Origin: Candidatus Peribacteria bacterium
GTDB taxonomy: Bacteria; Patescibacteriota; Gracilibacteria; Peribacterales; Peribacteraceae
Assembly: GCA_943350395.1 (NCBI GenBank)
Contig: CALRAD010000003.1
Span: 20,747-84,746, forward strand
Direction: 5' to 3'
DNA: 64,000 nucleotides
Part shown: piece by piece, positions 1-64,000 of the stretch
Numbering within the stretch: the first letter of the stretch is position 1
How the letters are laid out: every line of letters starts with the position of its first letter
Made by a program: the position numbers and the translations under genes
Notes under the pieces: generated by a model
Told to the model about the DNA's origin: nothing
The model's database searches: none
What the model saw: the letters and a program-made list of their open reading frames with translations, nothing else

Positions 1-390
1 CGACAGGATTGTTGAGACGATCAGTCCGGAGAGCGAGAATCCAAACAGTGCGGTGATGAGGATAGAGAGGACTGTGCCGGTGTCTTTCGTGTGCGTCAGT
101 TCGATGCCGCTTTTTGTGACGAAGATGATCAGGCAGATGGCGAAAGCGAAAATTTTCGCGAGAGAGATCAACGTGATGTCGAGAGGGATGCCGACCGACC
201 GGAAAACGGCATCGCCGTCACCGATCAGACGTGTCAGAATATTGCCGATGCCGAGTGTGGCAATCATTGCAATATAGGCTGCGACGATGAGTTTCGTCGA
301 TCTGTCCTTTCCGATGAGGAAGCTGTAGCTCATGACGACGGCGAAGAAGACGACGATGAAAAGATCCCAACTCAGTGACAGTAACATCAT
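1..390 (-). CDS. Hypothetical membrane protein, partial (runs off the left edge)
   Basis: Not in the ORF track. Manual reverse translation from ATG 390 gives MMLLSLSWDLFIVVFFAVVMSYSFLIGKDRSTKLIVAAYIAMIATLGIG..., open to base 1 with several TM segments. A TACACT -10 box lies 6 nt upstream. Confidence 0.75.
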   Translation of the reverse strand, partial: MMLLSLSWDLFIVVFFAVVMSYSFLIGKDRSTKLIVAAYIAMIATLGIGNILTRLIGDGDAVFRSVGIPLDITLISLAKIFAFAICLIIFVTKSGIELTHTKDTGTVLSILITALFGFSLSGLIVSTILS

Positions 391-396
391 GAAGAC

Positions 397-406
397 AGTG
401 TACACT
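397..406. promoter_or_regulatory. Palindromic bidirectional -10 element (AGTGTACACT)
   Basis: Reads TACACT on both strands, each exactly 6 nt from a divergent ATG (390 minus, 413 plus). Confidence 0.6.
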
Positions 407-412
407 TCCTGC

Positions 413-1282
413 ATGCGTCACGGATTCCTTCTCGTTCATAAACCCAAAGGTCCCACGAGTCACGATATCGTGGCTCAGCTTCGAAGGAGTCTCGGAGAGC
501 AAAAAATTGGTCATCTCGGCACGCTCGACCCGCTTGCTTCGGGATTGATGGTGCTTGCGGTCGGTGGCAAAGCGCTCAAGGTTGTCGAGCTTTTTAACAA
601 GTTGCCGAAAGTGTACGAGGCAGGAATTACACTTGGCACGACTAGCACGACCTACGACAGCGAAGGAGTTCTTGAGGTACAGAAGCCAAAGGCCGGGTGG
701 CTTCCTCCGGACGATGCGTCGCGCATCCAAGCTTTGATTGACGATCGATTCCTCGGAAAAATCCAGCAAGTGCCTCCTGCATTCTCCGCTATTCATGTTG
801 GCGGTGAGCGAGCGTACAAGAAAGCGATGCGAGGGGAAGATGTCGAGATGCAGGCGCGAGAGACCACCATTTCCGTGTGCAAAGTGACCGGCTATTCTTT
901 TCCGATGGTGACGCTCGAAGTGCACTGCGACAGCGGCACGTACATTCGCTCGCTCGCGCACGATCTCGGGATTAGTCTTCGTTGTGGTGGTTATCTCTCG
1001 TCGCTTGTTCGCACGGCGGTAGGGGAGTGGCGTCTCAAGAATGCGCTCGCGCCGGATGCCATTCGCTGGATCGATGTTGTGCCGCTCAAGGACATTTTGA
1101 CGGGATTTGTTTCCCGTGAACTGAGTACTTCGGAGTGGGGGGAGATTCAGCATGGTCGACCGATTGAGGGCGATATGGACCCCGAAGTGCCCTTCATTGC
1201 TTGGTTCGATGGTCTTCCGGTTGCTCTCCTCGAGAGGTCAAGAAAGAGCGAAGGGATGCTGAAACCGAGGAAGGTGTTTTGA
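413..1282 (+). CDS. truB: tRNA pseudouridine(55) synthase TruB
   Basis: Motifs HKPKGPTSHD, GHLGTLDPLASG, QVPPAFSA, CDSGTYIRSLAHDLG. Start trimmed to MRHGFLL. Confidence 0.96.
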   Translation: MRHGFLLVHKPKGPTSHDIVAQLRRSLGEQKIGHLGTLDPLASGLMVLAVGGKALKVVELFNKLPKVYEAGITLGTTSTTYDSEGVLEVQKPKAGWLPPDDASRIQALIDDRFLGKIQQVPPAFSAIHVGGERAYKKAMRGEDVEMQARETTISVCKVTGYSFPMVTLEVHCDSGTYIRSLAHDLGISLRCGGYLSSLVRTAVGEWRLKNALAPDAIRWIDVVPLKDILTGFVSRELSTSEWGEIQHGRPIEGDMDPEVPFIAWFDGLPVALLERSRKSEGMLKPRKVF

Positions 1283-1325
1283 GAAAAATTGACAGAGAAT
1301 ATAAACGATGAATAATGACATTTAT

Positions 1326-1889
1326 ATGAGCGAATGTGTTCACGAAAAATCCTGGAGTTTCGGCGGAATTCTTCGAGAACAATGGGGCACTGAAAAGTCC
1401 ACGCACAAGCAGCAGGAATATCCGAGAGTATTACTGCAGGCTATGGCACAAGTACGCGCGGAGTGTATGGAATTTCTGAATAGGCACCTCGGGGAGGATC
1501 AAAATTTTTTTCATACGTGGTTGACGGAAGAAATGCTCATGAATGCCATACATCATGGCAATGATTTCGATCCTGAATTGATTGTTGAGGTGCAGATTGT
1601 TGTGAGCGAGGTGATTGATAGTTCGGTTCGTAAGCTCTTCTGTCTTATGCATACCGTCGATGAGGGCATGTTCTTTAATCCTGCGGATGTACCGAAACCG
1701 ACGAATGATGAAATGTTGGCAAATCCCACAGGCAGAGGAGTGCATGTCACTGGGGAGCTTGCGGAGAAGTATTACGGGCACAAGTCGACGATGAGTGTGG
1801 ATGCTTCAGTCTTTCCTAAGGGACGCTCCTCCGGAAAGCGCGTTAGTTTCCAGTGGTATCGCGAGGTTCCTGTCGTCGCAGCATCGTGA
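1326..1889 (+). CDS. RsbW/SpoIIAB-like anti-sigma Ser/Thr kinase (HATPase_c_2 fold)
   Basis: N-box EEMLMNAIHHGN, G1-like DEGMFFNP, G2 PTGRGV. TTGACA (1289)-16-AATAAT (1311) favours ATG 1326 over 1308. Confidence 0.75.
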   Translation: MSECVHEKSWSFGGILREQWGTEKSTHKQQEYPRVLLQAMAQVRAECMEFLNRHLGEDQNFFHTWLTEEMLMNAIHHGNDFDPELIVEVQIVVSEVIDSSVRKLFCLMHTVDEGMFFNPADVPKPTNDEMLANPTGRGVHVTGELAEKYYGHKSTMSVDASVFPKGRSSGKRVSFQWYREVPVVAAS

Positions 1890-1945
1890 ATCATCACATC
1901 GAAGATTGAATCACCATCGTTTTGCTGCTAGGATTTTTCCGCTCC

Positions 1946-2021
1946 GGATCGGTAGCTCAGTTGGTAGAGCAGGAGACTCTTAATCTCTTGGTCGCGGGTT
2001 CAAGTCCCGCCCGATCCACCA
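1946..2021 (+). tRNA. tRNA-Lys(CTT)
   Basis: 76-nt cloverleaf GGATCGG...CCGATCC-ACCA, anticodon loop CT-CTT-AA, TTCAAGT T-loop, encoded CCA. Confidence 0.95.
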
Positions 2022-2049
2022 TTTTTTGTTGGCAGACTTCGCATCATTC

Positions 2050-2787
2050 CTACAGCTTCGCAGCCGAAGATGATATTGCAGCAACGGATTTCTCGATCTC
2101 TTCCAAGAGATCTTTCGCAAGCTGCTTCACGATCTTCAACTGATCTTTTTCCAGTTCCTTTTCGATGCTCACAATCACTTCCTCCGCTCTGGGGTTGCCG
2201 CTTTCTCGTGCCGCAGTAAACCACGCGTAGGCCTTGCCAATGCTGGGTTCTACGCCTTCTCCTTTGGCTTCCATGACGCCGAGGTTGAACTGCGCTTCGC
2301 TGAAATTTTGCATCGCCGCCTTCGTGAAGAGTCCGTGCGCCTTCAGGAGATCCTGCGTCACTCCCTCGCCGCGGTAGTACATCACGCCGAGATTGAACTG
2401 CGCACGCTCGTTGCCTTGGTCAGACGCCTGCTGAAACAGCGCGAGTGCCTTGGAAAAATTTTGCGTCACTCCTTCACCGACGTAGTACATGACACCAACA
2501 TTAAACTGCGCTCGCGGCTCGCCAAGGGCTGCCGCTTTCTCAAACCATTTCCTCGCGAGTGTCAGATCTTTTGTCACACCGTTGCCGTCATGGTACAGAG
2601 CTCCAAGATCGAACTGCGCTTCTCTATCGCCTTCGTTGGCTCTTTTCTCGATTGAGACTCTCGATTCTGCTTTTTTGGAACCTGATCCCGATGCAGGATC
2701 GGGGACTTCGGTCTTGCCTCCTCTCGTGCAAGCGACGAGGAGAATGCAGGAGACAACGGCGGCGAGAGGGATGCGGGCGATTTTCAT
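2050..2787 (-). CDS. Sel1-like repeat lipoprotein
   Basis: Lipobox LLVAC and four 36-aa repeats of the form AQF(N/D)(L/V)G.(M/L)...G.GV. Confidence 0.92.
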   Translation of the reverse strand: MKIARIPLAAVVSCILLVACTRGGKTEVPDPASGSGSKKAESRVSIEKRANEGDREAQFDLGALYHDGNGVTKDLTLARKWFEKAAALGEPRAQFNVGVMYYVGEGVTQNFSKALALFQQASDQGNERAQFNLGVMYYRGEGVTQDLLKAHGLFTKAAMQNFSEAQFNLGVMEAKGEGVEPSIGKAYAWFTAARESGNPRAEEVIVSIEKELEKDQLKIVKQLAKDLLEEIEKSVAAISSSAAKL

Positions 2788-2890
2788 AGTGCGGGGAGCC
2801 TACACCAGTCGCCAAAGGCGTGCAAATGACCTTGCGTCAAGAGCGCGGACGATTATACTTCGCGCGTTCTAGCTTCCCCCACCTTCTCGT

Positions 2891-3088
2891 ATGTTGGATT
2901 TTGAATTCTCAGCTACTTCCTTTGGCGGTCGCGGTGACGGTGACGATGACGATGACGACAAGGTGCAGGACATCGATGATGAAACCGATGACGCAGATTT
3001 CGAAGACGATGCCGATGATCTTGATGAAGAGGATCAGGCGCTTCGGAGTCTCAATGAGGCGGCGGATGACGACGATGACGATCTGTAG
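2891..3088 (+). CDS. Small, extremely acidic protein (65 aa)
   Basis: About half Asp/Glu, with GAT/GAC/GAA codon periodicity. Upstream TTGCGT...TATACT promoter-like sequence and a C/U-rich leader. Confidence 0.65.
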   Translation: MLDFEFSATSFGGRGDGDDDDDDKVQDIDDETDDADFEDDADDLDEEDQALRSLNEAADDDDDDL

Positions 3089-3186
3089 TCACGGTTCGAG
3101 ACACACTGATGTGTTCCTCACCGTGACAGCTTGTTTTGTGTTGTCATGCTGAGGAGCGCGAACATCAGTGAGCGCGTCTCGAAGCA
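3088..3186. repeat. Inverted pair of REP-like palindromes (GTCAnnnTGAGGA...GTCTCGAA type)
   Basis: The left unit (rev-comp GTCACGGTGAGGAACACATCAGTGTGTCTCGAACC) mirrors the right unit (GTCATGCTGAGGAGCGCGAACATCAGTGAGCGCGTCTCGAAGC). Lies between convergent genes. Confidence 0.7.
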
Positions 3187-3819
3187 TTACTCTTTTTCGT
3201 TCGTCGCAGTCTTTCTGTCCATGCTCTCGATCGCATTTTTTTGGATCGTCCTCCAGTCGTAGGGGAACTTGAATGTCTCGAGTGCTCTGACAAGAGAGCC
3301 GAAACAGAGCCAAGTATTCGCGTGCTCATACACGAACGCATTGCCGCTTTCCTGCACTGGATTGTAGTTTGCAAGGAGTTCATCGGGGAGCGAGACCGGT
3401 ATGGTTCCGTAGCGCAGTGCATTCTCGATGTCGGTTGGGTCTGGTTCCGAGAAGAACATCGCAATGTCCGAACCGGCGAGCATAGTTCTAAGATGCTCCT
3501 CGTCATCGGGAACGATTGCCACACGGTGACTGTGTTTTTTTGCAAGTTCCAGAAAAAATTCTCCATACTTCTTCGATCCTCGTCCACGAATCACAATCGA
3601 GACTGGTAGTTCCAACATGCCCTCCATGACTGTTTCCATAAGCGGACCGCCTAGGATGTCCGTCATTCCGGTGGAAATGCAAATGACCGGTTGCTTGGGT
3701 TCAGCAACCCATCCGAGCTCTTCTTGGAGAGCTGTTTTGTTCTCCATCTTGTGTTCGATGGTGCGAGCCGAGTATTTGCGCGTAATTTTATTGTCGTACG
3801 CGGGAGAGAGAATAGCCAT
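3187..3819 (-). CDS. Glycogen/starch synthase C-terminal-half-like protein
   Basis: KMENKTALQEELG, ALRYGTIPV, SGNAFVY and DWRTIQKNA resemble the GlgA C-terminal domain. No N-terminal KxGGL domain. Confidence 0.7.
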   Translation of the reverse strand: MAILSPAYDNKITRKYSARTIEHKMENKTALQEELGWVAEPKQPVICISTGMTDILGGPLMETVMEGMLELPVSIVIRGRGSKKYGEFFLELAKKHSHRVAIVPDDEEHLRTMLAGSDIAMFFSEPDPTDIENALRYGTIPVSLPDELLANYNPVQESGNAFVYEHANTWLCFGSLVRALETFKFPYDWRTIQKNAIESMDRKTATNEKE

Positions 3820-3947
3820 CTCCTTATGATACCATATTTTGGCTTCCGGTTCACGTCTCAGGAGTTGTGAAATTTCGATATTGTTCTGCTATTATAGTTT
3901 TTCCGGAAGAGCTTTCGACACAGCTCAGAAGCCTTTAAGCTGCACGC

Positions 3948-4940
3948 ATGAAGCATCTCGTCATCGTAGACGGCCACCACTTGTTGTATCGAGCTTACTG
4001 GGCCATTCCACGTACGATGAAGACATCCAAAGGCGAACAGGTGAATACGACGTTCGGTCTTGCAACGATGCTGCTTCAAATTCTGAAGACCGAGCAACCG
4101 GACTCACTTCTTTTTTGTTTTGATGCCGATGAGAAGACTTTTCGTCATCTTGAATACGAGGATTATAAAGGAGGAAGGGCGGAAACCCCCGATGATTTCT
4201 ATCCTCAGGTGCCGAGGGCTCTCGCATTCATCGATTCGTTTGGGATCAAGAGTGTTTCTGGCAATCTCATGGAGGCGGATGACTATGCTTGCACCTATGC
4301 AAGGCGAGCCGAGGAGACTGGTGATCGGGTGACGATCGTCACGGGGGATCGCGATCTCTTCCAATTGTCCTCCGAGCGAATACGCGTCGCCATTCCCCAT
4401 AAGGGATACCAAATGCCCGAGTATATGGGTCCCGCAGAAATCTATAAGAAGTACGGGGTCACTCCTGTACAGATTCCCGCATACAAAGGCTTGGTTGGTG
4501 ATGCTTCGGATAATCTGAAGGGCGTCAAAGGTATTGGACCGAAGGCGGCAGAGGCATTGCTCCAGGAATACAGGACACTTGAAAATATCTATGAGCATCT
4601 CCCAAGCATCAAGGGATCCAGAAGAGCGCTGCTCGAGTCGGGGAGAGAACAAGCTTTCTTCTGTCAGCGCATGGCGGTGTTGAAGTGCGATATTCCTTTG
4701 CCGGTTCCGATGGATGATCTGCGGTTTAGTGACATTGATGCAGATCCTGTTCGTGCTTTTCTTTCTGAGCTCGAATTCGTATTGGTTCTCAAAAGGTTTG
4801 ATGCACTTCTTTCAACGCAATTCGGCCTTTCACATTTCAAGAGCAGTTCGGATACTGTTTTTGCTCATCAAGAAGGGCTCCCTGAGAAAACAGTTCGTTC
4901 GAAACCAATGCAGGAGAGCGCACAACTTTCTTTGCTCTAA
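3948..4940 (+). CDS. Stand-alone 5'-3' exonuclease/flap endonuclease (Pol I N-terminal domain homolog)
   Basis: Motifs VDGHHLLYRAY, YKGGR, EADD, VTGDRD, GDASDNLKGVKGIGPK. No polymerase domain. Confidence 0.9.
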   Translation: MKHLVIVDGHHLLYRAYWAIPRTMKTSKGEQVNTTFGLATMLLQILKTEQPDSLLFCFDADEKTFRHLEYEDYKGGRAETPDDFYPQVPRALAFIDSFGIKSVSGNLMEADDYACTYARRAEETGDRVTIVTGDRDLFQLSSERIRVAIPHKGYQMPEYMGPAEIYKKYGVTPVQIPAYKGLVGDASDNLKGVKGIGPKAAEALLQEYRTLENIYEHLPSIKGSRRALLESGREQAFFCQRMAVLKCDIPLPVPMDDLRFSDIDADPVRAFLSELEFVLVLKRFDALLSTQFGLSHFKSSSDTVFAHQEGLPEKTVRSKPMQESAQLSLL

Positions 4941-5173
4941 ACAAAGAGATCGTATACTTTTTGTATTCATATATTTTTTGATGAACACAAAATTTGAAAT
5001 GCGATGTTTTTTTTCTTTTCCTGATTCACAATCGATAAAATTTTAGCAGTCGCTTTTTTCACTGCGTGAATACCAAACGTAGTCAATCCGCTATTGCAGC
5101 TATTTCCACTCTTTCTCTAGACTTCGAGACATTACGCAGACGGAGCATTTTCCTTTCCTCACCACCATTTATT

Positions 5174-6415
5174 ATGGCCAAAGAACGCGTTGTGTCAAGT
5201 CTTGATATCGGAAGTTCTAAGATTCGCATCATCGTCGCTGTTGTCGATGATAAAGACGGTGGTCATGTTCCGAGCGTCATCGGCGTCGGTATTTCGCCAT
5301 CGCTTGGGATGCGTAAAGGTCACGTGATCGACATCGAAGAGACGATCCATAACATTATCTCCGCACTCGAAGATGCCGAGCGAATGGCGGGAGTTCCCAT
5401 CAACCATGTGTTCGTCGGCATGAGCGGCAGTCATATCGAGGCATTCGACAGCCGCGGAGTGATCGCGATCTCCGGAAGCGAAATTACGGTGGAAGACATT
5501 GCGAGAGTGCTGGAGGCTGCACAAGCGGTCAGCATCCCCAGTAACAGACGTATTCTGCACATCGAACCCAAGTCCTACGCAGTGGATGAACAGCGAGGCA
5601 TCAAAAATCCTGTCGGTATGACCGGGATTCGTCTCGAGGTCGAGGCGCATATTATTACCGGGCAAATCCAACACGTGAAGAACCTCGAGAAATGTGTGGA
5701 TCAGGCGGGAGTCGACATCGATTCACTCGTTCCGGCGACGATTGCTATCTCGGAAGCCGTGCTTACGAAGCGTCAGAAAGAACTCGGCGTTGTGACGATC
5801 GATATCGGCGCAGGATCCACCAGCGTTTCGGTGTTCGAAGAAGGCACGATCCTTCACTCTGTCAGCCTCCCGGTTGGAGGAGAGAATGTGACGAATGACA
5901 TTGCCATTGGACTCCGCACCTCGATCGACACGGCGGAGAAGATCAAGATCGAATTCGGGTCCGTTCTTCCGGCGGAGATCCAGGAACGCGAGATGATCGA
6001 TCTCTCCACGGTAAGCAAAATGGACACGCAGACTGTCAGTAAGAAATACATGGCGGAGATCATGCAGGCGAGGTATTACGAAATTTTCTCACTCGTGAAG
6101 GAGGAACTGAAGAGGCTCGGCAGAGATGGCCTGCTTCCTGCGGGGGCTCTTCTCACGGGAGCCGCTGTGAAAGCTCCGGGTGTTCTCGACATCGCACGCG
6201 AAGTTCTCGGTCTTCCGGTACAGATGGGCTTCCCGGTCGAGATCGGAGGTGTCATCGAGAAAGTCGACGATCCAGCGTACGCAACCGCACTCGGAACACT
6301 GCTGTGGGGTGTGCGTGAAGGTCACCGTCATTCCGCGAGCTTCTCGATGGCGGACTTCGACGTGAAGCGCGCATTCGGTCAGGTCGGTTCGTGGTTTAAA
6401 AACTTACTTCCGTAA
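5174..6415 (+). CDS. ftsA: Cell division protein FtsA
   Basis: Motifs LDIGSSKI, IDIGAGST, VGGENVTNDIA and amphipathic C-terminus WFKNLLP. Directly upstream of ftsZ. Confidence 0.97.
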   Translation: MAKERVVSSLDIGSSKIRIIVAVVDDKDGGHVPSVIGVGISPSLGMRKGHVIDIEETIHNIISALEDAERMAGVPINHVFVGMSGSHIEAFDSRGVIAISGSEITVEDIARVLEAAQAVSIPSNRRILHIEPKSYAVDEQRGIKNPVGMTGIRLEVEAHIITGQIQHVKNLEKCVDQAGVDIDSLVPATIAISEAVLTKRQKELGVVTIDIGAGSTSVSVFEEGTILHSVSLPVGGENVTNDIAIGLRTSIDTAEKIKIEFGSVLPAEIQEREMIDLSTVSKMDTQTVSKKYMAEIMQARYYEIFSLVKEELKRLGRDGLLPAGALLTGAAVKAPGVLDIAREVLGLPVQMGFPVEIGGVIEKVDDPAYATALGTLLWGVREGHRHSASFSMADFDVKRAFGQVGSWFKNLLP

Positions 6416-6434
6416 TAATTTTCTCCCCCTATCT

Positions 6435-7682
6435 ATGTCAGACACACTCCGCTCACTCTTCTCCGGTTCCAAGAATTCTTCTTCCGGTTCACAGCCCAAA
6501 AGCTCATCGGGTTTTGACGATGCGGGCAGCACTCCGTCAACTGGATATCAGGAAGTGCGTCCGGATATTGCTCCGAACGCAATCATCCGCGTCATCGGTG
6601 TCGGTGGTGGCGGAACGAATGCGGTCTCACGCATGATCAGCAGCAAAGTGGGAGGTGTCGAATTCATTGCAGTTAACACCGATGCGCAGGCGCTTTTCCA
6701 CAATGCAGCGCCCACAAAAGTGAATATCGGCAGAGGAACGACCAGGGGACTCGGTGCAGGTGCCAATCCCGACATTGGTTTGCAGTCTGCAAAGGAAAGT
6801 TCCGAGGAGCTCAAGAAAGCGATGGAGGGTGCGGATCTGATTTTCATCACCGCGGGACTCGGAGGCGGTACCGGATCGGGTGCAGCTCCGTACATCGCTG
6901 AACTTGCCAGAAGTATGGGCATTCTGACCGTCGGTGTCGTGACGCGACCTTTCAGTTTCGAAGGTCTCCGTCGCCGCAAGCAGGCCGATGAGGCTCTCGA
7001 TGCACTCCGCGGAAAAGTCGATACGCTCATCACGATTCCGAATGACAAAGTTCTCTCGCTCATCGACAAAACAACTCCTCTCACCGAGGCGTTCCAGATC
7101 GTCGACGAGATCCTTCGTCACGGTATCGAAGGCATCGCAAGTCTTATTACGGTGCACGGTCTCGTGAACGTGGACTTCGCCGACGTTCGGTCTGTCATGC
7201 AAGATGCAGGTTCCGCGCTTATGGGTATCGGTTACGGTACGGGTGACAGCCGTGCGTCCGAGGCCGCGCGTGCTGCGATCGATTCTCCGCTCCTAGAGCT
7301 TTCGATCAGCGGTGCAAAAGGCATTCTTTTCAACATTACGGGTGGCAACGATATGTCCATGTTCGAGGTCGACGAGGCCGCACGCATTGTCACCGAGGCT
7401 GCCGATCCGGAGGCAAATATTATCTTTGGTGCCGTGATCGACGAGGCGTACACGGGACAGGTCAAGTGTACGGTGATTGCGACCGGTTTCGACGAGAAGA
7501 AAGACTCTGCCATGTCTTCTTCTTCGAACTCGATGCTCAAAGGGGTTCCTACGTTCAAGAAATTGCAGGATCAGGCAAGAGCAGACAAGCCGGATGACGC
7601 TGTTTTGAAGCTTGCAGGTCAGCAGCTCAATGAAGAAGAGCTGGAAGTTCCGACCTTCATGCGCAAGAAGATCGGGAAGTAG
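6435..7682 (+). CDS. ftsZ: Cell division protein FtsZ
   Basis: Motifs IGVGGGG, GLGAGANP, GGGTGSG, NVDFADV and C-terminal LEVPTFMRK. Confidence 0.98.
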   Translation: MSDTLRSLFSGSKNSSSGSQPKSSSGFDDAGSTPSTGYQEVRPDIAPNAIIRVIGVGGGGTNAVSRMISSKVGGVEFIAVNTDAQALFHNAAPTKVNIGRGTTRGLGAGANPDIGLQSAKESSEELKKAMEGADLIFITAGLGGGTGSGAAPYIAELARSMGILTVGVVTRPFSFEGLRRRKQADEALDALRGKVDTLITIPNDKVLSLIDKTTPLTEAFQIVDEILRHGIEGIASLITVHGLVNVDFADVRSVMQDAGSALMGIGYGTGDSRASEAARAAIDSPLLELSISGAKGILFNITGGNDMSMFEVDEAARIVTEAADPEANIIFGAVIDEAYTGQVKCTVIATGFDEKKDSAMSSSSNSMLKGVPTFKKLQDQARADKPDDAVLKLAGQQLNEEELEVPTFMRKKIGK

Positions 7683-7704
7683 AGGTTCGCTTTCGGAAGG
7701 GAAG

Positions 7705-7732
7705 GCAGGCGGGTGATCCCGCCTGTTTTTTT
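7705..7732 (+). terminator. Intrinsic terminator after ftsZ
   Basis: GCAGGCGGG-TGAT-CCCGCCTG followed by T7. Confidence 0.85.
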
Positions 7733-7735
7733 GAG

Positions 7736-7786
7736 CCTCACCCCAACCCCTCTCCCAGCGCTGATGCGCTTGGGGAGAGGGGGAGC
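7736..7786. repeat. BoxC-like pyrimidine-tail palindrome
   Basis: CCTCACCCCAACCCCTCTCCC...GGGGAGAGGGGGAGC; same family as the copies at 27753, 46196 and 47133. Confidence 0.75.
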
Positions 7787-7828
7787 TTCTCTTTGCTTCT
7801 GTCTTCGTAGGCACCTACCATAGCTTTC

Positions 7829-8257
7829 ATGAAAGTATCTATTCAGCGCATCGACGCAACACTCCCGCTTCCGTCGTATCAGACCTCCGGTTCCGCTGCA
7901 TTCGATTTTGTGACTCGCGAAACGACCGTCATCCAGCCAAAGTCGATGGGGTTGGTGCCTGGCAATGTGGTGGTGAAAGTGCCTGAAGGGTATGCACTTC
8001 TCGTCTTGCCGCGTTCGTCGCTTCCGCGCAAGAAAGGCCTGATCTGCCCGCACTCACTCGGGCTTATCGATCACGACTATCACGGTCCCAAAGACGAGAT
8101 TTTCGTGCAGGTGCAGAACGTGACGGATCTCCCGGTGACAGTCGAGAGAGGGGAGAGAATCGCCCAGGGGCTATTCGTAAAGATAGATCGTGCGGAGTGG
8201 CAGGAAGTGGCTTCGCACGGCGCAGAAACCCGCGGTGGATTCGGGAGTACGGGCTGA
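7829..8257 (+). CDS. dut: dUTP diphosphatase
   Basis: Motifs GSAAFD, PRSS, GLIDHDYHG, ERIAQ, RGGFGSTG. Confidence 0.96.
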   Translation: MKVSIQRIDATLPLPSYQTSGSAAFDFVTRETTVIQPKSMGLVPGNVVVKVPEGYALLVLPRSSLPRKKGLICPHSLGLIDHDYHGPKDEIFVQVQNVTDLPVTVERGERIAQGLFVKIDRAEWQEVASHGAETRGGFGSTG

Positions 8258-8270
8258 TCCTCTTTGAGGC

Positions 8271-11200
8271 TTAATGATGCCCTCCTCCGTGCTCGGGTTC
8301 TGCTTGGACCGGCTCTTTGTCCCAGATCTGCTTGACGTTTTTGAGATTGAAGTCTGAGCTTTCAGGAACAAAAGATTCCTGAGATTGCTGCAGTACAGAT
8401 TTGAGAATATCCGGTCTCTCAATCAGTTTCTTATTGAGCGTGTCGACGAATTCCTGCGTGCCGTTGTTGATCATTGCATAGACTTCTTCCGGCTTGGTGA
8501 TGAGACCTTTGTCTTTGTATTTTTTGACGATTATTTTGTCTGCACCGCTGTACCTGTTGACGCCGATGAAGTCATCAATGTCGATGCCGTTGATTTGCGA
8601 GATCCCAAGTGAAGTACAGAGTTTCAATGTGAATGCATTCATTGCGTTTCGGTACGTTTTCGTCACTTTGGAGCCCGAGACCGGTGCCTGATTGTTGATT
8701 TGCTCCCAGCTGAGGCGAGGTCTTTGGTCGCCGACGGTGCTGTGTCCGATTGCGTGACGCGTGATGGTGTTATCCCAAGCAGCGTATGCACCGAGTGTTT
8801 CTGAGATCTTGTCGATGTCTCTCTTGCTGATTGGCGGATGACCGATCGTCGCTTTCATGCCGAAATATTTCATGAACGAGTTATATCCCACATAGCCGTT
8901 CATCATGGCAGCAGCCGATACTTTGGCTTGGCTACCGGATGTGAAGTTGATGATGTTGTTGACTCCTGCGAAGTCCACTTGCGTGAGAAGCATCGGGATG
9001 TCTTCGTGGTCAATCTTTTCTGCTCCCTTCAGTCCTTTGTTGACACGAATTTTGACGCTGTTGTCGAATGCGACCACATCCAACAGGAATTTGGTCATGC
9101 CGTTGCCGGGTGCGAAAGGATCCGACCCGGGACCCGACTCGGTGATTTGCGCGGAGATTTTTTTGATCTCGTGCATCGAACAGTTTTGTCCGGTCGAGAA
9201 GAAATCGATGAAGGGGAAGGTATTCAGGATCCCGAAGTTCTCACCGGAGAAGGCCCGAAGACGGTCGACACTGATGAGACCGATTTCCACGCCTTTCACG
9301 AGATAGAAGAATTTCTCTTCCATGCTCATCTTACCATTGCGCATCGCGTAGAAGATGATTCCTTCATACAGGTGAGGGTTCACCTCTTCTTCTCTGGAGA
9401 TCGGTTCGCCGGCTTTTTGTCTCTTGAAGTTGTAGAGAAGTTTTCGAAGTTCGGTGTCGAGCGTGCTTGCCGCAGAAAGTTCTTCTACGTAGCTGTCCAA
9501 GTGCTTGCGCCCGCTGTCGATGGCGCCGTCGTTCTCGGCTTTCCAATGTTCGAACTGGTCTTTGTCACGCCAGATATCGGCGATCATCTTTTGCAGCCAC
9601 TGGTTCCGGAGACGAGCGTCGCGTTTGCAGGCGTCGCGCGGCATCTTGTAGCCGGAGAAATACTCCAATTTTGGCCACAAGCCATGATCATCATCCCACT
9701 CGAGACGTCCTTTCTTCGAGAGTACGTTGAGGATTGCCTTCAGCTGATCTTTGCTGACGACGCGGGGGAGCATCTCATGCTGCAGAACGTGGGTGTCGAT
9801 TTTATCAAGACCTTTTTCCCAAACACCGACTTCCTCGAGTTCGGATTCACGCTCGCTTCGTTCGAATTCATGCTTCAGACGTCCGAGGTACGGGATGCTG
9901 TCACTGATCTGTTCTGTGATGTCTCGTCCGAGCTTCTTGCGTGCAGTTTCACCGCGACGTTTCCACATGCGTGCGATGTCGGTGCCCGCGTCTTTGAACA
10001 TCGCTGCGATATCGTAGGCGCTCACCCAGGTCGTATCGGTGACCATTTGCTGCCAAAGACTCCGGTTTCCTGTTTTGTTTGCGTACGTGAGATCGATTTG
10101 CTCAATATCTTTCTTTTTTCTGTACTCCTTGATCTCCGCCATCTTCTCTTTCGCTTCCTTCAGAAACTCATGAAAACCGGGGAGATGATTGACGTACGTT
10201 CCTTCCTGAAAATCTTTCGCCGCATCCGCCACGCCTTTTTTGATCGTTTCATAGCCGTACTCTGTGAATTCCGGCACACATTCCGGATATGCCGTGAGGA
10301 AGGTATTGGTGTGCAGCAATTCCACTTCCAACTCTCTGATCGCCGTTTCTTCGTAGTTTCTTTCGTCGTCAGTCTGAGGAGCCGCTGCTTCCGCTCCATC
10401 GTCTCCATGCCCGGCAATATCATCCGCCAGCAAACGCACACCTTTACCTTCAAGTTTTCTTGTCGGAGCGACCTCAGGTACTTCCTCGCGTTTGTTGAAA
10501 ACATTGAAGAGTCTGCGTTCGTTCGGCGTCACGGTGGGTCGTCTGTTCTTGTCCCAGAGCGCATATTGGTTCACGAGTTCGTCCATCAGTTGCCAGCGTT
10601 CATCATCGGAAATTTCATTGCGATGAACGATGCTGATTCCCCATGAGTCTGCGACTCTCAATAACAGCTGATCGAACGGTGTACCATCGGCTGCCTCTTC
10701 ATGCTTGAGCCCTTCGTAGACCGTATCCATGAGATTTATGAAGACTCCCGTACGGCGGAAGGCATCGGGAATTGCATGACCGAGTTCGTGTTCGGCTACT
10801 TTTTTTGCTGTCAGAGTTGGCGTGAGTGCGTTCTGGTTGATGTAGATCAAGCCTTCGTCGTAACTGTAGTATCCGACGGTCACCGTATCGCCGTGTGCTG
10901 GCACGTGCTCGTAGAATTGTTTCTCGGGCAGTACTTTTGTTTTCCGTCCTGAGAGAAGATCATCGAGCGTTTCTTTGCATTCCTTCAGTCGCTTTGCTTC
11001 GAGGGATGCTCTTGCGACCATGCGTCCGTTTCCGGAGTCTAGGCTGTTTTGAATTCTCCGTTCAACCGTTCGGATTCCCTCATCCAGTTTGAGGACGTGT
11101 GCCGTCGGATGATCGATTTTTTCGAAGATCGTCGGGAAGATTTCTCCTAGGAGATTTCTCGTATCCTTGATGACGGCGTCGATCTCCGTATCGGGAGTGA

Positions 11201-12623
11201 TGAGATCGAGTTCCTCGAGCTTCATCAGTTCGAATGCTTTCGGATTCTGCTCGATGGTCCTGATCGACTGGAGAATGTTCTGCTGTCTCGAGAACTCTGT
11301 CTGTCGCATGGCGATGCGCTCATCATCTGTTGGCGCATTACCTGCCTTGAAGGGCGCGAAGAACTTGATGAATTCCTTTATTGCAGCCGCCGCCTTCGGG
11401 TACCGTTCGCTTGGAGGAATTTTTACGGTGCGTAGACTTTCTGCCATTTGCTTTGCCCAGTCGAGCGTCTCGAGCTCCCGGATTCGTTTTTCGACGAGCA
11501 TGTTCGGCAGTTCCTGAGGATCATTCGCATTTTTTTCCAGAAGCTTCGAGACGACATCGAGCCTTTCGATCGCCGCATGGGCTTCCGAGAGCCCCTTGGA
11601 AGCGACGATCGGAGCTCTACCGTCCGGACCGTGGTACCGATTGATGTGCTTGAGCTCCATGAATACATCATTGAAAGCATCCTCGATGCCGTCTTTCGTG
11701 ATGTTCCAAAGGTCCTGCGGCTCGTCGACGTTGAACTGACGGAACAGATCCTTCGACTGATCGAGCATTGCAGTCGCCCTTGCATTGATGCGCGCATCGA
11801 GATACTCGGCGATAGTATCGGCTGTTCCGTTCAATTCTTGAAGGAATTGATTACGGGCTTTGCTCCTGGCAGCGTCGTTCTCGGGTGTTACTTTTTGACC
11901 GAAGGAACGTCGTACCTGGTTTCCTCTCGACATATTTTCGAGGATGCCGAGGAATACTTTTCGCTGTTCGAGCGTGAAATCACCCTCGATCTTCAGGATG
12001 CGGCAGATATTGTCTTCGTCGATGAAGTTTTTTGTGATGTTTTCCAAAATTCCTTCGCCGTCGTTTTTCGTTTCGTACGTCGAGATCGCGGCGAGTGCCG
12101 GTTCGATGGCACTCGGGTCGACGTTGAGACGGAACATGTGTTTGATGCTGAGCTCGACATTGCGTGTTGCATCTTCGTATTCGTCAACTTTCTTTCGGAT
12201 GGCTCCGACGGTGCTCCAAATTCTTTCGTCAGGCAGATTGTCACGAAATAGGGATTCGACGGTAGCAGATGCCTGATCCTGATCTGCTGACTTTTCGATG
12301 CCAAGTGCTTCACGTTCTGGTTCCAATGCATTGGCTCCCCTTAGAATTTCGAGCGTGGATATGCCGTTTTGTTTGAGACTTTCGATCAACTGCTTCGGAT
12401 CCACGGCAATCATCTGCTCTTCCGTTCGCATGCGAATACTCTCCACAGGACTTACGAGCGGTGCCGTCTGCTCCACGCCTTCCAGAATATTCTGTGATTC
12501 AGCGTTGCCTATTTTGTTTTGGTCTGCGGCGTTCGGATCGATCGGATCGGCAAAGAGGAGACGCTGCTCCTTTTCGGGAGAGTGCTCGAGTGCAAAGTGC
12601 GCGATATGTGTCCTGCGCAGCAT
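8271..12623 (-). CDS. Very large (1450 aa) hypothetical protein with an HExxH zincin-like motif
   Basis: Long ORF, largely helical. GYYSYDEGLIYIN...AEHELGH at 10776-10790. N-terminal EQRLLF motif. Confidence 0.85.
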   Translation of the reverse strand: MLRRTHIAHFALEHSPEKEQRLLFADPIDPNAADQNKIGNAESQNILEGVEQTAPLVSPVESIRMRTEEQMIAVDPKQLIESLKQNGISTLEILRGANALEPEREALGIEKSADQDQASATVESLFRDNLPDERIWSTVGAIRKKVDEYEDATRNVELSIKHMFRLNVDPSAIEPALAAISTYETKNDGEGILENITKNFIDEDNICRILKIEGDFTLEQRKVFLGILENMSRGNQVRRSFGQKVTPENDAARSKARNQFLQELNGTADTIAEYLDARINARATAMLDQSKDLFRQFNVDEPQDLWNITKDGIEDAFNDVFMELKHINRYHGPDGRAPIVASKGLSEAHAAIERLDVVSKLLEKNANDPQELPNMLVEKRIRELETLDWAKQMAESLRTVKIPPSERYPKAAAAIKEFIKFFAPFKAGNAPTDDERIAMRQTEFSRQQNILQSIRTIEQNPKAFELMKLEELDLITPDTEIDAVIKDTRNLLGEIFPTIFEKIDHPTAHVLKLDEGIRTVERRIQNSLDSGNGRMVARASLEAKRLKECKETLDDLLSGRKTKVLPEKQFYEHVPAHGDTVTVGYYSYDEGLIYINQNALTPTLTAKKVAEHELGHAIPDAFRRTGVFINLMDTVYEGLKHEEAADGTPFDQLLLRVADSWGISIVHRNEISDDERWQLMDELVNQYALWDKNRRPTVTPNERRLFNVFNKREEVPEVAPTRKLEGKGVRLLADDIAGHGDDGAEAAAPQTDDERNYEETAIRELEVELLHTNTFLTAYPECVPEFTEYGYETIKKGVADAAKDFQEGTYVNHLPGFHEFLKEAKEKMAEIKEYRKKKDIEQIDLTYANKTGNRSLWQQMVTDTTWVSAYDIAAMFKDAGTDIARMWKRRGETARKKLGRDITEQISDSIPYLGRLKHEFERSERESELEEVGVWEKGLDKIDTHVLQHEMLPRVVSKDQLKAILNVLSKKGRLEWDDDHGLWPKLEYFSGYKMPRDACKRDARLRNQWLQKMIADIWRDKDQFEHWKAENDGAIDSGRKHLDSYVEELSAASTLDTELRKLLYNFKRQKAGEPISREEEVNPHLYEGIIFYAMRNGKMSMEEKFFYLVKGVEIGLISVDRLRAFSGENFGILNTFPFIDFFSTGQNCSMHEIKKISAQITESGPGSDPFAPGNGMTKFLLDVVAFDNSVKIRVNKGLKGAEKIDHEDIPMLLTQVDFAGVNNIINFTSGSQAKVSAAAMMNGYVGYNSFMKYFGMKATIGHPPISKRDIDKISETLGAYAAWDNTITRHAIGHSTVGDQRPRLSWEQINNQAPVSGSKVTKTYRNAMNAFTLKLCTSLGISQINGIDIDDFIGVNRYSGADKIIVKKYKDKGLITKPEEVYAMINNGTQEFVDTLNKKLIERPDILKSVLQQSQESFVPESSDFNLKNVKQIWDKEPVQAEPEHGGGHH

Positions 12624-13100
12624 CTATAGTTTACAGAAACGAATAATGGCGTCAAGTATTTTTTCTTTTTTTGAATCTATCTGCAGCACGTACTGGCCGA
12701 GAATTTCTCTGAGTTGATAGGGATCGATCTCTCCGAGTTGGATGACGAGATCAGGTACGAGGTATTTTCTCGACTCAATGTGGAGCTCGTAATAACCCTT
12801 TCCGCAGAGAATCCAGAAGTGTTTCCAGCTGGACCAGGTACTCTTTCGACCGTCGAACTCGATGCCGGTTTCAAGAAGTTTGATCGCGTGCGTGCTTGGT
12901 TTCTCGTTTCTGATCAGAAAGAAAAGTCCCGCGAGCATCGCAAAGCAGATGCTTAAGCTCCATGCTCCAGTGAGGATCCCGTAGATAATCATTGTGCCGC
13001 AGGCGAGACCGCTCGCGATGTACCACTTTTCCGATCGCACAGGTGCAACTTTTGCCGGAGCCTCCCACTCGAGGAAAATGTGTTCGATATTTGTTTGCAT
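12624..13100 (-). CDS. Conserved CPR-type membrane protein (2 TM plus small soluble domain)
   Basis: LEWEAP...RSEKWY, two TM helices and a soluble domain. Its stop codon directly abuts the start of the 1450-aa gene. Confidence 0.8.
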   Translation of the reverse strand: MQTNIEHIFLEWEAPAKVAPVRSEKWYIASGLACGTMIIYGILTGAWSLSICFAMLAGLFFLIRNEKPSTHAIKLLETGIEFDGRKSTWSSWKHFWILCGKGYYELHIESRKYLVPDLVIQLGEIDPYQLREILGQYVLQIDSKKEKILDAIIRFCKL

Positions 13101-13184
13101 AAATCTGCTTATTATAGCAGAAAAATGAAGTTTTTACGATCGTTGATAGTTGCATAATTCAATAAATATTATGATTTATCTTTT

Positions 13185-13251
13185 GGGGAAGCAGGGAACC
13201 TTGTTCGGTTCCCTAGCTCCCCCAAACCCCATTACCCTCCTAACCGTACCG
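13185..13251. repeat. About 65-bp structured element, copy A (AGGGAACC-TTGTTC-GGTTCCCT hairpin plus C-rich tail)
   Basis: Near-identical to 23935-23998. Confidence 0.85.
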
Positions 13252-13271
13252 CATTATTCTCGAATCATGGC

Positions 13272-13931
13272 TTATCCATATGCAATAACCAAGCCGACCA
13301 CATGTTTCACCCCCGCCTTCTTCAGCGTTTTTGCACACGCCTCAAGTGTCGCTCCAGTCGAGCTGATATCATCGACCAGGAGTACGCAAGGTGGGGGATT
13401 TTTCGTGGTGGAGGTGAACGCATCGAGAACAGCCGTCAGTCTCTCTTCTTTGTTTCGCCATGCCTGGTGACCTGTGCTCCGTGTCCGTCTCAGCAGAGAT
13501 TGCACTGACCATTGTCTTTGCTTACCGATTTCCTCGGCAAGAACTTGTGCCTGGTTGAAACCGCGCTCAAACATTCTGGTCCAGTGGAGCGGGACGGGAC
13601 AGAGGACAGTCTCGGAGTTTTTCATCGTGCTTGGCAGTAAGAGAAGCCCGGGCAATGATTTGACGATGTGAGAGGCAAGTTCCGGTCCGAGTGCAGCAAT
13701 TCGTTTGTACTTGAACGTGCGGATGGCTTTCTGGAGGAGGGGAGAAGATTGATAGCTCCCTGCGGCAATCAGGCAATCGAGAGAGCGAATGCCTTTTTTC
13801 AGAAGCAGCTGCCGATCGAGTCGAATAGGATACAGCCGAAGGCGCTTTCGTTCCTCATCGGTGATCCACTCGCCTTCGTCACCCAGAAGCGAGTGTTTGG
13901 GGAAGAGGAGATCGAGAAAAAACTGAAACAT
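13272..13931 (-). CDS. comF: ComF family phosphoribosyltransferase-like competence protein
   Basis: Motifs LDLLFP, PVPLH..R..ERGFNQA, LLVDDISSTGATL. Start trimmed because the longer ORF overlaps a tRNA. Confidence 0.9.
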   Translation of the reverse strand: MFQFFLDLLFPKHSLLGDEGEWITDEERKRLRLYPIRLDRQLLLKKGIRSLDCLIAAGSYQSSPLLQKAIRTFKYKRIAALGPELASHIVKSLPGLLLLPSTMKNSETVLCPVPLHWTRMFERGFNQAQVLAEEIGKQRQWSVQSLLRRTRSTGHQAWRNKEERLTAVLDAFTSTTKNPPPCVLLVDDISSTGATLEACAKTLKKAGVKHVVGLVIAYG

Positions 13932-13963
13932 ACTACTTAGTATAGCGTTGTGCTGTGTTCTTA

Positions 13964-14040
13964 TGGTGGGCAATACAAGATTCGAACTTGTGACCTCCAC
14001 AATGTCAATGTGGCGCTCTAACCAGCTGAGCTAATTGCCC
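13964..14040 (-). tRNA. tRNA-Val(GAC)
   Basis: Rev-comp GGGCAAT...CCACA-TTGACAT-TGTGG...ATTGCCC-ACCA. Minus-strand promoter TTGACC-17-TACCCT at 14096-14068. Confidence 0.95.
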
Positions 14041-14044
14041 GATT

Positions 14045-14197
14045 TGTGAATGAAGAAATGCCTGCAAAGGGTACGGACTAGAACTCGGTTGGTCAATCGG
14101 TCTCACTGTGAAAAAATCATCGTACTTTCTACTACTCCGTCATAGCTTTTTCAGTCTGCAAGACAGAGCAGTGTGGAAAACTTTTTTGTTATGCACA
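14045..14197. promoter_or_regulatory. DnaA-box cluster
   Basis: TTWTNCACA matches at 14107-14115 (minus), 14172-14180 (minus) and 14189-14197 (plus); a one-mismatch box at 14045-14053. Confidence 0.6.
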
Positions 14198-14220
14198 GGT
14201 CTGGTAAGTTCCCCTCCACT

Positions 14221-15333
14221 ATGACTCTCCTGATTTCGGTCCTCGCGTTTGTTCTGCTTCTGACACTCCTCATCATCATTCACGAACTCGGACATTTTTT
14301 TGCCGCAAGATTCTTCGGAGTTGAAGTCGAGGAATTTGGCTTTGGACTTCCTCCGAAGGCGAAGACGCTCTTTCGCAGCGGTCTCACTGAATTTACTCTC
14401 AACTGGGTGCCGTTTGGAGGATTTGTCAGGTTGAAAGGCGAGAATGAGATCAATACGGAGAAGAGGTTTGATCCCGGCAGTTTTGCGAGTGCCGGATTCA
14501 CCGCTCGCATTCTGATCCTGTGCGGAGGAGTGTTTATGAATTTCATGTTGGCCTTCCTGCTCCTCACTCTCGGGTTTTCCGTAGGCAGATGGGTGCCGAA
14601 TTTCTACCAGAGTATTGAGGAGATGCAGGAAGCGTCGATGAGAGGGGAGATCGTACTTGAAACGGGAGTCTATATCTCCGATGTGATGCCAGGTGGCCCG
14701 GCCGAAAAGGCCGGAGTGATCAAGGAGAGTGCGATCCAGTCGGTGGATGGCATCTTGGTGCACAAACCGGATGATGTTGTAGCACTCCAGAAGGGAAAAT
14801 CTCGCGTGACGTATGTTCTGATGGAGGGAGAGGAAAAGAAGATCCGTTCGGTGGACGTGAGTCTTGACAATGGGAAATCGGGTATCGCGATCTCTCCATT
14901 TGCTGCCAAGCTTTCGGCTCCTCTCCGTTCGGTTCCAACCGCCGTCACTCTTGCCTATAAGGAAACGGTGTTCATGACGTATCAGACCGTGCACGGCATC
15001 ATCAATTTGTTCAGCACGCTTGCGACGAAAGGCCATGTTCCCGAAGGCATCACCGGCATCGTCGGGATTGCCGTGCTCACTTACAGTTCGGTGCAGGAGG
15101 GATTCATGACGTATTTGCGCTTGGTTGCACTCCTGAGCCTCAGTCTTGCGATCCTGAATATTCTGCCGCTGCCGGCGCTTGACGGAGGCAGGCTTCTTTT
15201 CGTGCTCGTTGAAATGGTGATCCGTCGTCCGCTCAATCAGCGCTTCGAACTGGCCGTGAACGCTGCGGGATTCTTTCTCCTGATCGGACTGATTCTCATC
15301 ATCACGTTCAATGACGTCATCCATCTCTTTTAA
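14221..15333 (+). CDS. rseP: RIP metalloprotease RseP (site-2 protease, M50) with PDZ domain
   Basis: Motifs HELGH, EFGFG.PP, PFGGFV, NILPLPALDGG. Confidence 0.93.
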   Translation: MTLLISVLAFVLLLTLLIIIHELGHFFAARFFGVEVEEFGFGLPPKAKTLFRSGLTEFTLNWVPFGGFVRLKGENEINTEKRFDPGSFASAGFTARILILCGGVFMNFMLAFLLLTLGFSVGRWVPNFYQSIEEMQEASMRGEIVLETGVYISDVMPGGPAEKAGVIKESAIQSVDGILVHKPDDVVALQKGKSRVTYVLMEGEEKKIRSVDVSLDNGKSGIAISPFAAKLSAPLRSVPTAVTLAYKETVFMTYQTVHGIINLFSTLATKGHVPEGITGIVGIAVLTYSSVQEGFMTYLRLVALLSLSLAILNILPLPALDGGRLLFVLVEMVIRRPLNQRFELAVNAAGFFLLIGLILIITFNDVIHLF

Positions 15334-16769
15334 TGACGACCGCTCTCAATCTCGATCTCTGGCTTGGGGTTCTTCAGATCATTGAACAGAAGTTGCAACG
15401 AGGACAGTTCATCACGTGGTTCAAAGACACCACGGTTCTCGGTCGGGAAGAGGCAACGGTGGTCATCGGGCTGCCACTGCCGATGTTTTTGAACTGGCAT
15501 CTCGAACACTATCGAAGCATGACACTGGAGGCGCTTCGGGAGGTCGATCCGACGATCGAGCAGATCGTGTACCAAGTTGATACGGGACTGAAAGACGACC
15601 ATGCACGCACGCTCCGATTACTCGAGCATTTTCCGGAGAAGAAACCGAGAAAAGTGCCGAATAAATCCGAAGTGAGGATTGCAGAAGGGCTCACGAGCAA
15701 AATGGCGAATTCTCGTTACACACTCGATAATTTCGTCGTGGGTCCAAACAATCGCCTTGCACATGCGGCATGTTCGGCAGTCGCTTCGGATCCCGGGGGA
15801 AAATACAATCCACTTTTTCTTTATGGAGGAGTGGGACTCGGAAAGACACATCTTTTGCAGGCGACCGGCAATGCAATCCTCAAAACGCTTCCGAATGCCG
15901 CGATTCTTTACACGACGACCGAAGAGTTCACGAATCAGGTTATCGAAGCGATCCAGCACCAGAAGATGGAACAATTTCGGAGGCGTTATCGCGAGGTCGA
16001 TGTGTTCATTCTCGACGACGTGCAGTTTTTGGCAAACAAGGAGCGCACGCAGGAAGAGCTTTTCCACACGTTTAACACGCTCATTGAAGACAGAAAGCAG
16101 ATCATCATCAGTTCCGATCGTCCTCCGAAAGAACTCTCGGGATTGCAGGATCGTCTTGTTTCCCGTTTTGAGCGCGGGATGATTGCTGACGTCAGTGAAC
16201 CGGACTACGAAACGCGCCATGCGATTCTCTCGGAGAAAAGCAAAGAGTACGGACTTCTGCTCGATCAGAAAGTCATCGACTACATCGCACAGTACGCGAC
16301 GAGAAGCGTGCGTCAGCTCGAGGGCATCCTCATGCAGGCGGTTGCTCAGTACGAACTCGAGCACTGTGTTCCGACAGTTAAATCTATTGCCGAGATCATG
16401 CGCAAACTTGGTGACGAACCTGCGAGACTGCAGGAAGATGAAGTCGGTTTCATTGCACCGTCACCGCACGCAATTTCGTTTCAGGATGTGCTTGAGGAAG
16501 TGAGTCGTTACTATTCCATTTCGGTACCCGATATTCTCGGCCAGTCACGCGTTCGGGAGGTGCTCGTTCCTCGGCACATTGCGATGTATATCGGTAAGAC
16601 GCATCTCCGGATGAGCTATGTGAATCTTGGAGAGTCGTTCAGTCATCGCGACCATACGACCGTCATGCATGCAGTCAGGAAGATCACAAGCAAGATGATC
16701 GAGGATCCTCAGTTGATGCGCGAAATCAGGACACTCGAGAAAGAAGTCGGACTTGTTACGCAACGCTGA
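15333..16769 (+). CDS. dnaA: Chromosomal replication initiator DnaA
   Basis: Motifs YNPLFLYGGVGLGKTHL, DDVQF, QEELFHTFN, domain IV RDHTTVMHA. TAATG overlap with rseP. Confidence 0.96.
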   Translation: MTTALNLDLWLGVLQIIEQKLQRGQFITWFKDTTVLGREEATVVIGLPLPMFLNWHLEHYRSMTLEALREVDPTIEQIVYQVDTGLKDDHARTLRLLEHFPEKKPRKVPNKSEVRIAEGLTSKMANSRYTLDNFVVGPNNRLAHAACSAVASDPGGKYNPLFLYGGVGLGKTHLLQATGNAILKTLPNAAILYTTTEEFTNQVIEAIQHQKMEQFRRRYREVDVFILDDVQFLANKERTQEELFHTFNTLIEDRKQIIISSDRPPKELSGLQDRLVSRFERGMIADVSEPDYETRHAILSEKSKEYGLLLDQKVIDYIAQYATRSVRQLEGILMQAVAQYELEHCVPTVKSIAEIMRKLGDEPARLQEDEVGFIAPSPHAISFQDVLEEVSRYYSISVPDILGQSRVREVLVPRHIAMYIGKTHLRMSYVNLGESFSHRDHTTVMHAVRKITSKMIEDPQLMREIRTLEKEVGLVTQR

Positions 16770-16792
16770 GAAAGATCTGCTACTCTTTGCCT

Positions 16793-18595
16793 ATGCCAGA
16801 TTCTGACGATTCCCTCGCAATACTCCGACACTCACTTGCTCACGTTCTTGCGCAGGCGGTGGAGACGCTTTGGCCCGGGACAGAACGCGCAATCGGACCT
16901 GCCATTGATACAGGGTGTTACTTCGATTTTCTCTTCAGTCAGCCGATCACTGATGCCGACTTTCCAAGGTTGGAAAAAGAGATGCGATCGATTATCAACA
17001 GAGGACAGACTTTTCGTTGTGATGAACTGAGTGTTGCGGATGCGAAGAAGTTTTGGCGCGAGCGAAAGCAGCGCTTCAAGGTCGAGATGGTCGAAGATCT
17101 CGAGAAGAAAGAAAAAGTGAAGACTGTCACGAATTATGCGAACATCGATGCGCAAGGCAAAGAAACCTACGTTGACCTCTGTCGTGGCGGACACGTCGAG
17201 AATCTGAAAGAAATTCCCGCGGACGGTTTTAAGATTATGCACCTTGCCGGTGCGTACTGGCGCGGAGATGAAAAGCGTGAACAGCTCACGCGCATCTATG
17301 TCGCTGCGTTTCCGAGCAAAGAAGAGCTGAAGGCACATCTGCTGATGCTTGAAGAAGCGAAGAAGCGAGATCATAGAAAGCTCGGGAAAGAGCTCGATCT
17401 CTTCACATTCTCCGAGATGGTGGGCCCCGGACTGCCTCTTTGGACACCCAGAGGTACGGTGATTGTCGATGCGATCGAGGAACTCGCGCACGAGATGGAA
17501 GCCGCTGCCGGTTATGTTCGCGTGCGAACGCCGCACATCGCCAAAGGAAAGCTCTATGAGCAGACCGGTCACCTCGCGCACTACCAAACGTCTATGTTTC
17601 CACCGATGAAATTGGACGGGGAAGAAGAATATTATTTGAAGCCAATGAACTGTCCGCACCATCATCAGATTTTTGCGTGTCAGCCGAGAAGCTATCGCGA
17701 TTTACCGCTTCGACTTGCCGAGTATGGTCAGTGTTATCGTTATGAGGATTCCGGAGCTCTTTTCGGATTGATGCGCGTTCGCTCACTCTCCATGAACGAT
17801 GCGCATATTTATTTGCGTGAAGATCAATTTGAGGAAGAATTTAATTCAGTGATCGATCTGTACATCACATACTTCAAACTTTTCGATATCAAGAAGTACG
17901 TCATGCGTCTCTCGCTTCACGATAAGGCTGAACTTGGAAAGAAGTACGTCAATCAGCCGGAGCTGTGGCTGAAGACAGAAGAAATGGTACGAAATGCCAT
18001 GCGCAAGAAAGGCGTGAATTTTGTCGAAGTTCCGAACGAAGCTGCGTTCTACGGTCCAAAGATTGACGTGCAGATTTGGTCTGCCATAGGCAGAGAATTC
18101 ACGCTCGCTACAAATCAGGTCGACTTCGATGTGCCCGGCAAGGTCGGACTGAAATATGCAGACAAAGACGGTACTGAGAAAGTGCCTCTCTGCATTCACA
18201 GAGCCCCGCTTTCGACGCACGAGCGCTTGGTCGGCTTCCTGATAGAGCAATTCGCAGGTCTCTTCCCGCTTTGGCTCGCGCCTGTGCAAGTCGCACTCGT
18301 ACCGGTTGCTGCAAATCACGAGGACTATGCCAAGAAACTTGCCGCAGATTTGAAGAAACTCGGCATGCGAGTCGAATTCATGTCCTCGGAGGAATCACTC
18401 GGCAAGCGCGTTCGTGAAGGAGAGAAGATGAAGATTCCCTACATTCTCGTGATGGGAGACAAAGAAGTAGGGGGGACGTCAGTGACCGTTCGTAATGTGA
18501 AGTCGAAGGCGCAGGTGACGGTTTCTGTCAGTGAATTTACGTCAAAGACGATGGAAGATATCAAAGAGAGAAGGCTCGAGGCGTCGATTGGATAG
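16793..18595 (+). CDS. thrS: Threonine--tRNA ligase (no N-terminal TGS domain)
   Basis: Motifs RHSLAH, DLCRGGH, RDHRKLG, KPMNCPHH, AAFYGPKID. Confidence 0.97.
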   Translation: MPDSDDSLAILRHSLAHVLAQAVETLWPGTERAIGPAIDTGCYFDFLFSQPITDADFPRLEKEMRSIINRGQTFRCDELSVADAKKFWRERKQRFKVEMVEDLEKKEKVKTVTNYANIDAQGKETYVDLCRGGHVENLKEIPADGFKIMHLAGAYWRGDEKREQLTRIYVAAFPSKEELKAHLLMLEEAKKRDHRKLGKELDLFTFSEMVGPGLPLWTPRGTVIVDAIEELAHEMEAAAGYVRVRTPHIAKGKLYEQTGHLAHYQTSMFPPMKLDGEEEYYLKPMNCPHHHQIFACQPRSYRDLPLRLAEYGQCYRYEDSGALFGLMRVRSLSMNDAHIYLREDQFEEEFNSVIDLYITYFKLFDIKKYVMRLSLHDKAELGKKYVNQPELWLKTEEMVRNAMRKKGVNFVEVPNEAAFYGPKIDVQIWSAIGREFTLATNQVDFDVPGKVGLKYADKDGTEKVPLCIHRAPLSTHERLVGFLIEQFAGLFPLWLAPVQVALVPVAANHEDYAKKLAADLKKLGMRVEFMSSEESLGKRVREGEKMKIPYILVMGDKEVGGTSVTVRNVKSKAQVTVSVSEFTSKTMEDIKERRLEASIG

Positions 18596-18625
18596 ACTTG
18601 TCCGTTTCCTGCTATTCTTCCTTCG

Positions 18626-19549
18626 ATGTTTGAAGCGATCGAATTCGGCCCCGTGATCATCTGGATGCGCATGGTGTTCCTGCTTCTCGCAGTGTGGATG
18701 TCCACTGAGTTTTTTCTTAGACTTGCAGGTTCCGCGAGTCTCAGCATTCAGAGCGTCAAAGACAATGCAAAGTGGCATCTGATTGCCTTTCTCGCGATGG
18801 GCAGACTTCTTGCCATTGTTGGAAACTATCAGTCGTATCTGAAGAATTTTCTTCGTATCTTCATCGTCTGGGATGGCGAATTCAGTTTCCTCGGCGGCGC
18901 AATCGGTATTGCCATGGTGCTCTTCTGGTCAACTAGAAATCAGCGTGCAACGTTCCTGCAGTGGCTCGACGTATTGCTCCCCGCCACCACATTCGGTCTC
19001 GCCTTCGACTGGATCGGCATGTTTCTCGCAGCTCAGTCGTACGGCAAGCCCACGAACGGGTCTTTTGGCATCGTGATGGATTCTTTCAACGTGCGATACT
19101 CCGTTCCGATTCATCCGGTACAGCTCTATTATGCGCTGTTCTATTTCGCGCTGACGTTCGGACTTCTTCTCATCCGCAAGCATAGCAAGCGTGCCGGAGC
19201 CGAGACGCTCCTCGGGATCATCGTCGCATCGCTCACCGTGTTTCTTCTCGAGTTTCTCCGTGGAGATTTCGGAATACCAGTCTTCGCAATGCTAACGGAT
19301 TTTATTTTTCTCGGCAGTCTCTTCGGCAGTCTTGGCGTGCTTGCGCTCATTGAGCAGCGTTTGAGTGAACGCAGCAACCTGATCTACGGTGCGTGCGTTG
19401 CGGTGCTGACGATTGCCTACGTTCTCAGCAGATCTTGGATTGATTTACCGCAGTATCAGCTTCGGTTTAGCCAAGTGCTTGCAATTCTCGCGCTTCTTTC
19501 GACGGTTGTGTATGTTGTTGTACACCGACGAAAGTACCCGCACCTGTGA
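18626..19549 (+). CDS. Prolipoprotein diacylglyceryl transferase (Lgt)-family protein, divergent
   Basis: WDGEFSFLGG, YGKPT, HPVQLY and EFLRGD are present, but several catalytic residues are substituted. Confidence 0.8.
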   Translation: MFEAIEFGPVIIWMRMVFLLLAVWMSTEFFLRLAGSASLSIQSVKDNAKWHLIAFLAMGRLLAIVGNYQSYLKNFLRIFIVWDGEFSFLGGAIGIAMVLFWSTRNQRATFLQWLDVLLPATTFGLAFDWIGMFLAAQSYGKPTNGSFGIVMDSFNVRYSVPIHPVQLYYALFYFALTFGLLLIRKHSKRAGAETLLGIIVASLTVFLLEFLRGDFGIPVFAMLTDFIFLGSLFGSLGVLALIEQRLSERSNLIYGACVAVLTIAYVLSRSWIDLPQYQLRFSQVLAILALLSTVVYVVVHRRKYPHL

Positions 19550-19550
19550 A

Positions 19551-19619
19551 AAAATCCAAAAAATAAAAACCAAAATCCAAGAAAAACTGCTGGAATTTGG
19601 TTTTTGGCTTTTGGAATTT
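19551..19619. repeat. Imperfect A/C-rich versus T/G-rich inverted repeat built from ~7-mers
   Basis: AAAATCCAAAAAATAAAAACCAAAATCCA ... TGGAATTTGGTTTTTGGCTTTTGGAATTT. Confidence 0.65.
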
Positions 19620-19663
19620 AATCAGATACACTTTCAGAAATTCCAATCTTCTTCTCGTTTTTC

Positions 19664-19990
19664 ATGAACTTCTTCCCTCCGTTTCTCGAAAGTTTCTCGA
19701 TCCTCTTTTCGTCGGATCCTTCCGTTCTTCTCGTACAATCGCTCTTGGTTTTTGTCGCCTGCGTCATTGTTTTTCTCGTACTATTCGCCACGCGTGACAT
19801 TCTCCTCCGATCGTCGTCGACCGCATATCAGATTTTTTGCATTTTTATCGTTGCTGCATTGCCTGTCGTCGGCTTTTTGCTCTATTTGCTCATTCGTCCC
19901 TCCACAACCATTTCTGAGAGGAGAATGGAGAAGAGGGTGTTGGAATTGACGGCGGCGCTTCATCGCAAACATCAGGAGAAGAAGAAATAA
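19664..19990 (+). CDS. Small membrane protein (PLDc_N-like)
   Basis: RDI...ALPVVGFLLYLLIRP pattern, 2 TM segments. Confidence 0.75.
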   Translation: MNFFPPFLESFSILFSSDPSVLLVQSLLVFVACVIVFLVLFATRDILLRSSSTAYQIFCIFIVAALPVVGFLLYLLIRPSTTISERRMEKRVLELTAALHRKHQEKKK

Positions 19991-20036
19991 TCGGATTGGA
20001 TTTGGCTTTTTTCTCTCTCTGCTTTATCCTCCGCGC

Positions 20037-20444
20037 ATGAAACAGTTCTTCTCGTATTGGTTGTGGCCGAATCCTGCAGGTTGGCATTATGAAGACAGCC
20101 GTGTCATGGCGCTTCTTGCCCTTTCCATTGGTTTGATTGTTCTCTGCTTCGTTATCGGTCGCGTTCGGCATCGCATGAAGAATCCGATTACGAGGAGCCT
20201 TACGGCCGGTTGGCCGACCGCTTCGTTGTGGTTCGGGATTGTTGCGCTTGTTCTTACAGTCAGCCGCGTGGAAACAATACAGTTTCTCTCGATGCGTTTG
20301 ATTTGGGCATTTTGGCTTCTGTCTCTCGGTCTCTACATTTTTTTCCAGATGTTGCAGTTTAGGCGTCGTCACTACACCGTTATTCAGCAATCGCAGGTCA
20401 TTGATGAACGGGAGAAGTATTTGCCGAAGAAGAGAGTTCGGTAG
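20037..20444 (+). CDS. Hypothetical membrane protein (3 TM)
   Basis: Hydrophobic segments, basic C-terminus EKYLPKKR, -10 box TATCCT 6 nt before the ATG. Confidence 0.75.
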   Translation: MKQFFSYWLWPNPAGWHYEDSRVMALLALSIGLIVLCFVIGRVRHRMKNPITRSLTAGWPTASLWFGIVALVLTVSRVETIQFLSMRLIWAFWLLSLGLYIFFQMLQFRRRHYTVIQQSQVIDEREKYLPKKRVR

Positions 20445-20506
20445 GAAAAGTATGTATGGAAGGTTCTATTGACATGCTTTGCTGACTCGGGGAGAATCCG
20501 CTCCCT

Positions 20507-21298
20507 GTGCCTCTGAAGCATTCCACAGAAACGGCGTATTTGGTTTTTTTGGGTCTCCTGATCTGTATCGCAGGGTTTATTGTTTCTTTGATTCCAGCAC
20601 TGCCCAGAGGTCTTCCGTACTGGATGTTTGGTTTCACGATTGCGTGCCTCTATCCGATTGTTCTCATGCCGACATTCCGGAGCAATCGTGCCGATTACGA
20701 ATTTCGTCTCTTCCATTGGTTTCCGGCCGGCATCTTTGTTTTGTGGATGCTCTTTCAGGTCATTGATCCGTACTGGGAGTGGTTTCATATCCTCAACCTT
20801 GGATTCTTCTCTTTTTGGTCTCTGCCGGTCGTCGCTCTCGGTTTAGGTCTTGGTGCTGCTTTCTCGATCCATGTTCTTCGTCGTCGCAACGTTCGTGTCA
20901 CATTGCTTACACTCCTTCTTGTTGCCTTCACCGTTGGTGCAGCATTGGCTGAGACGACGCACGGTGTGAATCAGCGTTTGCAGGCGAAGATTTTTACGGG
21001 AAATCCTGTCACCTCACTTCGTCCGGTCATGACACGCGTTCGCTCGCTTCTTGTAAACCTCAGATACCCTCAGAGTTCAGGTAGCACGATCATTGCGGTA
21101 GGGAGTTCATCATCCTCGGTGTCGTCACGCTCCGCTCGCTCTCAGATTTCAACATCATCCGTTGCATCGTCTGTCATTGCGGAACATACACCGAACGGAC
21201 TGCCAAAATCCGGTCCGGAAGCTCTTATGGTACTTTTTGCAACACTTGTCGCTCTCTATACGGGAACATTGCATGTGCGAGGCAAGAAACGAGCGTAG
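20507..21298 (+). CDS. Membrane protein with C-terminal LPxSG sorting-like signal
   Basis: About 5 N-terminal TM segments, Ser-rich linker, then LPKSGP, a TM helix and RGKKRA. GTG start. Confidence 0.75.
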   Translation: MPLKHSTETAYLVFLGLLICIAGFIVSLIPALPRGLPYWMFGFTIACLYPIVLMPTFRSNRADYEFRLFHWFPAGIFVLWMLFQVIDPYWEWFHILNLGFFSFWSLPVVALGLGLGAAFSIHVLRRRNVRVTLLTLLLVAFTVGAALAETTHGVNQRLQAKIFTGNPVTSLRPVMTRVRSLLVNLRYPQSSGSTIIAVGSSSSSVSSRSARSQISTSSVASSVIAEHTPNGLPKSGPEALMVLFATLVALYTGTLHVRGKKRA

Positions 21299-21307
21299 AG
21301 TACTGAC

Positions 21308-22078
21308 ATGAAAAAATTAACTCTTTCTGCAGTTGCACTGCTTGTATTTGTCGTTCTTGTCTTTCAGGGAGTTTCTTTTGTGCAAGAACGGTCTCTGAGG
21401 CAGAGGCTCATCGCGGAGCAACAGGTGATCGAAAAACCCGTCGTCGAGCGACCGGCATCTCGGTCGTCGTCCACCGCAACATCTGCGGCAGCATCTGTGA
21501 GTGATCTGCGTCGTGACGCAGTGAATTGGGATGTGCCTTTCACGTCGCAAGCACCCTTTGGTGTCTGGGATGAACTTCACGGCGAAGCGTGTGAAGAGGC
21601 GAGCGTTCTGATGGTCATGCGTTACTTTGCAGGCAAGAAGATTGCTTCACCCGATGATGCAGACAGCGCACTGCAGCATCTTGTCGCAGCGAACACGGCG
21701 CTGGGATTCGCGGTCGATGATACGGCAGCAGAAATCATTACGTTGCTTCGTTCGGAGGACCCGTCGCTTTCCGCTGTACTCCTTAAAAATCCTTCCATTG
21801 ACGATCTGAAGTCAGTGCTCTCGAAAGGATCGCTCGTCATTGTGCCTGCTGCCGGACAACAACTCGGGAATCCCTATTTCAGGCGTCCGGGACCGCGATA
21901 TCACATGCTCGTTCTTCGCGGATACACGAAAGACGGTTACGCAATCACGAATGACCCAGGTACAAAAAACGGTGAGCAGTACGCGTACAGATGGGAAGTT
22001 CTTCTGAATGCGATTCATGATTGGAATGGGGGAGAGGTGGAGAGTGGAGAGAAAGTGGTGATTGTCGTGAGCAGGTAA
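21308..22078 (+). CDS. Secreted C39-like cysteine peptidase (Peptidase_C39_2)
   Basis: Signal anchor; motifs [14 protein letters not shown] (Cys), YHMLV (His), ITNDPG (Asp). Confidence 0.85.
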
Positions 22079-22098
22079 ATCCCTGTACCATTCGCGCC

Positions 22099-23370
22099 AT
22101 GACAACCATCACCTCACTTCACGCACGCCAGATACTCGATTCGCGCGGAAGTCCCACACTCGAAGTCGAGTGCTTCCTCAGTGACGGGTCATTTGGACGC
22201 GCAGCCGTGCCGTCTGGGGCATCGACCGGATCACATGAGGCGCTTGAGCTTCGGGATGGTGACAAGAAAATGTATTTTGGTAAGTCGGTGTTGAAGGCGG
22301 TGAACAACGTGAACGATACGATTGCCAAAGAATTGTCCGGAAAGAGTTGTGGTGAACAGAGAGCCGTTGATCAGATCATGCTTACGCTCGACGGCACTCC
22401 CAATAAATCTTCACTCGGTGCGAATGCAATGCTCGGAGTATCGATGGCAGTTGCGCGTGCCAGAGCAGCGAGTGAGAAGCTTTCACTTTGGAGGTCCTTG
22501 GCTTCGCAGGCAGGCGTCACGACGATTACGACGTTGCCCGTTCCTTTCATGAATGTCATCAATGGAGGTGCGCATGCGGATTCCGGACTCAGTTTCCAAG
22601 AATGCATGATCGTCCCCACCGGATTCGATTCTTTTTCGCGAGCGCTGCAGGCAGGTGCCGAGATTTTTCACACTCTCAAGAGCATCCTCAAGGGATTGGG
22701 ACATGTGACAGCTGTCGGCGATGAAGGAGGATTTGCGCCGCATGTGAAGAGCAGCGATGAAGCGCTGACGATTCTGGTGCAGGCAATCGATAAGGCCGGA
22801 TATGCGGGGAAAGTGCAGCTTGCACTCGATTGTGCGGCATCGGAATTTTATAAAGACGGTGCCTATGCGGTTGACGGAAAAACGATGAACAGCACCGAGC
22901 TCGTCGATTTCTACGGAGAGCTTCTCAAGAAATATCCGATCGTTTCGATCGAGGACAGTCACAGCGAGGACGACTGGGAGGGTTTTGCACTGATGCAGCA
23001 GAAGTATGGAATGAAGACGCAGCTTGTCGGCGATGATCTGTTTGTGACGAATACCAAGCGCATCGAGCAGGGGATAGAGAAGCGTGCTGCGAATGCAGTG
23101 CTCATCAAGCTCAATCAAATAGGCACGGTGAGTGAAACTGTCGATGCAATCAAGATGACACAAGATGCCGGGTGGAATGCCGTTGTCAGTCATCGAAGCG
23201 GCGAGACCGAAGACACGTTTATCGCTGATCTTGCAGTTGGTCTTCAGACGGGTCAGATAAAAACAGGATCGCTCAGCAGGACAGATAGGATCTGCAAATA
23301 CAATCAGCTCCTCAGGATCGAGGAAGAACTCGGGTCGAAGGCTGTGTATCGGTCACCGTTTGCTATCTAG
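22099..23370 (+). CDS. eno: Enolase
   Basis: Motifs [36 protein letters not shown]. Confidence 0.98.
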
Positions 23371-23771
23371 ACGTTGAGAGTACTTTGCTCCGGCAACCTG
23401 ACCGTCTGGATGTCGGCGCCGTTTGGTCGTACGGATGGTCCCGTGTATCTCGTCACGTTTTCCCAGCGCTCATTCACGGATGTCGTGATCTCCTCGGTCT
23501 GCCCAAGCGTTGAGAAGAGATCTTCGTCGTTTTCCGATACCCCCGGTTTCGGATGCACGGTGAAATCACGAAGCTGATGGAGAAAATCTCCGGTCTCACC
23601 GAGTTTCTGCAAGCATGCATCCTTAAAGCGAAGACGTTCGCTTCGTACACTTCTTCCGATAACTCCGACTCGTTGCCTTTCCATAAAACCGCCAGCTTTT
23701 ATCGATTCCAACTCAGTCGACTGTTCTTCAAGACGAGAGCGGTGCAACTGATGATTGAGAGAGGTTTTCAT
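23367..23771 (-). CDS. Hypothetical protein (134 aa)
   Basis: Fills the gap between eno and tRNA-Pro. Minus-strand TTGACA-16-AATAAT-6nt-ATG. Confidence 0.55.
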
Positions 23772-23805
23772 GAACTCATTATTACATATGTATAGAATAT
23801 GTCAA

Positions 23806-23881
23806 TGGTCGGGATGCAGGGACTCGAACCCTGGGTCTCCAGACCCCCAGCCTGGCGCTTTACCAACTAAGCTACATCCCG
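23806..23881 (-). tRNA. tRNA-Pro(GGG)
   Basis: Rev-comp CGGGATG...CCAGG-CTGGGGG-TCTGG...CATCCCG-ACCA. Confidence 0.95.
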
Positions 23882-23934
23882 AATTGCAGGAATCTTAGCG
23901 TTCATTGATTGATGCTCAAAGTTATTTCTTCTTC

Positions 23935-23998
23935 GGGGCAAGGGAACCTTGTTCGGTTCCCTATGCCCCCAAACCCCTTTACCCTCCTAACTGTACCG
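23935..23998. repeat. About 65-bp structured element, copy B
   Basis: GGGGCA-AGGGAACCTTGTTCGGTTCCCT-ATGCCCCCAAACCCCTTTACCCTCCTAACTGTACCG; matches copy A at 13185. Confidence 0.85.
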
Positions 23999-24136
23999 AG
24001 CTTCACTCGCATGATGTTCACTGGCATTTTTGCCTCGACTTGGCATATACTGACACCCTTTTTCCTATTACTTGACATAAGTTACTCTTGATATTCTTAT
24101 AATAATATGATACAATAATAAGAAACATTAGCAAAT

Positions 24137-25462
24137 ATGCCTCTCAGCCCCTCAGAACTACAGGCAGCAACCAAGGCAATCGGGAACGCGCAGCGTATCC
24201 TGATGGTCCCTCATGCAAATGTGGATGCCGATGGCCTCAGCAGCGCGCTTGCGTGTTACTCCGTTTTTACGCAGCTTGGGAAGGATTGCACGGTAATTTG
24301 CCCCGATACGCTGCCGGAGTCTCTGGATTTTCTGCCGAACTTCAAACATCTCACGCAGTCGATCAGCAGTGACCAGCAGTTTGTCATTACGCTCGACACA
24401 AGCGGCGGGATGGAACTCGACACGCTTCGCTATACGGTCGAAGAGAACAAAGTGAATATCATCGTGACGCCGAAGAAGGGGACGCTCAAGGAAAAGGACA
24501 TCAGTTTTCTGAGTACCGGATCGTCCTTCGATCTCCTTGTTGTGGTCGACAGTGCGGAACTCTCGCTCCTCGGTTCCTTCTACACTGACAATATCGATTT
24601 GTTTTCAACGACACCGATCCTGAATATCGATCATCACATCAGCAACACGCGCTTTGGACAGCTCACACTTATCGATCCGACCGCGGCAAGTGCTACTGAA
24701 GTGCTCTACTCATGGTTTATGACGGAGCCGAAATGGAAGGAGATGGTGACCGCGGATATTGCGACATTGCTCCTCACTGGTCTCATCACCGATACGCGAA
24801 GCTTCCAGAATCCGAATACCACGCCGAGGTCTCTCGAGGTTGCGGCGAATCTTCTCGATCTGGGCGCCAGACAACAGGAGATCATCCAGCATATTTATAA
24901 GACCAAGCCGCTCTCGACACTCAAGATCTGGGGTAGAGCGTTGAACCGGATTCAGATGGATCCGGATGCAAGAATCGTTTGGTCATCCGTGAGTAGGGAA
25001 GATCTTACGGAGATGGGTGCAACGTCGAAGGAAACGGCAGGACTTCTCGACGAATTAATCTCGACGATTCCGGATGCCGACGTGCACGTGCTCTTCACCG
25101 AAATCGAAGAGGGAGGGTTCAAGGCGAGTATGCGTTCATCAGTTACTGTGGATGTGAACCGTGCAGCGGGAAGACTGTTCGGCGGCGGCGGACATGCGCG
25201 CGCCGCTGGGTTCAAAGTGAAGCAATATGGAAATTTTCAATTGAAGGTCGTCGAATGCATTCAGCAATTGAAGACCGAGATGCAGTCGCAGAGACACGAG
25301 GCCGACAGCCCTGAGCGCGCTCTTCCCGTACCTATGCGCACCGGTGAGGCGCAGAAACAAGCCATAAAACCCGATGCAACGACGGGTGAAACTGCGAGTG
25401 TCGAGATGAAGAAAACAGAATCTGTTACGACGGATATCGTTTCAAAGCTCGCTAAGCCCTAA
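24137..25462 (+). CDS. DHH family phosphoesterase (NrnA-like nanoRNase/pAp phosphatase)
   Basis: Motifs HANVDADG, VVDS, NIDHH, GLITDT, GGGGHARAAG. Confidence 0.92.
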   Translation: MPLSPSELQAATKAIGNAQRILMVPHANVDADGLSSALACYSVFTQLGKDCTVICPDTLPESLDFLPNFKHLTQSISSDQQFVITLDTSGGMELDTLRYTVEENKVNIIVTPKKGTLKEKDISFLSTGSSFDLLVVVDSAELSLLGSFYTDNIDLFSTTPILNIDHHISNTRFGQLTLIDPTAASATEVLYSWFMTEPKWKEMVTADIATLLLTGLITDTRSFQNPNTTPRSLEVAANLLDLGARQQEIIQHIYKTKPLSTLKIWGRALNRIQMDPDARIVWSSVSREDLTEMGATSKETAGLLDELISTIPDADVHVLFTEIEEGGFKASMRSSVTVDVNRAAGRLFGGGGHARAAGFKVKQYGNFQLKVVECIQQLKTEMQSQRHEADSPERALPVPMRTGEAQKQAIKPDATTGETASVEMKKTESVTTDIVSKLAKP

Positions 25463-25500
25463 GGTTCTGTGCTAGGCTCAATCGGCTTTTTCATGTTGCT

Positions 25501-27747
25501 ATGCGACTCGTACAGGTTGCGAAAATCTTAGGCATAACAGGTCAGGAGCTTCGAAAGGAGCTGGAAACCGTTGATTTTGGCGTGAAACCCACGGATCGCG
25601 AGGTCTCTGACAATCTAGCGATGGGGGTAATACGCTTCGTCGCAAACAGGAGGAAGATCACGGTGGACTGGGATGCAGTCGAGGCGATGAGGTCCGGTAT
25701 CGGTGTCGATACGGACGACACAGAAAAGCCGACGACAGCGTTATCACCCGAAGTAACTGTGCCTGTTACGGAAGAGAAGAAAGCAGGAGTGAAACCCGAG
25801 AACTTAAATGTACTTCGAAAGCTCACACTCGAAGGAGTGTCCAAAGAAGCGATCGACCGCCAGAAAGTAGCGCTCGAGAAACAGAAACCGAAGATTCTCT
25901 CGAAGGAAGAAATGGAACAACGTAAAGTTGAGGGGAAGCTCTTGCAATCTCTCGAGAAGAAAGACAGATCGGTGCATCAGGAGCAGATCAAGAAAAAGAC
26001 AGGCATTGTCCTTATACCGTCTCAGATTTCCGTGAAAGAATTTGCGGAGAAGACGGGTATTCAGGTTCCGAAGATCGTCTCCACACTCATGAAGAACGGG
26101 GTGCTTGCGAGCATCAACCAGCAGATCGATTACGACACGGCTTCGGTGATCGCTCTCGAGCTCGGGGTTGAAGTGCAGAAAGATGCGGGAACCGTGTCCG
26201 TGGAGGCGCTCCTCAGCAACGACCTTGCAGAGCTTATCAAAGACGATGCGACGGTTCTGAGGCCTCGCGCTCCGATCGTGACCGTCATGGGTCATGTCGA
26301 CCACGGAAAGACTGCGATCCTCGATGCCATTCGCAGTACGAATGTCGTTTCCGGAGAAGCAGGTGGCATCACGCAGCACGTCGGTGCGTATCAGGTTGTG
26401 CATGACGGCAAATCGATTACGTTCATCGATACGCCCGGTCACGAAGCGTTCACTGCCATGCGCGCACGCGGTGCCCAGCTCACAGACATCGTGATTCTCG
26501 TCGTGTCTGCCGAAGAAGGCGTGAAGCCCACGACCATCGAAGCGATCAATCATACGAAGGATGCAGGCGTGCCGATCTTGGTCGCACTCAATAAAATCGA
26601 TCGTCCGAATGCCGATATCGAGCGCGTAAAAGGGGAGCTTGCTGCGCAGGGGTTACAGCCCGAAGATTGGGGAGGAGACATCGCGATGATTCCATGTTCG
26701 GCGCATACCAAGCAGGGGATTCCGGAGCTTCTCGAGCACGTGCTCCTGATGGCCGAGCTGGAGGAATTAAAAGCAAATCCCGATCGCAATGCCATCGCAA
26801 CGATCGTTGAGAGTCATCTCGACAAATCGAGAGGTCCGCAAGCAACGGTGATTGTGAATACGGGTACACTTCGGATCGGAGACATCATCGGATGCGGTGG
26901 CGCATCGGGCAAAGTAAAATCACTGACGGACGCACTCGGCGTGCGCATTGATACGGTCCTTCCCTCGGGTCCTGCCGTGATTTCCGGTTTTGACGAACTT
27001 CCGGAGCTCGGAGAAATTTTGCAGGTGTTTCAGACGGATCGCGAATTGAAGTCGTATCTTGAAGCGTATCAGCAATCCCAGGGACAAAAGCAGAAGCGCG
27101 GGTTTGCAGATCTCGTGAGCAGATTATCCGAAGGCAAGCTCTCGCAGCTCAAGATCATCCTCAAAGCCGATGCGCAGGGATCGCTGCAGTCGATCACTGA
27201 AGCGCTCACGAAGTTGACGACGGAGAAAGTGCAGCCGAAGGTCATCCATGCGGCGATCGGAGACATTTCCGAGAGCGACGTGATGATGGCGTCGGCCGGT
27301 GAGGCGGTGGTCATCGGGTTTAATGTTGAAGCGTCTTTGGCAGTCGGTCGTACGGCGGACAGAGAGGGTGTGAAGATCAAGCATTACGACATTATCTACA
27401 AGCTGCTCGAAGACGTTGAGCTGATTTTGAAAGGCCTGATTGAACCTGTCGAAGAAGAGAAGATTACGGGTCATCTCGAGATCAGGGGCGTGTTTCTCAC
27501 CAAAAAGTCCGAGCAAATTGTCGGTGGTAAGGTGATGGATGGCGTTATCAAGCGCACGCCGTTTAGGATTCTGCGTGCAGGAGAGCTTGTCGGTACCGGT
27601 CGCATCACCTCACTCAAGAATGTCGAGAAAGACATCAAGGAAGCCAAAGAAGGAGCCGAGTGCGGCATGCGCGTCACGGTCTCTATCGGGCTTGAGCTTG
27701 GGGACATGCTTGAGGGGTTCACCAAAGAGTTTACGAAGGTAGGGTAG
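25501..27747 (+). CDS. infB: Translation initiation factor IF-2
   Basis: Motifs [37 protein letters not shown]. Confidence 0.98.
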
Positions 27748-27752
27748 CACAG

Positions 27753-27877
27753 CCCTCACTCCGCCCCGCCGAGCGGGGCACCTCTCTCCAACATTTGGAG
27801 AGAGGAAGATTTGTTTTGAGGAAAGCTCGGGCTCCCCCTTCTCCGGCGGACGGAGAAGGGGCTAGGGGATGAGGACC
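27753..27877. repeat. Inverted pair of BoxC-like palindromes
   Basis: Left unit CCCTCAC...CCTCTCTCCAA-CAT-TTGGAGAGAGG; right unit CCCCTTCTCCG...CGGAGAAGGGG-CTAGGGGATGAGGACC. Lies between convergent genes. Confidence 0.8.
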
Positions 27878-27878
27878 G

Positions 27879-29090
27879 CTACCCCTTCGGCAGCTTCGCT
27901 ATGTCCGTTGCATTTGCGAGAAATTTCTTCGGTGCTTTCCATAGCTTCTCAAGTGCCCATCTCTTCTCATCCCGATTGAGCGTTTTGAACACCTTCGAGA
28001 GTTCTTTGTTTCCGTCTGTGATCAAACCGATATCCGCTTCCGTGGTCAGGTCTCTCCCCACAAGTATTTTCTTTGCTTCACGCACATTGTTTGCATTTAC
28101 ACTTTGCAGTTCTTCGATTGCCGCAGGAGTGAACTTTCTCACGAACTTCAGATCTTCCTGATTGAATTGGTCGAAAGCCGCAATGGCTTTCTTCGCTTCC
28201 GGATCCAGTGCGTTCGGGTGTGCCATGAGGTAGGCGAGTCCGGCATACGTCAGTGTCAGCTTATTGATCGGACTCTTGCTTAAGAGGCTATAGGCGACAC
28301 CGACCATGGCAAGTCCCCCGAAGCCGATCATGCCGAGTGCGCGAAGCGGTCGCGTGTCCATCGAGTTTCCTGCATTGTTCTTTCGCCATGCATGTCTCAT
28401 TGCTTCGACCGGATTCACTCGCTTCAGTTCCTGCAGTCCCTTCATGGTGTTTGTAATGGCTTGGAACAGCTGACCGTTTTTTGGGTTATTATTTGCCGGA
28501 TCTTTCACGAAATCTCTGAGCACTTTGCTGTTGCCGATCGATTGGATCCTTTGGATGTCTGTGTCCACCGCTTCCTGTTTGATGTCGGGAATCGAGCCGC
28601 GATTGTACCAATATCTGCTTTTTGCACTTCTGCCGAGAACATCAGCCGGGTTTTCGGCTAGACCAACGGCCATCAGAGAAAGGTCTTTGCCAATGCTTTG
28701 CAGATCTTTGTTGTCACTATCGAGCAGCGGCCCGAAGTTCTTGATGAGCGCTTCGTCGACGGTCATTTTTCCTCTGACTCCGACGACTGTTTTCATGACA
28801 TTCGGAAACATGTCCGCTCGGATGACGATTGCTTCTTTGTAGAGATCCCCGAGCTCTTCCATCAGTGCCTTCACTGCATCTGCTCCATCCTCGCGTTTCT
28901 GTGCTGCTTCCATGCGAGCAACGATGCCGCGTCCAAGCACACCCATTTTCTGGAACTTTGGGTTGCTTGCAAGCAGGCCTTCCATCTCGGTCCAGAGCTT
29001 CTTCGCTTGTACGACATCACTTGGCTTCTCCTGCTGCTTCGGCTGAGGGAGATTGACGCCGCCGCCTTTGAAGTTGATGCCGCCAACCAT
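27879..29090 (-). CDS. Hypothetical protein with a hydrophobic hairpin
   Basis: 403-aa Lys-rich helical ORF; central TM hairpin ALGMIGFGGLAMVGVAY...LTYAGLAYLMA. Confidence 0.8.
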   Translation of the reverse strand: MVGGINFKGGGVNLPQPKQQEKPSDVVQAKKLWTEMEGLLASNPKFQKMGVLGRGIVARMEAAQKREDGADAVKALMEELGDLYKEAIVIRADMFPNVMKTVVGVRGKMTVDEALIKNFGPLLDSDNKDLQSIGKDLSLMAVGLAENPADVLGRSAKSRYWYNRGSIPDIKQEAVDTDIQRIQSIGNSKVLRDFVKDPANNNPKNGQLFQAITNTMKGLQELKRVNPVEAMRHAWRKNNAGNSMDTRPLRALGMIGFGGLAMVGVAYSLLSKSPINKLTLTYAGLAYLMAHPNALDPEAKKAIAAFDQFNQEDLKFVRKFTPAAIEELQSVNANNVREAKKILVGRDLTTEADIGLITDGNKELSKVFKTLNRDEKRWALEKLWKAPKKFLANATDIAKLPKG

Positions 29091-29118
29091 AGTGTGGATT
29101 TAGGTTCGAGGATTTTAT

Positions 29119-30882
29119 TTACGGAGCGTTTGCAATAGCCTTATTGAGATCTGCCTGATTGATTTGCCGTTTTACATTGGCATCGAAGCCGCCTTTGTTT
29201 ATTTCTGCGTGCAATGCTTGGAGCAACTGTTTTTCGTTTAATGCCTGTCCGCCAATCGTATTTTGGAGATCCTTGATTCCTGACTTATCGTTGAGGTGTA
29301 ACTTATTGATCGCTGCAACAATATTGGCGGTATTTCTACTATCGGCAACAAGGTTTGCTTGAACGGCAGGATTATTTGCTCCTGGAATCGGAACTTTATT
29401 CGGTTGCACAGGTGCTCCTCCATTATTCGCATTCCTGAGCTGATTGAGAAACTTCTGCGGACCACCGAGTACCTGTCCGAAGTTGACCTGCTTGCCACCA
29501 ATCGGAACAGGGAACGGGACTGCAAGTGGCAGCTGGTGTGCGATACCGAAGATGACATCGCCGAAGCCTTTGATTTTATCCGTGATCTTTCCGGTGATCG
29601 CACTTCTCCGAAGAGCCGTAAAGGCTCCGATCCAGATGATGCCGATGGCGGCAAAGATCCACATCAGTTCCCACCAGATATTGACTCCCGCAAGAAGCGG
29701 AACGCCGAAGGCTTGTCGGAACCCGGGGGGTGCCGGGATGACTGCGACAGTCGACAGCATGATGAAGCCGATGACAAACGGAATACCGACGACTGCAGGC
29801 AGGAACGCTGCATTGATGAATTCCTTCCAGAGGTCGATCTCGAAGCCGAAGAGATTCGTTCCAAGTTTTCCGGTGATCACGTATCCGAGAAAGGTAAACG
29901 GCATGAAGGCGATCGTCACCCAGAGGATGATAATGCGGATGAAGAGACCCACCACCAGTCCGAGGAGTGGCAGAACGAGGATCGCCTGGATCAGGGCCGT
30001 CATGAAGATATGAAGCACGAGGTTAAAGGTCGTTTGGAAAGCGGCAACGGCGCCACCTCCTCCACCCGCTCCGCCTCCGATACCTCTTGGAATTTGTCCG
30101 AGTGCCTGCACTTTCACGAAGCTTGTGGCAAGTCCGCTGACCATCGCATGAGCATTACCTTTTGTTAATTTTGCTTTTGTGTAGGGGATTTTTTGAAAGC
30201 AGAATGCAGGTGCAAAGTTACAGTTGCACGTTGGTGCAAGTGCAGGGGTATTACAGCCATTGAGGTTTTTCCACGTATTGATTGCTTGAGGAGGATTCGC
30301 CGGCAGCAGCGTATCTACAATCACATCGCAGGGTGTACCATCGAATTTTGTGCACGCAAATCCCGGGAGCATATCAGGGACGGAATACACGGTTGAGGTG
30401 AGCACGTTCGCTGCATCGATGATGACTCTGGGGAAGAACCACGAGAAATTGACGAGGACGACTGCAACGACGAACTGCCCCCACTTGTTTTTGATCAATT
30501 CGGACTTCGAGGTGACGATGGTGTAGAGAGCGACTCCGATCAGCATGAGCGCGAAAATGATGTTCATGATGTTCCGAGACAAGATCCAGATGCTGTTGAG
30601 TGATCCCATCATGATCGGATCATTGAAGAAGTTAGCCTGCAGGAGGTACTGCAGGAAGTTGAGCACGATAAAGATCAGAATTTGCAAAAAAGCATTGATG
30701 AACGCCAAATGGCTCATCATGTAGATAATCGGGTTTGCGCCGGGCGGTGCACCGACTCCGGCAAACGGTCCTGCGAACTGCGCAAGGGCGACTGGGATTC
30801 CCGATACCAGAGCAAGGGAACAAGCGCCTGCAAGGATGCAGAGAGTCAGTCCGCGATAGAAGAGTGTTTTGTGTGTGAACAT
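29119..30882 (-). CDS. VirB6/TrbL-like polytopic membrane protein (CPR type IV secretion-related)
   Basis: W..SRNIMNIIF...LVNFSWFFPRVIIDAAN, RIIILWVTIAFMPF and WKEFINAAF patterns; signal peptide. Confidence 0.7.
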   Translation of the reverse strand: MFTHKTLFYRGLTLCILAGACSLALVSGIPVALAQFAGPFAGVGAPPGANPIIYMMSHLAFINAFLQILIFIVLNFLQYLLQANFFNDPIMMGSLNSIWILSRNIMNIIFALMLIGVALYTIVTSKSELIKNKWGQFVVAVVLVNFSWFFPRVIIDAANVLTSTVYSVPDMLPGFACTKFDGTPCDVIVDTLLPANPPQAINTWKNLNGCNTPALAPTCNCNFAPAFCFQKIPYTKAKLTKGNAHAMVSGLATSFVKVQALGQIPRGIGGGAGGGGGAVAAFQTTFNLVLHIFMTALIQAILVLPLLGLVVGLFIRIIILWVTIAFMPFTFLGYVITGKLGTNLFGFEIDLWKEFINAAFLPAVVGIPFVIGFIMLSTVAVIPAPPGFRQAFGVPLLAGVNIWWELMWIFAAIGIIWIGAFTALRRSAITGKITDKIKGFGDVIFGIAHQLPLAVPFPVPIGGKQVNFGQVLGGPQKFLNQLRNANNGGAPVQPNKVPIPGANNPAVQANLVADSRNTANIVAAINKLHLNDKSGIKDLQNTIGGQALNEKQLLQALHAEINKGGFDANVKRQINQADLNKAIANAP

Positions 30883-31133
30883 TTCTCCTCATTATAGCAT
30901 AAAAAAGTGGGAAGGGAAAGGTTGAGGGAAGCGATACAGTTAAGACTGACGCAGATTATTTTCAGCAAAGAAATACTGAATACATTATTTGTTCAATAAG
31001 TAGTAAGATAGAAGGCTAAATAATCAGTCAAATGGCTTGCACAAAACAAAAGAATTTGTATACAAAAGTAGTACTAATAGACTGTACAATTTTCTTGCAC
31101 TATCCTCCTTAGGTGAGTAACATTTGTGAACAG

Positions 31134-31721
31134 ATGGTTCATGACGCACTTAAAGCACTGTTCTCCTCCCAGACAAGAGTGAAACTCCTCTCTGTGTTCC
31201 TTCTCCATCCGGAGGAGGAGTACTTCATCAGACAGCTTACGAGACTCTTAAATGAACAGATCAACTCGATTCGAAGGGAGCTCGAGAATCTTCGTCGTAT
31301 CGGACTCGTGAAGTCCAGGCACAAGAACCGGAAGAAGTACTACAAGGCGGATACGGATTTCCTTTTCTTCAATGAGCTCAAGACGATGTTCGGCAAAGAA
31401 GTGAGAGGAGGGGAGAGTGCGACCGTGGCATCTCTGAAGACACTCCCCGGATTGAAGTTTTTAGAGCTTGCCGGCAGTTTCGTCGGTACGCATAGCAAAG
31501 TGGACTTGCTTGTGGTCGGAGACATGAAGAAGGACGTTATCGAGCTTTTGTTGACCCAGGATCCGACGATGCGAAATGTGAAGTACTCACTGTTTTCGAA
31601 GGCGGACTTCCTCTATCGTCTGAGCCTTAGGGACAGGTTTATCCTCGAGATTGTCGATGACCCAAGGCACCTCGTTGCGCTCAATCACATCGAGAAGGAG
31701 ATGGAAGAGGCGAGGAAGTAG
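31134..31721 (+). CDS. Winged-HTH protein with degenerate nucleotidyltransferase-like C-terminal domain
   Basis: LFSSQTRVKLL...YFIRQLTR...SIRRELENLRRIGL (wHTH); AGSF...VDLLVVGD. Confidence 0.8.
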   Translation: MVHDALKALFSSQTRVKLLSVFLLHPEEEYFIRQLTRLLNEQINSIRRELENLRRIGLVKSRHKNRKKYYKADTDFLFFNELKTMFGKEVRGGESATVASLKTLPGLKFLELAGSFVGTHSKVDLLVVGDMKKDVIELLLTQDPTMRNVKYSLFSKADFLYRLSLRDRFILEIVDDPRHLVALNHIEKEMEEARK

Positions 31722-31726
31722 CGTAC

Positions 31727-31834
31727 TTCTCGATACGCCCCGCTGATGCGGGACTACTCGAAGTGACACAGTGCTACATGAGCTTGGATGTGTCAGTTCG
31801 AGTAGCCAGAGCCGAAGCGAGGGCGTATCGAGAA
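31727..31834. repeat. Inverted pair of REP-like elements (TCTCGATACG...CTACTCGAA type)
   Basis: TTCTCGATACGCCC...CTACTCGAAGTGACACA ... TGTGTCAGTTCGAGTAG...GGGCGTATCGAGAA. Confidence 0.8.
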
Positions 31835-31877
31835 CCCCTTTACACTTCTTTCTCTATTCTCTAAAATCCTTCAGCTC

Positions 31878-32315
31878 ATGACAGGTATCGCACTTTTTTC
31901 GCAGGCTGAGAAGATGATGAAGGGTCGCCCCGAGATTCGTCCCGGGTTTACGGTTCGTGTTCACCAAAAGGTGCAGGAAGGCGACAAAGAGCGTATCCAG
32001 ATCTTCGAGGGACTCGTGATCGGCATTCACAAAGGTCACAGTCCGTCTGACTATAATTTCACGGTTCGTCGCATCGCTTCCGGTGTCGGAGTCGAGAGGA
32101 TTTTCCCTCTCCATTCTTCGATGATCGAGAAGATCGAGGTGAAGAAGATCGCCAAAGTTCGCAGAGCGAAACTCAACTTCCTGCGCGCAAGGAGCAACAA
32201 GAGTGCGCGTCTGAGCGAGCGATTCACGAATTCCGAAGATTTTGCGGTAGCAGCAGCACCGGCAGCAGTCGTGGAGGTTCCGAAGGCGGAAGAGATGACG
32301 GAGGCTGCGAAATAG
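31878..32315 (+). CDS. rplS: 50S ribosomal protein L19
   Basis: Motifs [43 protein letters not shown]. Confidence 0.97.
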
Positions 32316-32355
32316 TTGCTGACTCTATGCACTCGAGGGGTGGTAGACTCTTTGC

Positions 32356-33312
32356 ATGCGTTGCATCCTGATTGGGAACTACGGTGTCGGCAATATCGGT
32401 GACGAAGCATTGATGGCGTACTTCCTCCGTGCATTTCCAGACATCGATTGGATCATTGTCACCGCTTCTCCAAAGGGAGAGAGAGAAGTACCGCGTTTGC
32501 CGCTTGGTTTCCGTTCGTTCTTCAGACCGTGGGGGAAAACACTGCAAGCGATAGCGAGAGCCGATGCTGTTGTTTTTGGCGGAGGATCGCTGTTTACGGA
32601 TAGCGAATCGGTCTTTGCATGCGTGCTCTGGTGGTGGCATGCATCGGTTGCTCGTCTCTTCAGGAAACCTGTATTTCTAGCTTTTCAGGGCGTTGGACCG
32701 TTTCGGACATCATTTGCGGAGTGGCTTGCACGATCAGCATTCAGGTCAGCTGCGTTCGTTTCCGTTCGTGACAGTGCTTCGTTTCGACGAGTGCAATTGT
32801 GGAATATGCATGCGACTCCGGTACAGACTTTTGATCCGGTTTTTATGTTGTTCGCGCGAAAGAAGCCCGTACCATCTCCCAAAAAAATTCTCACGATTAT
32901 TCCGCGCGGACGCTCGAACGACGCATTCTTTACGGAAGTCAGCTTGGTTTCTCGGCGTCCGTTCGATCAGCTTCGGATTGTACTGATGCAGCCGAGTGCA
33001 CAGGAGCGTGCGATGGCTGAGAGGATCAAAGCAGCAGCGCCCATTGAATCCGTTGTTGTTCCCGTACTGTCTCCAGAGCAATTGCTCGACGAAATTTCGA
33101 TGTCGAGTCAGGTGATCACTCAGCGATATCACGGTGCACTTGCAGCTCTCGCCGTTGGCATTCCCGTGACGATTGTGCCGCAGGTGAGTGGTGACAAGCT
33201 TTGGGAGCTTCGGGAGATGCAGCATGATCCGCAGAAATTTGCGGAACTTCTGAGGCGCGGAGAAGACGCAATGGCAAAGGCGCTCCCATGTGCTGTACAC
33301 TTTCTTCAATGA
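32356..33312 (+). CDS. Polysaccharide pyruvyl transferase family protein (CsaB-like)
   Basis: Motifs GNYGVGNIGDEA, FGGGSLF, QGVGP, SVRD..S, RYHG. Confidence 0.9.
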   Translation: MRCILIGNYGVGNIGDEALMAYFLRAFPDIDWIIVTASPKGEREVPRLPLGFRSFFRPWGKTLQAIARADAVVFGGGSLFTDSESVFACVLWWWHASVARLFRKPVFLAFQGVGPFRTSFAEWLARSAFRSAAFVSVRDSASFRRVQLWNMHATPVQTFDPVFMLFARKKPVPSPKKILTIIPRGRSNDAFFTEVSLVSRRPFDQLRIVLMQPSAQERAMAERIKAAAPIESVVVPVLSPEQLLDEISMSSQVITQRYHGALAALAVGIPVTIVPQVSGDKLWELREMQHDPQKFAELLRRGEDAMAKALPCAVHFLQ

Positions 33313-33728
33313 ATACGTTGTATTTCTTACAGATCTCGGAGAAGGCAGCATTCGATCGTCTGCCGGATGCTTTGAAAGAAGGCTGGAAGATTGCGACGAG
33401 TGCGGGAGGAAAGACCGGCGATACTCCGGAGAGATGCTTGCTGCGTGCAAGTCTGATCCGCCTGCATGATCCTGTCCTCAGAAATTTCCTAGACAAAGCA
33501 AAAACGTGCAACACCGAGAAAGAACTTGCAGTCCTCTTCTCACGCATCGATCTCGGATCGGTTCATCCTGATGATCTACTCGAACTTGTCTTTGCTCTTG
33601 GGCCCGACGCACTTTCCGGCATCATTCTGCAGCTGCTGACGTCTGCGAAGACCGATCAGGATGTGCTCGGGATCGCAGCGCTCTCGTTTCTTCGCGAAGA
33701 ACTTTTTGCCGCTTCCGCCGCTTCATGA
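33309..33728 (+). CDS. Hypothetical protein
   Basis: ATGA overlaps with both the upstream and downstream genes. Confidence 0.65.
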   Translation: MNTLYFLQISEKAAFDRLPDALKEGWKIATSAGGKTGDTPERCLLRASLIRLHDPVLRNFLDKAKTCNTEKELAVLFSRIDLGSVHPDDLLELVFALGPDALSGIILQLLTSAKTDQDVLGIAALSFLREELFAASAAS

Positions 33729-34579
33729 GTCCTTCCTTCGATCAGCCTCAGGCAGTTCCCGAGCATTTTGTTCCGACACCCGAGAGATTGTCTGGGTTCT
33801 CGTTTCTCGAACTCAAGCAGGAAGAGGCACGCGATCTTCTGATGAGTGTTCAGGGGAGAAAAGAATTGCTCGAAAGAATTTTGCCTCATGCGACCGACAT
33901 CAAGAATCTTCATCCGGATTTCGACCTTCAACGTCTGCCGAAGCAATTGGAAGAGGTTTCACTCTTGATGAATGAGCACACAAAGCTCTTCGAAGCTGCC
34001 AATTCGAAAGAGAAAAAATCGCTGTTCCAGCGTGCGATACAGACCATCAAAGAGTTTCCGAAGAATCATCCGTTTCTCACGGCAATTCTGGGCATTGCGC
34101 TTCTGACGGCAGGCTTGATCAGACTGGGGTATATCAAGCTTCCCAATTTCAGCGGGGGCTTTGGCTTTGGACAGAGCGGTGGAGGCGCACTGAGTGCAGA
34201 AAAAGCAGCCGATGCCACTGCGAATGCCCTCGGTGCTGCCGAAAATGCCGTAGGTCAGCAAGAAGCTGCTGCTTTGCCTGAGCTTTTCCAGCGTGCCATC
34301 AAGGCAGCCGAGGCTCTTTCTCCCGGCCCCAATGACTTTATTGTTGCGGATCGTCAGATTCTCTTCGGCGGTAACGTCTATGATGCTTCGAATCTGGAGT
34401 CACTCGCTGAAGCGCTGCAAACTTCCGAGATAGGAAATGCGGCAACCATTCGTATTCTTCGGGATTCTTCCGCACGTGTGACGGCATGGCAGAATCTCCA
34501 ATCATTTTTGGTGAACGATCTGAAGATTCCGTCTGAGAAAGTGGTGCTCGTCAAAGATCTTTTGCAGAGTCCGGAATGA
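33725..34579 (+). CDS. Hypothetical single-TM protein
   Basis: Central TM segment LTAILGIALLTAGLI followed by a Gly/Ala-rich linker. Confidence 0.75.
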   Translation: MSPSFDQPQAVPEHFVPTPERLSGFSFLELKQEEARDLLMSVQGRKELLERILPHATDIKNLHPDFDLQRLPKQLEEVSLLMNEHTKLFEAANSKEKKSLFQRAIQTIKEFPKNHPFLTAILGIALLTAGLIRLGYIKLPNFSGGFGFGQSGGGALSAEKAADATANALGAAENAVGQQEAAALPELFQRAIKAAEALSPGPNDFIVADRQILFGGNVYDASNLESLAEALQTSEIGNAATIRILRDSSARVTAWQNLQSFLVNDLKIPSEKVVLVKDLLQSPE

Positions 34580-34638
34580 AGCTGTAGTCGCTGAATTTTC
34601 GCATATTCTTGCGGTGCAGGACATGCTATTCTTTCGTC

Positions 34639-36459
34639 ATGCATCGCCGCAACTTCTGCATTATTGCTCACATCGATCACGGGAAATCGACGCTGTCCGA
34701 TCGGATGATGGCGATGACCGGGACATTGCAGAAACGAGAATTGAAAGAACAACACCTCGATTCCATGGATTTGGAACGGGAGCGCGGCATTACGATCAAA
34801 CTGACGCCCGTGCGGATGAATTATAAAGGCACAGAACTGAATCTGATCGATACGCCGGGACATACGGATTTTCGGTATGAAGTGAGCAGGTCTCTTGCGG
34901 CATGCGAAGGAGCGATCTTGCTTGTCGACGCTTCACAAGGCATCCAGGCGCAGACGCTTGCGGTGCTGTACATGGCGATGGAACACAATCTTGTCATTAT
35001 TCCGGTACTGAACAAGATCGATCTGCCTGCATCGGATCCCGAGCGAGTCAGCAACGAAGTCATCAAGATGCTTGGCTGCAAAAAAGAGGATATTCTGAAA
35101 ATTTCCGCGAAAGAGGGGACGGGAGTCGATGCCGTTTTGCAGGCAGTGATCGATCGTATTCCGGCTCCTCCCGGCCAAAACAGTAATGCGACGCAAACTG
35201 CGCGCGCACTGATTTTCGATGCTGTGATGGACGAATATCGCGGTGCGGTTTCCTATGTCCGCGTCGTCGAAGGTGAATTCAGGAAGGGTGTGAAGGCAAG
35301 ATTGCTCGGATCGAAAGTGGATTTCGAAGTGCAGGACGTCGGTTACTTCTCGCCGAAGTATATTTCGGATTCTTCGCTCATCGCAGGGCAAATCGGGTAC
35401 ATCGTCACGGGACTCAAGAACGTTGCCGAAGCGCGAGTGGGAGACACGATTTCATCGAATCCCGAATCGCTTCCGCTCCCCGGTTACAAAACTGTTCAGC
35501 CGATGGTGTTTGCAGGCCTGTATCCGATTCAGGCTGACGATTATCCGAAACTCCGAGACTCGCTTGAAAAACTTTCCCTCAACGACGCGGCGGTCGACAT
35601 CAGTTACGAACACAACACAGCGCTCGGAAATGGCTTCCGTTGCGGGTTTTTAGGACTGCTCCACATGGACATCATTCAGGAGAGACTCGAGCGCGAGTAC
35701 GGATGCGAGCTCATCATCACCGCACCGAGCGTACTGTATGAAGTGAAACTGAAAGCCGCTCGGCCCGCTTCTGTTGTGCGTGCCAGTCTTCTGCAGGTCG
35801 ATGATCCGACTGTTGCACTCATCAGCAATCCGGCTGAGCTTCCCGATCCCACGTACATCGACGAAGTGCGAGAGCCGTGGGTGCGACTCGAGATCGTGTG
35901 CAGAAGACAGGATGTGGGACCCGCGATGCAGTTGGTGCAGGATCGCCGCGGTATTTATTTGTCGCTTGAATACATCGATGATGACAGAGCGCTCATGCAT
36001 TTCGAGGTACCGCTCGCGTCGATCGTTCTGGATTTCTTTGACAAGCTGAAGTCGGCATCGTCCGGGTACGCGTCTCTGAGTTACGAACATCTCGGGTACA
36101 GAGCCGGTGATCTCGTGAAGATGAGCATTCTTCTTCTCGGAGAACCGTCGGATGCCCTCAGTCTCATCATCCACCGGTTGGAGGCGCACGATGTCGGCGA
36201 CAAAATCTGCAAACAGCTGAAAGAGGTGATTCCGAAGGCACAGTTCCAAATCCCGATTCAGGCGGCGATTGGAAGCAAGGTCGTTGCGAGAGAGGACATC
36301 GCGGCTCTCAGGAAAGACGTGACAGGGTATCTCTACGGAGGTGACCGCAGCCGCAAAGACAAACTTCTTGATAAACAAAAACGAGGAAAGAAGCGAATGA
36401 AACAGATGGGGAGAGTCACGCTCAGTCAGGAGGCGTTTTTGGCTGTGCTGAAGAGGTAG
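34639..36459 (+). CDS. lepA: Elongation factor 4 (LepA)
   Basis: Motifs RNFCIIAHIDHGKST, DTPGH, GFRCGFLGLLH, KDV...YGGD.SRK.KLL.KQK.GKKRMK. Confidence 0.98.
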   Translation: MHRRNFCIIAHIDHGKSTLSDRMMAMTGTLQKRELKEQHLDSMDLERERGITIKLTPVRMNYKGTELNLIDTPGHTDFRYEVSRSLAACEGAILLVDASQGIQAQTLAVLYMAMEHNLVIIPVLNKIDLPASDPERVSNEVIKMLGCKKEDILKISAKEGTGVDAVLQAVIDRIPAPPGQNSNATQTARALIFDAVMDEYRGAVSYVRVVEGEFRKGVKARLLGSKVDFEVQDVGYFSPKYISDSSLIAGQIGYIVTGLKNVAEARVGDTISSNPESLPLPGYKTVQPMVFAGLYPIQADDYPKLRDSLEKLSLNDAAVDISYEHNTALGNGFRCGFLGLLHMDIIQERLEREYGCELIITAPSVLYEVKLKAARPASVVRASLLQVDDPTVALISNPAELPDPTYIDEVREPWVRLEIVCRRQDVGPAMQLVQDRRGIYLSLEYIDDDRALMHFEVPLASIVLDFFDKLKSASSGYASLSYEHLGYRAGDLVKMSILLLGEPSDALSLIIHRLEAHDVGDKICKQLKEVIPKAQFQIPIQAAIGSKVVAREDIAALRKDVTGYLYGGDRSRKDKLLDKQKRGKKRMKQMGRVTLSQEAFLAVLKR

Positions 36460-36529
36460 AGACGCCCCGCTGGGGCGTCTAAAGAACAAGCTGCGAGCAC
36501 TGTGAGACGCTCCAGCGGAGCGTCTCTAC
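36456..36529. repeat. GTAG-family REP doublet (REPIN-like)
   Basis: GTAG-AGACGCCCC-GCT-GGGGCGTCT, 23-nt spacer, then inverted GAGACGCTCC-AGC-GGAGCGTCTC-TAC. Confidence 0.85.
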
Positions 36530-36549
36530 AAAACGATCAATCCTCTTTA

Positions 36550-37254
36550 CTATTCATCTTTTTCTTCCTCCTGATTCGGATTCTGTTCTTCTCTGATTCT
36601 TGCAAAATATTGCTCCATCGTTTCCATGTGCGGCTCGATGACGTCTTGAAGAATTTTGATCGTGAGCGGTTGAAGTTCTTCAAAGGGGATGAGCATTTTC
36701 TGTTGCTCGAAAAAATCCACGAGCACGAATGTCGAGAGCTGGAGCACCGTTCCGTCGATGTTGTCTTCGTCGACCATCAGCTTACTGAGGATTTTCTCCG
36801 TATCAGTCGTCATCACGAGGCTCAGGCGCCCGATCCAGAGAAACAGCTCGTTTCGAACTTCCGGACTGAGATCATTCTGCCCGTCCCGAAGAATGCGGCT
36901 CTCCGGCAGATCGAGGACGATCTTGTGTTCGACGATGTACTCCTCCACTGCTTCTCTCGAGGGTGGGTGGATCAGAGAGAGGATGGCGAGAATAAACACG
37001 GACGGACAGTCGCGTGCGGCGAGGCGTGAAATGAGCTGGAAAAAATGTGCGTAATGTTCGTCACTGAGAAACTGACGGATGGTTGCCGCTACACGGTCGT
37101 CACGTTTCCTCGCCTTCTTCTCGTCTCGAGCCATTTGCTTGCTCTGAGCAGCACCCGCAGCAAATTGTTCTCTGGCCTGCTCGGAAGCCTGCTCCGATAC
37201 ATGACCGGTGCCTTCATCCGGCGTTGCCGATTCGGGACCTGAGAAACCTTGCAT
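36550..37254 (-). CDS. Hypothetical protein
   Basis: Start MQGFSGPE lies just downstream of rplI; helical and acidic. Confidence 0.75.
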   Translation of the reverse strand: MQGFSGPESATPDEGTGHVSEQASEQAREQFAAGAAQSKQMARDEKKARKRDDRVAATIRQFLSDEHYAHFFQLISRLAARDCPSVFILAILSLIHPPSREAVEEYIVEHKIVLDLPESRILRDGQNDLSPEVRNELFLWIGRLSLVMTTDTEKILSKLMVDEDNIDGTVLQLSTFVLVDFFEQQKMLIPFEELQPLTIKILQDVIEPHMETMEQYFARIREEQNPNQEEEKDE

Positions 37255-37264
37255 AGGGAGTGAG

Positions 37265-37720
37265 TTATTTCGCTGCCTCCTCAGCTCTGATCTCAACGGA
37301 CATCTTGATAGTCTGCGTTCCAACTGTCAGTTCCACCGAGTGCATACCAATTGCTTTGATGGGGTTCTGAATGACGATTGCATCGGCAGCAATAGTAGCA
37401 CTGTGTTCTTTCTTGATGGCCTCCGCGATGGCAGATGCCGTCACGGCTGCGTAGAGCTTTCCAGCGGTGCTGACCTTTGCTGCAATGTGCACCGTCTTTC
37501 CGCCAAGAGCAGAGGAGAGGGACGATTGCATTTCTCTCTCCTTCTCACGTTCCAACGCGCGGACTTTTATTTGTTCAGCGTAGCGCTTTCGCACGTTTGG
37601 AGTGACCACGAGAGCCTTGCGACCCGGGAGGAGAAAATTGAGGGCAAAGCCGCTCTTTACGATGATGAGATCGTTTTTTTTACCGATGCCGAGTATGTCG
37701 GTGAGGAGTAGAACTTCCAT
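37265..37720 (-). CDS. rplI: 50S ribosomal protein L9
   Basis: MEVLLLTDILGIGKKNDLIIVKSGFALNFLLP, GKLYAAV, PIKAIG.H.V. Confidence 0.95.
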   Translation of the reverse strand: MEVLLLTDILGIGKKNDLIIVKSGFALNFLLPGRKALVVTPNVRKRYAEQIKVRALEREKEREMQSSLSSALGGKTVHIAAKVSTAGKLYAAVTASAIAEAIKKEHSATIAADAIVIQNPIKAIGMHSVELTVGTQTIKMSVEIRAEEAAK

Positions 37721-37795
37721 TGGATGATGATGCAAGCGATTTCCTCGCCTGAAGCCGAAAGATCATAGGCAAACTTTGGTTCTAGCACAAGGGAA

Positions 37796-40042
37796 TCATT
37801 TGCCCCGCATGACCCCGAGGAGCCAGCTCGGGAAATGAAGCCAGCTTCTTCCTTCGAGAAATTGACGTTCTGTGACGCTGTACCATTGATCCGATGTCGC
37901 AAACCGATCCGCATGGAGAGCAAGCCTTGTTTGTGTCATGCCGTGAATGCTCTGGTCTGCGCCGTAGATAGAGAGCGGGGAATAGAGCACGATGGCGGGG
38001 ATGTCTTTTTTGAACAGATTCTTCAACTCCGATAGCGCATTGGTGCGGGATTTGACGTTACTGGTTTCCCGGATGCGCACAAGCTCACTGTCGGCTTCAA
38101 AGGAGGTGTACTGCGACAAGTTGAATGCGTCCAGTTTCATCTTCTTTGCATCTTTGCTGCGATCCTGAATCTGGCTGCTATGCCAGTAAGGGTAGCTGTC
38201 CAGATTGTCGAACAGCGATTGTCCGAAGAGGAGGATGTCGTAGTTTCTTTTCAAGAGTTTTTCCTCAAATTCGCGTTTGGACTCCGGAATATCGAGTTTG
38301 ATCTCGACGCCGACACTCTGCCACTGTTTTTGGATGATGGCGGCGACAGCGGGATAGCTCGCCGGCGTCGCACTCGTGAGCAGTGTGAGGAAGAGGGGAT
38401 TACCTTTTCCGTCGATGCGCGTGTGCGGCTGATCTGTTGCGGTTTTGCGTCGCAGAAAGCGGTGATCGAGATAAAGGTTTCCGATGCCAATGAACGTCGG
38501 GTCGGTTTCTCTCAGCTTCTTCGATCGCAGGAACTCCGTCACCAGTCTCTGTTCCTCGGATGCCAGTGAAAATATTCGCGCATCGGTGATGCGATCCAGG
38601 AACGCCGTATCGATGATGTCATTTTTGCCGTCTGTAAGCTGCACGATGTTCATGCCCATCTTCAGCGTTCCGCTGCCGCCGTTTCCGGCCTTCAGACGGA
38701 CGATCCAACTTCCGGACAATGTCTGGACGGTGCCGTCTTTCAAAACCACTCCCGTTTGCACCTGTGTTCCGTTCACGGAAACCGGCATCTTGATGCCTTG
38801 CATCGAACCTGTCACCGTCAGGATAGAGCCGCTCCCGAGCAGTGCAATTCGGGGAATCGAGGAGAGAGGTCCGACTGCGTTCGCTTCATGTTGTTCGAGG
38901 AGTCGTTGCAGATGCACTTTCTCAGGAATGTTCCAGCTGGATTCGAAGAATGCCCCTTTTGCTGCGGCAGCATCGAATCGGTATCGCCAGTCACCCGTGT
39001 CGAGCTCGAGCAGGGGAGTATCGATGATCTGCGTTTCATGAATCGCATCGGCGACCTCCTGTTTATTCACTGCAAGTTGCAGCCCGAGCCTTACACCTTT
39101 GTCTGCGGGAACGTCACGGTCGAGATTGAAGAAGAGAGCGACGTACTGCGGCAACGTGTAGGGCATGGGACGGAAATGCCTCGGGAGAATGGGGAGACCT
39201 TTCTCGTTTCTCGGTACGACACGTACCCCGTTTAAGTTTGTGATGTCCGTGAGGAGTGCCGAGTAGTCTGGAAATACTCGGAGTACCATGCGGTCGATTT
39301 TATAGTCGGGCATGCCCGGTCTGTCGAAACGCTTGATGGTAATTTCGGTCGAGAGGTCGGTCTGGAGCATACTGACAAAGCCATAGGGACCGGCGCCGAT
39401 GGGGTGGAAACCGAAGTCCAGTGTTTGGTCCAGTTTGCCTGCGGGGACGTCGACGAAGGATGCGGCCGGCAGCAGTCCGAGCGTCAAGTTGCTGGTGAAG
39501 AACGAGTAGGGTTTGCTGAGTCGGAAGCGGACAGTGCGTTCGTCGATTTTATCGATTTCGATGCCTTGGAAATTTTGCTTCAGGATTGGATTCGAGAATT
39601 CGGGATTTTGGATTGTTGTAAACGTGAAGACAACGTCGTCCGCCGTAATCGGATGTGGTTTTTCTTTCGTCGAATCGTGCCATACCAAGTCCGGCTTCAG
39701 TGTTGCCGTGAAGACGCGATTGTCGCTGCTGATCTTCACTGTTGCGAGGTCGTCGACGATTTTTCCGGTTGCCGGGTCGTACTTCATCAGACCTGAGAAG
39801 ATCAGGGACACGATGTCCCTATTCACGTCGTTGCCCGTGACGAACCAGGGATTCAAGGGCTGGAGTTCTCCGACCGATCCCTCGATGTACGTTCCTCCTC
39901 TTACGGCCACGAACATCGTGTTTTGTACGTAGAATCGTCGCAGGAGCACGACGAAGCTAATAATGAGAATACTCAGGAGCACCGACAGAACGATGCGTTC
40001 CACTTTGGTCATTGCCGAAAGAAGTCTCAGAAGAGAACGCAT
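37796..40042 (-). CDS. Family 5 ABC substrate-binding protein (OppA/DppA-like), membrane-anchored, with an inserted domain
   Basis: Motifs GGTYIEG, LNP, LIFSGLMKYD, WHD...ITADDVVFT, PIGAGPY. Confidence 0.88.
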   Translation of the reverse strand: MRSLLRLLSAMTKVERIVLSVLLSILIISFVVLLRRFYVQNTMFVAVRGGTYIEGSVGELQPLNPWFVTGNDVNRDIVSLIFSGLMKYDPATGKIVDDLATVKISSDNRVFTATLKPDLVWHDSTKEKPHPITADDVVFTFTTIQNPEFSNPILKQNFQGIEIDKIDERTVRFRLSKPYSFFTSNLTLGLLPAASFVDVPAGKLDQTLDFGFHPIGAGPYGFVSMLQTDLSTEITIKRFDRPGMPDYKIDRMVLRVFPDYSALLTDITNLNGVRVVPRNEKGLPILPRHFRPMPYTLPQYVALFFNLDRDVPADKGVRLGLQLAVNKQEVADAIHETQIIDTPLLELDTGDWRYRFDAAAAKGAFFESSWNIPEKVHLQRLLEQHEANAVGPLSSIPRIALLGSGSILTVTGSMQGIKMPVSVNGTQVQTGVVLKDGTVQTLSGSWIVRLKAGNGGSGTLKMGMNIVQLTDGKNDIIDTAFLDRITDARIFSLASEEQRLVTEFLRSKKLRETDPTFIGIGNLYLDHRFLRRKTATDQPHTRIDGKGNPLFLTLLTSATPASYPAVAAIIQKQWQSVGVEIKLDIPESKREFEEKLLKRNYDILLFGQSLFDNLDSYPYWHSSQIQDRSKDAKKMKLDAFNLSQYTSFEADSELVRIRETSNVKSRTNALSELKNLFKKDIPAIVLYSPLSIYGADQSIHGMTQTRLALHADRFATSDQWYSVTERQFLEGRSWLHFPSWLLGVMRGK

Positions 40043-40093
40043 GATTTATCTGTACCGAGCACTATACCAGCACTTTCGAGCAACCGTGAGGCT

Positions 40094-40309
40094 TTAGATG
40101 TACATCAGTGCGATCGCGATCGCGAAGAAGGCGACGGAGATCCAGACTGTCAGCGTGAAGAGAACTTTCTCAGCTCCGCGACGCTGAACGTACGCCGTTC
40201 CGCCTCCTCCGAACGTGGCGGAGAGACCCGATGCTCGGTGTTGCAGGAGGATCAGGAGTGCAAGAAGCGACCCGAGAACCATTTCGATGACGAGGAGGAT
40301 CTGTGACAT
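40094..40309 (-). CDS. secG: Preprotein translocase subunit SecG
   Basis: ILLQHRASGLSATFGG...RRGAEKVLF, 2 TM segments. Confidence 0.93.
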   Translation of the reverse strand: MSQILLVIEMVLGSLLALLILLQHRASGLSATFGGGGTAYVQRRGAEKVLFTLTVWISVAFFAIAIALMYI

Positions 40310-40336
40310 AGCGGAGGTATGGTAGTGGAGAGAGTG

Positions 40337-40364
40337 GACAATTGACAATAGACAATAGACAATC
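40337..40364 (+). repeat. Tandem heptamer (GACAATH) x4
   Basis: GACAATT GACAATA GACAATA GACAATC, in the divergent secG/tRNA-Val promoter region. Confidence 0.75.
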
Positions 40365-40374
40365 GTCGTACGTC

Positions 40375-40451
40375 GGGCGCCTAGCTCAGCTGGTTAGAGC
40401 ATCTCGCTTACACCGAGAGGGTCGGGGGTTCGAATCCCTTGGCGCCCACCA
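40375..40451 (+). tRNA. tRNA-Val(TAC)
   Basis: GGGCGCC...TCTCG-CTTACAC-CGAGA...GGCGCCC-ACCA. Confidence 0.95.
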
Positions 40452-40487
40452 ATTGCAAAATAGTGTTTTATCTGTTAAAATAGTAAT

Positions 40488-42440
40488 GTGGCTCCTGAAC
40501 AAACAAAAAAAACAGAGATTTCCTCGGAGGATCCGAATGAGACTGCTCGTCGCAAATCTGAGCAGACTGTCTATATGGGGAAATTACAAGCGATGCAGCT
40601 TCAACAGCAGAATGCCATTACCTCTAACGCAGCAAAGGTTGTGGTGAAATCTTTGGACATTCCATATGATCAGATCAGAAAATCTTTGTCTGCTCCGCAA
40701 AAGAACCCGGAGCAACAATCAATCGTCGATCTCTATACACAGGAAATCATACAAACAATAAAATACATCGAAGCAAGCCAGAGAAATCTTGATTCAATAA
40801 AGGAATGGCGAAAAACCAATAGAAACGCTGAGGACTTATTGGCTGATGCGCTGACATCTGTCAGTAAAAAGATAAACATGCCGGTTGATACTCTGCGCTC
40901 GATCTGCGAAGCTAAAAACTTCTTTGAGGAACAAAAGGATTTGCCAACAGGCTTACTCCTAGCTGAGAAAGCAGAAGCGTTAAAAACTGTCGTTGATACA
41001 TATCTTAAAACGGAGAGATCTGTTATTGAAAATCAAAAGTATCTTACTGTGCTCAAGGGATGGCGAGGCATCGAAGTGCACAATGGAAGTGCTGAGGATT
41101 TGTTCACTGAAGCGTTGGCTGATGTGAGCAAGAAAGCACGCATTGCCCCAGAAGTTTTACGTGCAGTCTGCGATGCAAAAAGCCTCTATGAGCAACAAAA
41201 AGACTTACCAACAGATTTATCGCTCGCCGAGAAAGCAAAAGCAATAAAAACTGTCCACGATACATTCGTAGAGCTCGAGAATAGATTCAGATCTGAACAG
41301 GCACTGGAAACTGAGGTCTTGGATATTGATGCACTAATAGCAAAAACGAATGTCAGTGCGGAGCAAAAAGCACAGTGGAAACAGATGCTCACCTTGGATA
41401 TCCCCAAAGATGCCCGGATCAAAGTAATCTCACTCATCGGGGGAGCGGGACTTTCCATGAAAGGCGAATTGGATCACGTGAAGAGTGGCTTGAAAAAAGC
41501 AAAGGGCACATCGACGGTGATATATGCGAGCACAATCGATAATACAAAACTCACAAAAGAAGAGACTCTTGTGGCAATGAAAAGAGAGGAGGAAGCCGAC
41601 GATGCCGATTTCATCATCGTATATGCGTCGAGTCATGGTTTAACCCCAAGCATTGACACCCCTGAATTACCAATGCGCCTAGGATTTACAGAGCTCGGCT
41701 CGAAGGATGATATCTTCCATATTCAGAATGAAAAGGCAACTGATACAGCGGATAGTAAAATGTACAAATACTATTCAGAAGCAACAGAGGCTGTTCAGGC
41801 CTTATTGAAGGAAAATCCGAACTTCTTCAAGGACCGAAAAGGGCAACCACGAGTGATCAAACCCGGCGAAATTGTAACAATCGGAAAACATAACATTCGT
41901 ATCATAGAGGATACGAAGGAACCTGATGAATTAATCAAGCGTCTTTTGTTGTACTTATACGTTCAAGATATCGCGCAACACAGCGTGAGCTCGGATGATC
42001 TGTTAAAATTGCAGCAGGAAGCGGTCAGCAAAAATCCAAAAAAAGAAGTTCTGTATATACTGGATAATTGCTTTTCGGGATCGGCAACGGACGATCGGCT
42101 GGCATCACTCCCCAGTACAAAAGCGATTCTAGCAGCTTCATCAGCAGACGAGCCTGCCCGTGAAAGCTCCAAAACTCATCGCGGAGAATTCATGGAAGAG
42201 CTGTTTCACAATTTAGAACTGGGAAATTCTCTCGGAGAAGCTTTCATTCGAGCGGATATAAAACTGAATTTTAGCGCTCATCCACGTTTCAGTCCGTCAT
42301 CAGGAGCAAAACATTGGCAGAATCCATCTGGTGCCGTCAAAAATGTAAAGGGTGAAACCATCCGCGTAAGTTCAGTCTCAGATTCTATCTTTCCGATAAG
42401 AGATAATTCTGATGAAAAAGACAGGGTTGCCCAGTCATAA
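40488..42440 (+). CDS. Caspase-like (clan CD) cysteine peptidase with N-terminal duplicated helical repeat and LysM-like insert
   Basis: IIVYASSHG (His), LYILDNCFSG (Cys), ILAASSADE and GEFMEEL. Promoter TTGCAA-17-TAAAAT-6nt-GTG. AT-rich. Confidence 0.75.
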   Translation: MAPEQTKKTEISSEDPNETARRKSEQTVYMGKLQAMQLQQQNAITSNAAKVVVKSLDIPYDQIRKSLSAPQKNPEQQSIVDLYTQEIIQTIKYIEASQRNLDSIKEWRKTNRNAEDLLADALTSVSKKINMPVDTLRSICEAKNFFEEQKDLPTGLLLAEKAEALKTVVDTYLKTERSVIENQKYLTVLKGWRGIEVHNGSAEDLFTEALADVSKKARIAPEVLRAVCDAKSLYEQQKDLPTDLSLAEKAKAIKTVHDTFVELENRFRSEQALETEVLDIDALIAKTNVSAEQKAQWKQMLTLDIPKDARIKVISLIGGAGLSMKGELDHVKSGLKKAKGTSTVIYASTIDNTKLTKEETLVAMKREEEADDADFIIVYASSHGLTPSIDTPELPMRLGFTELGSKDDIFHIQNEKATDTADSKMYKYYSEATEAVQALLKENPNFFKDRKGQPRVIKPGEIVTIGKHNIRIIEDTKEPDELIKRLLLYLYVQDIAQHSVSSDDLLKLQQEAVSKNPKKEVLYILDNCFSGSATDDRLASLPSTKAILAASSADEPARESSKTHRGEFMEELFHNLELGNSLGEAFIRADIKLNFSAHPRFSPSSGAKHWQNPSGAVKNVKGETIRVSSVSDSIFPIRDNSDEKDRVAQS

Positions 42441-42688
42441 CGAGGTTTGCACTTCCACAACTCCAAAACAGTTTTCGCATGAAGTTTGAATTTGTTTCTC
42501 ATCTATTATTTTTTTGTGGAATGGGTTCTGGAATTGATTATTCCCCAAAAACCCCACCTTCATCCTAAACCCAAACAAATAGTAACCTAGGGGCAAGCAC
42601 GCACCAACTTTTGGCTTCGATAAGACATTCCAGCGTTTCGGCTGTCTATTTTCTTTGACGACGCTTGACTGAAGGGGATAGTCGCATC

Positions 42689-43054
42689 ATGCACATGGGT
42701 CATCTTGAGCATTTACTCCATTTTGAGTCGGATACGACAGCCTGCCCCGATGTGGCAGTCGAAACGATAGCAATGAATACCGTCTCAGGCGTGCAGGAAG
42801 TGGGAGCTGATGGATTTGCCTTGGCTCAGACTTTCGAAACGCGGTCGGAGACTGTGTTGCCGCATCATGAATTTCTTCACACTCCCGAGCAAATATCTGT
42901 CGATTGTATTGCTGAGAATATTGTAGCCAGAGCGCGTCGTTCTTCTGGTTCACTTTTGAACGATAATTATGCAGAACCTCGAAAACCAAGGAGAAGCCAT
43001 AAGATCCACAAGGTTGTCGTTCGTACGCCACTCAAGTGTTCCAGGAGGAGGTGA
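42689..43054 (+). CDS. Hypothetical protein
   Basis: Fills the gap before rplU; TTGACG-16-GATAGT-6nt-ATG. No recognisable motif. Confidence 0.45.
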   Translation: MHMGHLEHLLHFESDTTACPDVAVETIAMNTVSGVQEVGADGFALAQTFETRSETVLPHHEFLHTPEQISVDCIAENIVARARRSSGSLLNDNYAEPRKPRRSHKIHKVVVRTPLKCSRRR

Positions 43055-43101
43055 AAGTTGTGTTGCATCGCCTCCCTTCGCCCGCTACACTCCCCGAGCT
43101 C

Positions 43102-43419
43102 ATGTTTGCGTTCGTCAACATCGCCGGCTTCCAGGAGAAGGTGGAGAAGGGTATGAAAATGCATGTCCCGAGTCTTGAAGCAAAGGACGGCGAGACCGTG
43201 ACGTTTGATCAGGTCATGCTTCTTTCGGAGGACGGAAAAACTGCGATCGTCGGTAAGCCGTACATCGCCGGAGCGAAGGTCGAGGCAAAAGTGCTGATGC
43301 ACGGACTCGACGACAAGATTGTCGTTCGCAAGTTTAAGCGTCGCAAGCGTTACCACAAGACACTCAGAGGACACCGACAGGGATATACGGAGATCGAGAT
43401 CACAGCGATTTCGAAATAG
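43102..43419 (+). CDS. rplU: 50S ribosomal protein L21
   Basis: Motifs MFAFVNIAGFQEKV, VGKPYI, KFKRRKRY...GHRQ.YT. Confidence 0.96.
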   Translation: MFAFVNIAGFQEKVEKGMKMHVPSLEAKDGETVTFDQVMLLSEDGKTAIVGKPYIAGAKVEAKVLMHGLDDKIVVRKFKRRKRYHKTLRGHRQGYTEIEITAISK

Positions 43420-43443
43420 GTCGCTTCTTCATCTCGATGAAGA

Positions 43444-44520
43444 TTATATTTTTTGTGATGAAATTTCTTTTTGCAAATTTCGCATGTGTTTCAGAATCAC
43501 CCCCATATTCTGCAAGCACGCGAGAGTTTCTCCGTAGCGTTCGCCGATGCGAAGCAGATGATGCAGGTAGCTTTTGAGATGTTTGCGGCTTGTTGGAGCA
43601 GGTGAGTCTTGGTCGATCGGCGTGTGATCATTCTGGAATTCCTGACGACGGATACGGAGTTTCTTCCCTTCGGAAAGCCATACGTTTCCATGCCTGGCTT
43701 CGCGCATCGGAGAGACACAATCGAACATATCGATCCCGAGGCGCACGGCTTCCCGTATTTGATGCAGTTCGCCTACACCCATCAGGTAGCGTGGTTTATT
43801 TTCGGGAAGCAGAGGACAGATTGCTTGCAGCACAGCGACCATTTCGTCTTCTGTTTCCCCGACGGCGAGTCCTCCGAGTGCGTACCCGTCGAAGCCGATT
43901 GCGATCAGTTCTTCTGCACATTTCTTCCGGAGATCGAGTTCGAGACCGCCCTGCACAATACCAAACAGCATCGGTGAACTTTTTCTCTCGACCTTCAGCC
44001 GTTCATGTTCCTCTTTGCATTGCTTCGCCCACTTGAGAGTTCGGTCGACAGCCTTGATCTGATCTGCGCGAGGTGCAGTGGACGGTGGGCATTCATCGAA
44101 GCACATGATGATGTCCGCACCCAGTTTGTGTTGGACATTGGTCGCTTCGATCGGACCCAGAAAGAGGGGATTTCCGTTTCGGTGATCTTTAAATGCGACA
44201 CCTTCGTCCGTGATTGAACGAATATTCTCGAGAGAGAAGACTTGAAATCCGCCGGAATCAGTGAGGATAGGCTTCTCCCAGCGGATGAATGAGTGCAGTC
44301 CGCCGGCGTCGCTTACGATGTTCTCTCCCGGAGAGAGATGCAGATGATATGTATTGCAGAGGAGGATGTCAGCACCCAGACCCAGAAGATCATCGAACGT
44401 AATTCCCTTCATTGCTCCTGCCGTAGCGACCGGCATGAAAAACGGCGTGGGTATGTTGCCGTGAGGAGTTTGTATTTCCCCGTTTCTGCCGCAGGAAGTG
44501 CTCTTTTTCAGATCGAACAT
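43444..44520 (-). CDS. tgt: tRNA-guanine transglycosylase
   Basis: Motifs TPFFMPVAT, NTYHL, LTDSGGFQVFSL, FDEC, GIVQGG, GGLAVGE, RYLMGVG, DMFDCV. Confidence 0.96.
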   Translation of the reverse strand: MFDLKKSTSCGRNGEIQTPHGNIPTPFFMPVATAGAMKGITFDDLLGLGADILLCNTYHLHLSPGENIVSDAGGLHSFIRWEKPILTDSGGFQVFSLENIRSITDEGVAFKDHRNGNPLFLGPIEATNVQHKLGADIIMCFDECPPSTAPRADQIKAVDRTLKWAKQCKEEHERLKVERKSSPMLFGIVQGGLELDLRKKCAEELIAIGFDGYALGGLAVGETEDEMVAVLQAICPLLPENKPRYLMGVGELHQIREAVRLGIDMFDCVSPMREARHGNVWLSEGKKLRIRRQEFQNDHTPIDQDSPAPTSRKHLKSYLHHLLRIGERYGETLACLQNMGVILKHMRNLQKEISSQKI

Positions 44521-44628
44521 GCAGACAGTGTACCCTTGTTTTGGTTCCTCTTGCCTCTTCGGATTTTTATCACTTTTTATTATTTTACTGTGCGATAATT
44601 CCTCCGAATTCTTTCCCCCTTCCCTTCT

Positions 44629-45102
44629 ATGTCCTGCTGTTCTTCTTCCGCGCCATGCTCGTGTGGCAGCACCAAGTGTCCTTCGAAGTTCTCGTGCTGG
44701 ATTCCGCGCATTGCGTTCGGTTTGGTTCTCGCCGGATACGGCGTCAATCATTACCGCACACTCAGTCAGTTTGTCGGCATGGCGAAAGGCGTGTTCCCGA
44801 CTGTCGCTATTCTCGGTATGCTCTCTGGCATTCTCGCGTATATCGTTCCGGCTCTCATGATCGTCGGAGGCGTTCTCTTTGCCATTCGTCAGCTTTGCTG
44901 CCTCAGCAAGATGTGCATCCTCGCTTCTCTCGGTGGCATCATCGGTTGGGCGGGTCTCGCGGTTCTTGTCGGTGATGGCAATGCAGCAGGCGCCATGATG
45001 CCGATGATCCAGAACGCATCGATTCTTCTGATCCTCTACTACACGATCAAGAAGAAGCCTTCTTGCTCCACTGGTTCTTGCGCAGGCGGTTCCTGCAAAT
45101 AG
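44629..45102 (+). CDS. DoxX-like membrane protein with Cys-rich termini
   Basis: RIAFGLVLAGYG, about 4 TM segments, own terminator downstream. Confidence 0.7.
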   Translation: MSCCSSSAPCSCGSTKCPSKFSCWIPRIAFGLVLAGYGVNHYRTLSQFVGMAKGVFPTVAILGMLSGILAYIVPALMIVGGVLFAIRQLCCLSKMCILASLGGIIGWAGLAVLVGDGNAAGAMMPMIQNASILLILYYTIKKKPSCSTGSCAGGSCK

Positions 45103-45120
45103 TTTGATCGTTTGAATATT

Positions 45121-45152
45121 AAAAAGGAGAGAGTGATCCTCTCTCCTTTTTT
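45121..45152. terminator. Bidirectional intrinsic terminator
   Basis: AAAAAGGAGAGAG-TGATC-CTCTCTCCTTTTTT between convergent genes. Confidence 0.88.
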
Positions 45153-45157
45153 GTTGT

Positions 45158-45385
45158 TTAGATCAATGCAGTCTTGAGATTATTCCTAATGTGAATTTCC
45201 ATTTCAGTAAAGACAATCCGAGCATCTGCAGTTCCTGCTTCCGCCTTTATCAGAGCTTGCCTCGGACTGATCGATTCATTACCGATCCTGATGCACTGAG
45301 CATCAGGTGCAGGTGAAGTAGCGTGGTACTCCCGTAACAGAGCGATTTCTGTTTGATTGAGCGGTTCCGAGTTAGTTGCATTCAT
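45158..45385 (-). CDS. Small hypothetical protein (75 aa)
   Basis: TACTCT 6 nt before the ATG; ends at the bidirectional terminator. Confidence 0.55.
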   Translation of the reverse strand: MNATNSEPLNQTEIALLREYHATSPAPDAQCIRIGNESISPRQALIKAEAGTADARIVFTEMEIHIRNNLKTALI

Positions 45386-45421
45386 GCAAATAGAGTACAG
45401 AATGCTATTCTAAATGCAAGC

Positions 45422-46069
45422 CTATTTTCTCTCGACCTTCGTGATGATCTTGTCGATCAATCCGTATTCGAGGGCATCTTTCGCCGTCATAAATTTATCG
45501 CGCTCCGTGTCGATCTTTACTTTGGCGAGTTTTTGTCCTGAGTGCAGTGCGATCAATTCGTTGAGGAGTCCCTTGGTCTGGATGATGTGTTCGGCATGGA
45601 TTGCGATATCTGTTGCTTGTCCTTCGGTACCTCCGAGAGGCTGGTGGATCATCACTTCGGAATGGGGGAGCGCAAAGCGCTTGCCCTTGGCACCGCCCAT
45701 GAGGATGATCGCGCCGCCGGAAGCAGCCATACCGAGACAGACTGTTGAAACATCGGGTTGTATCAATTGCATCGTGTCGTACATTGCCATCGTCGAGGTG
45801 ACCTGTCCTCCGGGAGAGTTGACGTAAAAGATGATGTCTTTCTTCGGATCCTGCTTCTCGAGGAAGAGGAGCTGCGCGATGACCGAATTTGCGACGTCGT
45901 CGTTGATCTGCGTGCCGAGAAACACGATGCGTTCCTCAAGGAGTCGCGAGTAGATGTCGTACACGCGCTCGCCGAATTGTGTCTTCTCGATGACGGTCGG
46001 AATGAGCGTTGCTTGCGGATAACGTCTCGAAGACATGCTCCTGGCAACGGATTGGATCATGGGATGCAT
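45422..46069 (-). CDS. clpP: ATP-dependent Clp protease proteolytic subunit
   Basis: Motifs [37 protein letters not shown]. Confidence 0.97.
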
Positions 46070-46195
46070 ACGGAAGTGAGGAAAGAAATTCAGTGTCTAT
46101 GTTGTCATTATTATAGCGAAAATCATGAGTGTGCGGCAGTTCTCGTAATGTTCATAGTATGTTTTTTTGATGTATTGAGTAGTTTGGTTGTCATC

Positions 46196-46293
46196 ACCCC
46201 CACCCCTAACCCCTCCCCCGAAGGGGAGGGGAATGTCGTTATTATCAAATCAGAGCTTCCTTCCCCGTCGGGGGAAGGATTGAGGATGGGGGT
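46196..46293. repeat. Inverted pair of BoxC-like palindromes
   Basis: ACCCCCACCCCTAACCCCTCCCCCGAAGGGGAGGGG ... TCCTTCCCCGTCGGGGGAAGGATTGAGGATGGGGGT. Confidence 0.8.
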
Positions 46294-46310
46294 CCGCTAT
46301 GATCTCTTCG

Positions 46311-47282
46311 ATGCAATACTCCGTTTCTTCTCACACATGGCAGCAATATCTCGATGATTTTCTCGTAGTGAAGCCGGAAAAACCTTTGGTTGTTCTTCTC
46401 GGTCCTACGGCAAGCGGTAAAACTTCGCTTTCGATACATATGGCAAAGTATCTAGAATCTCAAAAACAATCTGCCGAGATTATCAATGCCGATTCGAGAC
46501 AGTGTTACAAATTTCTGGATATCGGTACGGCAAAGATCACGCAGAAAGAAATGCAGGGCGTTGCGCACCATCTTCTCGATCTTCTCGATCCTAAAGAGGA
46601 TTGCACGATCTCGTGGTATGCAAACGAGGCAACGAAGGCGATCGAGGCAATTCTCGCACGAGGCAATCTGCCAATGCTCGTCGGAGGTTCGATGCTCTAT
46701 ATCAGTGCGATTATCGACGGACTCCAGTCGATGACGGCATCGGATCCTGCAATTCGAAAACGATTGTCGGATGAATATGATGTTGATCAAGGGGCTGCGT
46801 TGCATGCGAAACTTTCGAACGTCGATCCGGAATCTGCAGCGATCATCCCGAGGCAAAACAAAGTGTATCTTTTGCGTGCTCTCGAAATTTTCGAGACCAC
46901 GGGCAAACCGAAGTCGGCTCAGAAGTTGAAGAGTGAATGCCCGTACGATTTGTTGTTGCTTGGTGTCGAAGCTGACCCCGAGGTTCTTCGAACGCGTATC
47001 GATGCTCGCACTGCTGCGATGCTGAAATCTGGTTGGCTCGAAGAAGTGAAGTCGTTACTCGATCGTGGGTATACGGCAGCAGATCCTGGGATGAAGAGTC
47101 ATGGGTACAGAGATATTATTGAGGCACTGAACGGTCCTCATCCCCCGACCCCTTCTCCATCGGCTGGAGAAGGGGAGCTCTGCGAAAAAATCGCGAGTCA
47201 GATTCGTCGCTACGCAAAAAGGCAGCGAACGTGGTGGAGAGGGGATGAGAGAATCAGGTGGATTGACAAAAATAATAAATAG
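46311..47282 (+). CDS. miaA: tRNA dimethylallyltransferase
   Basis: Motifs GPTASGKT, INADSRQ, DIGTAK, VGGSMLY, RALE, RYAKRQRTW. TATGAT lies 7 nt before ATG 46311. Confidence 0.96.
   Translation: MQYSVSSHTWQQYLDDFLVVKPEKPLVVLLGPTASGKTSLSIHMAKYLESQKQSAEIINADSRQCYKFLDIGTAKITQKEMQGVAHHLLDLLDPKEDCTISWYANEATKAIEAILARGNLPMLVGGSMLYISAIIDGLQSMTASDPAIRKRLSDEYDVDQGAALHAKLSNVDPESAAIIPRQNKVYLLRALEIFETTGKPKSAQKLKSECPYDLLLLGVEADPEVLRTRIDARTAAMLKSGWLEEVKSLLDRGYTAADPGMKSHGYRDIIEALNGPHPPTPSPSAGEGELCEKIASQIRRYAKRQRTWWRGDERIRWIDKNNK
47133..47178 (+). repeat. BoxC-like palindrome located in frame inside miaA
   Basis: GGTCCTCATCCCCCGACCCCTTCTCCATCGGCTGGAGAAGGGGAGC; closely matches the rev-comp of 27831-27877. 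Confidence 0.85.
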
Positions 47283-47298
47283 AGTTATTATAAATTAT

Positions 47299-48072
47299 AT
47301 GGCAACAGAGTATGACCCAGGGACTCCAGCGGCCCGTTGCAAATATAGGCGTCTATCATCCAATGAAAGTGAGGTTGTCGCAAAATTTGCGGCATTAACG
47401 GACGAGGAGAGAACACAGATTCGGGAGTTGTTCGGATCGAGAGATTCGAGAGCCAGAGAGATTGTTGAATGTAGAATTCTCCACAATCCAGATCGCACGC
47501 TTGAAAGTCTCGGTGAACAATTCGATGTCAAAGCGGAACGCATTCGTGTCCAGCAAAATAATGTACTGCATCAGCTTGATGATTTTTTACTGCAGCGAGA
47601 ATATGCACTGTTGAGAGACACACCTGAACAGGTGTCTGTACTGAGTATTCGGTCGCTTGGTTTATCCAACAGAGGATGTCAGATTCTTCAGCGCTTAGGG
47701 TATGTCACGGTCGGTGATCTAAAACCACTGCAAGGGAGCCGTTATATTTGCCCCGCTTTAGGAAAGGACGATCAGGAAATTTTTCGAACCAAAATGACCG
47801 AATTAGGTTACATGCAGTATCCCGTTCGGGTTCATCAAATGCCGGAGCAGGATCCGTACAATGGTCCGAGACAACAGGTGCTTGATCGGGAAATTTCGAG
47901 ATTTCCTCTGTCCGTTCGAGCACGGAGAGCTGTCAGTCGGAAGAGTTGTATGACCGTTCGTGATTTTCTTGCTGTGAGTTCTTCTGATTTTCGTTCCCTT
48001 GCAGGAATCGGAGATACAACACAGATGGAACTTGACGCTTTTCGTCAGCAGGTTCTTTCAATCCCGGAATAG
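47299..48072 (+). CDS. Sigma-70 region 4 plus two RNA polymerase alpha-CTD-like domains
   Basis: RTLESLGEQFDVKAERIRVQQ (sigma4 HTH); IRSLGLSNRGCQILQRLGYVTVGDL and LSVRARRAV...TVRDF...GIGDTT (alphaCTD HhH). Promoter TTGACA-17-TATTAT-7nt-ATG. Confidence 0.8.
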   Translation: MATEYDPGTPAARCKYRRLSSNESEVVAKFAALTDEERTQIRELFGSRDSRAREIVECRILHNPDRTLESLGEQFDVKAERIRVQQNNVLHQLDDFLLQREYALLRDTPEQVSVLSIRSLGLSNRGCQILQRLGYVTVGDLKPLQGSRYICPALGKDDQEIFRTKMTELGYMQYPVRVHQMPEQDPYNGPRQQVLDREISRFPLSVRARRAVSRKSCMTVRDFLAVSSSDFRSLAGIGDTTQMELDAFRQQVLSIPE

Positions 48073-48185
48073 TGATTCTTTTATCAGCGCGCCCCGAACG
48101 GGTGCTCCCATTGATGAATATTTTCTTCAATGAAAGAAAATCTTTCTCTCAAAGGAGAGCGGGCATTCTGCCCGCGGTGTTTCGA

Positions 48186-48572
48186 TCAAAACTTGAACAC
48201 ATCCGCATGGCTCTCGATTCTCTGTTTCATCTCCCAGAGCTGTTCGATCATGTTCGCAAGCTGTGGGCAGGCATCCGGAGTCTGCTTGGATTTGTAGAAG
48301 CCGTAGATATGCTCCAGAAGCGTTGCGATATTCAGCATCGCGAGATCCGTCTTCGTTTTCCACTCGGGAGCGAGGGTGTTGTACACCTCTTTATTCAGAA
48401 ATGATTCCGGCTGCGTGATGTCGATCTCACCGTTCTCGAAGAGCTTTGTGATCGTGATGCAGAAATTCTTGTGCTCGTCTCCCATATCGCCGCCCATGGG
48501 TGTTCCGGCTTTCTTCTGCTCCGCTTCGGAGAGAGGCGAGGGGTTTGCCATAGAGGAAGCGAAGTCGGACAT
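48186..48572 (-). CDS. Hypothetical protein
   Basis: Divergent from recG. Start chosen from TACACT 8 nt upstream. Confidence 0.7.
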   Translation of the reverse strand: MSDFASSMANPSPLSEAEQKKAGTPMGGDMGDEHKNFCITITKLFENGEIDITQPESFLNKEVYNTLAPEWKTKTDLAMLNIATLLEHIYGFYKSKQTPDACPQLANMIEQLWEMKQRIESHADVFKF

Positions 48573-48598
48573 CAGGAGAGAGTGTATCATAATTCTAC

Positions 48599-50644
48599 GT
48601 GCACTTCTCCGATCTCCTCACTCCGGCACGTCTCAGGACAACGCAGGCATTCGTTGATGCACTGGAAGCGATGAATATAAAAACCGTTCAAGACCTCCTG
48701 CTCAATTTTCCAAGAGCGTACGAAGATCTGAGTCAGGTCACGACGATTCTCGATGCGCCGCTCAATGAAAAAGTCACGTTACGGGGCACGATCGGCAACC
48801 TCAAGCTCGTGCGGACGAGAACCAGAAAGCAGCTTGTGCAGGCGAAATTCAGTGATGAGACGGGAGAGACGCTCGACACCATTTGGTTCAATCAGCCACA
48901 CATTATGAGGATGCTTTCGGAAGGTCAGTCGGTGACGCTTACGGGCAAGATTTCAGAGAACGGATACAAGCTCCAGATGCAGAGTCCGAGTTTCGAGGAT
49001 GGCAGTCGCCAGATGACGCTGCACGCGGGGAGGATTGTCGCGGTGTATGCGCAATCCGAACAGATCACGACACGGTGGCTTCGGGAGAAAATGGCGCTCG
49101 TCAAAGATTGTATTCAGGAACTGAAGGAAACATTGCCAGCAGACATTGTTGAATCCGAGAAGCTCCTTCCGAGAAGTGATGCGATTCTCGAACTTCATTT
49201 TCCGACAACTCCTGAAAAATTGGAGGAAGCGAGAGCGCGTATGGCATTCGAAGAGATGTATGCTGTGCAGATCGAGGCGCTCGAGAGAAAGAAAGTGTGG
49301 CAGGGGGAGAAGCAGGAGAGACTGAAAGTTCCGATGGACATCGAACTTGTGAAAGCGTTCTTCGCGTCACTTAATTTCACACCGACCGGAGGCCAGAAAG
49401 TTGCCATCTACGAAATTCTCAAGGACATGGAACAAGACCGACCGATGTCACGGCTTCTCGAGGGTGATGTCGGATCCGGAAAGACGCTCGTCGCCGTCGC
49501 CGTCATCGAAAATGTGCTGAGTAGACGCGGTCAGTGTGCCATCATGGTGCCGACTGAAGTGCTCGCAAGGCAACACAGCGCGACGATCACGAGGTTACTT
49601 CTCAATTTTCATACGTACATTCAGAGTGATGCTTGCTCGAGTGCAGGGATCAAAGCTGAACATCTCAAGACAATGCGTGCTCCGAGCGTTGCTCTCCTGA
49701 CGGGTTCCGTCCCGCAGTCCGAGGCGGAAGAGATTCGGCGCAGGCTCGCATCGGGTCTTATCGATGTCGTCATCGGCACGCATGCACTTATCGAAGATAC
49801 GGTGCAATTCAAAGATCTCCGCCTTGCGATCGTCGACGAACAGCATCGTTTCGGTGTGGCACAGAGGCAGCGCCTGAAAGACAAAGGCAATCCGCATTTT
49901 CTTGCGATGACGGCGACCCCGATTCCGAGAACACTCGCTCTCACGGCGTACGGAGATCACGATCTGTCGGTTCTTCTCGAGAAACCGGGACAGCGTAAAA
50001 AAATCATCACGAAGGTCGTTTCCCCAAGAGAGAGGCATACGGTCGATCTCTTCATCGACCATCAGATCGGGGAGGGGAGGCAGGCGTATGTCATCTGTCC
50101 TCTCATCTCGGAATCCAAGGCGGACGAGATGGCAGAGATCAAGAATGTTGAAGCTGAAGAGAAGCGTCTGAAGGTCGAGTTTCCGAGGCGCAGAATCACC
50201 AAGCTGCACGGCAAGATGTCGCCGGATGAAAAGAATGCCGTGATGGCGGAATTCAAGGATAGGCAGTTCGATATTCTCGTGTCTACATCAGTTATTGAAG
50301 TCGGCATCGATGTTCCAAACAGCACAATCATTGTGATCGAAGGAGCGGAGAGGTTCGGACTGTCGCAGCTCCATCAGTTTCGAGGACGAGTCGGAAGAAG
50401 CGATATCCAGAGTTACTGCTACCTGTTCACAACGTCAGCCTCGCAGGCGCATTCCGAGCGTCTGAAAGCCATGGAACAGCATGATTCCGGCTTCCTGCTT
50501 GCGGAAATCGACCTGAAGATCCGGGGACCCGGGGAGCTCTTCGGCACGCGCCAGAGTGGCATTCCGGATCTCCGGTTCGGCGGACTGCTGAATGTCGATT
50601 TGGTGGTGAGAGCGAGAAAGGCGGCGCAGAAAATGCTATCATGA
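48599..50644 (+). CDS. recG: ATP-dependent DNA helicase RecG
   Basis: Wedge domain; motifs RLLEGDVGSGKT, DEQHRFG, MTATPIPRT, QLHQFRGRVGR, RGPGE. Confidence 0.97.
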   Translation: MHFSDLLTPARLRTTQAFVDALEAMNIKTVQDLLLNFPRAYEDLSQVTTILDAPLNEKVTLRGTIGNLKLVRTRTRKQLVQAKFSDETGETLDTIWFNQPHIMRMLSEGQSVTLTGKISENGYKLQMQSPSFEDGSRQMTLHAGRIVAVYAQSEQITTRWLREKMALVKDCIQELKETLPADIVESEKLLPRSDAILELHFPTTPEKLEEARARMAFEEMYAVQIEALERKKVWQGEKQERLKVPMDIELVKAFFASLNFTPTGGQKVAIYEILKDMEQDRPMSRLLEGDVGSGKTLVAVAVIENVLSRRGQCAIMVPTEVLARQHSATITRLLLNFHTYIQSDACSSAGIKAEHLKTMRAPSVALLTGSVPQSEAEEIRRRLASGLIDVVIGTHALIEDTVQFKDLRLAIVDEQHRFGVAQRQRLKDKGNPHFLAMTATPIPRTLALTAYGDHDLSVLLEKPGQRKKIITKVVSPRERHTVDLFIDHQIGEGRQAYVICPLISESKADEMAEIKNVEAEEKRLKVEFPRRRITKLHGKMSPDEKNAVMAEFKDRQFDILVSTSVIEVGIDVPNSTIIVIEGAERFGLSQLHQFRGRVGRSDIQSYCYLFTTSASQAHSERLKAMEQHDSGFLLAEIDLKIRGPGELFGTRQSGIPDLRFGGLLNVDLVVRARKAAQKMLS

Positions 50645-50648
50645 TGTT

Positions 50649-51011
50649 ATGCCGATTGAACTCACATCCACACAGCTCGATCTGGCGGAGAAGCTGTCGC
50701 AGCACTCGAAAGATGCCTGCGAGCTCGTGGACCTCAAGTGTCAGAAGTGTGAGCCGAAGAATTTTTATCTGACTGTGCACCGTTATTACGGCAGAGTGCA
50801 GGGGATGACGGCAGAAGTCGATCGTTGCATTGACTGGTGCATGAGCAAAGGGAAGATGGTCTTTACCGCACAGCGTTTCGGCAACTGGTGCCAGAACAAA
50901 GTGAAGTGGGATAGGGAGGAGGAGATCAAGAAGCAGGAAATGGCAAAGCTGAAAACAGGAACTGTCTATCAGCAGGAAGATTACGCAAGACGGATGATGC
51001 CGAGAGGTTAG
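50649..51011 (+). CDS. Hypothetical protein (120 aa, Cys/Trp-rich)
   Basis: TATCAT 6 nt before the ATG; CIDWC...RFGNW. Confidence 0.7.
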   Translation: MPIELTSTQLDLAEKLSQHSKDACELVDLKCQKCEPKNFYLTVHRYYGRVQGMTAEVDRCIDWCMSKGKMVFTAQRFGNWCQNKVKWDREEEIKKQEMAKLKTGTVYQQEDYARRMMPRG

Positions 51012-52357
51012 TGCTCTTCTTTTCGTGCAAACCACACGCAGACCGTGAGCATGAGCATCGCCGCCGGGATCATCATCTGTCTGTAGTACGATTCTGCGTT
51101 CAGAAGAAATTGCACATTCGGAGTGAAGAGGTACACGAAGAGCACTTCGACAAGGACGATAAGCCCCCATACGATTGGCAGAAGTTCTCTGCGATGTTCA
51201 TTCTTTCGAAGCACTTCGACGATCATCCACGGAATTGCGACCGCTAGTACGGTCCATGCGATGCCGAACGAACCGCGATCGAACATCCCGCGAAGCACCT
51301 CCGGGATGCCTTCCGGACGGAAGGCGAAGAGCGTGTCGCTGCCGTGTGGCGTGAGCAGAAGTCCTTTGCTGATTGCGAAGAGGGGCCAGGCAATGGAGAG
51401 TACGATCGCGAGTGCGCCGCTCTGCACTGCTTCTTTTCTCTGCTTCTTCATGAACATCAAAATGCCGAAGATGAGGAGCAGCCACGGCAGCAGACCGAAG
51501 ATCAATCCTTCGGATTTCGTCCACACGCTTGCGGCGACAAAAATACCGGAAAGCCAAAGCCATGCAGGATCATCCTTCTTGTTCCATGCCAGAAGACATG
51601 CAAGCGACAGAAGAAGTTCCTGCACCAAAACAATATCCGCGTAGCCTTGCCCCAGATGCAGCGAGAGGAGGGGAATACCGAGGATCATCGTCAGTGTGAT
51701 CAGGGCATTCGTTCTCGTGAGGAAGCCTCGGAGGATCAGGAAAATTCCAAGGAAGCTCGAGAGAGACAGGAGCCAGAGGATTGCATTGGCGGCCGTATCA
51801 TGCCATCTCGGCTGTCCTTGATTCACAGTGATCTGCAATGCATGAAACAGGAATGGGTACTGCGGTTTCGCCATGCCTCTCACTTCGTCTTTGTCGAACG
51901 CAATTTTTTGGTCAACGAAAGAAATCTCGGAACGCATTGTCCAGTTCGTCGCACTGTCATACTGGAATGTCGGGAGTAGCACCGCGTGCGCGAAGCTGTA
52001 GATCATCGTGACTGCGATGAGTGTAATGCAGACAATGCCGAGGATGTTCTCGCTTTTGTCTTCTTTTGATGTCGGAAGATGCTCATGTGTTCGGCTTGAG
52101 ACGGGAATTTTGCGAGCGATGAGAGCCAAGATGCCGATTATGATTCCATGAGGCAGCAGAAGACTCATCGGTGTCAGCGCGACGCCGAGCAGAGTCCAGT
52201 CGAAGACAATCAGGACATTCAGGAATGCTGCGATCGGAAGGCCGAGCGAGAGAAGAAGCCACAGTCGATTTGTTCTGAGGATCACGCGTGCGATCAGCGC
52301 TCCTTCCAAAAGCAAGAGCAGCGTGATATCGGTGAAGAACAGAAAAGACGTCATCAT
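51008..52357 (-). CDS. Polytopic membrane glycosyltransferase (GT-C/PMT-like)
   Basis: More than 10 TM segments; motifs YDS..NW, YPFL, GYADI, WTKSEG. Confidence 0.75.
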   Translation of the reverse strand: MMTSFLFFTDITLLLLLEGALIARVILRTNRLWLLLSLGLPIAAFLNVLIVFDWTLLGVALTPMSLLLPHGIIIGILALIARKIPVSSRTHEHLPTSKEDKSENILGIVCITLIAVTMIYSFAHAVLLPTFQYDSATNWTMRSEISFVDQKIAFDKDEVRGMAKPQYPFLFHALQITVNQGQPRWHDTAANAILWLLSLSSFLGIFLILRGFLTRTNALITLTMILGIPLLSLHLGQGYADIVLVQELLLSLACLLAWNKKDDPAWLWLSGIFVAASVWTKSEGLIFGLLPWLLLIFGILMFMKKQRKEAVQSGALAIVLSIAWPLFAISKGLLLTPHGSDTLFAFRPEGIPEVLRGMFDRGSFGIAWTVLAVAIPWMIVEVLRKNEHRRELLPIVWGLIVLVEVLFVYLFTPNVQFLLNAESYYRQMMIPAAMLMLTVCVWFARKEEH

Positions 52358-53430
52358 GTTTTCGGGGGAGGAGACAGTTTGAAGAGTATTTCACCGCTCG
52401 GGTACGTACTCAGCTTCTGCGCTTTGCTGTTCATCTCTCCGCATTTCACCGTCATCATGGTCTCGTCTTTCGTGATAGAGGTCTCGAAGCTCCATTTGAA
52501 TTTATCCATCACCACCGCATAGTCGGCGGAGTCTGCTGCGTCCGGCTCCGATGAAATCCGGATCGGGTAGCTGAAGTACCGGAGCAGCTTCTCTTTGAAG
52601 TTCGTTCCATCGCGACAGACGTAGACCGTCGTGTTCTTCGGTTCTTTCGCCAGCGACAAGAGCACCTCTGCAAGTGAGTGGACCGATCCTGCTTCGTCGT
52701 ACGTACCTTCCGCGTACTCCCTCGTGTGTTCTACCGTGTACTTGAGAAGATCGATGGCAAATCGTGCCTGATAGAGAAGGCTTCCGACGATCAGCGTCAT
52801 GAGAATGGTTTTTCTGCAGTGCTTGTTCGGGCTTAGAATACAGCAGAGAAGCACGACGATGATCGTCAGGATTGCAAGCATCACCGTAAACGAACGTCCG
52901 AGCATTCGGTAGCCCCGAAGCGCGTGATAGCTGCTTGGCGTATAGAATTCCTTGGTGAAAAGATGTCTGGTTGCTGCGATTGCGATGTTTTGTGAGCCCT
53001 CGGTTTTGAATTCAATCGAACTGAATGCCGCGTTTGTTTTTTCTTCTTTGCCAAGCAGATTGATGAGCCATTTCTGGTTCTTCATCGACCAACCGGGAGA
53101 CACCGTCAGATCGATTTGTATCGTTCCTTCCTCCGCGGCAGGCAGCGTAAATCGCATGTAGTCCGTCGGCACATAGCTTTCGTTTGCCTGCATCGGCACC
53201 ATGTAAATCTCGAGCGGATCGCTGCTTTGGTATGTGATTTCGAGGATTCCTCCCAGACCTTCGACGGTGGTCGAGGCACTGCTTTTCATCGTCATCAGCG
53301 CCTGTTCGAGCGTGTGCGATTCGTCTATCAACGCTGGCGTAATGTGCAGTGTCTGTGCGTGCACGAGGAAAGGCACAAACGCAGCGCAAAGCAGTGCGAG
53401 TGAGCCGGTGATGGTTTTCCCTGCAGGCAT
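52354..53430 (-). CDS. Exported/membrane hypothetical protein
   Basis: Signal peptide (..FLVHA-Q), beta-rich domain, 2 TM segments. ATGA-coupled to the GT-C gene. Confidence 0.75.
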   Translation of the reverse strand: MPAGKTITGSLALLCAAFVPFLVHAQTLHITPALIDESHTLEQALMTMKSSASTTVEGLGGILEITYQSSDPLEIYMVPMQANESYVPTDYMRFTLPAAEEGTIQIDLTVSPGWSMKNQKWLINLLGKEEKTNAAFSSIEFKTEGSQNIAIAATRHLFTKEFYTPSSYHALRGYRMLGRSFTVMLAILTIIVVLLCCILSPNKHCRKTILMTLIVGSLLYQARFAIDLLKYTVEHTREYAEGTYDEAGSVHSLAEVLLSLAKEPKNTTVYVCRDGTNFKEKLLRYFSYPIRISSEPDAADSADYAVVMDKFKWSFETSITKDETMMTVKCGEMNSKAQKLSTYPSGEILFKLSPPPKT

Positions 53431-53495
53431 AGCCTTGGGAAGATTGTACACTTTCTCCAGACTTCGGCTACAATGCGTTTCACTCTTCATTTTTT

Positions 53496-53891
53496 ATGCC
53501 AACCACCAAGCAAGATCTTTCGGCTCTTACGAAACTCGGCAAAACTTCGGCTCCTTCTCGCACACTCGAAGTGTTCCCGAGTCACGGAGCAAAGAATATG
53601 GAGGTAACGTTGCATTGCAGCGAATTCACCTGCGTGTGTCCGCTTACGGGTCAGCCGGATTTCGCGACCATCGATATTTCGTATGTTCCGAAAGACTTTA
53701 TCGTCGAATCGAAGTCGATGAAGCTGTATCTCGAGACATTCAGGAGCGTCGGCATCTTTCATGAGCACCTCGCTGTCGACATCGGCAAAGATTTTCTGAA
53801 GTTCGTGAAACCGAAATCAGTGTCAGTTACTGTTCATTTCAACGTTCGCGGAGGTATTGCGATTGATGCGAAATGGAGCCATGGATATTAG
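53496..53891 (+). CDS. queF: NADPH-dependent preQ0 reductase QueF (type I)
   Basis: EFTCVCPLTGQPDF, QueF motif VESKSMKLYL, FHE, RGGI. Confidence 0.93.
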   Translation: MPTTKQDLSALTKLGKTSAPSRTLEVFPSHGAKNMEVTLHCSEFTCVCPLTGQPDFATIDISYVPKDFIVESKSMKLYLETFRSVGIFHEHLAVDIGKDFLKFVKPKSVSVTVHFNVRGGIAIDAKWSHGY

Positions 53892-53919
53892 TATCGTAAA
53901 CCGCTACTCTATGCGCGTT

Positions 53920-53995
53920 CGGGACGTAGCTCAGTTGGTAGAGCGCCTGGTTTGGGACCAGGAGGCCGCGAGTTCGAGCCCCGCCGTCCCGACCA
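53920..53995 (+). tRNA. tRNA-Pro(TGG)
   Basis: CGGGACG...CCTGG-TTTGGGA-CCAGG...CGTCCCG-ACCA; one A-C mismatch in the T stem. Confidence 0.94.
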
Positions 53996-54001
53996 AAGAC
54001 A

Positions 54002-55771
54002 TTAAAACTTCTGCTTCTCCCACAGCTCAAAGAACCTCCCTCTCTTTGCGTACAGTTCGTCAAAGCTTCCCGATTCGATGATCTTTCCGCCCTCCAGGAC
54101 GAGAATGCGGTCCATTTCTTTGATGGTCGTGAGTCGGTGTGCGATAACGACCGCCGTGACGTTCTGGAAGAAACGATGCAGCGAATCTCTGATTTTCGCT
54201 TCGGACTCCAGATCGAGATGCGAGGTGGCTTCGTCGAGGAAGAGGATCTCCGGCTGCTTGAAGACTGCTCTCGCGATGCCGACGCGCTGCTTCTCGCCAC
54301 CGGAGAGTTTGATGCCTTTCTCTCCGATGAGTGTCGAGAGTCCGTTGGGCAAACGATCGAGGAAGTCTCGCACGTGAGCGGTTTCGATTGCCTGCGACAG
54401 GAGTGTTTTGTCTTCCGCATGGGAAATATTGGCGAGCGTGATGTTATCGAGCAGCGTGAAATTGAAGACTTCGGTGTCTTGGAGAACGACTGCGGTCTTC
54501 CGGAAGAAATCACTCCGACGGATGTCTCGAAGCGGTACGTCGCCGATTGCGATATTGCCAACGTAATTTTCGTGTTCCTTGAGAAGCAATTTGAAGAGCG
54601 TGGATTTGCCGGCGCCCGATACGCCGACGATGCCGATACGTTCGCCTCGTCGTATCGTGAAAGAAATTTCGTCGAGTACTTTCTGCTTGCCGTACGAGAA
54701 CGAGAGATTCGAAACGGCAATGCTGTTCCATGACACAGGGAACGACTGCTTGCCATGCTCTTCATCGATACGGACAGGCTCATGCAGGATATCGCGCATT
54801 CTCGAGATGCCGTACTTCGAGACGATGAAATCAAGGGAGAGATCCGAGAGTTGCTGGATCGATTCCCAAATGTAGTTGAAGTAGTTGAAGAAGAGCACTA
54901 AAAATCCGACGTCGCGTCTGCCATGAAAGACGTCGAGAGCGATGAAACACATGATGCCGACACGGAAGCACTGCGCCCAGAGATTGAGGACGATGTTTCG
55001 GATGCGGAAGCATCGAATGCGTACGAGGATTTTTTGGAAGAGATATTCGATATTTTTGCTGATGATGCCGAGGAGTCCTTCCTGCATGCCGAGAACTTTG
55101 ACGCTCCGGACATTGCTTAAGCCTTCGAATACGACACCTTGTAGTTCTTCATCAGCCGTATTCACCATGTGCTCTGCCCGCCCCGCCCGCCCTGTAAGAA
55201 CGTACGAGAATGTAAAATAGGTGAGGAGGAAGAAAAGCGTGGCTGCGCCCACGAACGGATCGAATGCGGCGAGGATTGGGATCATTCCTCCGAAGCGCAC
55301 GAATGCAGGGATGCCGGTCCGAAACCAGATGCGAGAAAGTCGGTTTATTCCTTCTGTTCCTCGTTGGATCTTCTTGAGCTTCGATCCTGCATTCTCTCTT
55401 TCATGCCATGTGAGATCGAGCCTGAAGAGGTGAGCGATTGTCGCAAGTTGCATGTTGAGTGCCGTACGCTCCGCGATGCGATTGCCGATGGCATCGACGA
55501 CCTGGTCACAGCTGTAGTGCCAGATTGATACGAGGACCCAGAGGATGAAGATTGTTCGGATCTTCTCCATCGTTCCTGCTCCGATGTCCTCGGTGAGAAG
55601 ATTCACGAGTGTCGCCATCGCAAACGGCGGATAGAGCCAGACGATTGCGCCGGTGAGTGCGAGCACGCAGGTACCGAGGAACGTCCAGCGACGTTTGCCC
55701 AAAAACTCCCAGAGATCGCGGATGAGCGCGATTGTCGAATATGCCGGCGTTTCAGTATTTTCCGTCCTCAT
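54002..55771 (-). CDS. ABC exporter, fused permease and ATP-binding domains (MsbA-like)
   Basis: TM domain plus GVSGAGKST, LSGGEKQR, LDEATSHLD, IAHRL. Confidence 0.93.
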   Translation of the reverse strand: MRTENTETPAYSTIALIRDLWEFLGKRRWTFLGTCVLALTGAIVWLYPPFAMATLVNLLTEDIGAGTMEKIRTIFILWVLVSIWHYSCDQVVDAIGNRIAERTALNMQLATIAHLFRLDLTWHERENAGSKLKKIQRGTEGINRLSRIWFRTGIPAFVRFGGMIPILAAFDPFVGAATLFFLLTYFTFSYVLTGRAGRAEHMVNTADEELQGVVFEGLSNVRSVKVLGMQEGLLGIISKNIEYLFQKILVRIRCFRIRNIVLNLWAQCFRVGIMCFIALDVFHGRRDVGFLVLFFNYFNYIWESIQQLSDLSLDFIVSKYGISRMRDILHEPVRIDEEHGKQSFPVSWNSIAVSNLSFSYGKQKVLDEISFTIRRGERIGIVGVSGAGKSTLFKLLLKEHENYVGNIAIGDVPLRDIRRSDFFRKTAVVLQDTEVFNFTLLDNITLANISHAEDKTLLSQAIETAHVRDFLDRLPNGLSTLIGEKGIKLSGGEKQRVGIARAVFKQPEILFLDEATSHLDLESEAKIRDSLHRFFQNVTAVVIAHRLTTIKEMDRILVLEGGKIIESGSFDELYAKRGRFFELWEKQKF

Positions 55772-55823
55772 GCACCGAGTCTACAGCAAGGCGCGAATGC
55801 CTGTCTGCGGCTATACTGAGCCT

Positions 55824-56501
55824 ATGGTCATCTCCGAAATTTTCCACTCACTTCAGGGCGAAGGACGAACAGTCGGAACACCGTGCGTGTTCGTGCGACT
55901 CGGCATGTGCAATTTGAAGTGCAATTTTTGCGATACGCCGTATACGTGGAAAGAAGGACATGAGGATTACAGTGACGAAGCGAACGAACGTATCATGGAA
56001 GCTGTCTCAAAAATTCTAGAGGAATTTCCGTACACCCATACGATCGTCTGGACCGGTGGTGAGCCGATGATGCAGCAGCGCGATATTGTCGCCGCGATCG
56101 ATTATCTGAATCAGCGATTTGCTTCCCGAAGACTTGAACACGAAGTGGAAACGAACGGGACGATTCTCGCGCAGCCCGTATTCGATGAGCGCATCGATCG
56201 CTACAACTGTTCGCCGAAAACCGCGATGTCAGGGAATTCGCAGTACTCGGTGAAGCTGAAGAACTTCGAGAAGACCACGTATAAGTTTGTGGTCGGCGAC
56301 AAAGATCATTGCGCCGAGGCTTTAGCGGAAATCGAGCGTCAGAAACTCCCGAGAGGGCGGTGCATGTTCATGGTGCTCGGGACGACAGCGAAAGAGATGC
56401 AGGAGCGTTCGCCAGCGATTGCCGAAGTCTGCAAGAGAGAGGGGATAGCGCTGTGTCTGCGACTACAGTGTATTATTTGGGGTGACAAACGCGGCGTATG
56501 A
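55824..56501 (+). CDS. queE: 7-carboxy-7-deazaguanine synthase QueE (radical SAM)
   Basis: Motifs EIFHSLQGEG, CNLKCNFCDT, TGGEP, ETNGT, SPK. Coupled to queC. Confidence 0.92.
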   Translation: MVISEIFHSLQGEGRTVGTPCVFVRLGMCNLKCNFCDTPYTWKEGHEDYSDEANERIMEAVSKILEEFPYTHTIVWTGGEPMMQQRDIVAAIDYLNQRFASRRLEHEVETNGTILAQPVFDERIDRYNCSPKTAMSGNSQYSVKLKNFEKTTYKFVVGDKDHCAEALAEIERQKLPRGRCMFMVLGTTAKEMQERSPAIAEVCKREGIALCLRLQCIIWGDKRGV

Positions 56502-57223
56502 GAACGATCAACGAAATCCTCACAGGCTACACCGATGACACGCTTCTGCCTCCCGTAGGCAGCAGCGGAGTACAGATACTGTCAGGCGGAATGGATTCGG
56601 TCACGCTCCTGCATTTTTTGGTGAAGCACAGAAAGTGCACGATGAAAGCGCTGTCGTTTGAGTACGGACAAAAACACTGGAAGGAATTGGAGTGTGCGAA
56701 AAAGAATTGCGAAGAACTCGGGGTAGAGCATTCTATCGTTGCGTTGCCGTTCATCAGTGCACTCTTCCAGAGTGCGCTCCTCACGGGAGGCAGTGATATT
56801 CCGGAAGGTCACTATCAAGCCGAAAACATGAAGCAGACTGTTGTGCCGAACAGAAACATGATCATGAGTTCTATTGCCGTTGGTTTTGGCCAGAGCTCCG
56901 GATGTTCGTTTCTCTCCCTCGGTGTGCATGCCGGAGATCACGCGATCTATCCCGATTGCCGCAGCGAGTTCATCGATGCCTTCAGAGCTGCGGTCGAGCT
57001 CTCAGATTGGAATCCGTTCACAGTCTTTGCACCGTTCCAGCGCATGACGAAGATCGAGATTCTCGAGATCGGGTTGCAGCTAAAGCCTCCCGTGAACTAC
57101 GGCAGCACGTGGACGTGTTATAAAGGAGAGGAAAAAGCTTGTGGCAAATGCGGAGCTTGTCAGGAGAGGCTTGAGGCATTTTCCGTACTCAAGATCGCTG
57201 ATCCGTGTGTGTATGGAAAATAG
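56498..57223 (+). CDS. queC: 7-cyano-7-deazaguanine synthase QueC
   Basis: Motifs SGGMDS, YGQKH, VPNRN, YPDCR, TWTCY, CGKCGAC. Confidence 0.95.
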   Translation: MRTINEILTGYTDDTLLPPVGSSGVQILSGGMDSVTLLHFLVKHRKCTMKALSFEYGQKHWKELECAKKNCEELGVEHSIVALPFISALFQSALLTGGSDIPEGHYQAENMKQTVVPNRNMIMSSIAVGFGQSSGCSFLSLGVHAGDHAIYPDCRSEFIDAFRAAVELSDWNPFTVFAPFQRMTKIEILEIGLQLKPPVNYGSTWTCYKGEEKACGKCGACQERLEAFSVLKIADPCVYGK

Positions 57224-57431
57224 AAACATCATTCCTATCGGTCCCTATTTTGCACATCCGCCTCCACGGCAGTCGGTGCATACGCCTCGACAGGCTCAGT
57301 TGCCATTTCCTATTACCGGAAGTCCGGTAAAACTGCTGAGTGTGAGAGACGGAACCATAAGAGATTACCGTCGTCTTATGGCGTATACGCAGATCGATGT
57401 TTCATCGAACGGAATCACCATTGTGGAGTAG
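57213..57431 (+). CDS. Small hypothetical protein (72 aa)
   Basis: ATG overlaps the end of queC; fills the gap to rarA. Confidence 0.4.
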   Translation: MENRNIIPIGPYFAHPPPRQSVHTPRQAQLPFPITGSPVKLLSVRDGTIRDYRRLMAYTQIDVSSNGITIVE

Positions 57432-57455
57432 CGACTGGTGTATCATCGTTTTCCA

Positions 57456-58697
57456 ATGGACTCTCATGCTCCTCTCGCATACCGGCTCCGTCCGAAAACT
57501 CTTGATGATTTTGCAGGTCAGGAGGAAATCGCAGGACAGGGAACTCCTCTTCGGAAAGCGATAGAACAGGACATCCTCTCATCGGTTATCTTTGCAGGCC
57601 CTCCAGGAACGGGAAAGACAACGCTTGCAAAAATTATCGCCGAGGCGACGAAGGCAAACTTCACTCAGCTGAATGCTGTGACAAGCGGTGTGAAAGACAT
57701 CAAAGAAGTGTGTACGCAGGCGGCGGCACTTCGAGAATCTGTGAAGCATGGGGGAGCGATGTTTCCCACATCCGGGCGAACGGTACTCTTCATCGATGAG
57801 ATCCATCGGTTCAATAAATCGCAGCAGGATGCGCTTCTGCCATCGGTTGAGAGCGGAAGCATCATTCTGATCGGTGCGACGACCGAGAATCCTTATTTCT
57901 CAGTCAACAGTGCGCTGATCTCGAGATCGCAGGTCTATCTGCTCAAGCCGCATGCAGTCGAGTCTCTCGAAAAAATACTTGAGCGAGCATTGAAGAGTAA
58001 AGAAGGTTTTGACGGAAAAATCCAGATGCATCCGGATGCCATCAAAAAAGTGGCAGAGATGAGTAACGGCGATGCGCGCATTGCCCTAAATCTTCTGGAG
58101 CTTGCAGTGCTGATGATTGGCACGAAGATCACAAGAGAGGATGCGGAAAAGCTCTTACAGCAGAGGTCGATGCGGTACGACAAAAAAGGCGAAGATCACT
58201 ACGACACGGTTTCCGCATTCATTAAAACGCTTCGAGGAAGCGACGCGTCGGCTTCACTTCTTTGGATGTACAAGATGCTACAGTCGGGAGAGGATCCGAA
58301 TTTCATCTTCAGGCGCATGGCGATCTTTGCAAGTGAGGATATTGGCAATGCAGATCCACATGCGCTTGTCCTCGTGACCTCTGCATGGGATTCTTTTTTG
58401 AAAGTGGGTCTTCCGGAAGGCGAGTATTTTCTGTCACAAGCGTGCACGTATCTGGCAAACGCGAAGAAGGGCGATGCCGTCAAAGTCGCGATGATGGAGG
58501 TAAAATCGATTATTGAATCGGGTATGCCGCTCGAGGTGCCGATGCATCTTCGGAATGCTCCCGTGAAAGCCATGAGCGAGAAACACGGCTACGGAAAAGG
58601 CTACAAGTATCCCCATGATTTCAAAGACGCAAAAGTTGATGAGGATTATTTTCCGATTGGGTACGAAGGCAAGAGAGCATTGTATCGAGTGATATGA
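57456..58697 (+). CDS. rarA: Replication-associated recombination protein RarA/MgsA
   Basis: Motifs PLAYRLRP, GPPGTGKTT, FIDEIHRFNKSQQD, GATTENP, HYDTVSAFIK, ASEDIG, YKYPHD. Confidence 0.96.
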   Translation: MDSHAPLAYRLRPKTLDDFAGQEEIAGQGTPLRKAIEQDILSSVIFAGPPGTGKTTLAKIIAEATKANFTQLNAVTSGVKDIKEVCTQAAALRESVKHGGAMFPTSGRTVLFIDEIHRFNKSQQDALLPSVESGSIILIGATTENPYFSVNSALISRSQVYLLKPHAVESLEKILERALKSKEGFDGKIQMHPDAIKKVAEMSNGDARIALNLLELAVLMIGTKITREDAEKLLQQRSMRYDKKGEDHYDTVSAFIKTLRGSDASASLLWMYKMLQSGEDPNFIFRRMAIFASEDIGNADPHALVLVTSAWDSFLKVGLPEGEYFLSQACTYLANAKKGDAVKVAMMEVKSIIESGMPLEVPMHLRNAPVKAMSEKHGYGKGYKYPHDFKDAKVDEDYFPIGYEGKRALYRVI

Positions 58698-58719
58698 AGA
58701 AACATGCGCAGTGCAAGAC

Positions 58720-58748
58720 TTGCGAAAAATATGAAAATGAAGTATAAT
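58720..58748 (+). promoter_or_regulatory. Sigma70-type promoter TTGCGA-17-TATAAT
   Basis: Near-consensus -35 and perfect -10, 30 nt upstream of ATG 58779. Confidence 0.7.
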
Positions 58749-58778
58749 GTAATCAATACAAACTTCCTTTTCTCTTCT

Positions 58779-60620
58779 ATGAAGAACTTTTCTTTCGCGG
58801 AACAGCGTTTGATCGGCTATGAACAGGTGCAAAGAGAAAATCTATCGGTTGCTTCCGAAAAAGCTGAAGTCGATCCCCGTGATCGAAGTGTCGAAATCAA
58901 TGATGCTCGAGCAAAATTGCAGAGGCAGATTAAAGAATTGGAATCAAGAACAGGCAAGATGGGTCCGGATCTTGCGAACAAATGGCAGAACTATGTTGGG
59001 AATCGCAGGGGTGAGATTGAAACAGCAATCAAGAAAAGCAACGATGGAACCGGGACGCAGCAGGCTGCTCTCGACGCGATTGAGAGGTGCTCGAAGGGGC
59101 TGAAGCCTGTTCTCGAGTACAAGTTTGAGGATGCTCTTCGGCAAGCTCCCTACACTATCGAGATGTCCCGCGAGGGTGTGCGTGTGACGGTTCCGAATAC
59201 AGGAGGAAAATACAAACCGTATTTGCGTACGGACAGGGGATTCTCTCAAAATGGAACGCTCGATGCATCAGGCAGGTATGAGTGGAAGATTCCCGGACCA
59301 TTGGCAACTGATGCTGTGCTTGTGGGATCCTACAATGATGCAGGAGTGGCGACGGAGACCCAGATTGATGCAAGGAAATCGACTCCGACCGACATCGCGA
59401 AAGGTCCAATGATTTCAATCGACAGTACGATTTCGGAAGCAAAGCCGAAGTTGAAGGAAACGGCTCCCGAGAAAAAGCGGATGGAGGAAGTAAAGCAGGC
59501 AGTGCCTCTTTCTCCTGGCGAACAAGTGAATGCAGACCTTTCCGATGATGAGAGAAAAGTCATGAAGCGATGGGATCTTGGGCCACTTCAAAGCACCACG
59601 GACGGTGAAAAGCTTGTTTCAAGCTATGAAAGAGCGGGCTTGAGATTGGATCAACTTCAGAAGCAATTCTCAGACTTGAAATTGGGAGGAGTTGCTCCTG
59701 TCAGGGAAGGCGAAAAAACTGAGGACCAAAAAGCAATGGAGGCAGTTCAGGCCAGATATGCTGCCTTTCGACAAAAGAGGGCAAACGTAGAGACAGCGTA
59801 TCAAGCGAAAGATAATGCGAGTAGATACGTGAATCAGGCATTGCCTGAAACGAAGGCAGCTTTTGATCAGGCTGCATCTGTTTATACAGAGCGTCGAGCA
59901 GAGTTGCAGGATGAGCCTGGCAAAATTATTGCAGAGATCCAACGAGTTTCAGAGCAGTTTGCAAACACTGTTCAGAGTACTTCGGAAGGAAACAACGTTG
60001 CTAAAAAAATTGAGGCTGCACTGAAGTTACCTGCAGCTGAAAAGGTTGATGCGCTCGTGAATGGATTAGAGCTACCGGATGAGAAACTCATTCTTGATTT
60101 GAAGCAGATACTCAATGCATGTGACGACGAAGTGAAGACAGATGTTCAGCAACCCGATCTCAGTGAACTTCATCCCGATATGGATTTCGGCGGAAAGCTG
60201 ATCGTTTACGATGCAGCAGTCTATAATCTCCGCGAGAAAGGAGGCAGTTTCACCAAATTAGATCCGATGGTTGCAAAGGCTGAGAGAGTTGCCAGCCAGT
60301 TGCAAAAAACGGAACGCCCCGAAGAAATTGTTGCTCAAACTTTGAAATTTGCTCGTAGACAAATGTATCTGGAGGCTCTGAAGAAACTTGTTAAGGAATT
60401 GAAAACTGCGAGACAATCGAGAGAAGATCTTTCGGTTGGTACGCTTGATAAGAGAATGGAGCAATCCATGACCGATGCGGAAAAATATCGCTTCTTTCAA
60501 GTGAAGAATATGGGCGAATCCGAGATGCAATTCTTGGGACAAAGAAGGGGGGATCAGACAAAAATTGAGGAAATTCAAAAATTGATCGATAAGCAAAAGA
60601 AAGAAGAAAAGAAATCCTGA
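58779..60620 (+). CDS. Large coiled-coil hypothetical protein with N-terminal AEQRLI motif
   Basis: Starts MKNFSFAEQRLIGYEQ; E/K/Q-rich helices with a short beta-rich segment. Confidence 0.8.
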   Translation: MKNFSFAEQRLIGYEQVQRENLSVASEKAEVDPRDRSVEINDARAKLQRQIKELESRTGKMGPDLANKWQNYVGNRRGEIETAIKKSNDGTGTQQAALDAIERCSKGLKPVLEYKFEDALRQAPYTIEMSREGVRVTVPNTGGKYKPYLRTDRGFSQNGTLDASGRYEWKIPGPLATDAVLVGSYNDAGVATETQIDARKSTPTDIAKGPMISIDSTISEAKPKLKETAPEKKRMEEVKQAVPLSPGEQVNADLSDDERKVMKRWDLGPLQSTTDGEKLVSSYERAGLRLDQLQKQFSDLKLGGVAPVREGEKTEDQKAMEAVQARYAAFRQKRANVETAYQAKDNASRYVNQALPETKAAFDQAASVYTERRAELQDEPGKIIAEIQRVSEQFANTVQSTSEGNNVAKKIEAALKLPAAEKVDALVNGLELPDEKLILDLKQILNACDDEVKTDVQQPDLSELHPDMDFGGKLIVYDAAVYNLREKGGSFTKLDPMVAKAERVASQLQKTERPEEIVAQTLKFARRQMYLEALKKLVKELKTARQSREDLSVGTLDKRMEQSMTDAEKYRFFQVKNMGESEMQFLGQRRGDQTKIEEIQKLIDKQKKEEKKS

Positions 60621-60646
60621 TCAGCAAAATTTCTACCATTTATCCG

Positions 60647-61231
60647 ATGCACACCCTCACACACCGTCTCCGGCTCTTTGCCCATCAGCATGACGATATT
60701 CCTGCATTCCATGCGGCGTATCTCGTCACGACGTTTCTTGTGGCAGCGGTGTTCAGTCTTGGTTATTTCGCGATTCTTATCGTGCTGCACATGATGCTCG
60801 ATTACGTGAAGTATCGAGATTATTTCCGCTTTCCGCTGCGGTTGACTCTGAAGGCGATGATGCTCGAGAGCATCGTCGACATCGCACTTCTCTGTCTCTC
60901 GCTGACCCTCTCGGTGTACCTGAGCACGGGTCTCGCCCTCTCTCTTGTCTCCGGCGTTTTTCGCTCGAGTCTCACGCTCATCGCCGCTCTTGGAACGATT
61001 ATTCCGAAGATTCATATTCTCGAGCACCTTCTCGCCGTATTTCTCGATGTGCATTCGTACATGTATACGCCGCATGCCGACATTCGGCGACCGTTGTCCA
61101 AGATCAACAAGATCGCGCTCGGAACGATCATCGTGACTGTCCTTCTGCTCCTCCTTTCGATTGCACTCTTTCACGGACGAGAAGCAGAACTTTTGGATCT
61201 GATACTCAGTCGACTGTCTCTGAAGCTGTAA
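60647..61231 (+). CDS. Hypothetical membrane protein
   Basis: 4-5 TM segments; TACCAT 7 nt before the ATG. Confidence 0.75.
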   Translation: MHTLTHRLRLFAHQHDDIPAFHAAYLVTTFLVAAVFSLGYFAILIVLHMMLDYVKYRDYFRFPLRLTLKAMMLESIVDIALLCLSLTLSVYLSTGLALSLVSGVFRSSLTLIAALGTIIPKIHILEHLLAVFLDVHSYMYTPHADIRRPLSKINKIALGTIIVTVLLLLLSIALFHGREAELLDLILSRLSLKL

Positions 61232-62237
61232 CGTCCGGGGAACCGTCTGGAAAGTACTCCCGCTCGATTTCTTTGATGATGGAGAACCATTTTTTATGCA
61301 ATTCATTTTCCACGCCTTTTCCGTAACGCTTGATGAAATCGGCATACCGCTCGTCGAGTGTCACGATCCTGTCGAAGAGCACGCGTTTGTCCGCATATGT
61401 CAGAAGTTTCTGTTCAATCGTTTCAGCGAGTGGCGTGCCGGCAAGTTGTATGCCGCTGTGCGTCGAGACGATGTTTCCGATGACCGAGTACCCGCGCTCT
61501 GCAAGAAATTTTTTCGCAGCTTCTTCGTGCGGAGTTCCGTATCGATTTCTCAGATCCGTCCAGATTTCTTTCTCATGTTCGCTTGGGTTGAAATCGCCGT
61601 CGGGCTCGTACGTTTTGAAATCGACGAAGCGAAGGAGATCGTGTGTGCGAGCGGCGGCATGCAGCGCCTGTCTTCTCATGAGGATGGGAGAACTTTCAGC
61701 AAGCAGCTGCATCAACTTGTCAGCGACCGCCGTCACTTGACTGATGTGTTTCTGTATGTGAACGGGGAGCCGTACATCCTGGATCCATGCGTCGATTTCG
61801 CCCTCACTTGGAACCGGGTGATCGAGAAAATCGCAGCGGATGATCCGCTTGTCTCTTTGGTCGTCAATATGCACATGGATGTGCGGGCCGATGCTGCTGC
61901 TGTCGATTCTTTCCGCCCACTCAATCAGTTTGATGCCATGGACATCGTTCGAGTGATCGAGAAATTGTTTGGCCTGCTTGGTACTCAGTCGGTAGAGATC
62001 GATGTGCGTGAAGCGTTCGTATCGGTTTTCGAGTGCGTACGTTGGGCTTTGGACCCTATCTTTTACTCCGAGTCCTTCCGCAAAACCCTGTGCAAAGGTT
62101 GTCTTGCCCGCTCCCAGTTCACCAGTCAGTAAGACGATGAGATTTTCGTCATAGAGAGACTCTGCCAGCGATCGTCCCGAAACCCTTGTTTCTTCGCTTG
62201 TAAGAGCCTCTAGAGTGCTGTCAGAGTAGATTGACAT
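61206..62237 (-). CDS. tsaE: TsaE (t6A biosynthesis ATPase) fused to an HD-domain protein
   Basis: GELGAGKTTF, QSPTY, HIDLYRL and IEWAE, followed by H...THD...HEE...H...YADKR. Confidence 0.88.
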   Translation of the reverse strand: MSIYSDSTLEALTSEETRVSGRSLAESLYDENLIVLLTGELGAGKTTFAQGFAEGLGVKDRVQSPTYALENRYERFTHIDLYRLSTKQAKQFLDHSNDVHGIKLIEWAERIDSSSIGPHIHVHIDDQRDKRIIRCDFLDHPVPSEGEIDAWIQDVRLPVHIQKHISQVTAVADKLMQLLAESSPILMRRQALHAAARTHDLLRFVDFKTYEPDGDFNPSEHEKEIWTDLRNRYGTPHEEAAKKFLAERGYSVIGNIVSTHSGIQLAGTPLAETIEQKLLTYADKRVLFDRIVTLDERYADFIKRYGKGVENELHKKWFSIIKEIEREYFPDGSPDVTASETVD

Positions 62238-62307
62238 TATATTATAATAACACTATAATAGTTACTGTAAAGATCTCACAAACTCACACTCATCCTATCA
62301 CGCCTTC

Positions 62308-63783
62308 ATGATTGCTTCCCGTCTCGGATTTAGGGCACAGTCGATCTATCAGCTGAAGAAGCCTTCGTTACTCAAGGCTGCGCGCCAGCAGTTCTCGTTC
62401 ATGATTGCATCGTTATCTCTTTTTGCATTCGTGGTCGGCAACATGGTGGGGCAGCACGGCTGGTATTCTTTTTGGAAAACGGTGCTCGGCAAAGAAGAGG
62501 ATGTTTCTATTGCATTCGTCGGAACAGTGTCACCCATCGAGAAAATTCCAAATTATTCCGAATGGGCCAAGTATGGAGGCAGCAAGAAGCTGCACACCTT
62601 CAGTCAGGTGCCGGAGCAGGTGCTCTATGCTCTTCCGTCGTACGATCAATCGGCACTGTCATCCGGTGCAGCATCATCGTTTGCGTTGCAGGTGTATTCC
62701 ACACTTTGGGCAGGCGGCTACGATTCTCCAAACGGCAGCCACGCAGGTGTCGATATTGATGCGCCACGCGGCACGCCCATTCAGTCGATTGCAAATGGTA
62801 TTGTCGAGCGGGTGAGTATGGGAACGACGGGATTTGGGCACTTCGTGATGATCAGACATCCGAATGCTCCGGACTCGGGAAGCCCGGGTGGCATCACGAC
62901 GCTTCGTTCGTCGTACGCTCACATGGATGAGGTATCCGTGAGGGAAGGTGAGATTGTCCACAAGGGACAGCGCATCGGCACTGTCGGCAATACAGGCCTC
63001 GTATTCGGTGCTACCGGCTACCATCTGTACTTCGAAGTCGACAGAGACAGCGCCCCGTACCACCCGTATTGGCCGTTTACCAGTGGGGAGGCGAGCGAGG
63101 CTGGACTTTCGTATGTGCAGGCAGTGAACAGCCCTCGTTTTCAAGACAGGCTTCTTCAGTACACGTTGAATCCAATGGCGTTCGTGCAGCAACACCGAAC
63201 GTACGTCCCCGTTTCCGTTCTTGCAGCGAAGCCTGCCGCCGAATCTTCTGGAAGCAACCCCGAAGTTTTTGTTCCGTCTCTCTCTGCAGGAAACAGGCTG
63301 AAGCAAGTGGCTCTGAACCGTCTGCGATCCCGCATTGCGAGGTCATCGACGGCTGTTGTCGCTCAAATATCGCCGTCCCCGTCGGCTCCTGTCGTTACGA
63401 CCTCTGTCGTTGAGGTGACGCAGACCGTGTCGACGGCCGATACACCTTCCGAAAGTCCGATCATCGATCCTTCAACGAATACGGAAGTGCACTCTCTTTC
63501 GATCAGCCATTCGGGCAAACTCGGTCGTACGTGGCAGAAGATTCAGATTTCCGCATTGAATGCAGCCGGAGTTCTCGTACGTTCACCGTCATTTTCCGGT
63601 CGACTCTACGTGCTTCCGGATTTTGGCGAAGCGGAGATTCGTCCCGCAGAACTCTCGTCTCTCGACTTCGTGAACGGCGTTGCAACCATTCATCTCCTTG
63701 CTCGCAGTCAGACAAAACCGGTATTCGTTCTGACTCGGGGAGCGTTTGAAACGAGAAGCACGCCGCTGGAGCCGTCGAGATAA
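62308..63783 (+). CDS. M23 family peptidase domain protein with C-terminal Ig-like region
   Basis: Motifs HAGVD, GTPIQSIANG, SYAHM, VGNTG, GYHLYFEV; N-terminal TM segment. Confidence 0.88.
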   Translation: MIASRLGFRAQSIYQLKKPSLLKAARQQFSFMIASLSLFAFVVGNMVGQHGWYSFWKTVLGKEEDVSIAFVGTVSPIEKIPNYSEWAKYGGSKKLHTFSQVPEQVLYALPSYDQSALSSGAASSFALQVYSTLWAGGYDSPNGSHAGVDIDAPRGTPIQSIANGIVERVSMGTTGFGHFVMIRHPNAPDSGSPGGITTLRSSYAHMDEVSVREGEIVHKGQRIGTVGNTGLVFGATGYHLYFEVDRDSAPYHPYWPFTSGEASEAGLSYVQAVNSPRFQDRLLQYTLNPMAFVQQHRTYVPVSVLAAKPAAESSGSNPEVFVPSLSAGNRLKQVALNRLRSRIARSSTAVVAQISPSPSAPVVTTSVVEVTQTVSTADTPSESPIIDPSTNTEVHSLSISHSGKLGRTWQKIQISALNAAGVLVRSPSFSGRLYVLPDFGEAEIRPAELSSLDFVNGVATIHLLARSQTKPVFVLTRGAFETRSTPLEPSR

Positions 63784-63822
63784 CCGCACGAAATACCAAT
63801 GGTCATTTTCAGGAATTGCTCT

Positions 63823-64000
63823 TTATTTTTTGGAATGTATCCAAAAGTGTATCGACCCAACAAGAACGATGAGCATGACGCCAGCGATCGCTTTCTGTGC
63901 AGTCGAGAGAAACAACGCCCCTCCACCGAATGTCGTAGCGATCATCGCGGTCAAACAAACGATATGGCGTGGAGACCAGCCGCGTGCGAGAAGCAGGTGA
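63823..64000 (-). CDS. MraY/WecA/TagO family (glycosyltransferase family 4) C-terminus, partial
   Basis: Manual translation HLLLARGWSPRHIVCLTAMIATTFGGGALFL...HSKK* resembles the region after the WecA/TagO HxHH motif. Only the tail is visible. Confidence 0.6.
   Translation of the reverse strand, partial: HLLLARGWSPRHIVCLTAMIATTFGGGALFLSTAQKAIAGVMLIVLVGSIHFWIHSKK

Follow-up and report, generated by a model that had tools for sequence, protein, structure and literature searches.

A -10-like TANNNT box close to start codons and the absence of Shine–Dalgarno sites in a Peribacteraceae genome

In the 64,000-nucleotide stretch of DNA analyzed here (the window; contig CALRAD010000003.1, positions 20,747 to 84,746), a TANNNT hexamer recurs at a short, nearly fixed distance before start codons. 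Does this box mark promoters whose mRNAs begin at the start codon itself, and does each gene then have its own? The initial annotation had proposed that the organism expresses most of its genes, even tightly packed co-oriented ones, from their own promoters as leaderless mRNAs, a mechanism that is itself textbook knowledge. The source is a 1.25 Mb Peribacteraceae MAG (CPR/Patescibacteria; 51% GC) from an uncultured organism.

Position and frequency of the box

We counted TANNNT genome-wide upstream of the first start candidates of 947 genes, predicted with a crude caller, and compared the counts with 200 permutations of the 40 upstream bases that preserved composition. At a spacer of 6 nt, the box precedes 125 of the 947 first-candidate starts, compared with 20.0 ± 4.6 (maximum 33) after shuffling; across spacers 6–9 the counts are 254 and 79.5 ± 8.7. 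The positional enrichment over shuffled controls that the initial annotation had named as a check is thus present. Internal in-frame start-like codons (n = 12,766) carry the box at 0.2–1.0% per position, its reverse complement has no peak at spacers 6–9 genome-wide, and one-mismatch variants show little positional enrichment. A box lies 5–9 nt before a candidate start in 230 of 471 long genes, versus 25 of 471 internal controls.

In total, 457/947 genes bear a box, versus 163–246/947 at displaced spacers; the caller's choice of starts leans towards the motif, and the unbiased first-candidate count is lower (269/947). The excess over local background corresponds to ~36–45% of genes. Among the 55 genes called in the window by a crude caller, 29 have a box at spacer 5–9, 26 of them at 6–8, and tgt and the ORF at 55824 join this set once their starts are corrected. 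"Most genes" was therefore too strong a claim, the share in the window being about half. All 21 examples quoted initially are present in the window with the hexamer and spacer given (Table 1). Pfam searches at a cutoff of 1e-5 upheld the names truB, dut, thrS, lgt, C39, eno, lepA, tgt, miaA, recG, and ABC exporter and assigned PS_pyruv_trans to the csaB-like gene; "glgA-like" and "comF" had no match at this cutoff. One call in the window, at 56591 (TACTGT, spacer 8), is probably a false positive and trims 9 positions from the QueC profile. TANNNT occurs more often upstream of genes than within them.

Table 1. Start-proximal boxes in the window and one example of a leadered gene
Positions	Strand	Box and spacer	Start codon	Gene
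388..402	-	TACACT, 6 nt	ATG (390)	runs off the left end of the window
401..415	+	TACACT, 6 nt	ATG (413)	truB (Pfam)
3817..3831	-	TGn-TATCAT, 6 nt	ATG	210-aa protein, no Pfam match (3187-3819; initially "glgA-like")
3936..3950	+	TAAGCT, 6 nt	ATG	5'-3' exonuclease
7816..7831	+	TACCAT, 7 nt; TTG 17 nt upstream	ATG (7829)	dut (Pfam)
13929..13944	-	TATACT, 7 nt	ATG	219 aa, no Pfam match (13272-13931; initially "comF")
16781..16795	+	TGn-TACTCT, 6 nt	ATG (16793)	thrS (Pfam), 23 nt past dnaA stop
18613..18628	+	TGn-TATTCT, 7 nt	ATG (18626)	lgt (Pfam), 30 nt past thrS
20025..20039	+	TATCCT, 6 nt; TTG 17 nt upstream	ATG (20037)	135-aa ORF
21296..21310	+	TAGAGT, 6 nt	ATG (21308)	C39-like peptidase (Pfam)
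22086..22101	+	TACCAT, 7 nt	ATG (22099)	eno (Pfam), 20 nt past preceding gene
23769..23783	-	TTGACA, 16 nt, TGn-AATAAT (one-mismatch variant), 6 nt	ATG	
30880..30896	-	TGn-TATAAT, 8 nt	ATG	587 aa
31101..31115	+	TATCCT, 6 nt	GTG	202 aa
32344..32358	+	TGn-TAGACT, 6 nt	ATG (32356)	polysaccharide pyruvyl transferase (PS_pyruv_trans; initially csaB-like)
33296..33311	+	TACACT, 7 nt	ATG	139 aa; 4-nt overlap with upstream gene
34627..34641	+	TGn-TATTCT, 6 nt	ATG (34639)	lepA (Pfam)
40476..40490	+	TGn-TAAAAT, 6 nt; TTG 17 nt upstream	GTG (40488)	650 aa
44518..44532	-	TACACT, 6 nt	ATG (44520)	tgt (Pfam)
45383..45397	-	TACTCT, 6 nt	ATG (45385)	75-aa ORF
46080..46083	-	UUCC word at -14..-11		clpP, G-poor leader (leadered class)
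46298..46313	+	TATGAT, 7 nt	ATG (46311)	miaA (Pfam)
47286..47301	+	TTGACA, 17 nt, TATTAT, 7 nt	ATG (47299)	257-aa protein, 16 nt past miaA
48570..48586	-	TGn-TACACT, 8 nt	ATG	128 aa
48585..48601	+	TATCAT, 8 nt	GTG (48599)	recG (Pfam)
50637..50651	+	TGn-TATCAT, 6 nt	ATG (50649)	120 aa, 4 nt past recG
55769..55783	-	TAGACT, 6 nt	ATG (55771)	ABC exporter (Pfam)
55812..55826	+	TATACT, 6 nt	ATG	225-aa ORF (55824-56501; putative queE, name from initial annotation)
60634..60649	+	TACCAT, 7 nt	ATG (60647)	194 aa, 26 nt past preceding gene
62235..62249	-	TGn-TATTAT, 6 nt	ATG	tsaE-containing gene

Hexamers of opposite orientation overlap by 2 bp at two places in the window, between the minus-strand gene at 390 (hexamer 397–402) and truB, and between the minus-strand 128-aa gene and recG. 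The TAG of the C39-like peptidase box is the stop codon of the preceding gene (gap 9 nt), and the recG stop codon overlaps the final T of the box belonging to the 120-aa gene.

The box also serves to choose starts. The Met it selects in lepA is the conserved N-terminus in relatives, the homologous codon being ATG or GTG at 40 of 53 loci. For tgt, the box-chosen start gives a 358-aa protein with the TGT domain beginning near residue 11, and the longest ORF carries 87 extra residues that lie outside the Pfam domain. Starts of lepA, tgt, eno, and truB in the window shift by 10–77 codons, and in this Peribacteraceae lineage start calls based on the longest ORF or on SD training are often wrong.

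Promoter hallmarks and Shine–Dalgarno loss

Several features accompany the box. The trinucleotide TTG lies 16, 17, or 18 nt upstream of the hexamer in 35, 33, and 18 of 505 matches, compared with 3–15 at other gaps, and TTGACA with at most two mismatches is found in 142/505 versus 56/505 at a displaced gap. A TGn extension is present in 118 of 449 boxes. The hexamer interior follows the consensus TA[T/C]A[A/C]T, in which T1, A2, and T6 are conserved as in a -10 element. Among the 45 tRNA genes, 22 also have a box 6–13 nt ahead of the mature 5' end, against 4–10 in windows of equal size farther upstream, indicating that the box is not tied to translation. By these sequence features, the box acts like a sigma-70 -10 element rather than a ribosome site, which bears out the initial reading of TAnnnT as -10-like. 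A 20-kb test stretch showed no excess of full two-hexamer promoters (12 versus 13.5 ± 4.4), so most boxes lack a good -35 element.

The spacing depends on the start codon. Boxes at spacers 6/7/8/9 number 162/77/65/58 for ATG starts and 20/12/5/12 for GTG starts, both peaking at 6, and the distribution is flat for TTG starts (6/8/7/5), a pattern that fits a purine as the start nucleotide. A pyrimidine at -1 is found in 77% of the box class and in 71% of genes without a box and is therefore not box-specific.

SD 4-mers and 5-mers are not enriched anywhere between -25 and -4 before starts; GGAG, GAGG, and AGGA reach at most 2.2% per position, not above internal controls. The initial annotation had pointed to the 16S rRNA 3' end as a place to look for an anti-SD, and we found it mutated. 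The tail ends ...GGAUGGAACAUCUCCUUA, with UCUCC where CCUCC is expected, and the CCUCC core is absent from the tail sequence ...AACAUCUCCUUA. Because the mRNAs lack SD sequences and the tail reads UCUCC instead of CCUCC, SD pairing would be impossible. In our sample, just one further genome of the family has a 16S gene, and it shows the same tail change; most other families of the class retain CACCUCC.

The same pattern holds in relatives. Across 56 Peribacteria loci, 133 of 281 genes have the box versus 18 of 220 internal controls, and SD motifs occur in 73/281 genes versus 65/220 controls. In loci of other phyla used as SD-positive controls, the opposite holds (SD in 53/88 versus 22/83). In a genome from another genus, with 60% GC, the box is found in 104/272 genes, compared with 40–48 at displaced spacers and 7/178 at internal positions. 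The box layout is a family-wide trait.

Taken together, these results make it quite probable that TANNNT is the -10 element of a housekeeping sigma-70-type promoter, placed at ~36–45% of genes 6 nt (less often 7–9) before the start codon so as to yield leaderless mRNAs. RNA polymerase would start ~7 bases past the box, and with the modal distance of 6 nt its usual first nucleotide would be the initial A or G of ATG or GTG. Ribosomes would then recognize the 5'-terminal AUG directly. We infer the transcription start and leaderless translation from this geometry.

Packed genes and alternative readings

Boxes are not confined to first genes. First-candidate starts carry a box in 33 of 99 co-oriented genes with gaps of 0–15 nt, 36 of 88 with gaps of 16–40 nt, and 114 of 350 divergent genes; tightly packed co-oriented genes are thus as box-rich as divergent ones, in line with the initial annotation. 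With boxes also lying within the final part (3' end) of the co-oriented gene before, many internal genes of packed arrays probably have their own nested leaderless transcript, from internal promoters that would be used independently. Intrinsic-terminator-like sites are not enriched (22 versus 21.0 ± 4.1), so a separate transcription unit for each gene is not indicated and nested read-through transcripts are as likely. The independent, gene-by-gene transcription proposed initially is accordingly not supported.

The same null result favors a different view, in which the boxes before first and divergent genes are real, those inside tight arrays are weak or unused, and the arrays are mainly polycistronic, with downstream genes expressed by coupling or reinitiation and no true gene-by-gene transcription. 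Such arrays would also account for 28 box-less co-oriented pairs with the ATGA-type 4-nt overlap, a classical coupling layout, for the weak -35 TTG signal at co-oriented gaps of at most 15 nt (4/52 at gaps 16–18), and for the lack of enrichment of full two-hexamer promoters. However, the box is equally frequent before tight co-oriented and divergent genes, far above the 5% internal-coding background, boxes inside the upstream ORF keep TGn (24/106) and TTG at 16–18 nt (19/106), and an internal cistron lacking SD is left with no other obvious signal for initiation. We regard mainly polycistronic arrays as unlikely.

Genes outside the box class comprise those with 4-nt ATGA-type overlaps and leadered genes with a positional UUCC word. 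Many of the latter, including tuf, groEL, and rpoBC, share a conserved word, UUCC(C), at -14 within G-poor, C/U-rich leaders. One tentative reading, which may well be wrong, is that Peribacteraceae have a two-mode system without any SD initiation. Housekeeping genes, internal ones included, would be leaderless from minimal -10-only promoters, and highly expressed genes (tuf, groEL, rpoA/B/C, clpB, clpP, rplA, and S-layer-type proteins) would keep a leader with UUUUCCC, ~9–10 nt before the AUG, as a new SD substitute. Possible readers of this word would be a short S1-like protein or a lineage-specific GGAA in the 16S tail.

A genome without SD might be expected to have some substitute, and TANNNT could itself be read in the mRNA as a non-SD ribosome-binding signal, as in the GeneMarkS-2 "group B", with ordinary leaders and no promoter function. 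The motif does precede internal as well as first genes, which passages of PMC6028130 give as a criterion for a ribosome-binding site over a promoter. We consider this very improbable, as the box stands at a similar short distance before untranslated tRNA genes, is accompanied by the -35 TTG and TGn, fits the -10 consensus in its invariant positions and interior, and shows no spacer peak at TTG starts; moreover, in highly expressed leadered genes another start-anchored word, UUCC at -14, stands where an SD would be.

A reading of the box as a side effect of A+T-rich intergenic composition and upstream TAA/TAG stops could draw on the general excess of TANNNT upstream of genes and on the co-oriented pairs in which the box takes its first three bases from the upstream stop codon (16) or that codon begins at the last T of the box (11), yet it is contradicted, to the point of being negligible, by a sharp single-spacer peak above all 200 shuffles, by the lack of such a peak for the reverse complement, by equally box-rich divergent genes that have no upstream stop, and by replication in the 60%-GC relative.

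Comparison with known leaderless systems

Our search of the literature on leaderless genes in the Candidate Phyla Radiation, Patescibacteria, and Peregrinibacteria and on SD in Peribacteria found no paper on leaderless organization in CPR. Loss of SD and anti-SD has already been published for Peribacter. Passages of PMC10783764 place it in class iv, SD-scarce organisms without CCUCC, and our genome shares its lineage, a tail without CCUCC, and near-absence of SD. Those passages name no SD replacement for Peribacter, whereas here a start-abutting -10 box is found in about two-fifths of genes alongside the UUCC class.

The closest parallel to the layout with a promoter box next to the start codon is the GeneMarkS-2 "group C", described in passages of Lomsadze et al. 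2018 (PMC6028130) as having a Pribnow box 6–8 nt from gene starts in 25–50% of operons, in Actinobacteria and Deinococcus-Thermus. Both share the box at 6–8 nt in a large fraction of genes (here ~36–45%), and in both the mRNA is assumed to begin with the start codon, which in our case would follow from sequence. As those passages have it, the remaining group C genes, including internal operon genes, use SD-type sites, whereas the Peribacteraceae genome has no SD and a mutated anti-SD, and its box precedes packed internal genes as often as first genes. According to the MetaGeneMark-2 preprint, code-11 group C genomes are nearly all high-GC, in contrast to this CPR genome at 51% GC. The leaderless transcriptomes of Mycobacterium tuberculosis and Deinococcus deserti, to which passages of PMC6028130 refer, have the same promoter-to-ATG geometry, theirs mapped by dRNA-seq and ours read from the DNA. 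These comparisons highlight an established mechanism in a new lineage, with a layout familiar from other bacteria here paired with total absence of SD; CPR bacteria are able to run a genome without an SD system, which has a bearing on how the initiation of translation evolves in reduced genomes.

Position and frequency of the TANNNT box

We examined the bases before start codons across the source genome (1.246 Mb, 27 contigs, ~51% GC, 97.7% complete), in which a simple codon-usage and longest-ORF procedure with a minimum length of 100 aa called 957 genes that together span 84% of the sequence. The window corresponds to C3:20747-84746, C3 being contig CALRAD010000003.1. Its LepA matches Candidatus Peribacteria/Peribacteraceae MAGs at 70–97% identity, which places the genome among the Peregrinibacteria within the CPR/Patescibacteria. 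Housekeeping genes identified in the window with Pfam include truB, ftsA, ftsZ, dut, dnaA, thrS, lgt, eno, infB, rplS, lepA, tgt, clpP, miaA, recG, and queC, and five tRNA genes are also present. The sequencing runs matching window positions 14100–24000 comprise three DNA runs from one lake-water study, two of them possible sources of the assembly, and no RNA runs.

Before the first possible start codon of each ORF (the first candidate), the −10-like hexamer TANNNT, hereafter the box, shows a sharp peak at a spacer of 6 nt to the start codon (13.2%, n = 948), with 4.0–5.8% at spacers 7–9 and ~1–2.6% elsewhere. Before internal in-frame ATG, GTG, or TTG codons, its frequency is 0.2–1.0% (n = 12,766). 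The initial annotation, which had read such boxes as signs of pervasive leaderless, gene-by-gene transcription, proposed shuffled sequence as a control, and the enrichment proved to be well above it: when the 40 bases upstream were shuffled 200 times, spacer 6 gave 20.0 ± 4.6 (maximum 33) against an observed 125/947, and spacers 6–9 gave 79.5 ± 8.7 against 254. The reverse complement of TANNNT has no peak at spacers 6–9 genome-wide, its single bump at 10 being the TA of the same box. No distinct positional peak is seen for one-mismatch variants (nANNNT, TnNNNT, TANNNn), although isolated examples are present in the window.

All 21 boxes listed in the initial annotation are found in the window as written, including those of tgt, a 75-aa ORF, and the ORF at 55824. 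A box lies at spacer 5–9 in 29 of the 55 genes called in the window, which tgt and the 55824 ORF join after start correction. Among genes of at least 300 aa, the corresponding count is 230/471 vs 25/471 matched internal regions if the start may be any candidate up to codon 50; for all genes, it is 457/947 vs 163–246/947 in displaced spacer windows of equal width. The true share of genes with a box is between ~36% and ~45%, depending on whether the local or the coding background, respectively, is subtracted. The earlier statement that the box precedes most starts thus holds for a widespread positional feature of a large plurality of genes, but not for a majority.

Start codons selected with the box were checked independently. 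The lepA start lies 10 codons inside the longest ORF and coincides with the conserved N-terminus M-x-[IR]RNFCIIAHI; of 53 loci from relatives, 40 have ATG or GTG at the homologous codon, and LepA alignments mostly begin at query residue 8–11. A strict box at 5–9 nt is present in 18 of these 53 loci, and a −10-like hexamer at 9–10 nt is seen in many of the rest. The tgt start drops an extension of 77–87 residues outside the TGT domain (Pfam). The box-guided start at 56591 removes 9 positions of the QueC profile and is probably a false call.

The box is also found in relatives. In 56 Peribacteria-like lepA loci, it precedes 133/281 genes vs 18/220 internal controls, and Shine–Dalgarno (SD) sequences are at the control level (73/281 vs 65/220). 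In 20 loci from other phyla, the box count is 20/88 vs 26/83 and the SD count is 53/88 vs 22/83, indicating that the method is able to see SD sequences. In 400 kb of G051, a 60% GC genome from another Peribacteraceae genus, the spacer-6 peak contains 25 of 272 genes, and 104/272 genes have a box vs 40–48 at displaced positions and 7/178 internally. Among 80-kb samples of five further families in the class, which were too small or too A+T-rich for a firm reading, G077 has a small bump at spacers 6 and 7 (7 and 6 vs 0–2), and a clear box peak is absent from G002, G017, G033, and G073; no SD enrichment was seen in these small samples.

Positions of the features discussed (window coordinates unless a contig of the source genome, C9, C10, or C16, is given)
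Position	Strand	Feature
390/413		divergent pair, start codons 22 bp apart
397-406		−10 hexamers of pair 390/413, face to face on opposite strands, 2-bp overlap with TA in common
1946		tRNA gene with close box
8001-12000		strong AT skew
8271-12476	-	giant ORF, 1401-1450 aa, no Pfam match at 1e-5
20507		one-mismatch −10 variant
21296-21298		stop codon forming the first three bases of the next gene's box
23771		one-mismatch −10 variant
23881	-	tRNA gene with close box
27781-27805	+	strong terminator-like hairpin, 11 pairs, just after infB
34639		lepA start chosen with the box
44520	-	tgt start
45385	-	75-aa ORF
46080-46083	-	TTCC before clpP
47299-48072	+	257-aa protein; sole Pfam match RNA polymerase alpha C-terminal domain (residues 192-244); perfect promoter TTGACA-17-TATTAT-7-ATG
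48572/48599		divergent pair, start codons 26 bp apart
48581-48590		−10 hexamers of pair 48572/48599, arranged as at 397-406
50642-50644		stop codon beginning at the last T of the next gene's box
53920-53995		tRNA-Pro gene with close box
53937-54030	-	94-nt tRNA-Thr call (ARAGORN), antisense to and overlapping tRNA-Pro
55824		ORF with box
56591		box-guided start at queC
C9:7749-8801		gene of the short S1-like protein
C10:20123-21103		full rpoA
C16:18425-18778		RNase P RNA gene

The box as a promoter element in a genome with an altered anti-SD

Several lines of evidence show that the box is a promoter element. With sequences aligned on the hexamer, the unselected positions have the features of a promoter rather than of a ribosome site: of 505 hexamers, 35, 33, and 18 have TTG at a gap of 16, 17, and 18 nt, respectively, compared with 3–15 at other gaps. 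Matches to TTGACA with at most two mismatches occur in 142/505 vs 56/505 at a displaced gap. Two bases before the box, G is present in 42% of cases, with TGn in 118/449, and the consensus including the box interior is TA[T/C]A[A/C]T. A box also lies 6–13 nt before the mature 5′ end of 22/45 tRNA genes, compared with 4–10/45 for windows of the same width farther upstream, a placement not expected of a translation-linked element. This distance implies 5′ leaders of ~0–7 nt on the primary tRNA transcripts, which are presumably still trimmed because RNase P RNA is encoded. Finally, the spacer-6 peak is present for ATG and GTG starts and absent for TTG starts, which fits the first base of the codon serving as a purine start nucleotide. 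With a 6-nt spacer, this base is the seventh position past the −10 box, the distance reported for leaderless Mycobacterium tuberculosis genes in the excerpted text of PMC6028130.

Three tRNA genes of the window have close boxes; the tRNA-Thr called opposite one of them has no Rfam support and is probably a false call. In two divergent pairs, the −10 hexamers overlap each other. For the alpha C-terminal domain match of the 47299 protein, the whole-protein score is 31.6 bits vs a Pfam cut-off of 23.8, with no single stretch passing alone, and a full rpoA is located elsewhere in the genome.

SD-like words (GGAG/GAGG/AGGA and AGGAG/GGAGG) are not enriched at any position from −25 to −4. The initial annotation had pointed to the 16S rRNA 3′ end as the place to look for an anti-SD; this end reads ...GGAUGGAACAUCUCCUUA, in which the expected CCUCC core is altered to UCUCC. 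The same change is found in the one other family member with 16S in the sample, and CACCUCC is the form retained by most of the other families in the class. Across the 16S tails of the class (loci L082–L110), the anti-SD core differs between families: it is AUCUCC in the window's family, shows the same C-to-U change in G032 (family f16), and reads ACCGCC in f8, CCACCCC in f26, and CCUCU in f17 and f28. Anti-SD loss in Peribacter is already in print, according to the excerpted text of PMC10783764. IF2 (in the window) and IF3 are encoded, and an S1-like protein is short (442-aa frame, rpsA profile positions 5–347); its score of 258 bits falls short of the rpsA cut-off. A genome-wide search, at 97.7% completeness, revealed no bS21 (PF01165).

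Packed genes and genes without a box

With motif-guided starts, a box precedes 191/350 divergent genes. Among co-oriented genes, the counts are 102/203 for gaps >100 nt, 50/114 for 41–100, 54/92 for 16–40, and 40/91 for 0–15, and overlapping genes have 12/78. The unbiased first-candidate rule gives 114/350 for divergent genes, 36/88 for gaps of 16–40, and 33/99 for gaps of 0–15. By these counts, promoter-like boxes are as common in front of internal genes of packed arrays as in front of first genes. Boxes located within the upstream ORF are accompanied by a −35 signal in 19/106 cases and by TGn in 24/106. The upstream stop codon (TAA or TAG) supplies the first three bases of the next gene's box in 16 pairs and begins at the last T of the box in 11 pairs, with one case of each in the window.

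In window positions 14001–34000, terminator-like sites are at chance (22 vs 21.0 ± 4.1), and promoters with both hexamers show no excess either (12 vs 13.5 ± 4.4); this region has a single strong terminator-like hairpin. Of the proposal of gene-by-gene transcription, the promoter-like boxes before packed co-oriented genes are supported, whereas separate transcription units are not indicated. A simpler reading is one of nested transcripts with read-through. In this wholly computational analysis, the initial observation is confirmed and its interpretation is partly supported.

Boxless genes include a group of 28 co-oriented pairs with a 4-nt overlap and a second, leadered group in which the final ~20 bases are rich in C and U and poor in G. 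Among 318 boxless genes, TTCC starts at −14 in 21 vs 2.7 ± 1.6 in shuffles of the same 25 bases, and at −16 to −12 in 49/318 vs 13.9 ± 3.6, the sharpest positional peak among all 4-mers. Of these 49 genes, 40 were put through Pfam; they include rpoB, rpoC, rpoA, tuf, groEL, clpB, clpP, rplA, two SLH proteins, a giant DUF11 protein, metK, gdh, and transaldolase, a set typical of high expression.

The TTCC peak recurs in G051 (6, 10, and 7 genes at −15, −14, and −13). Upstream of tuf in the family (loci L274–L303), TTCC is found at −17 to −11 in 24 of 29 genomes. The block from T(−16) to C(−10) carries 1.0–1.8 bits vs 0.1–0.9 in its flanks, save for a conserved T at −1 (1.3 bits), and G is absent from −22 to −5. 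By eye, many of these genomes have a −10-like TAGACT hexamer ~45–65 nt upstream of tuf; if this is the promoter, the UUUUCCC block lies within the mRNA. The lepA-neighborhood loci of relatives give no −14 signal (four matches) because they contain the same few, mostly box-bearing orthologues.

TTCC was dropped as an alternative promoter element: alignment on it reveals nothing resembling a −35 block, and its distance to any −10 box varies. Pairing of UUCC with GGAA in the 16S tail is possible on paper, although the duplex would then sit nearer the AUG than the word actually does, and C (57%) outnumbers A (22%) at the fifth base. The UUUUCCC block is a candidate SD substitute or enhancer, with the S1-like protein or the 16S-tail GGAA as candidate partners.

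Comparison with known systems

We found no description of a leaderless organization in CPR bacteria in the literature, supplementary tables lying outside this coverage. A CPR start-site data set exists for Nanosynbacter lyticus (PMID 35975994), as cited in the excerpted text of PMC12641261, and Peribacter is not mentioned in the main text of Amin et al. 2018 (PMC6107228). The mechanism is a known one, but for this lineage it is as yet unpublished. Compared with GeneMarkS-2 group C as presented in the excerpted text of PMC6028130, the Peribacteraceae genome shares the layout; three points set it apart, namely that it has no SD sequences at all, that boxes are just as frequent ahead of internal genes, and that it belongs to a different lineage.
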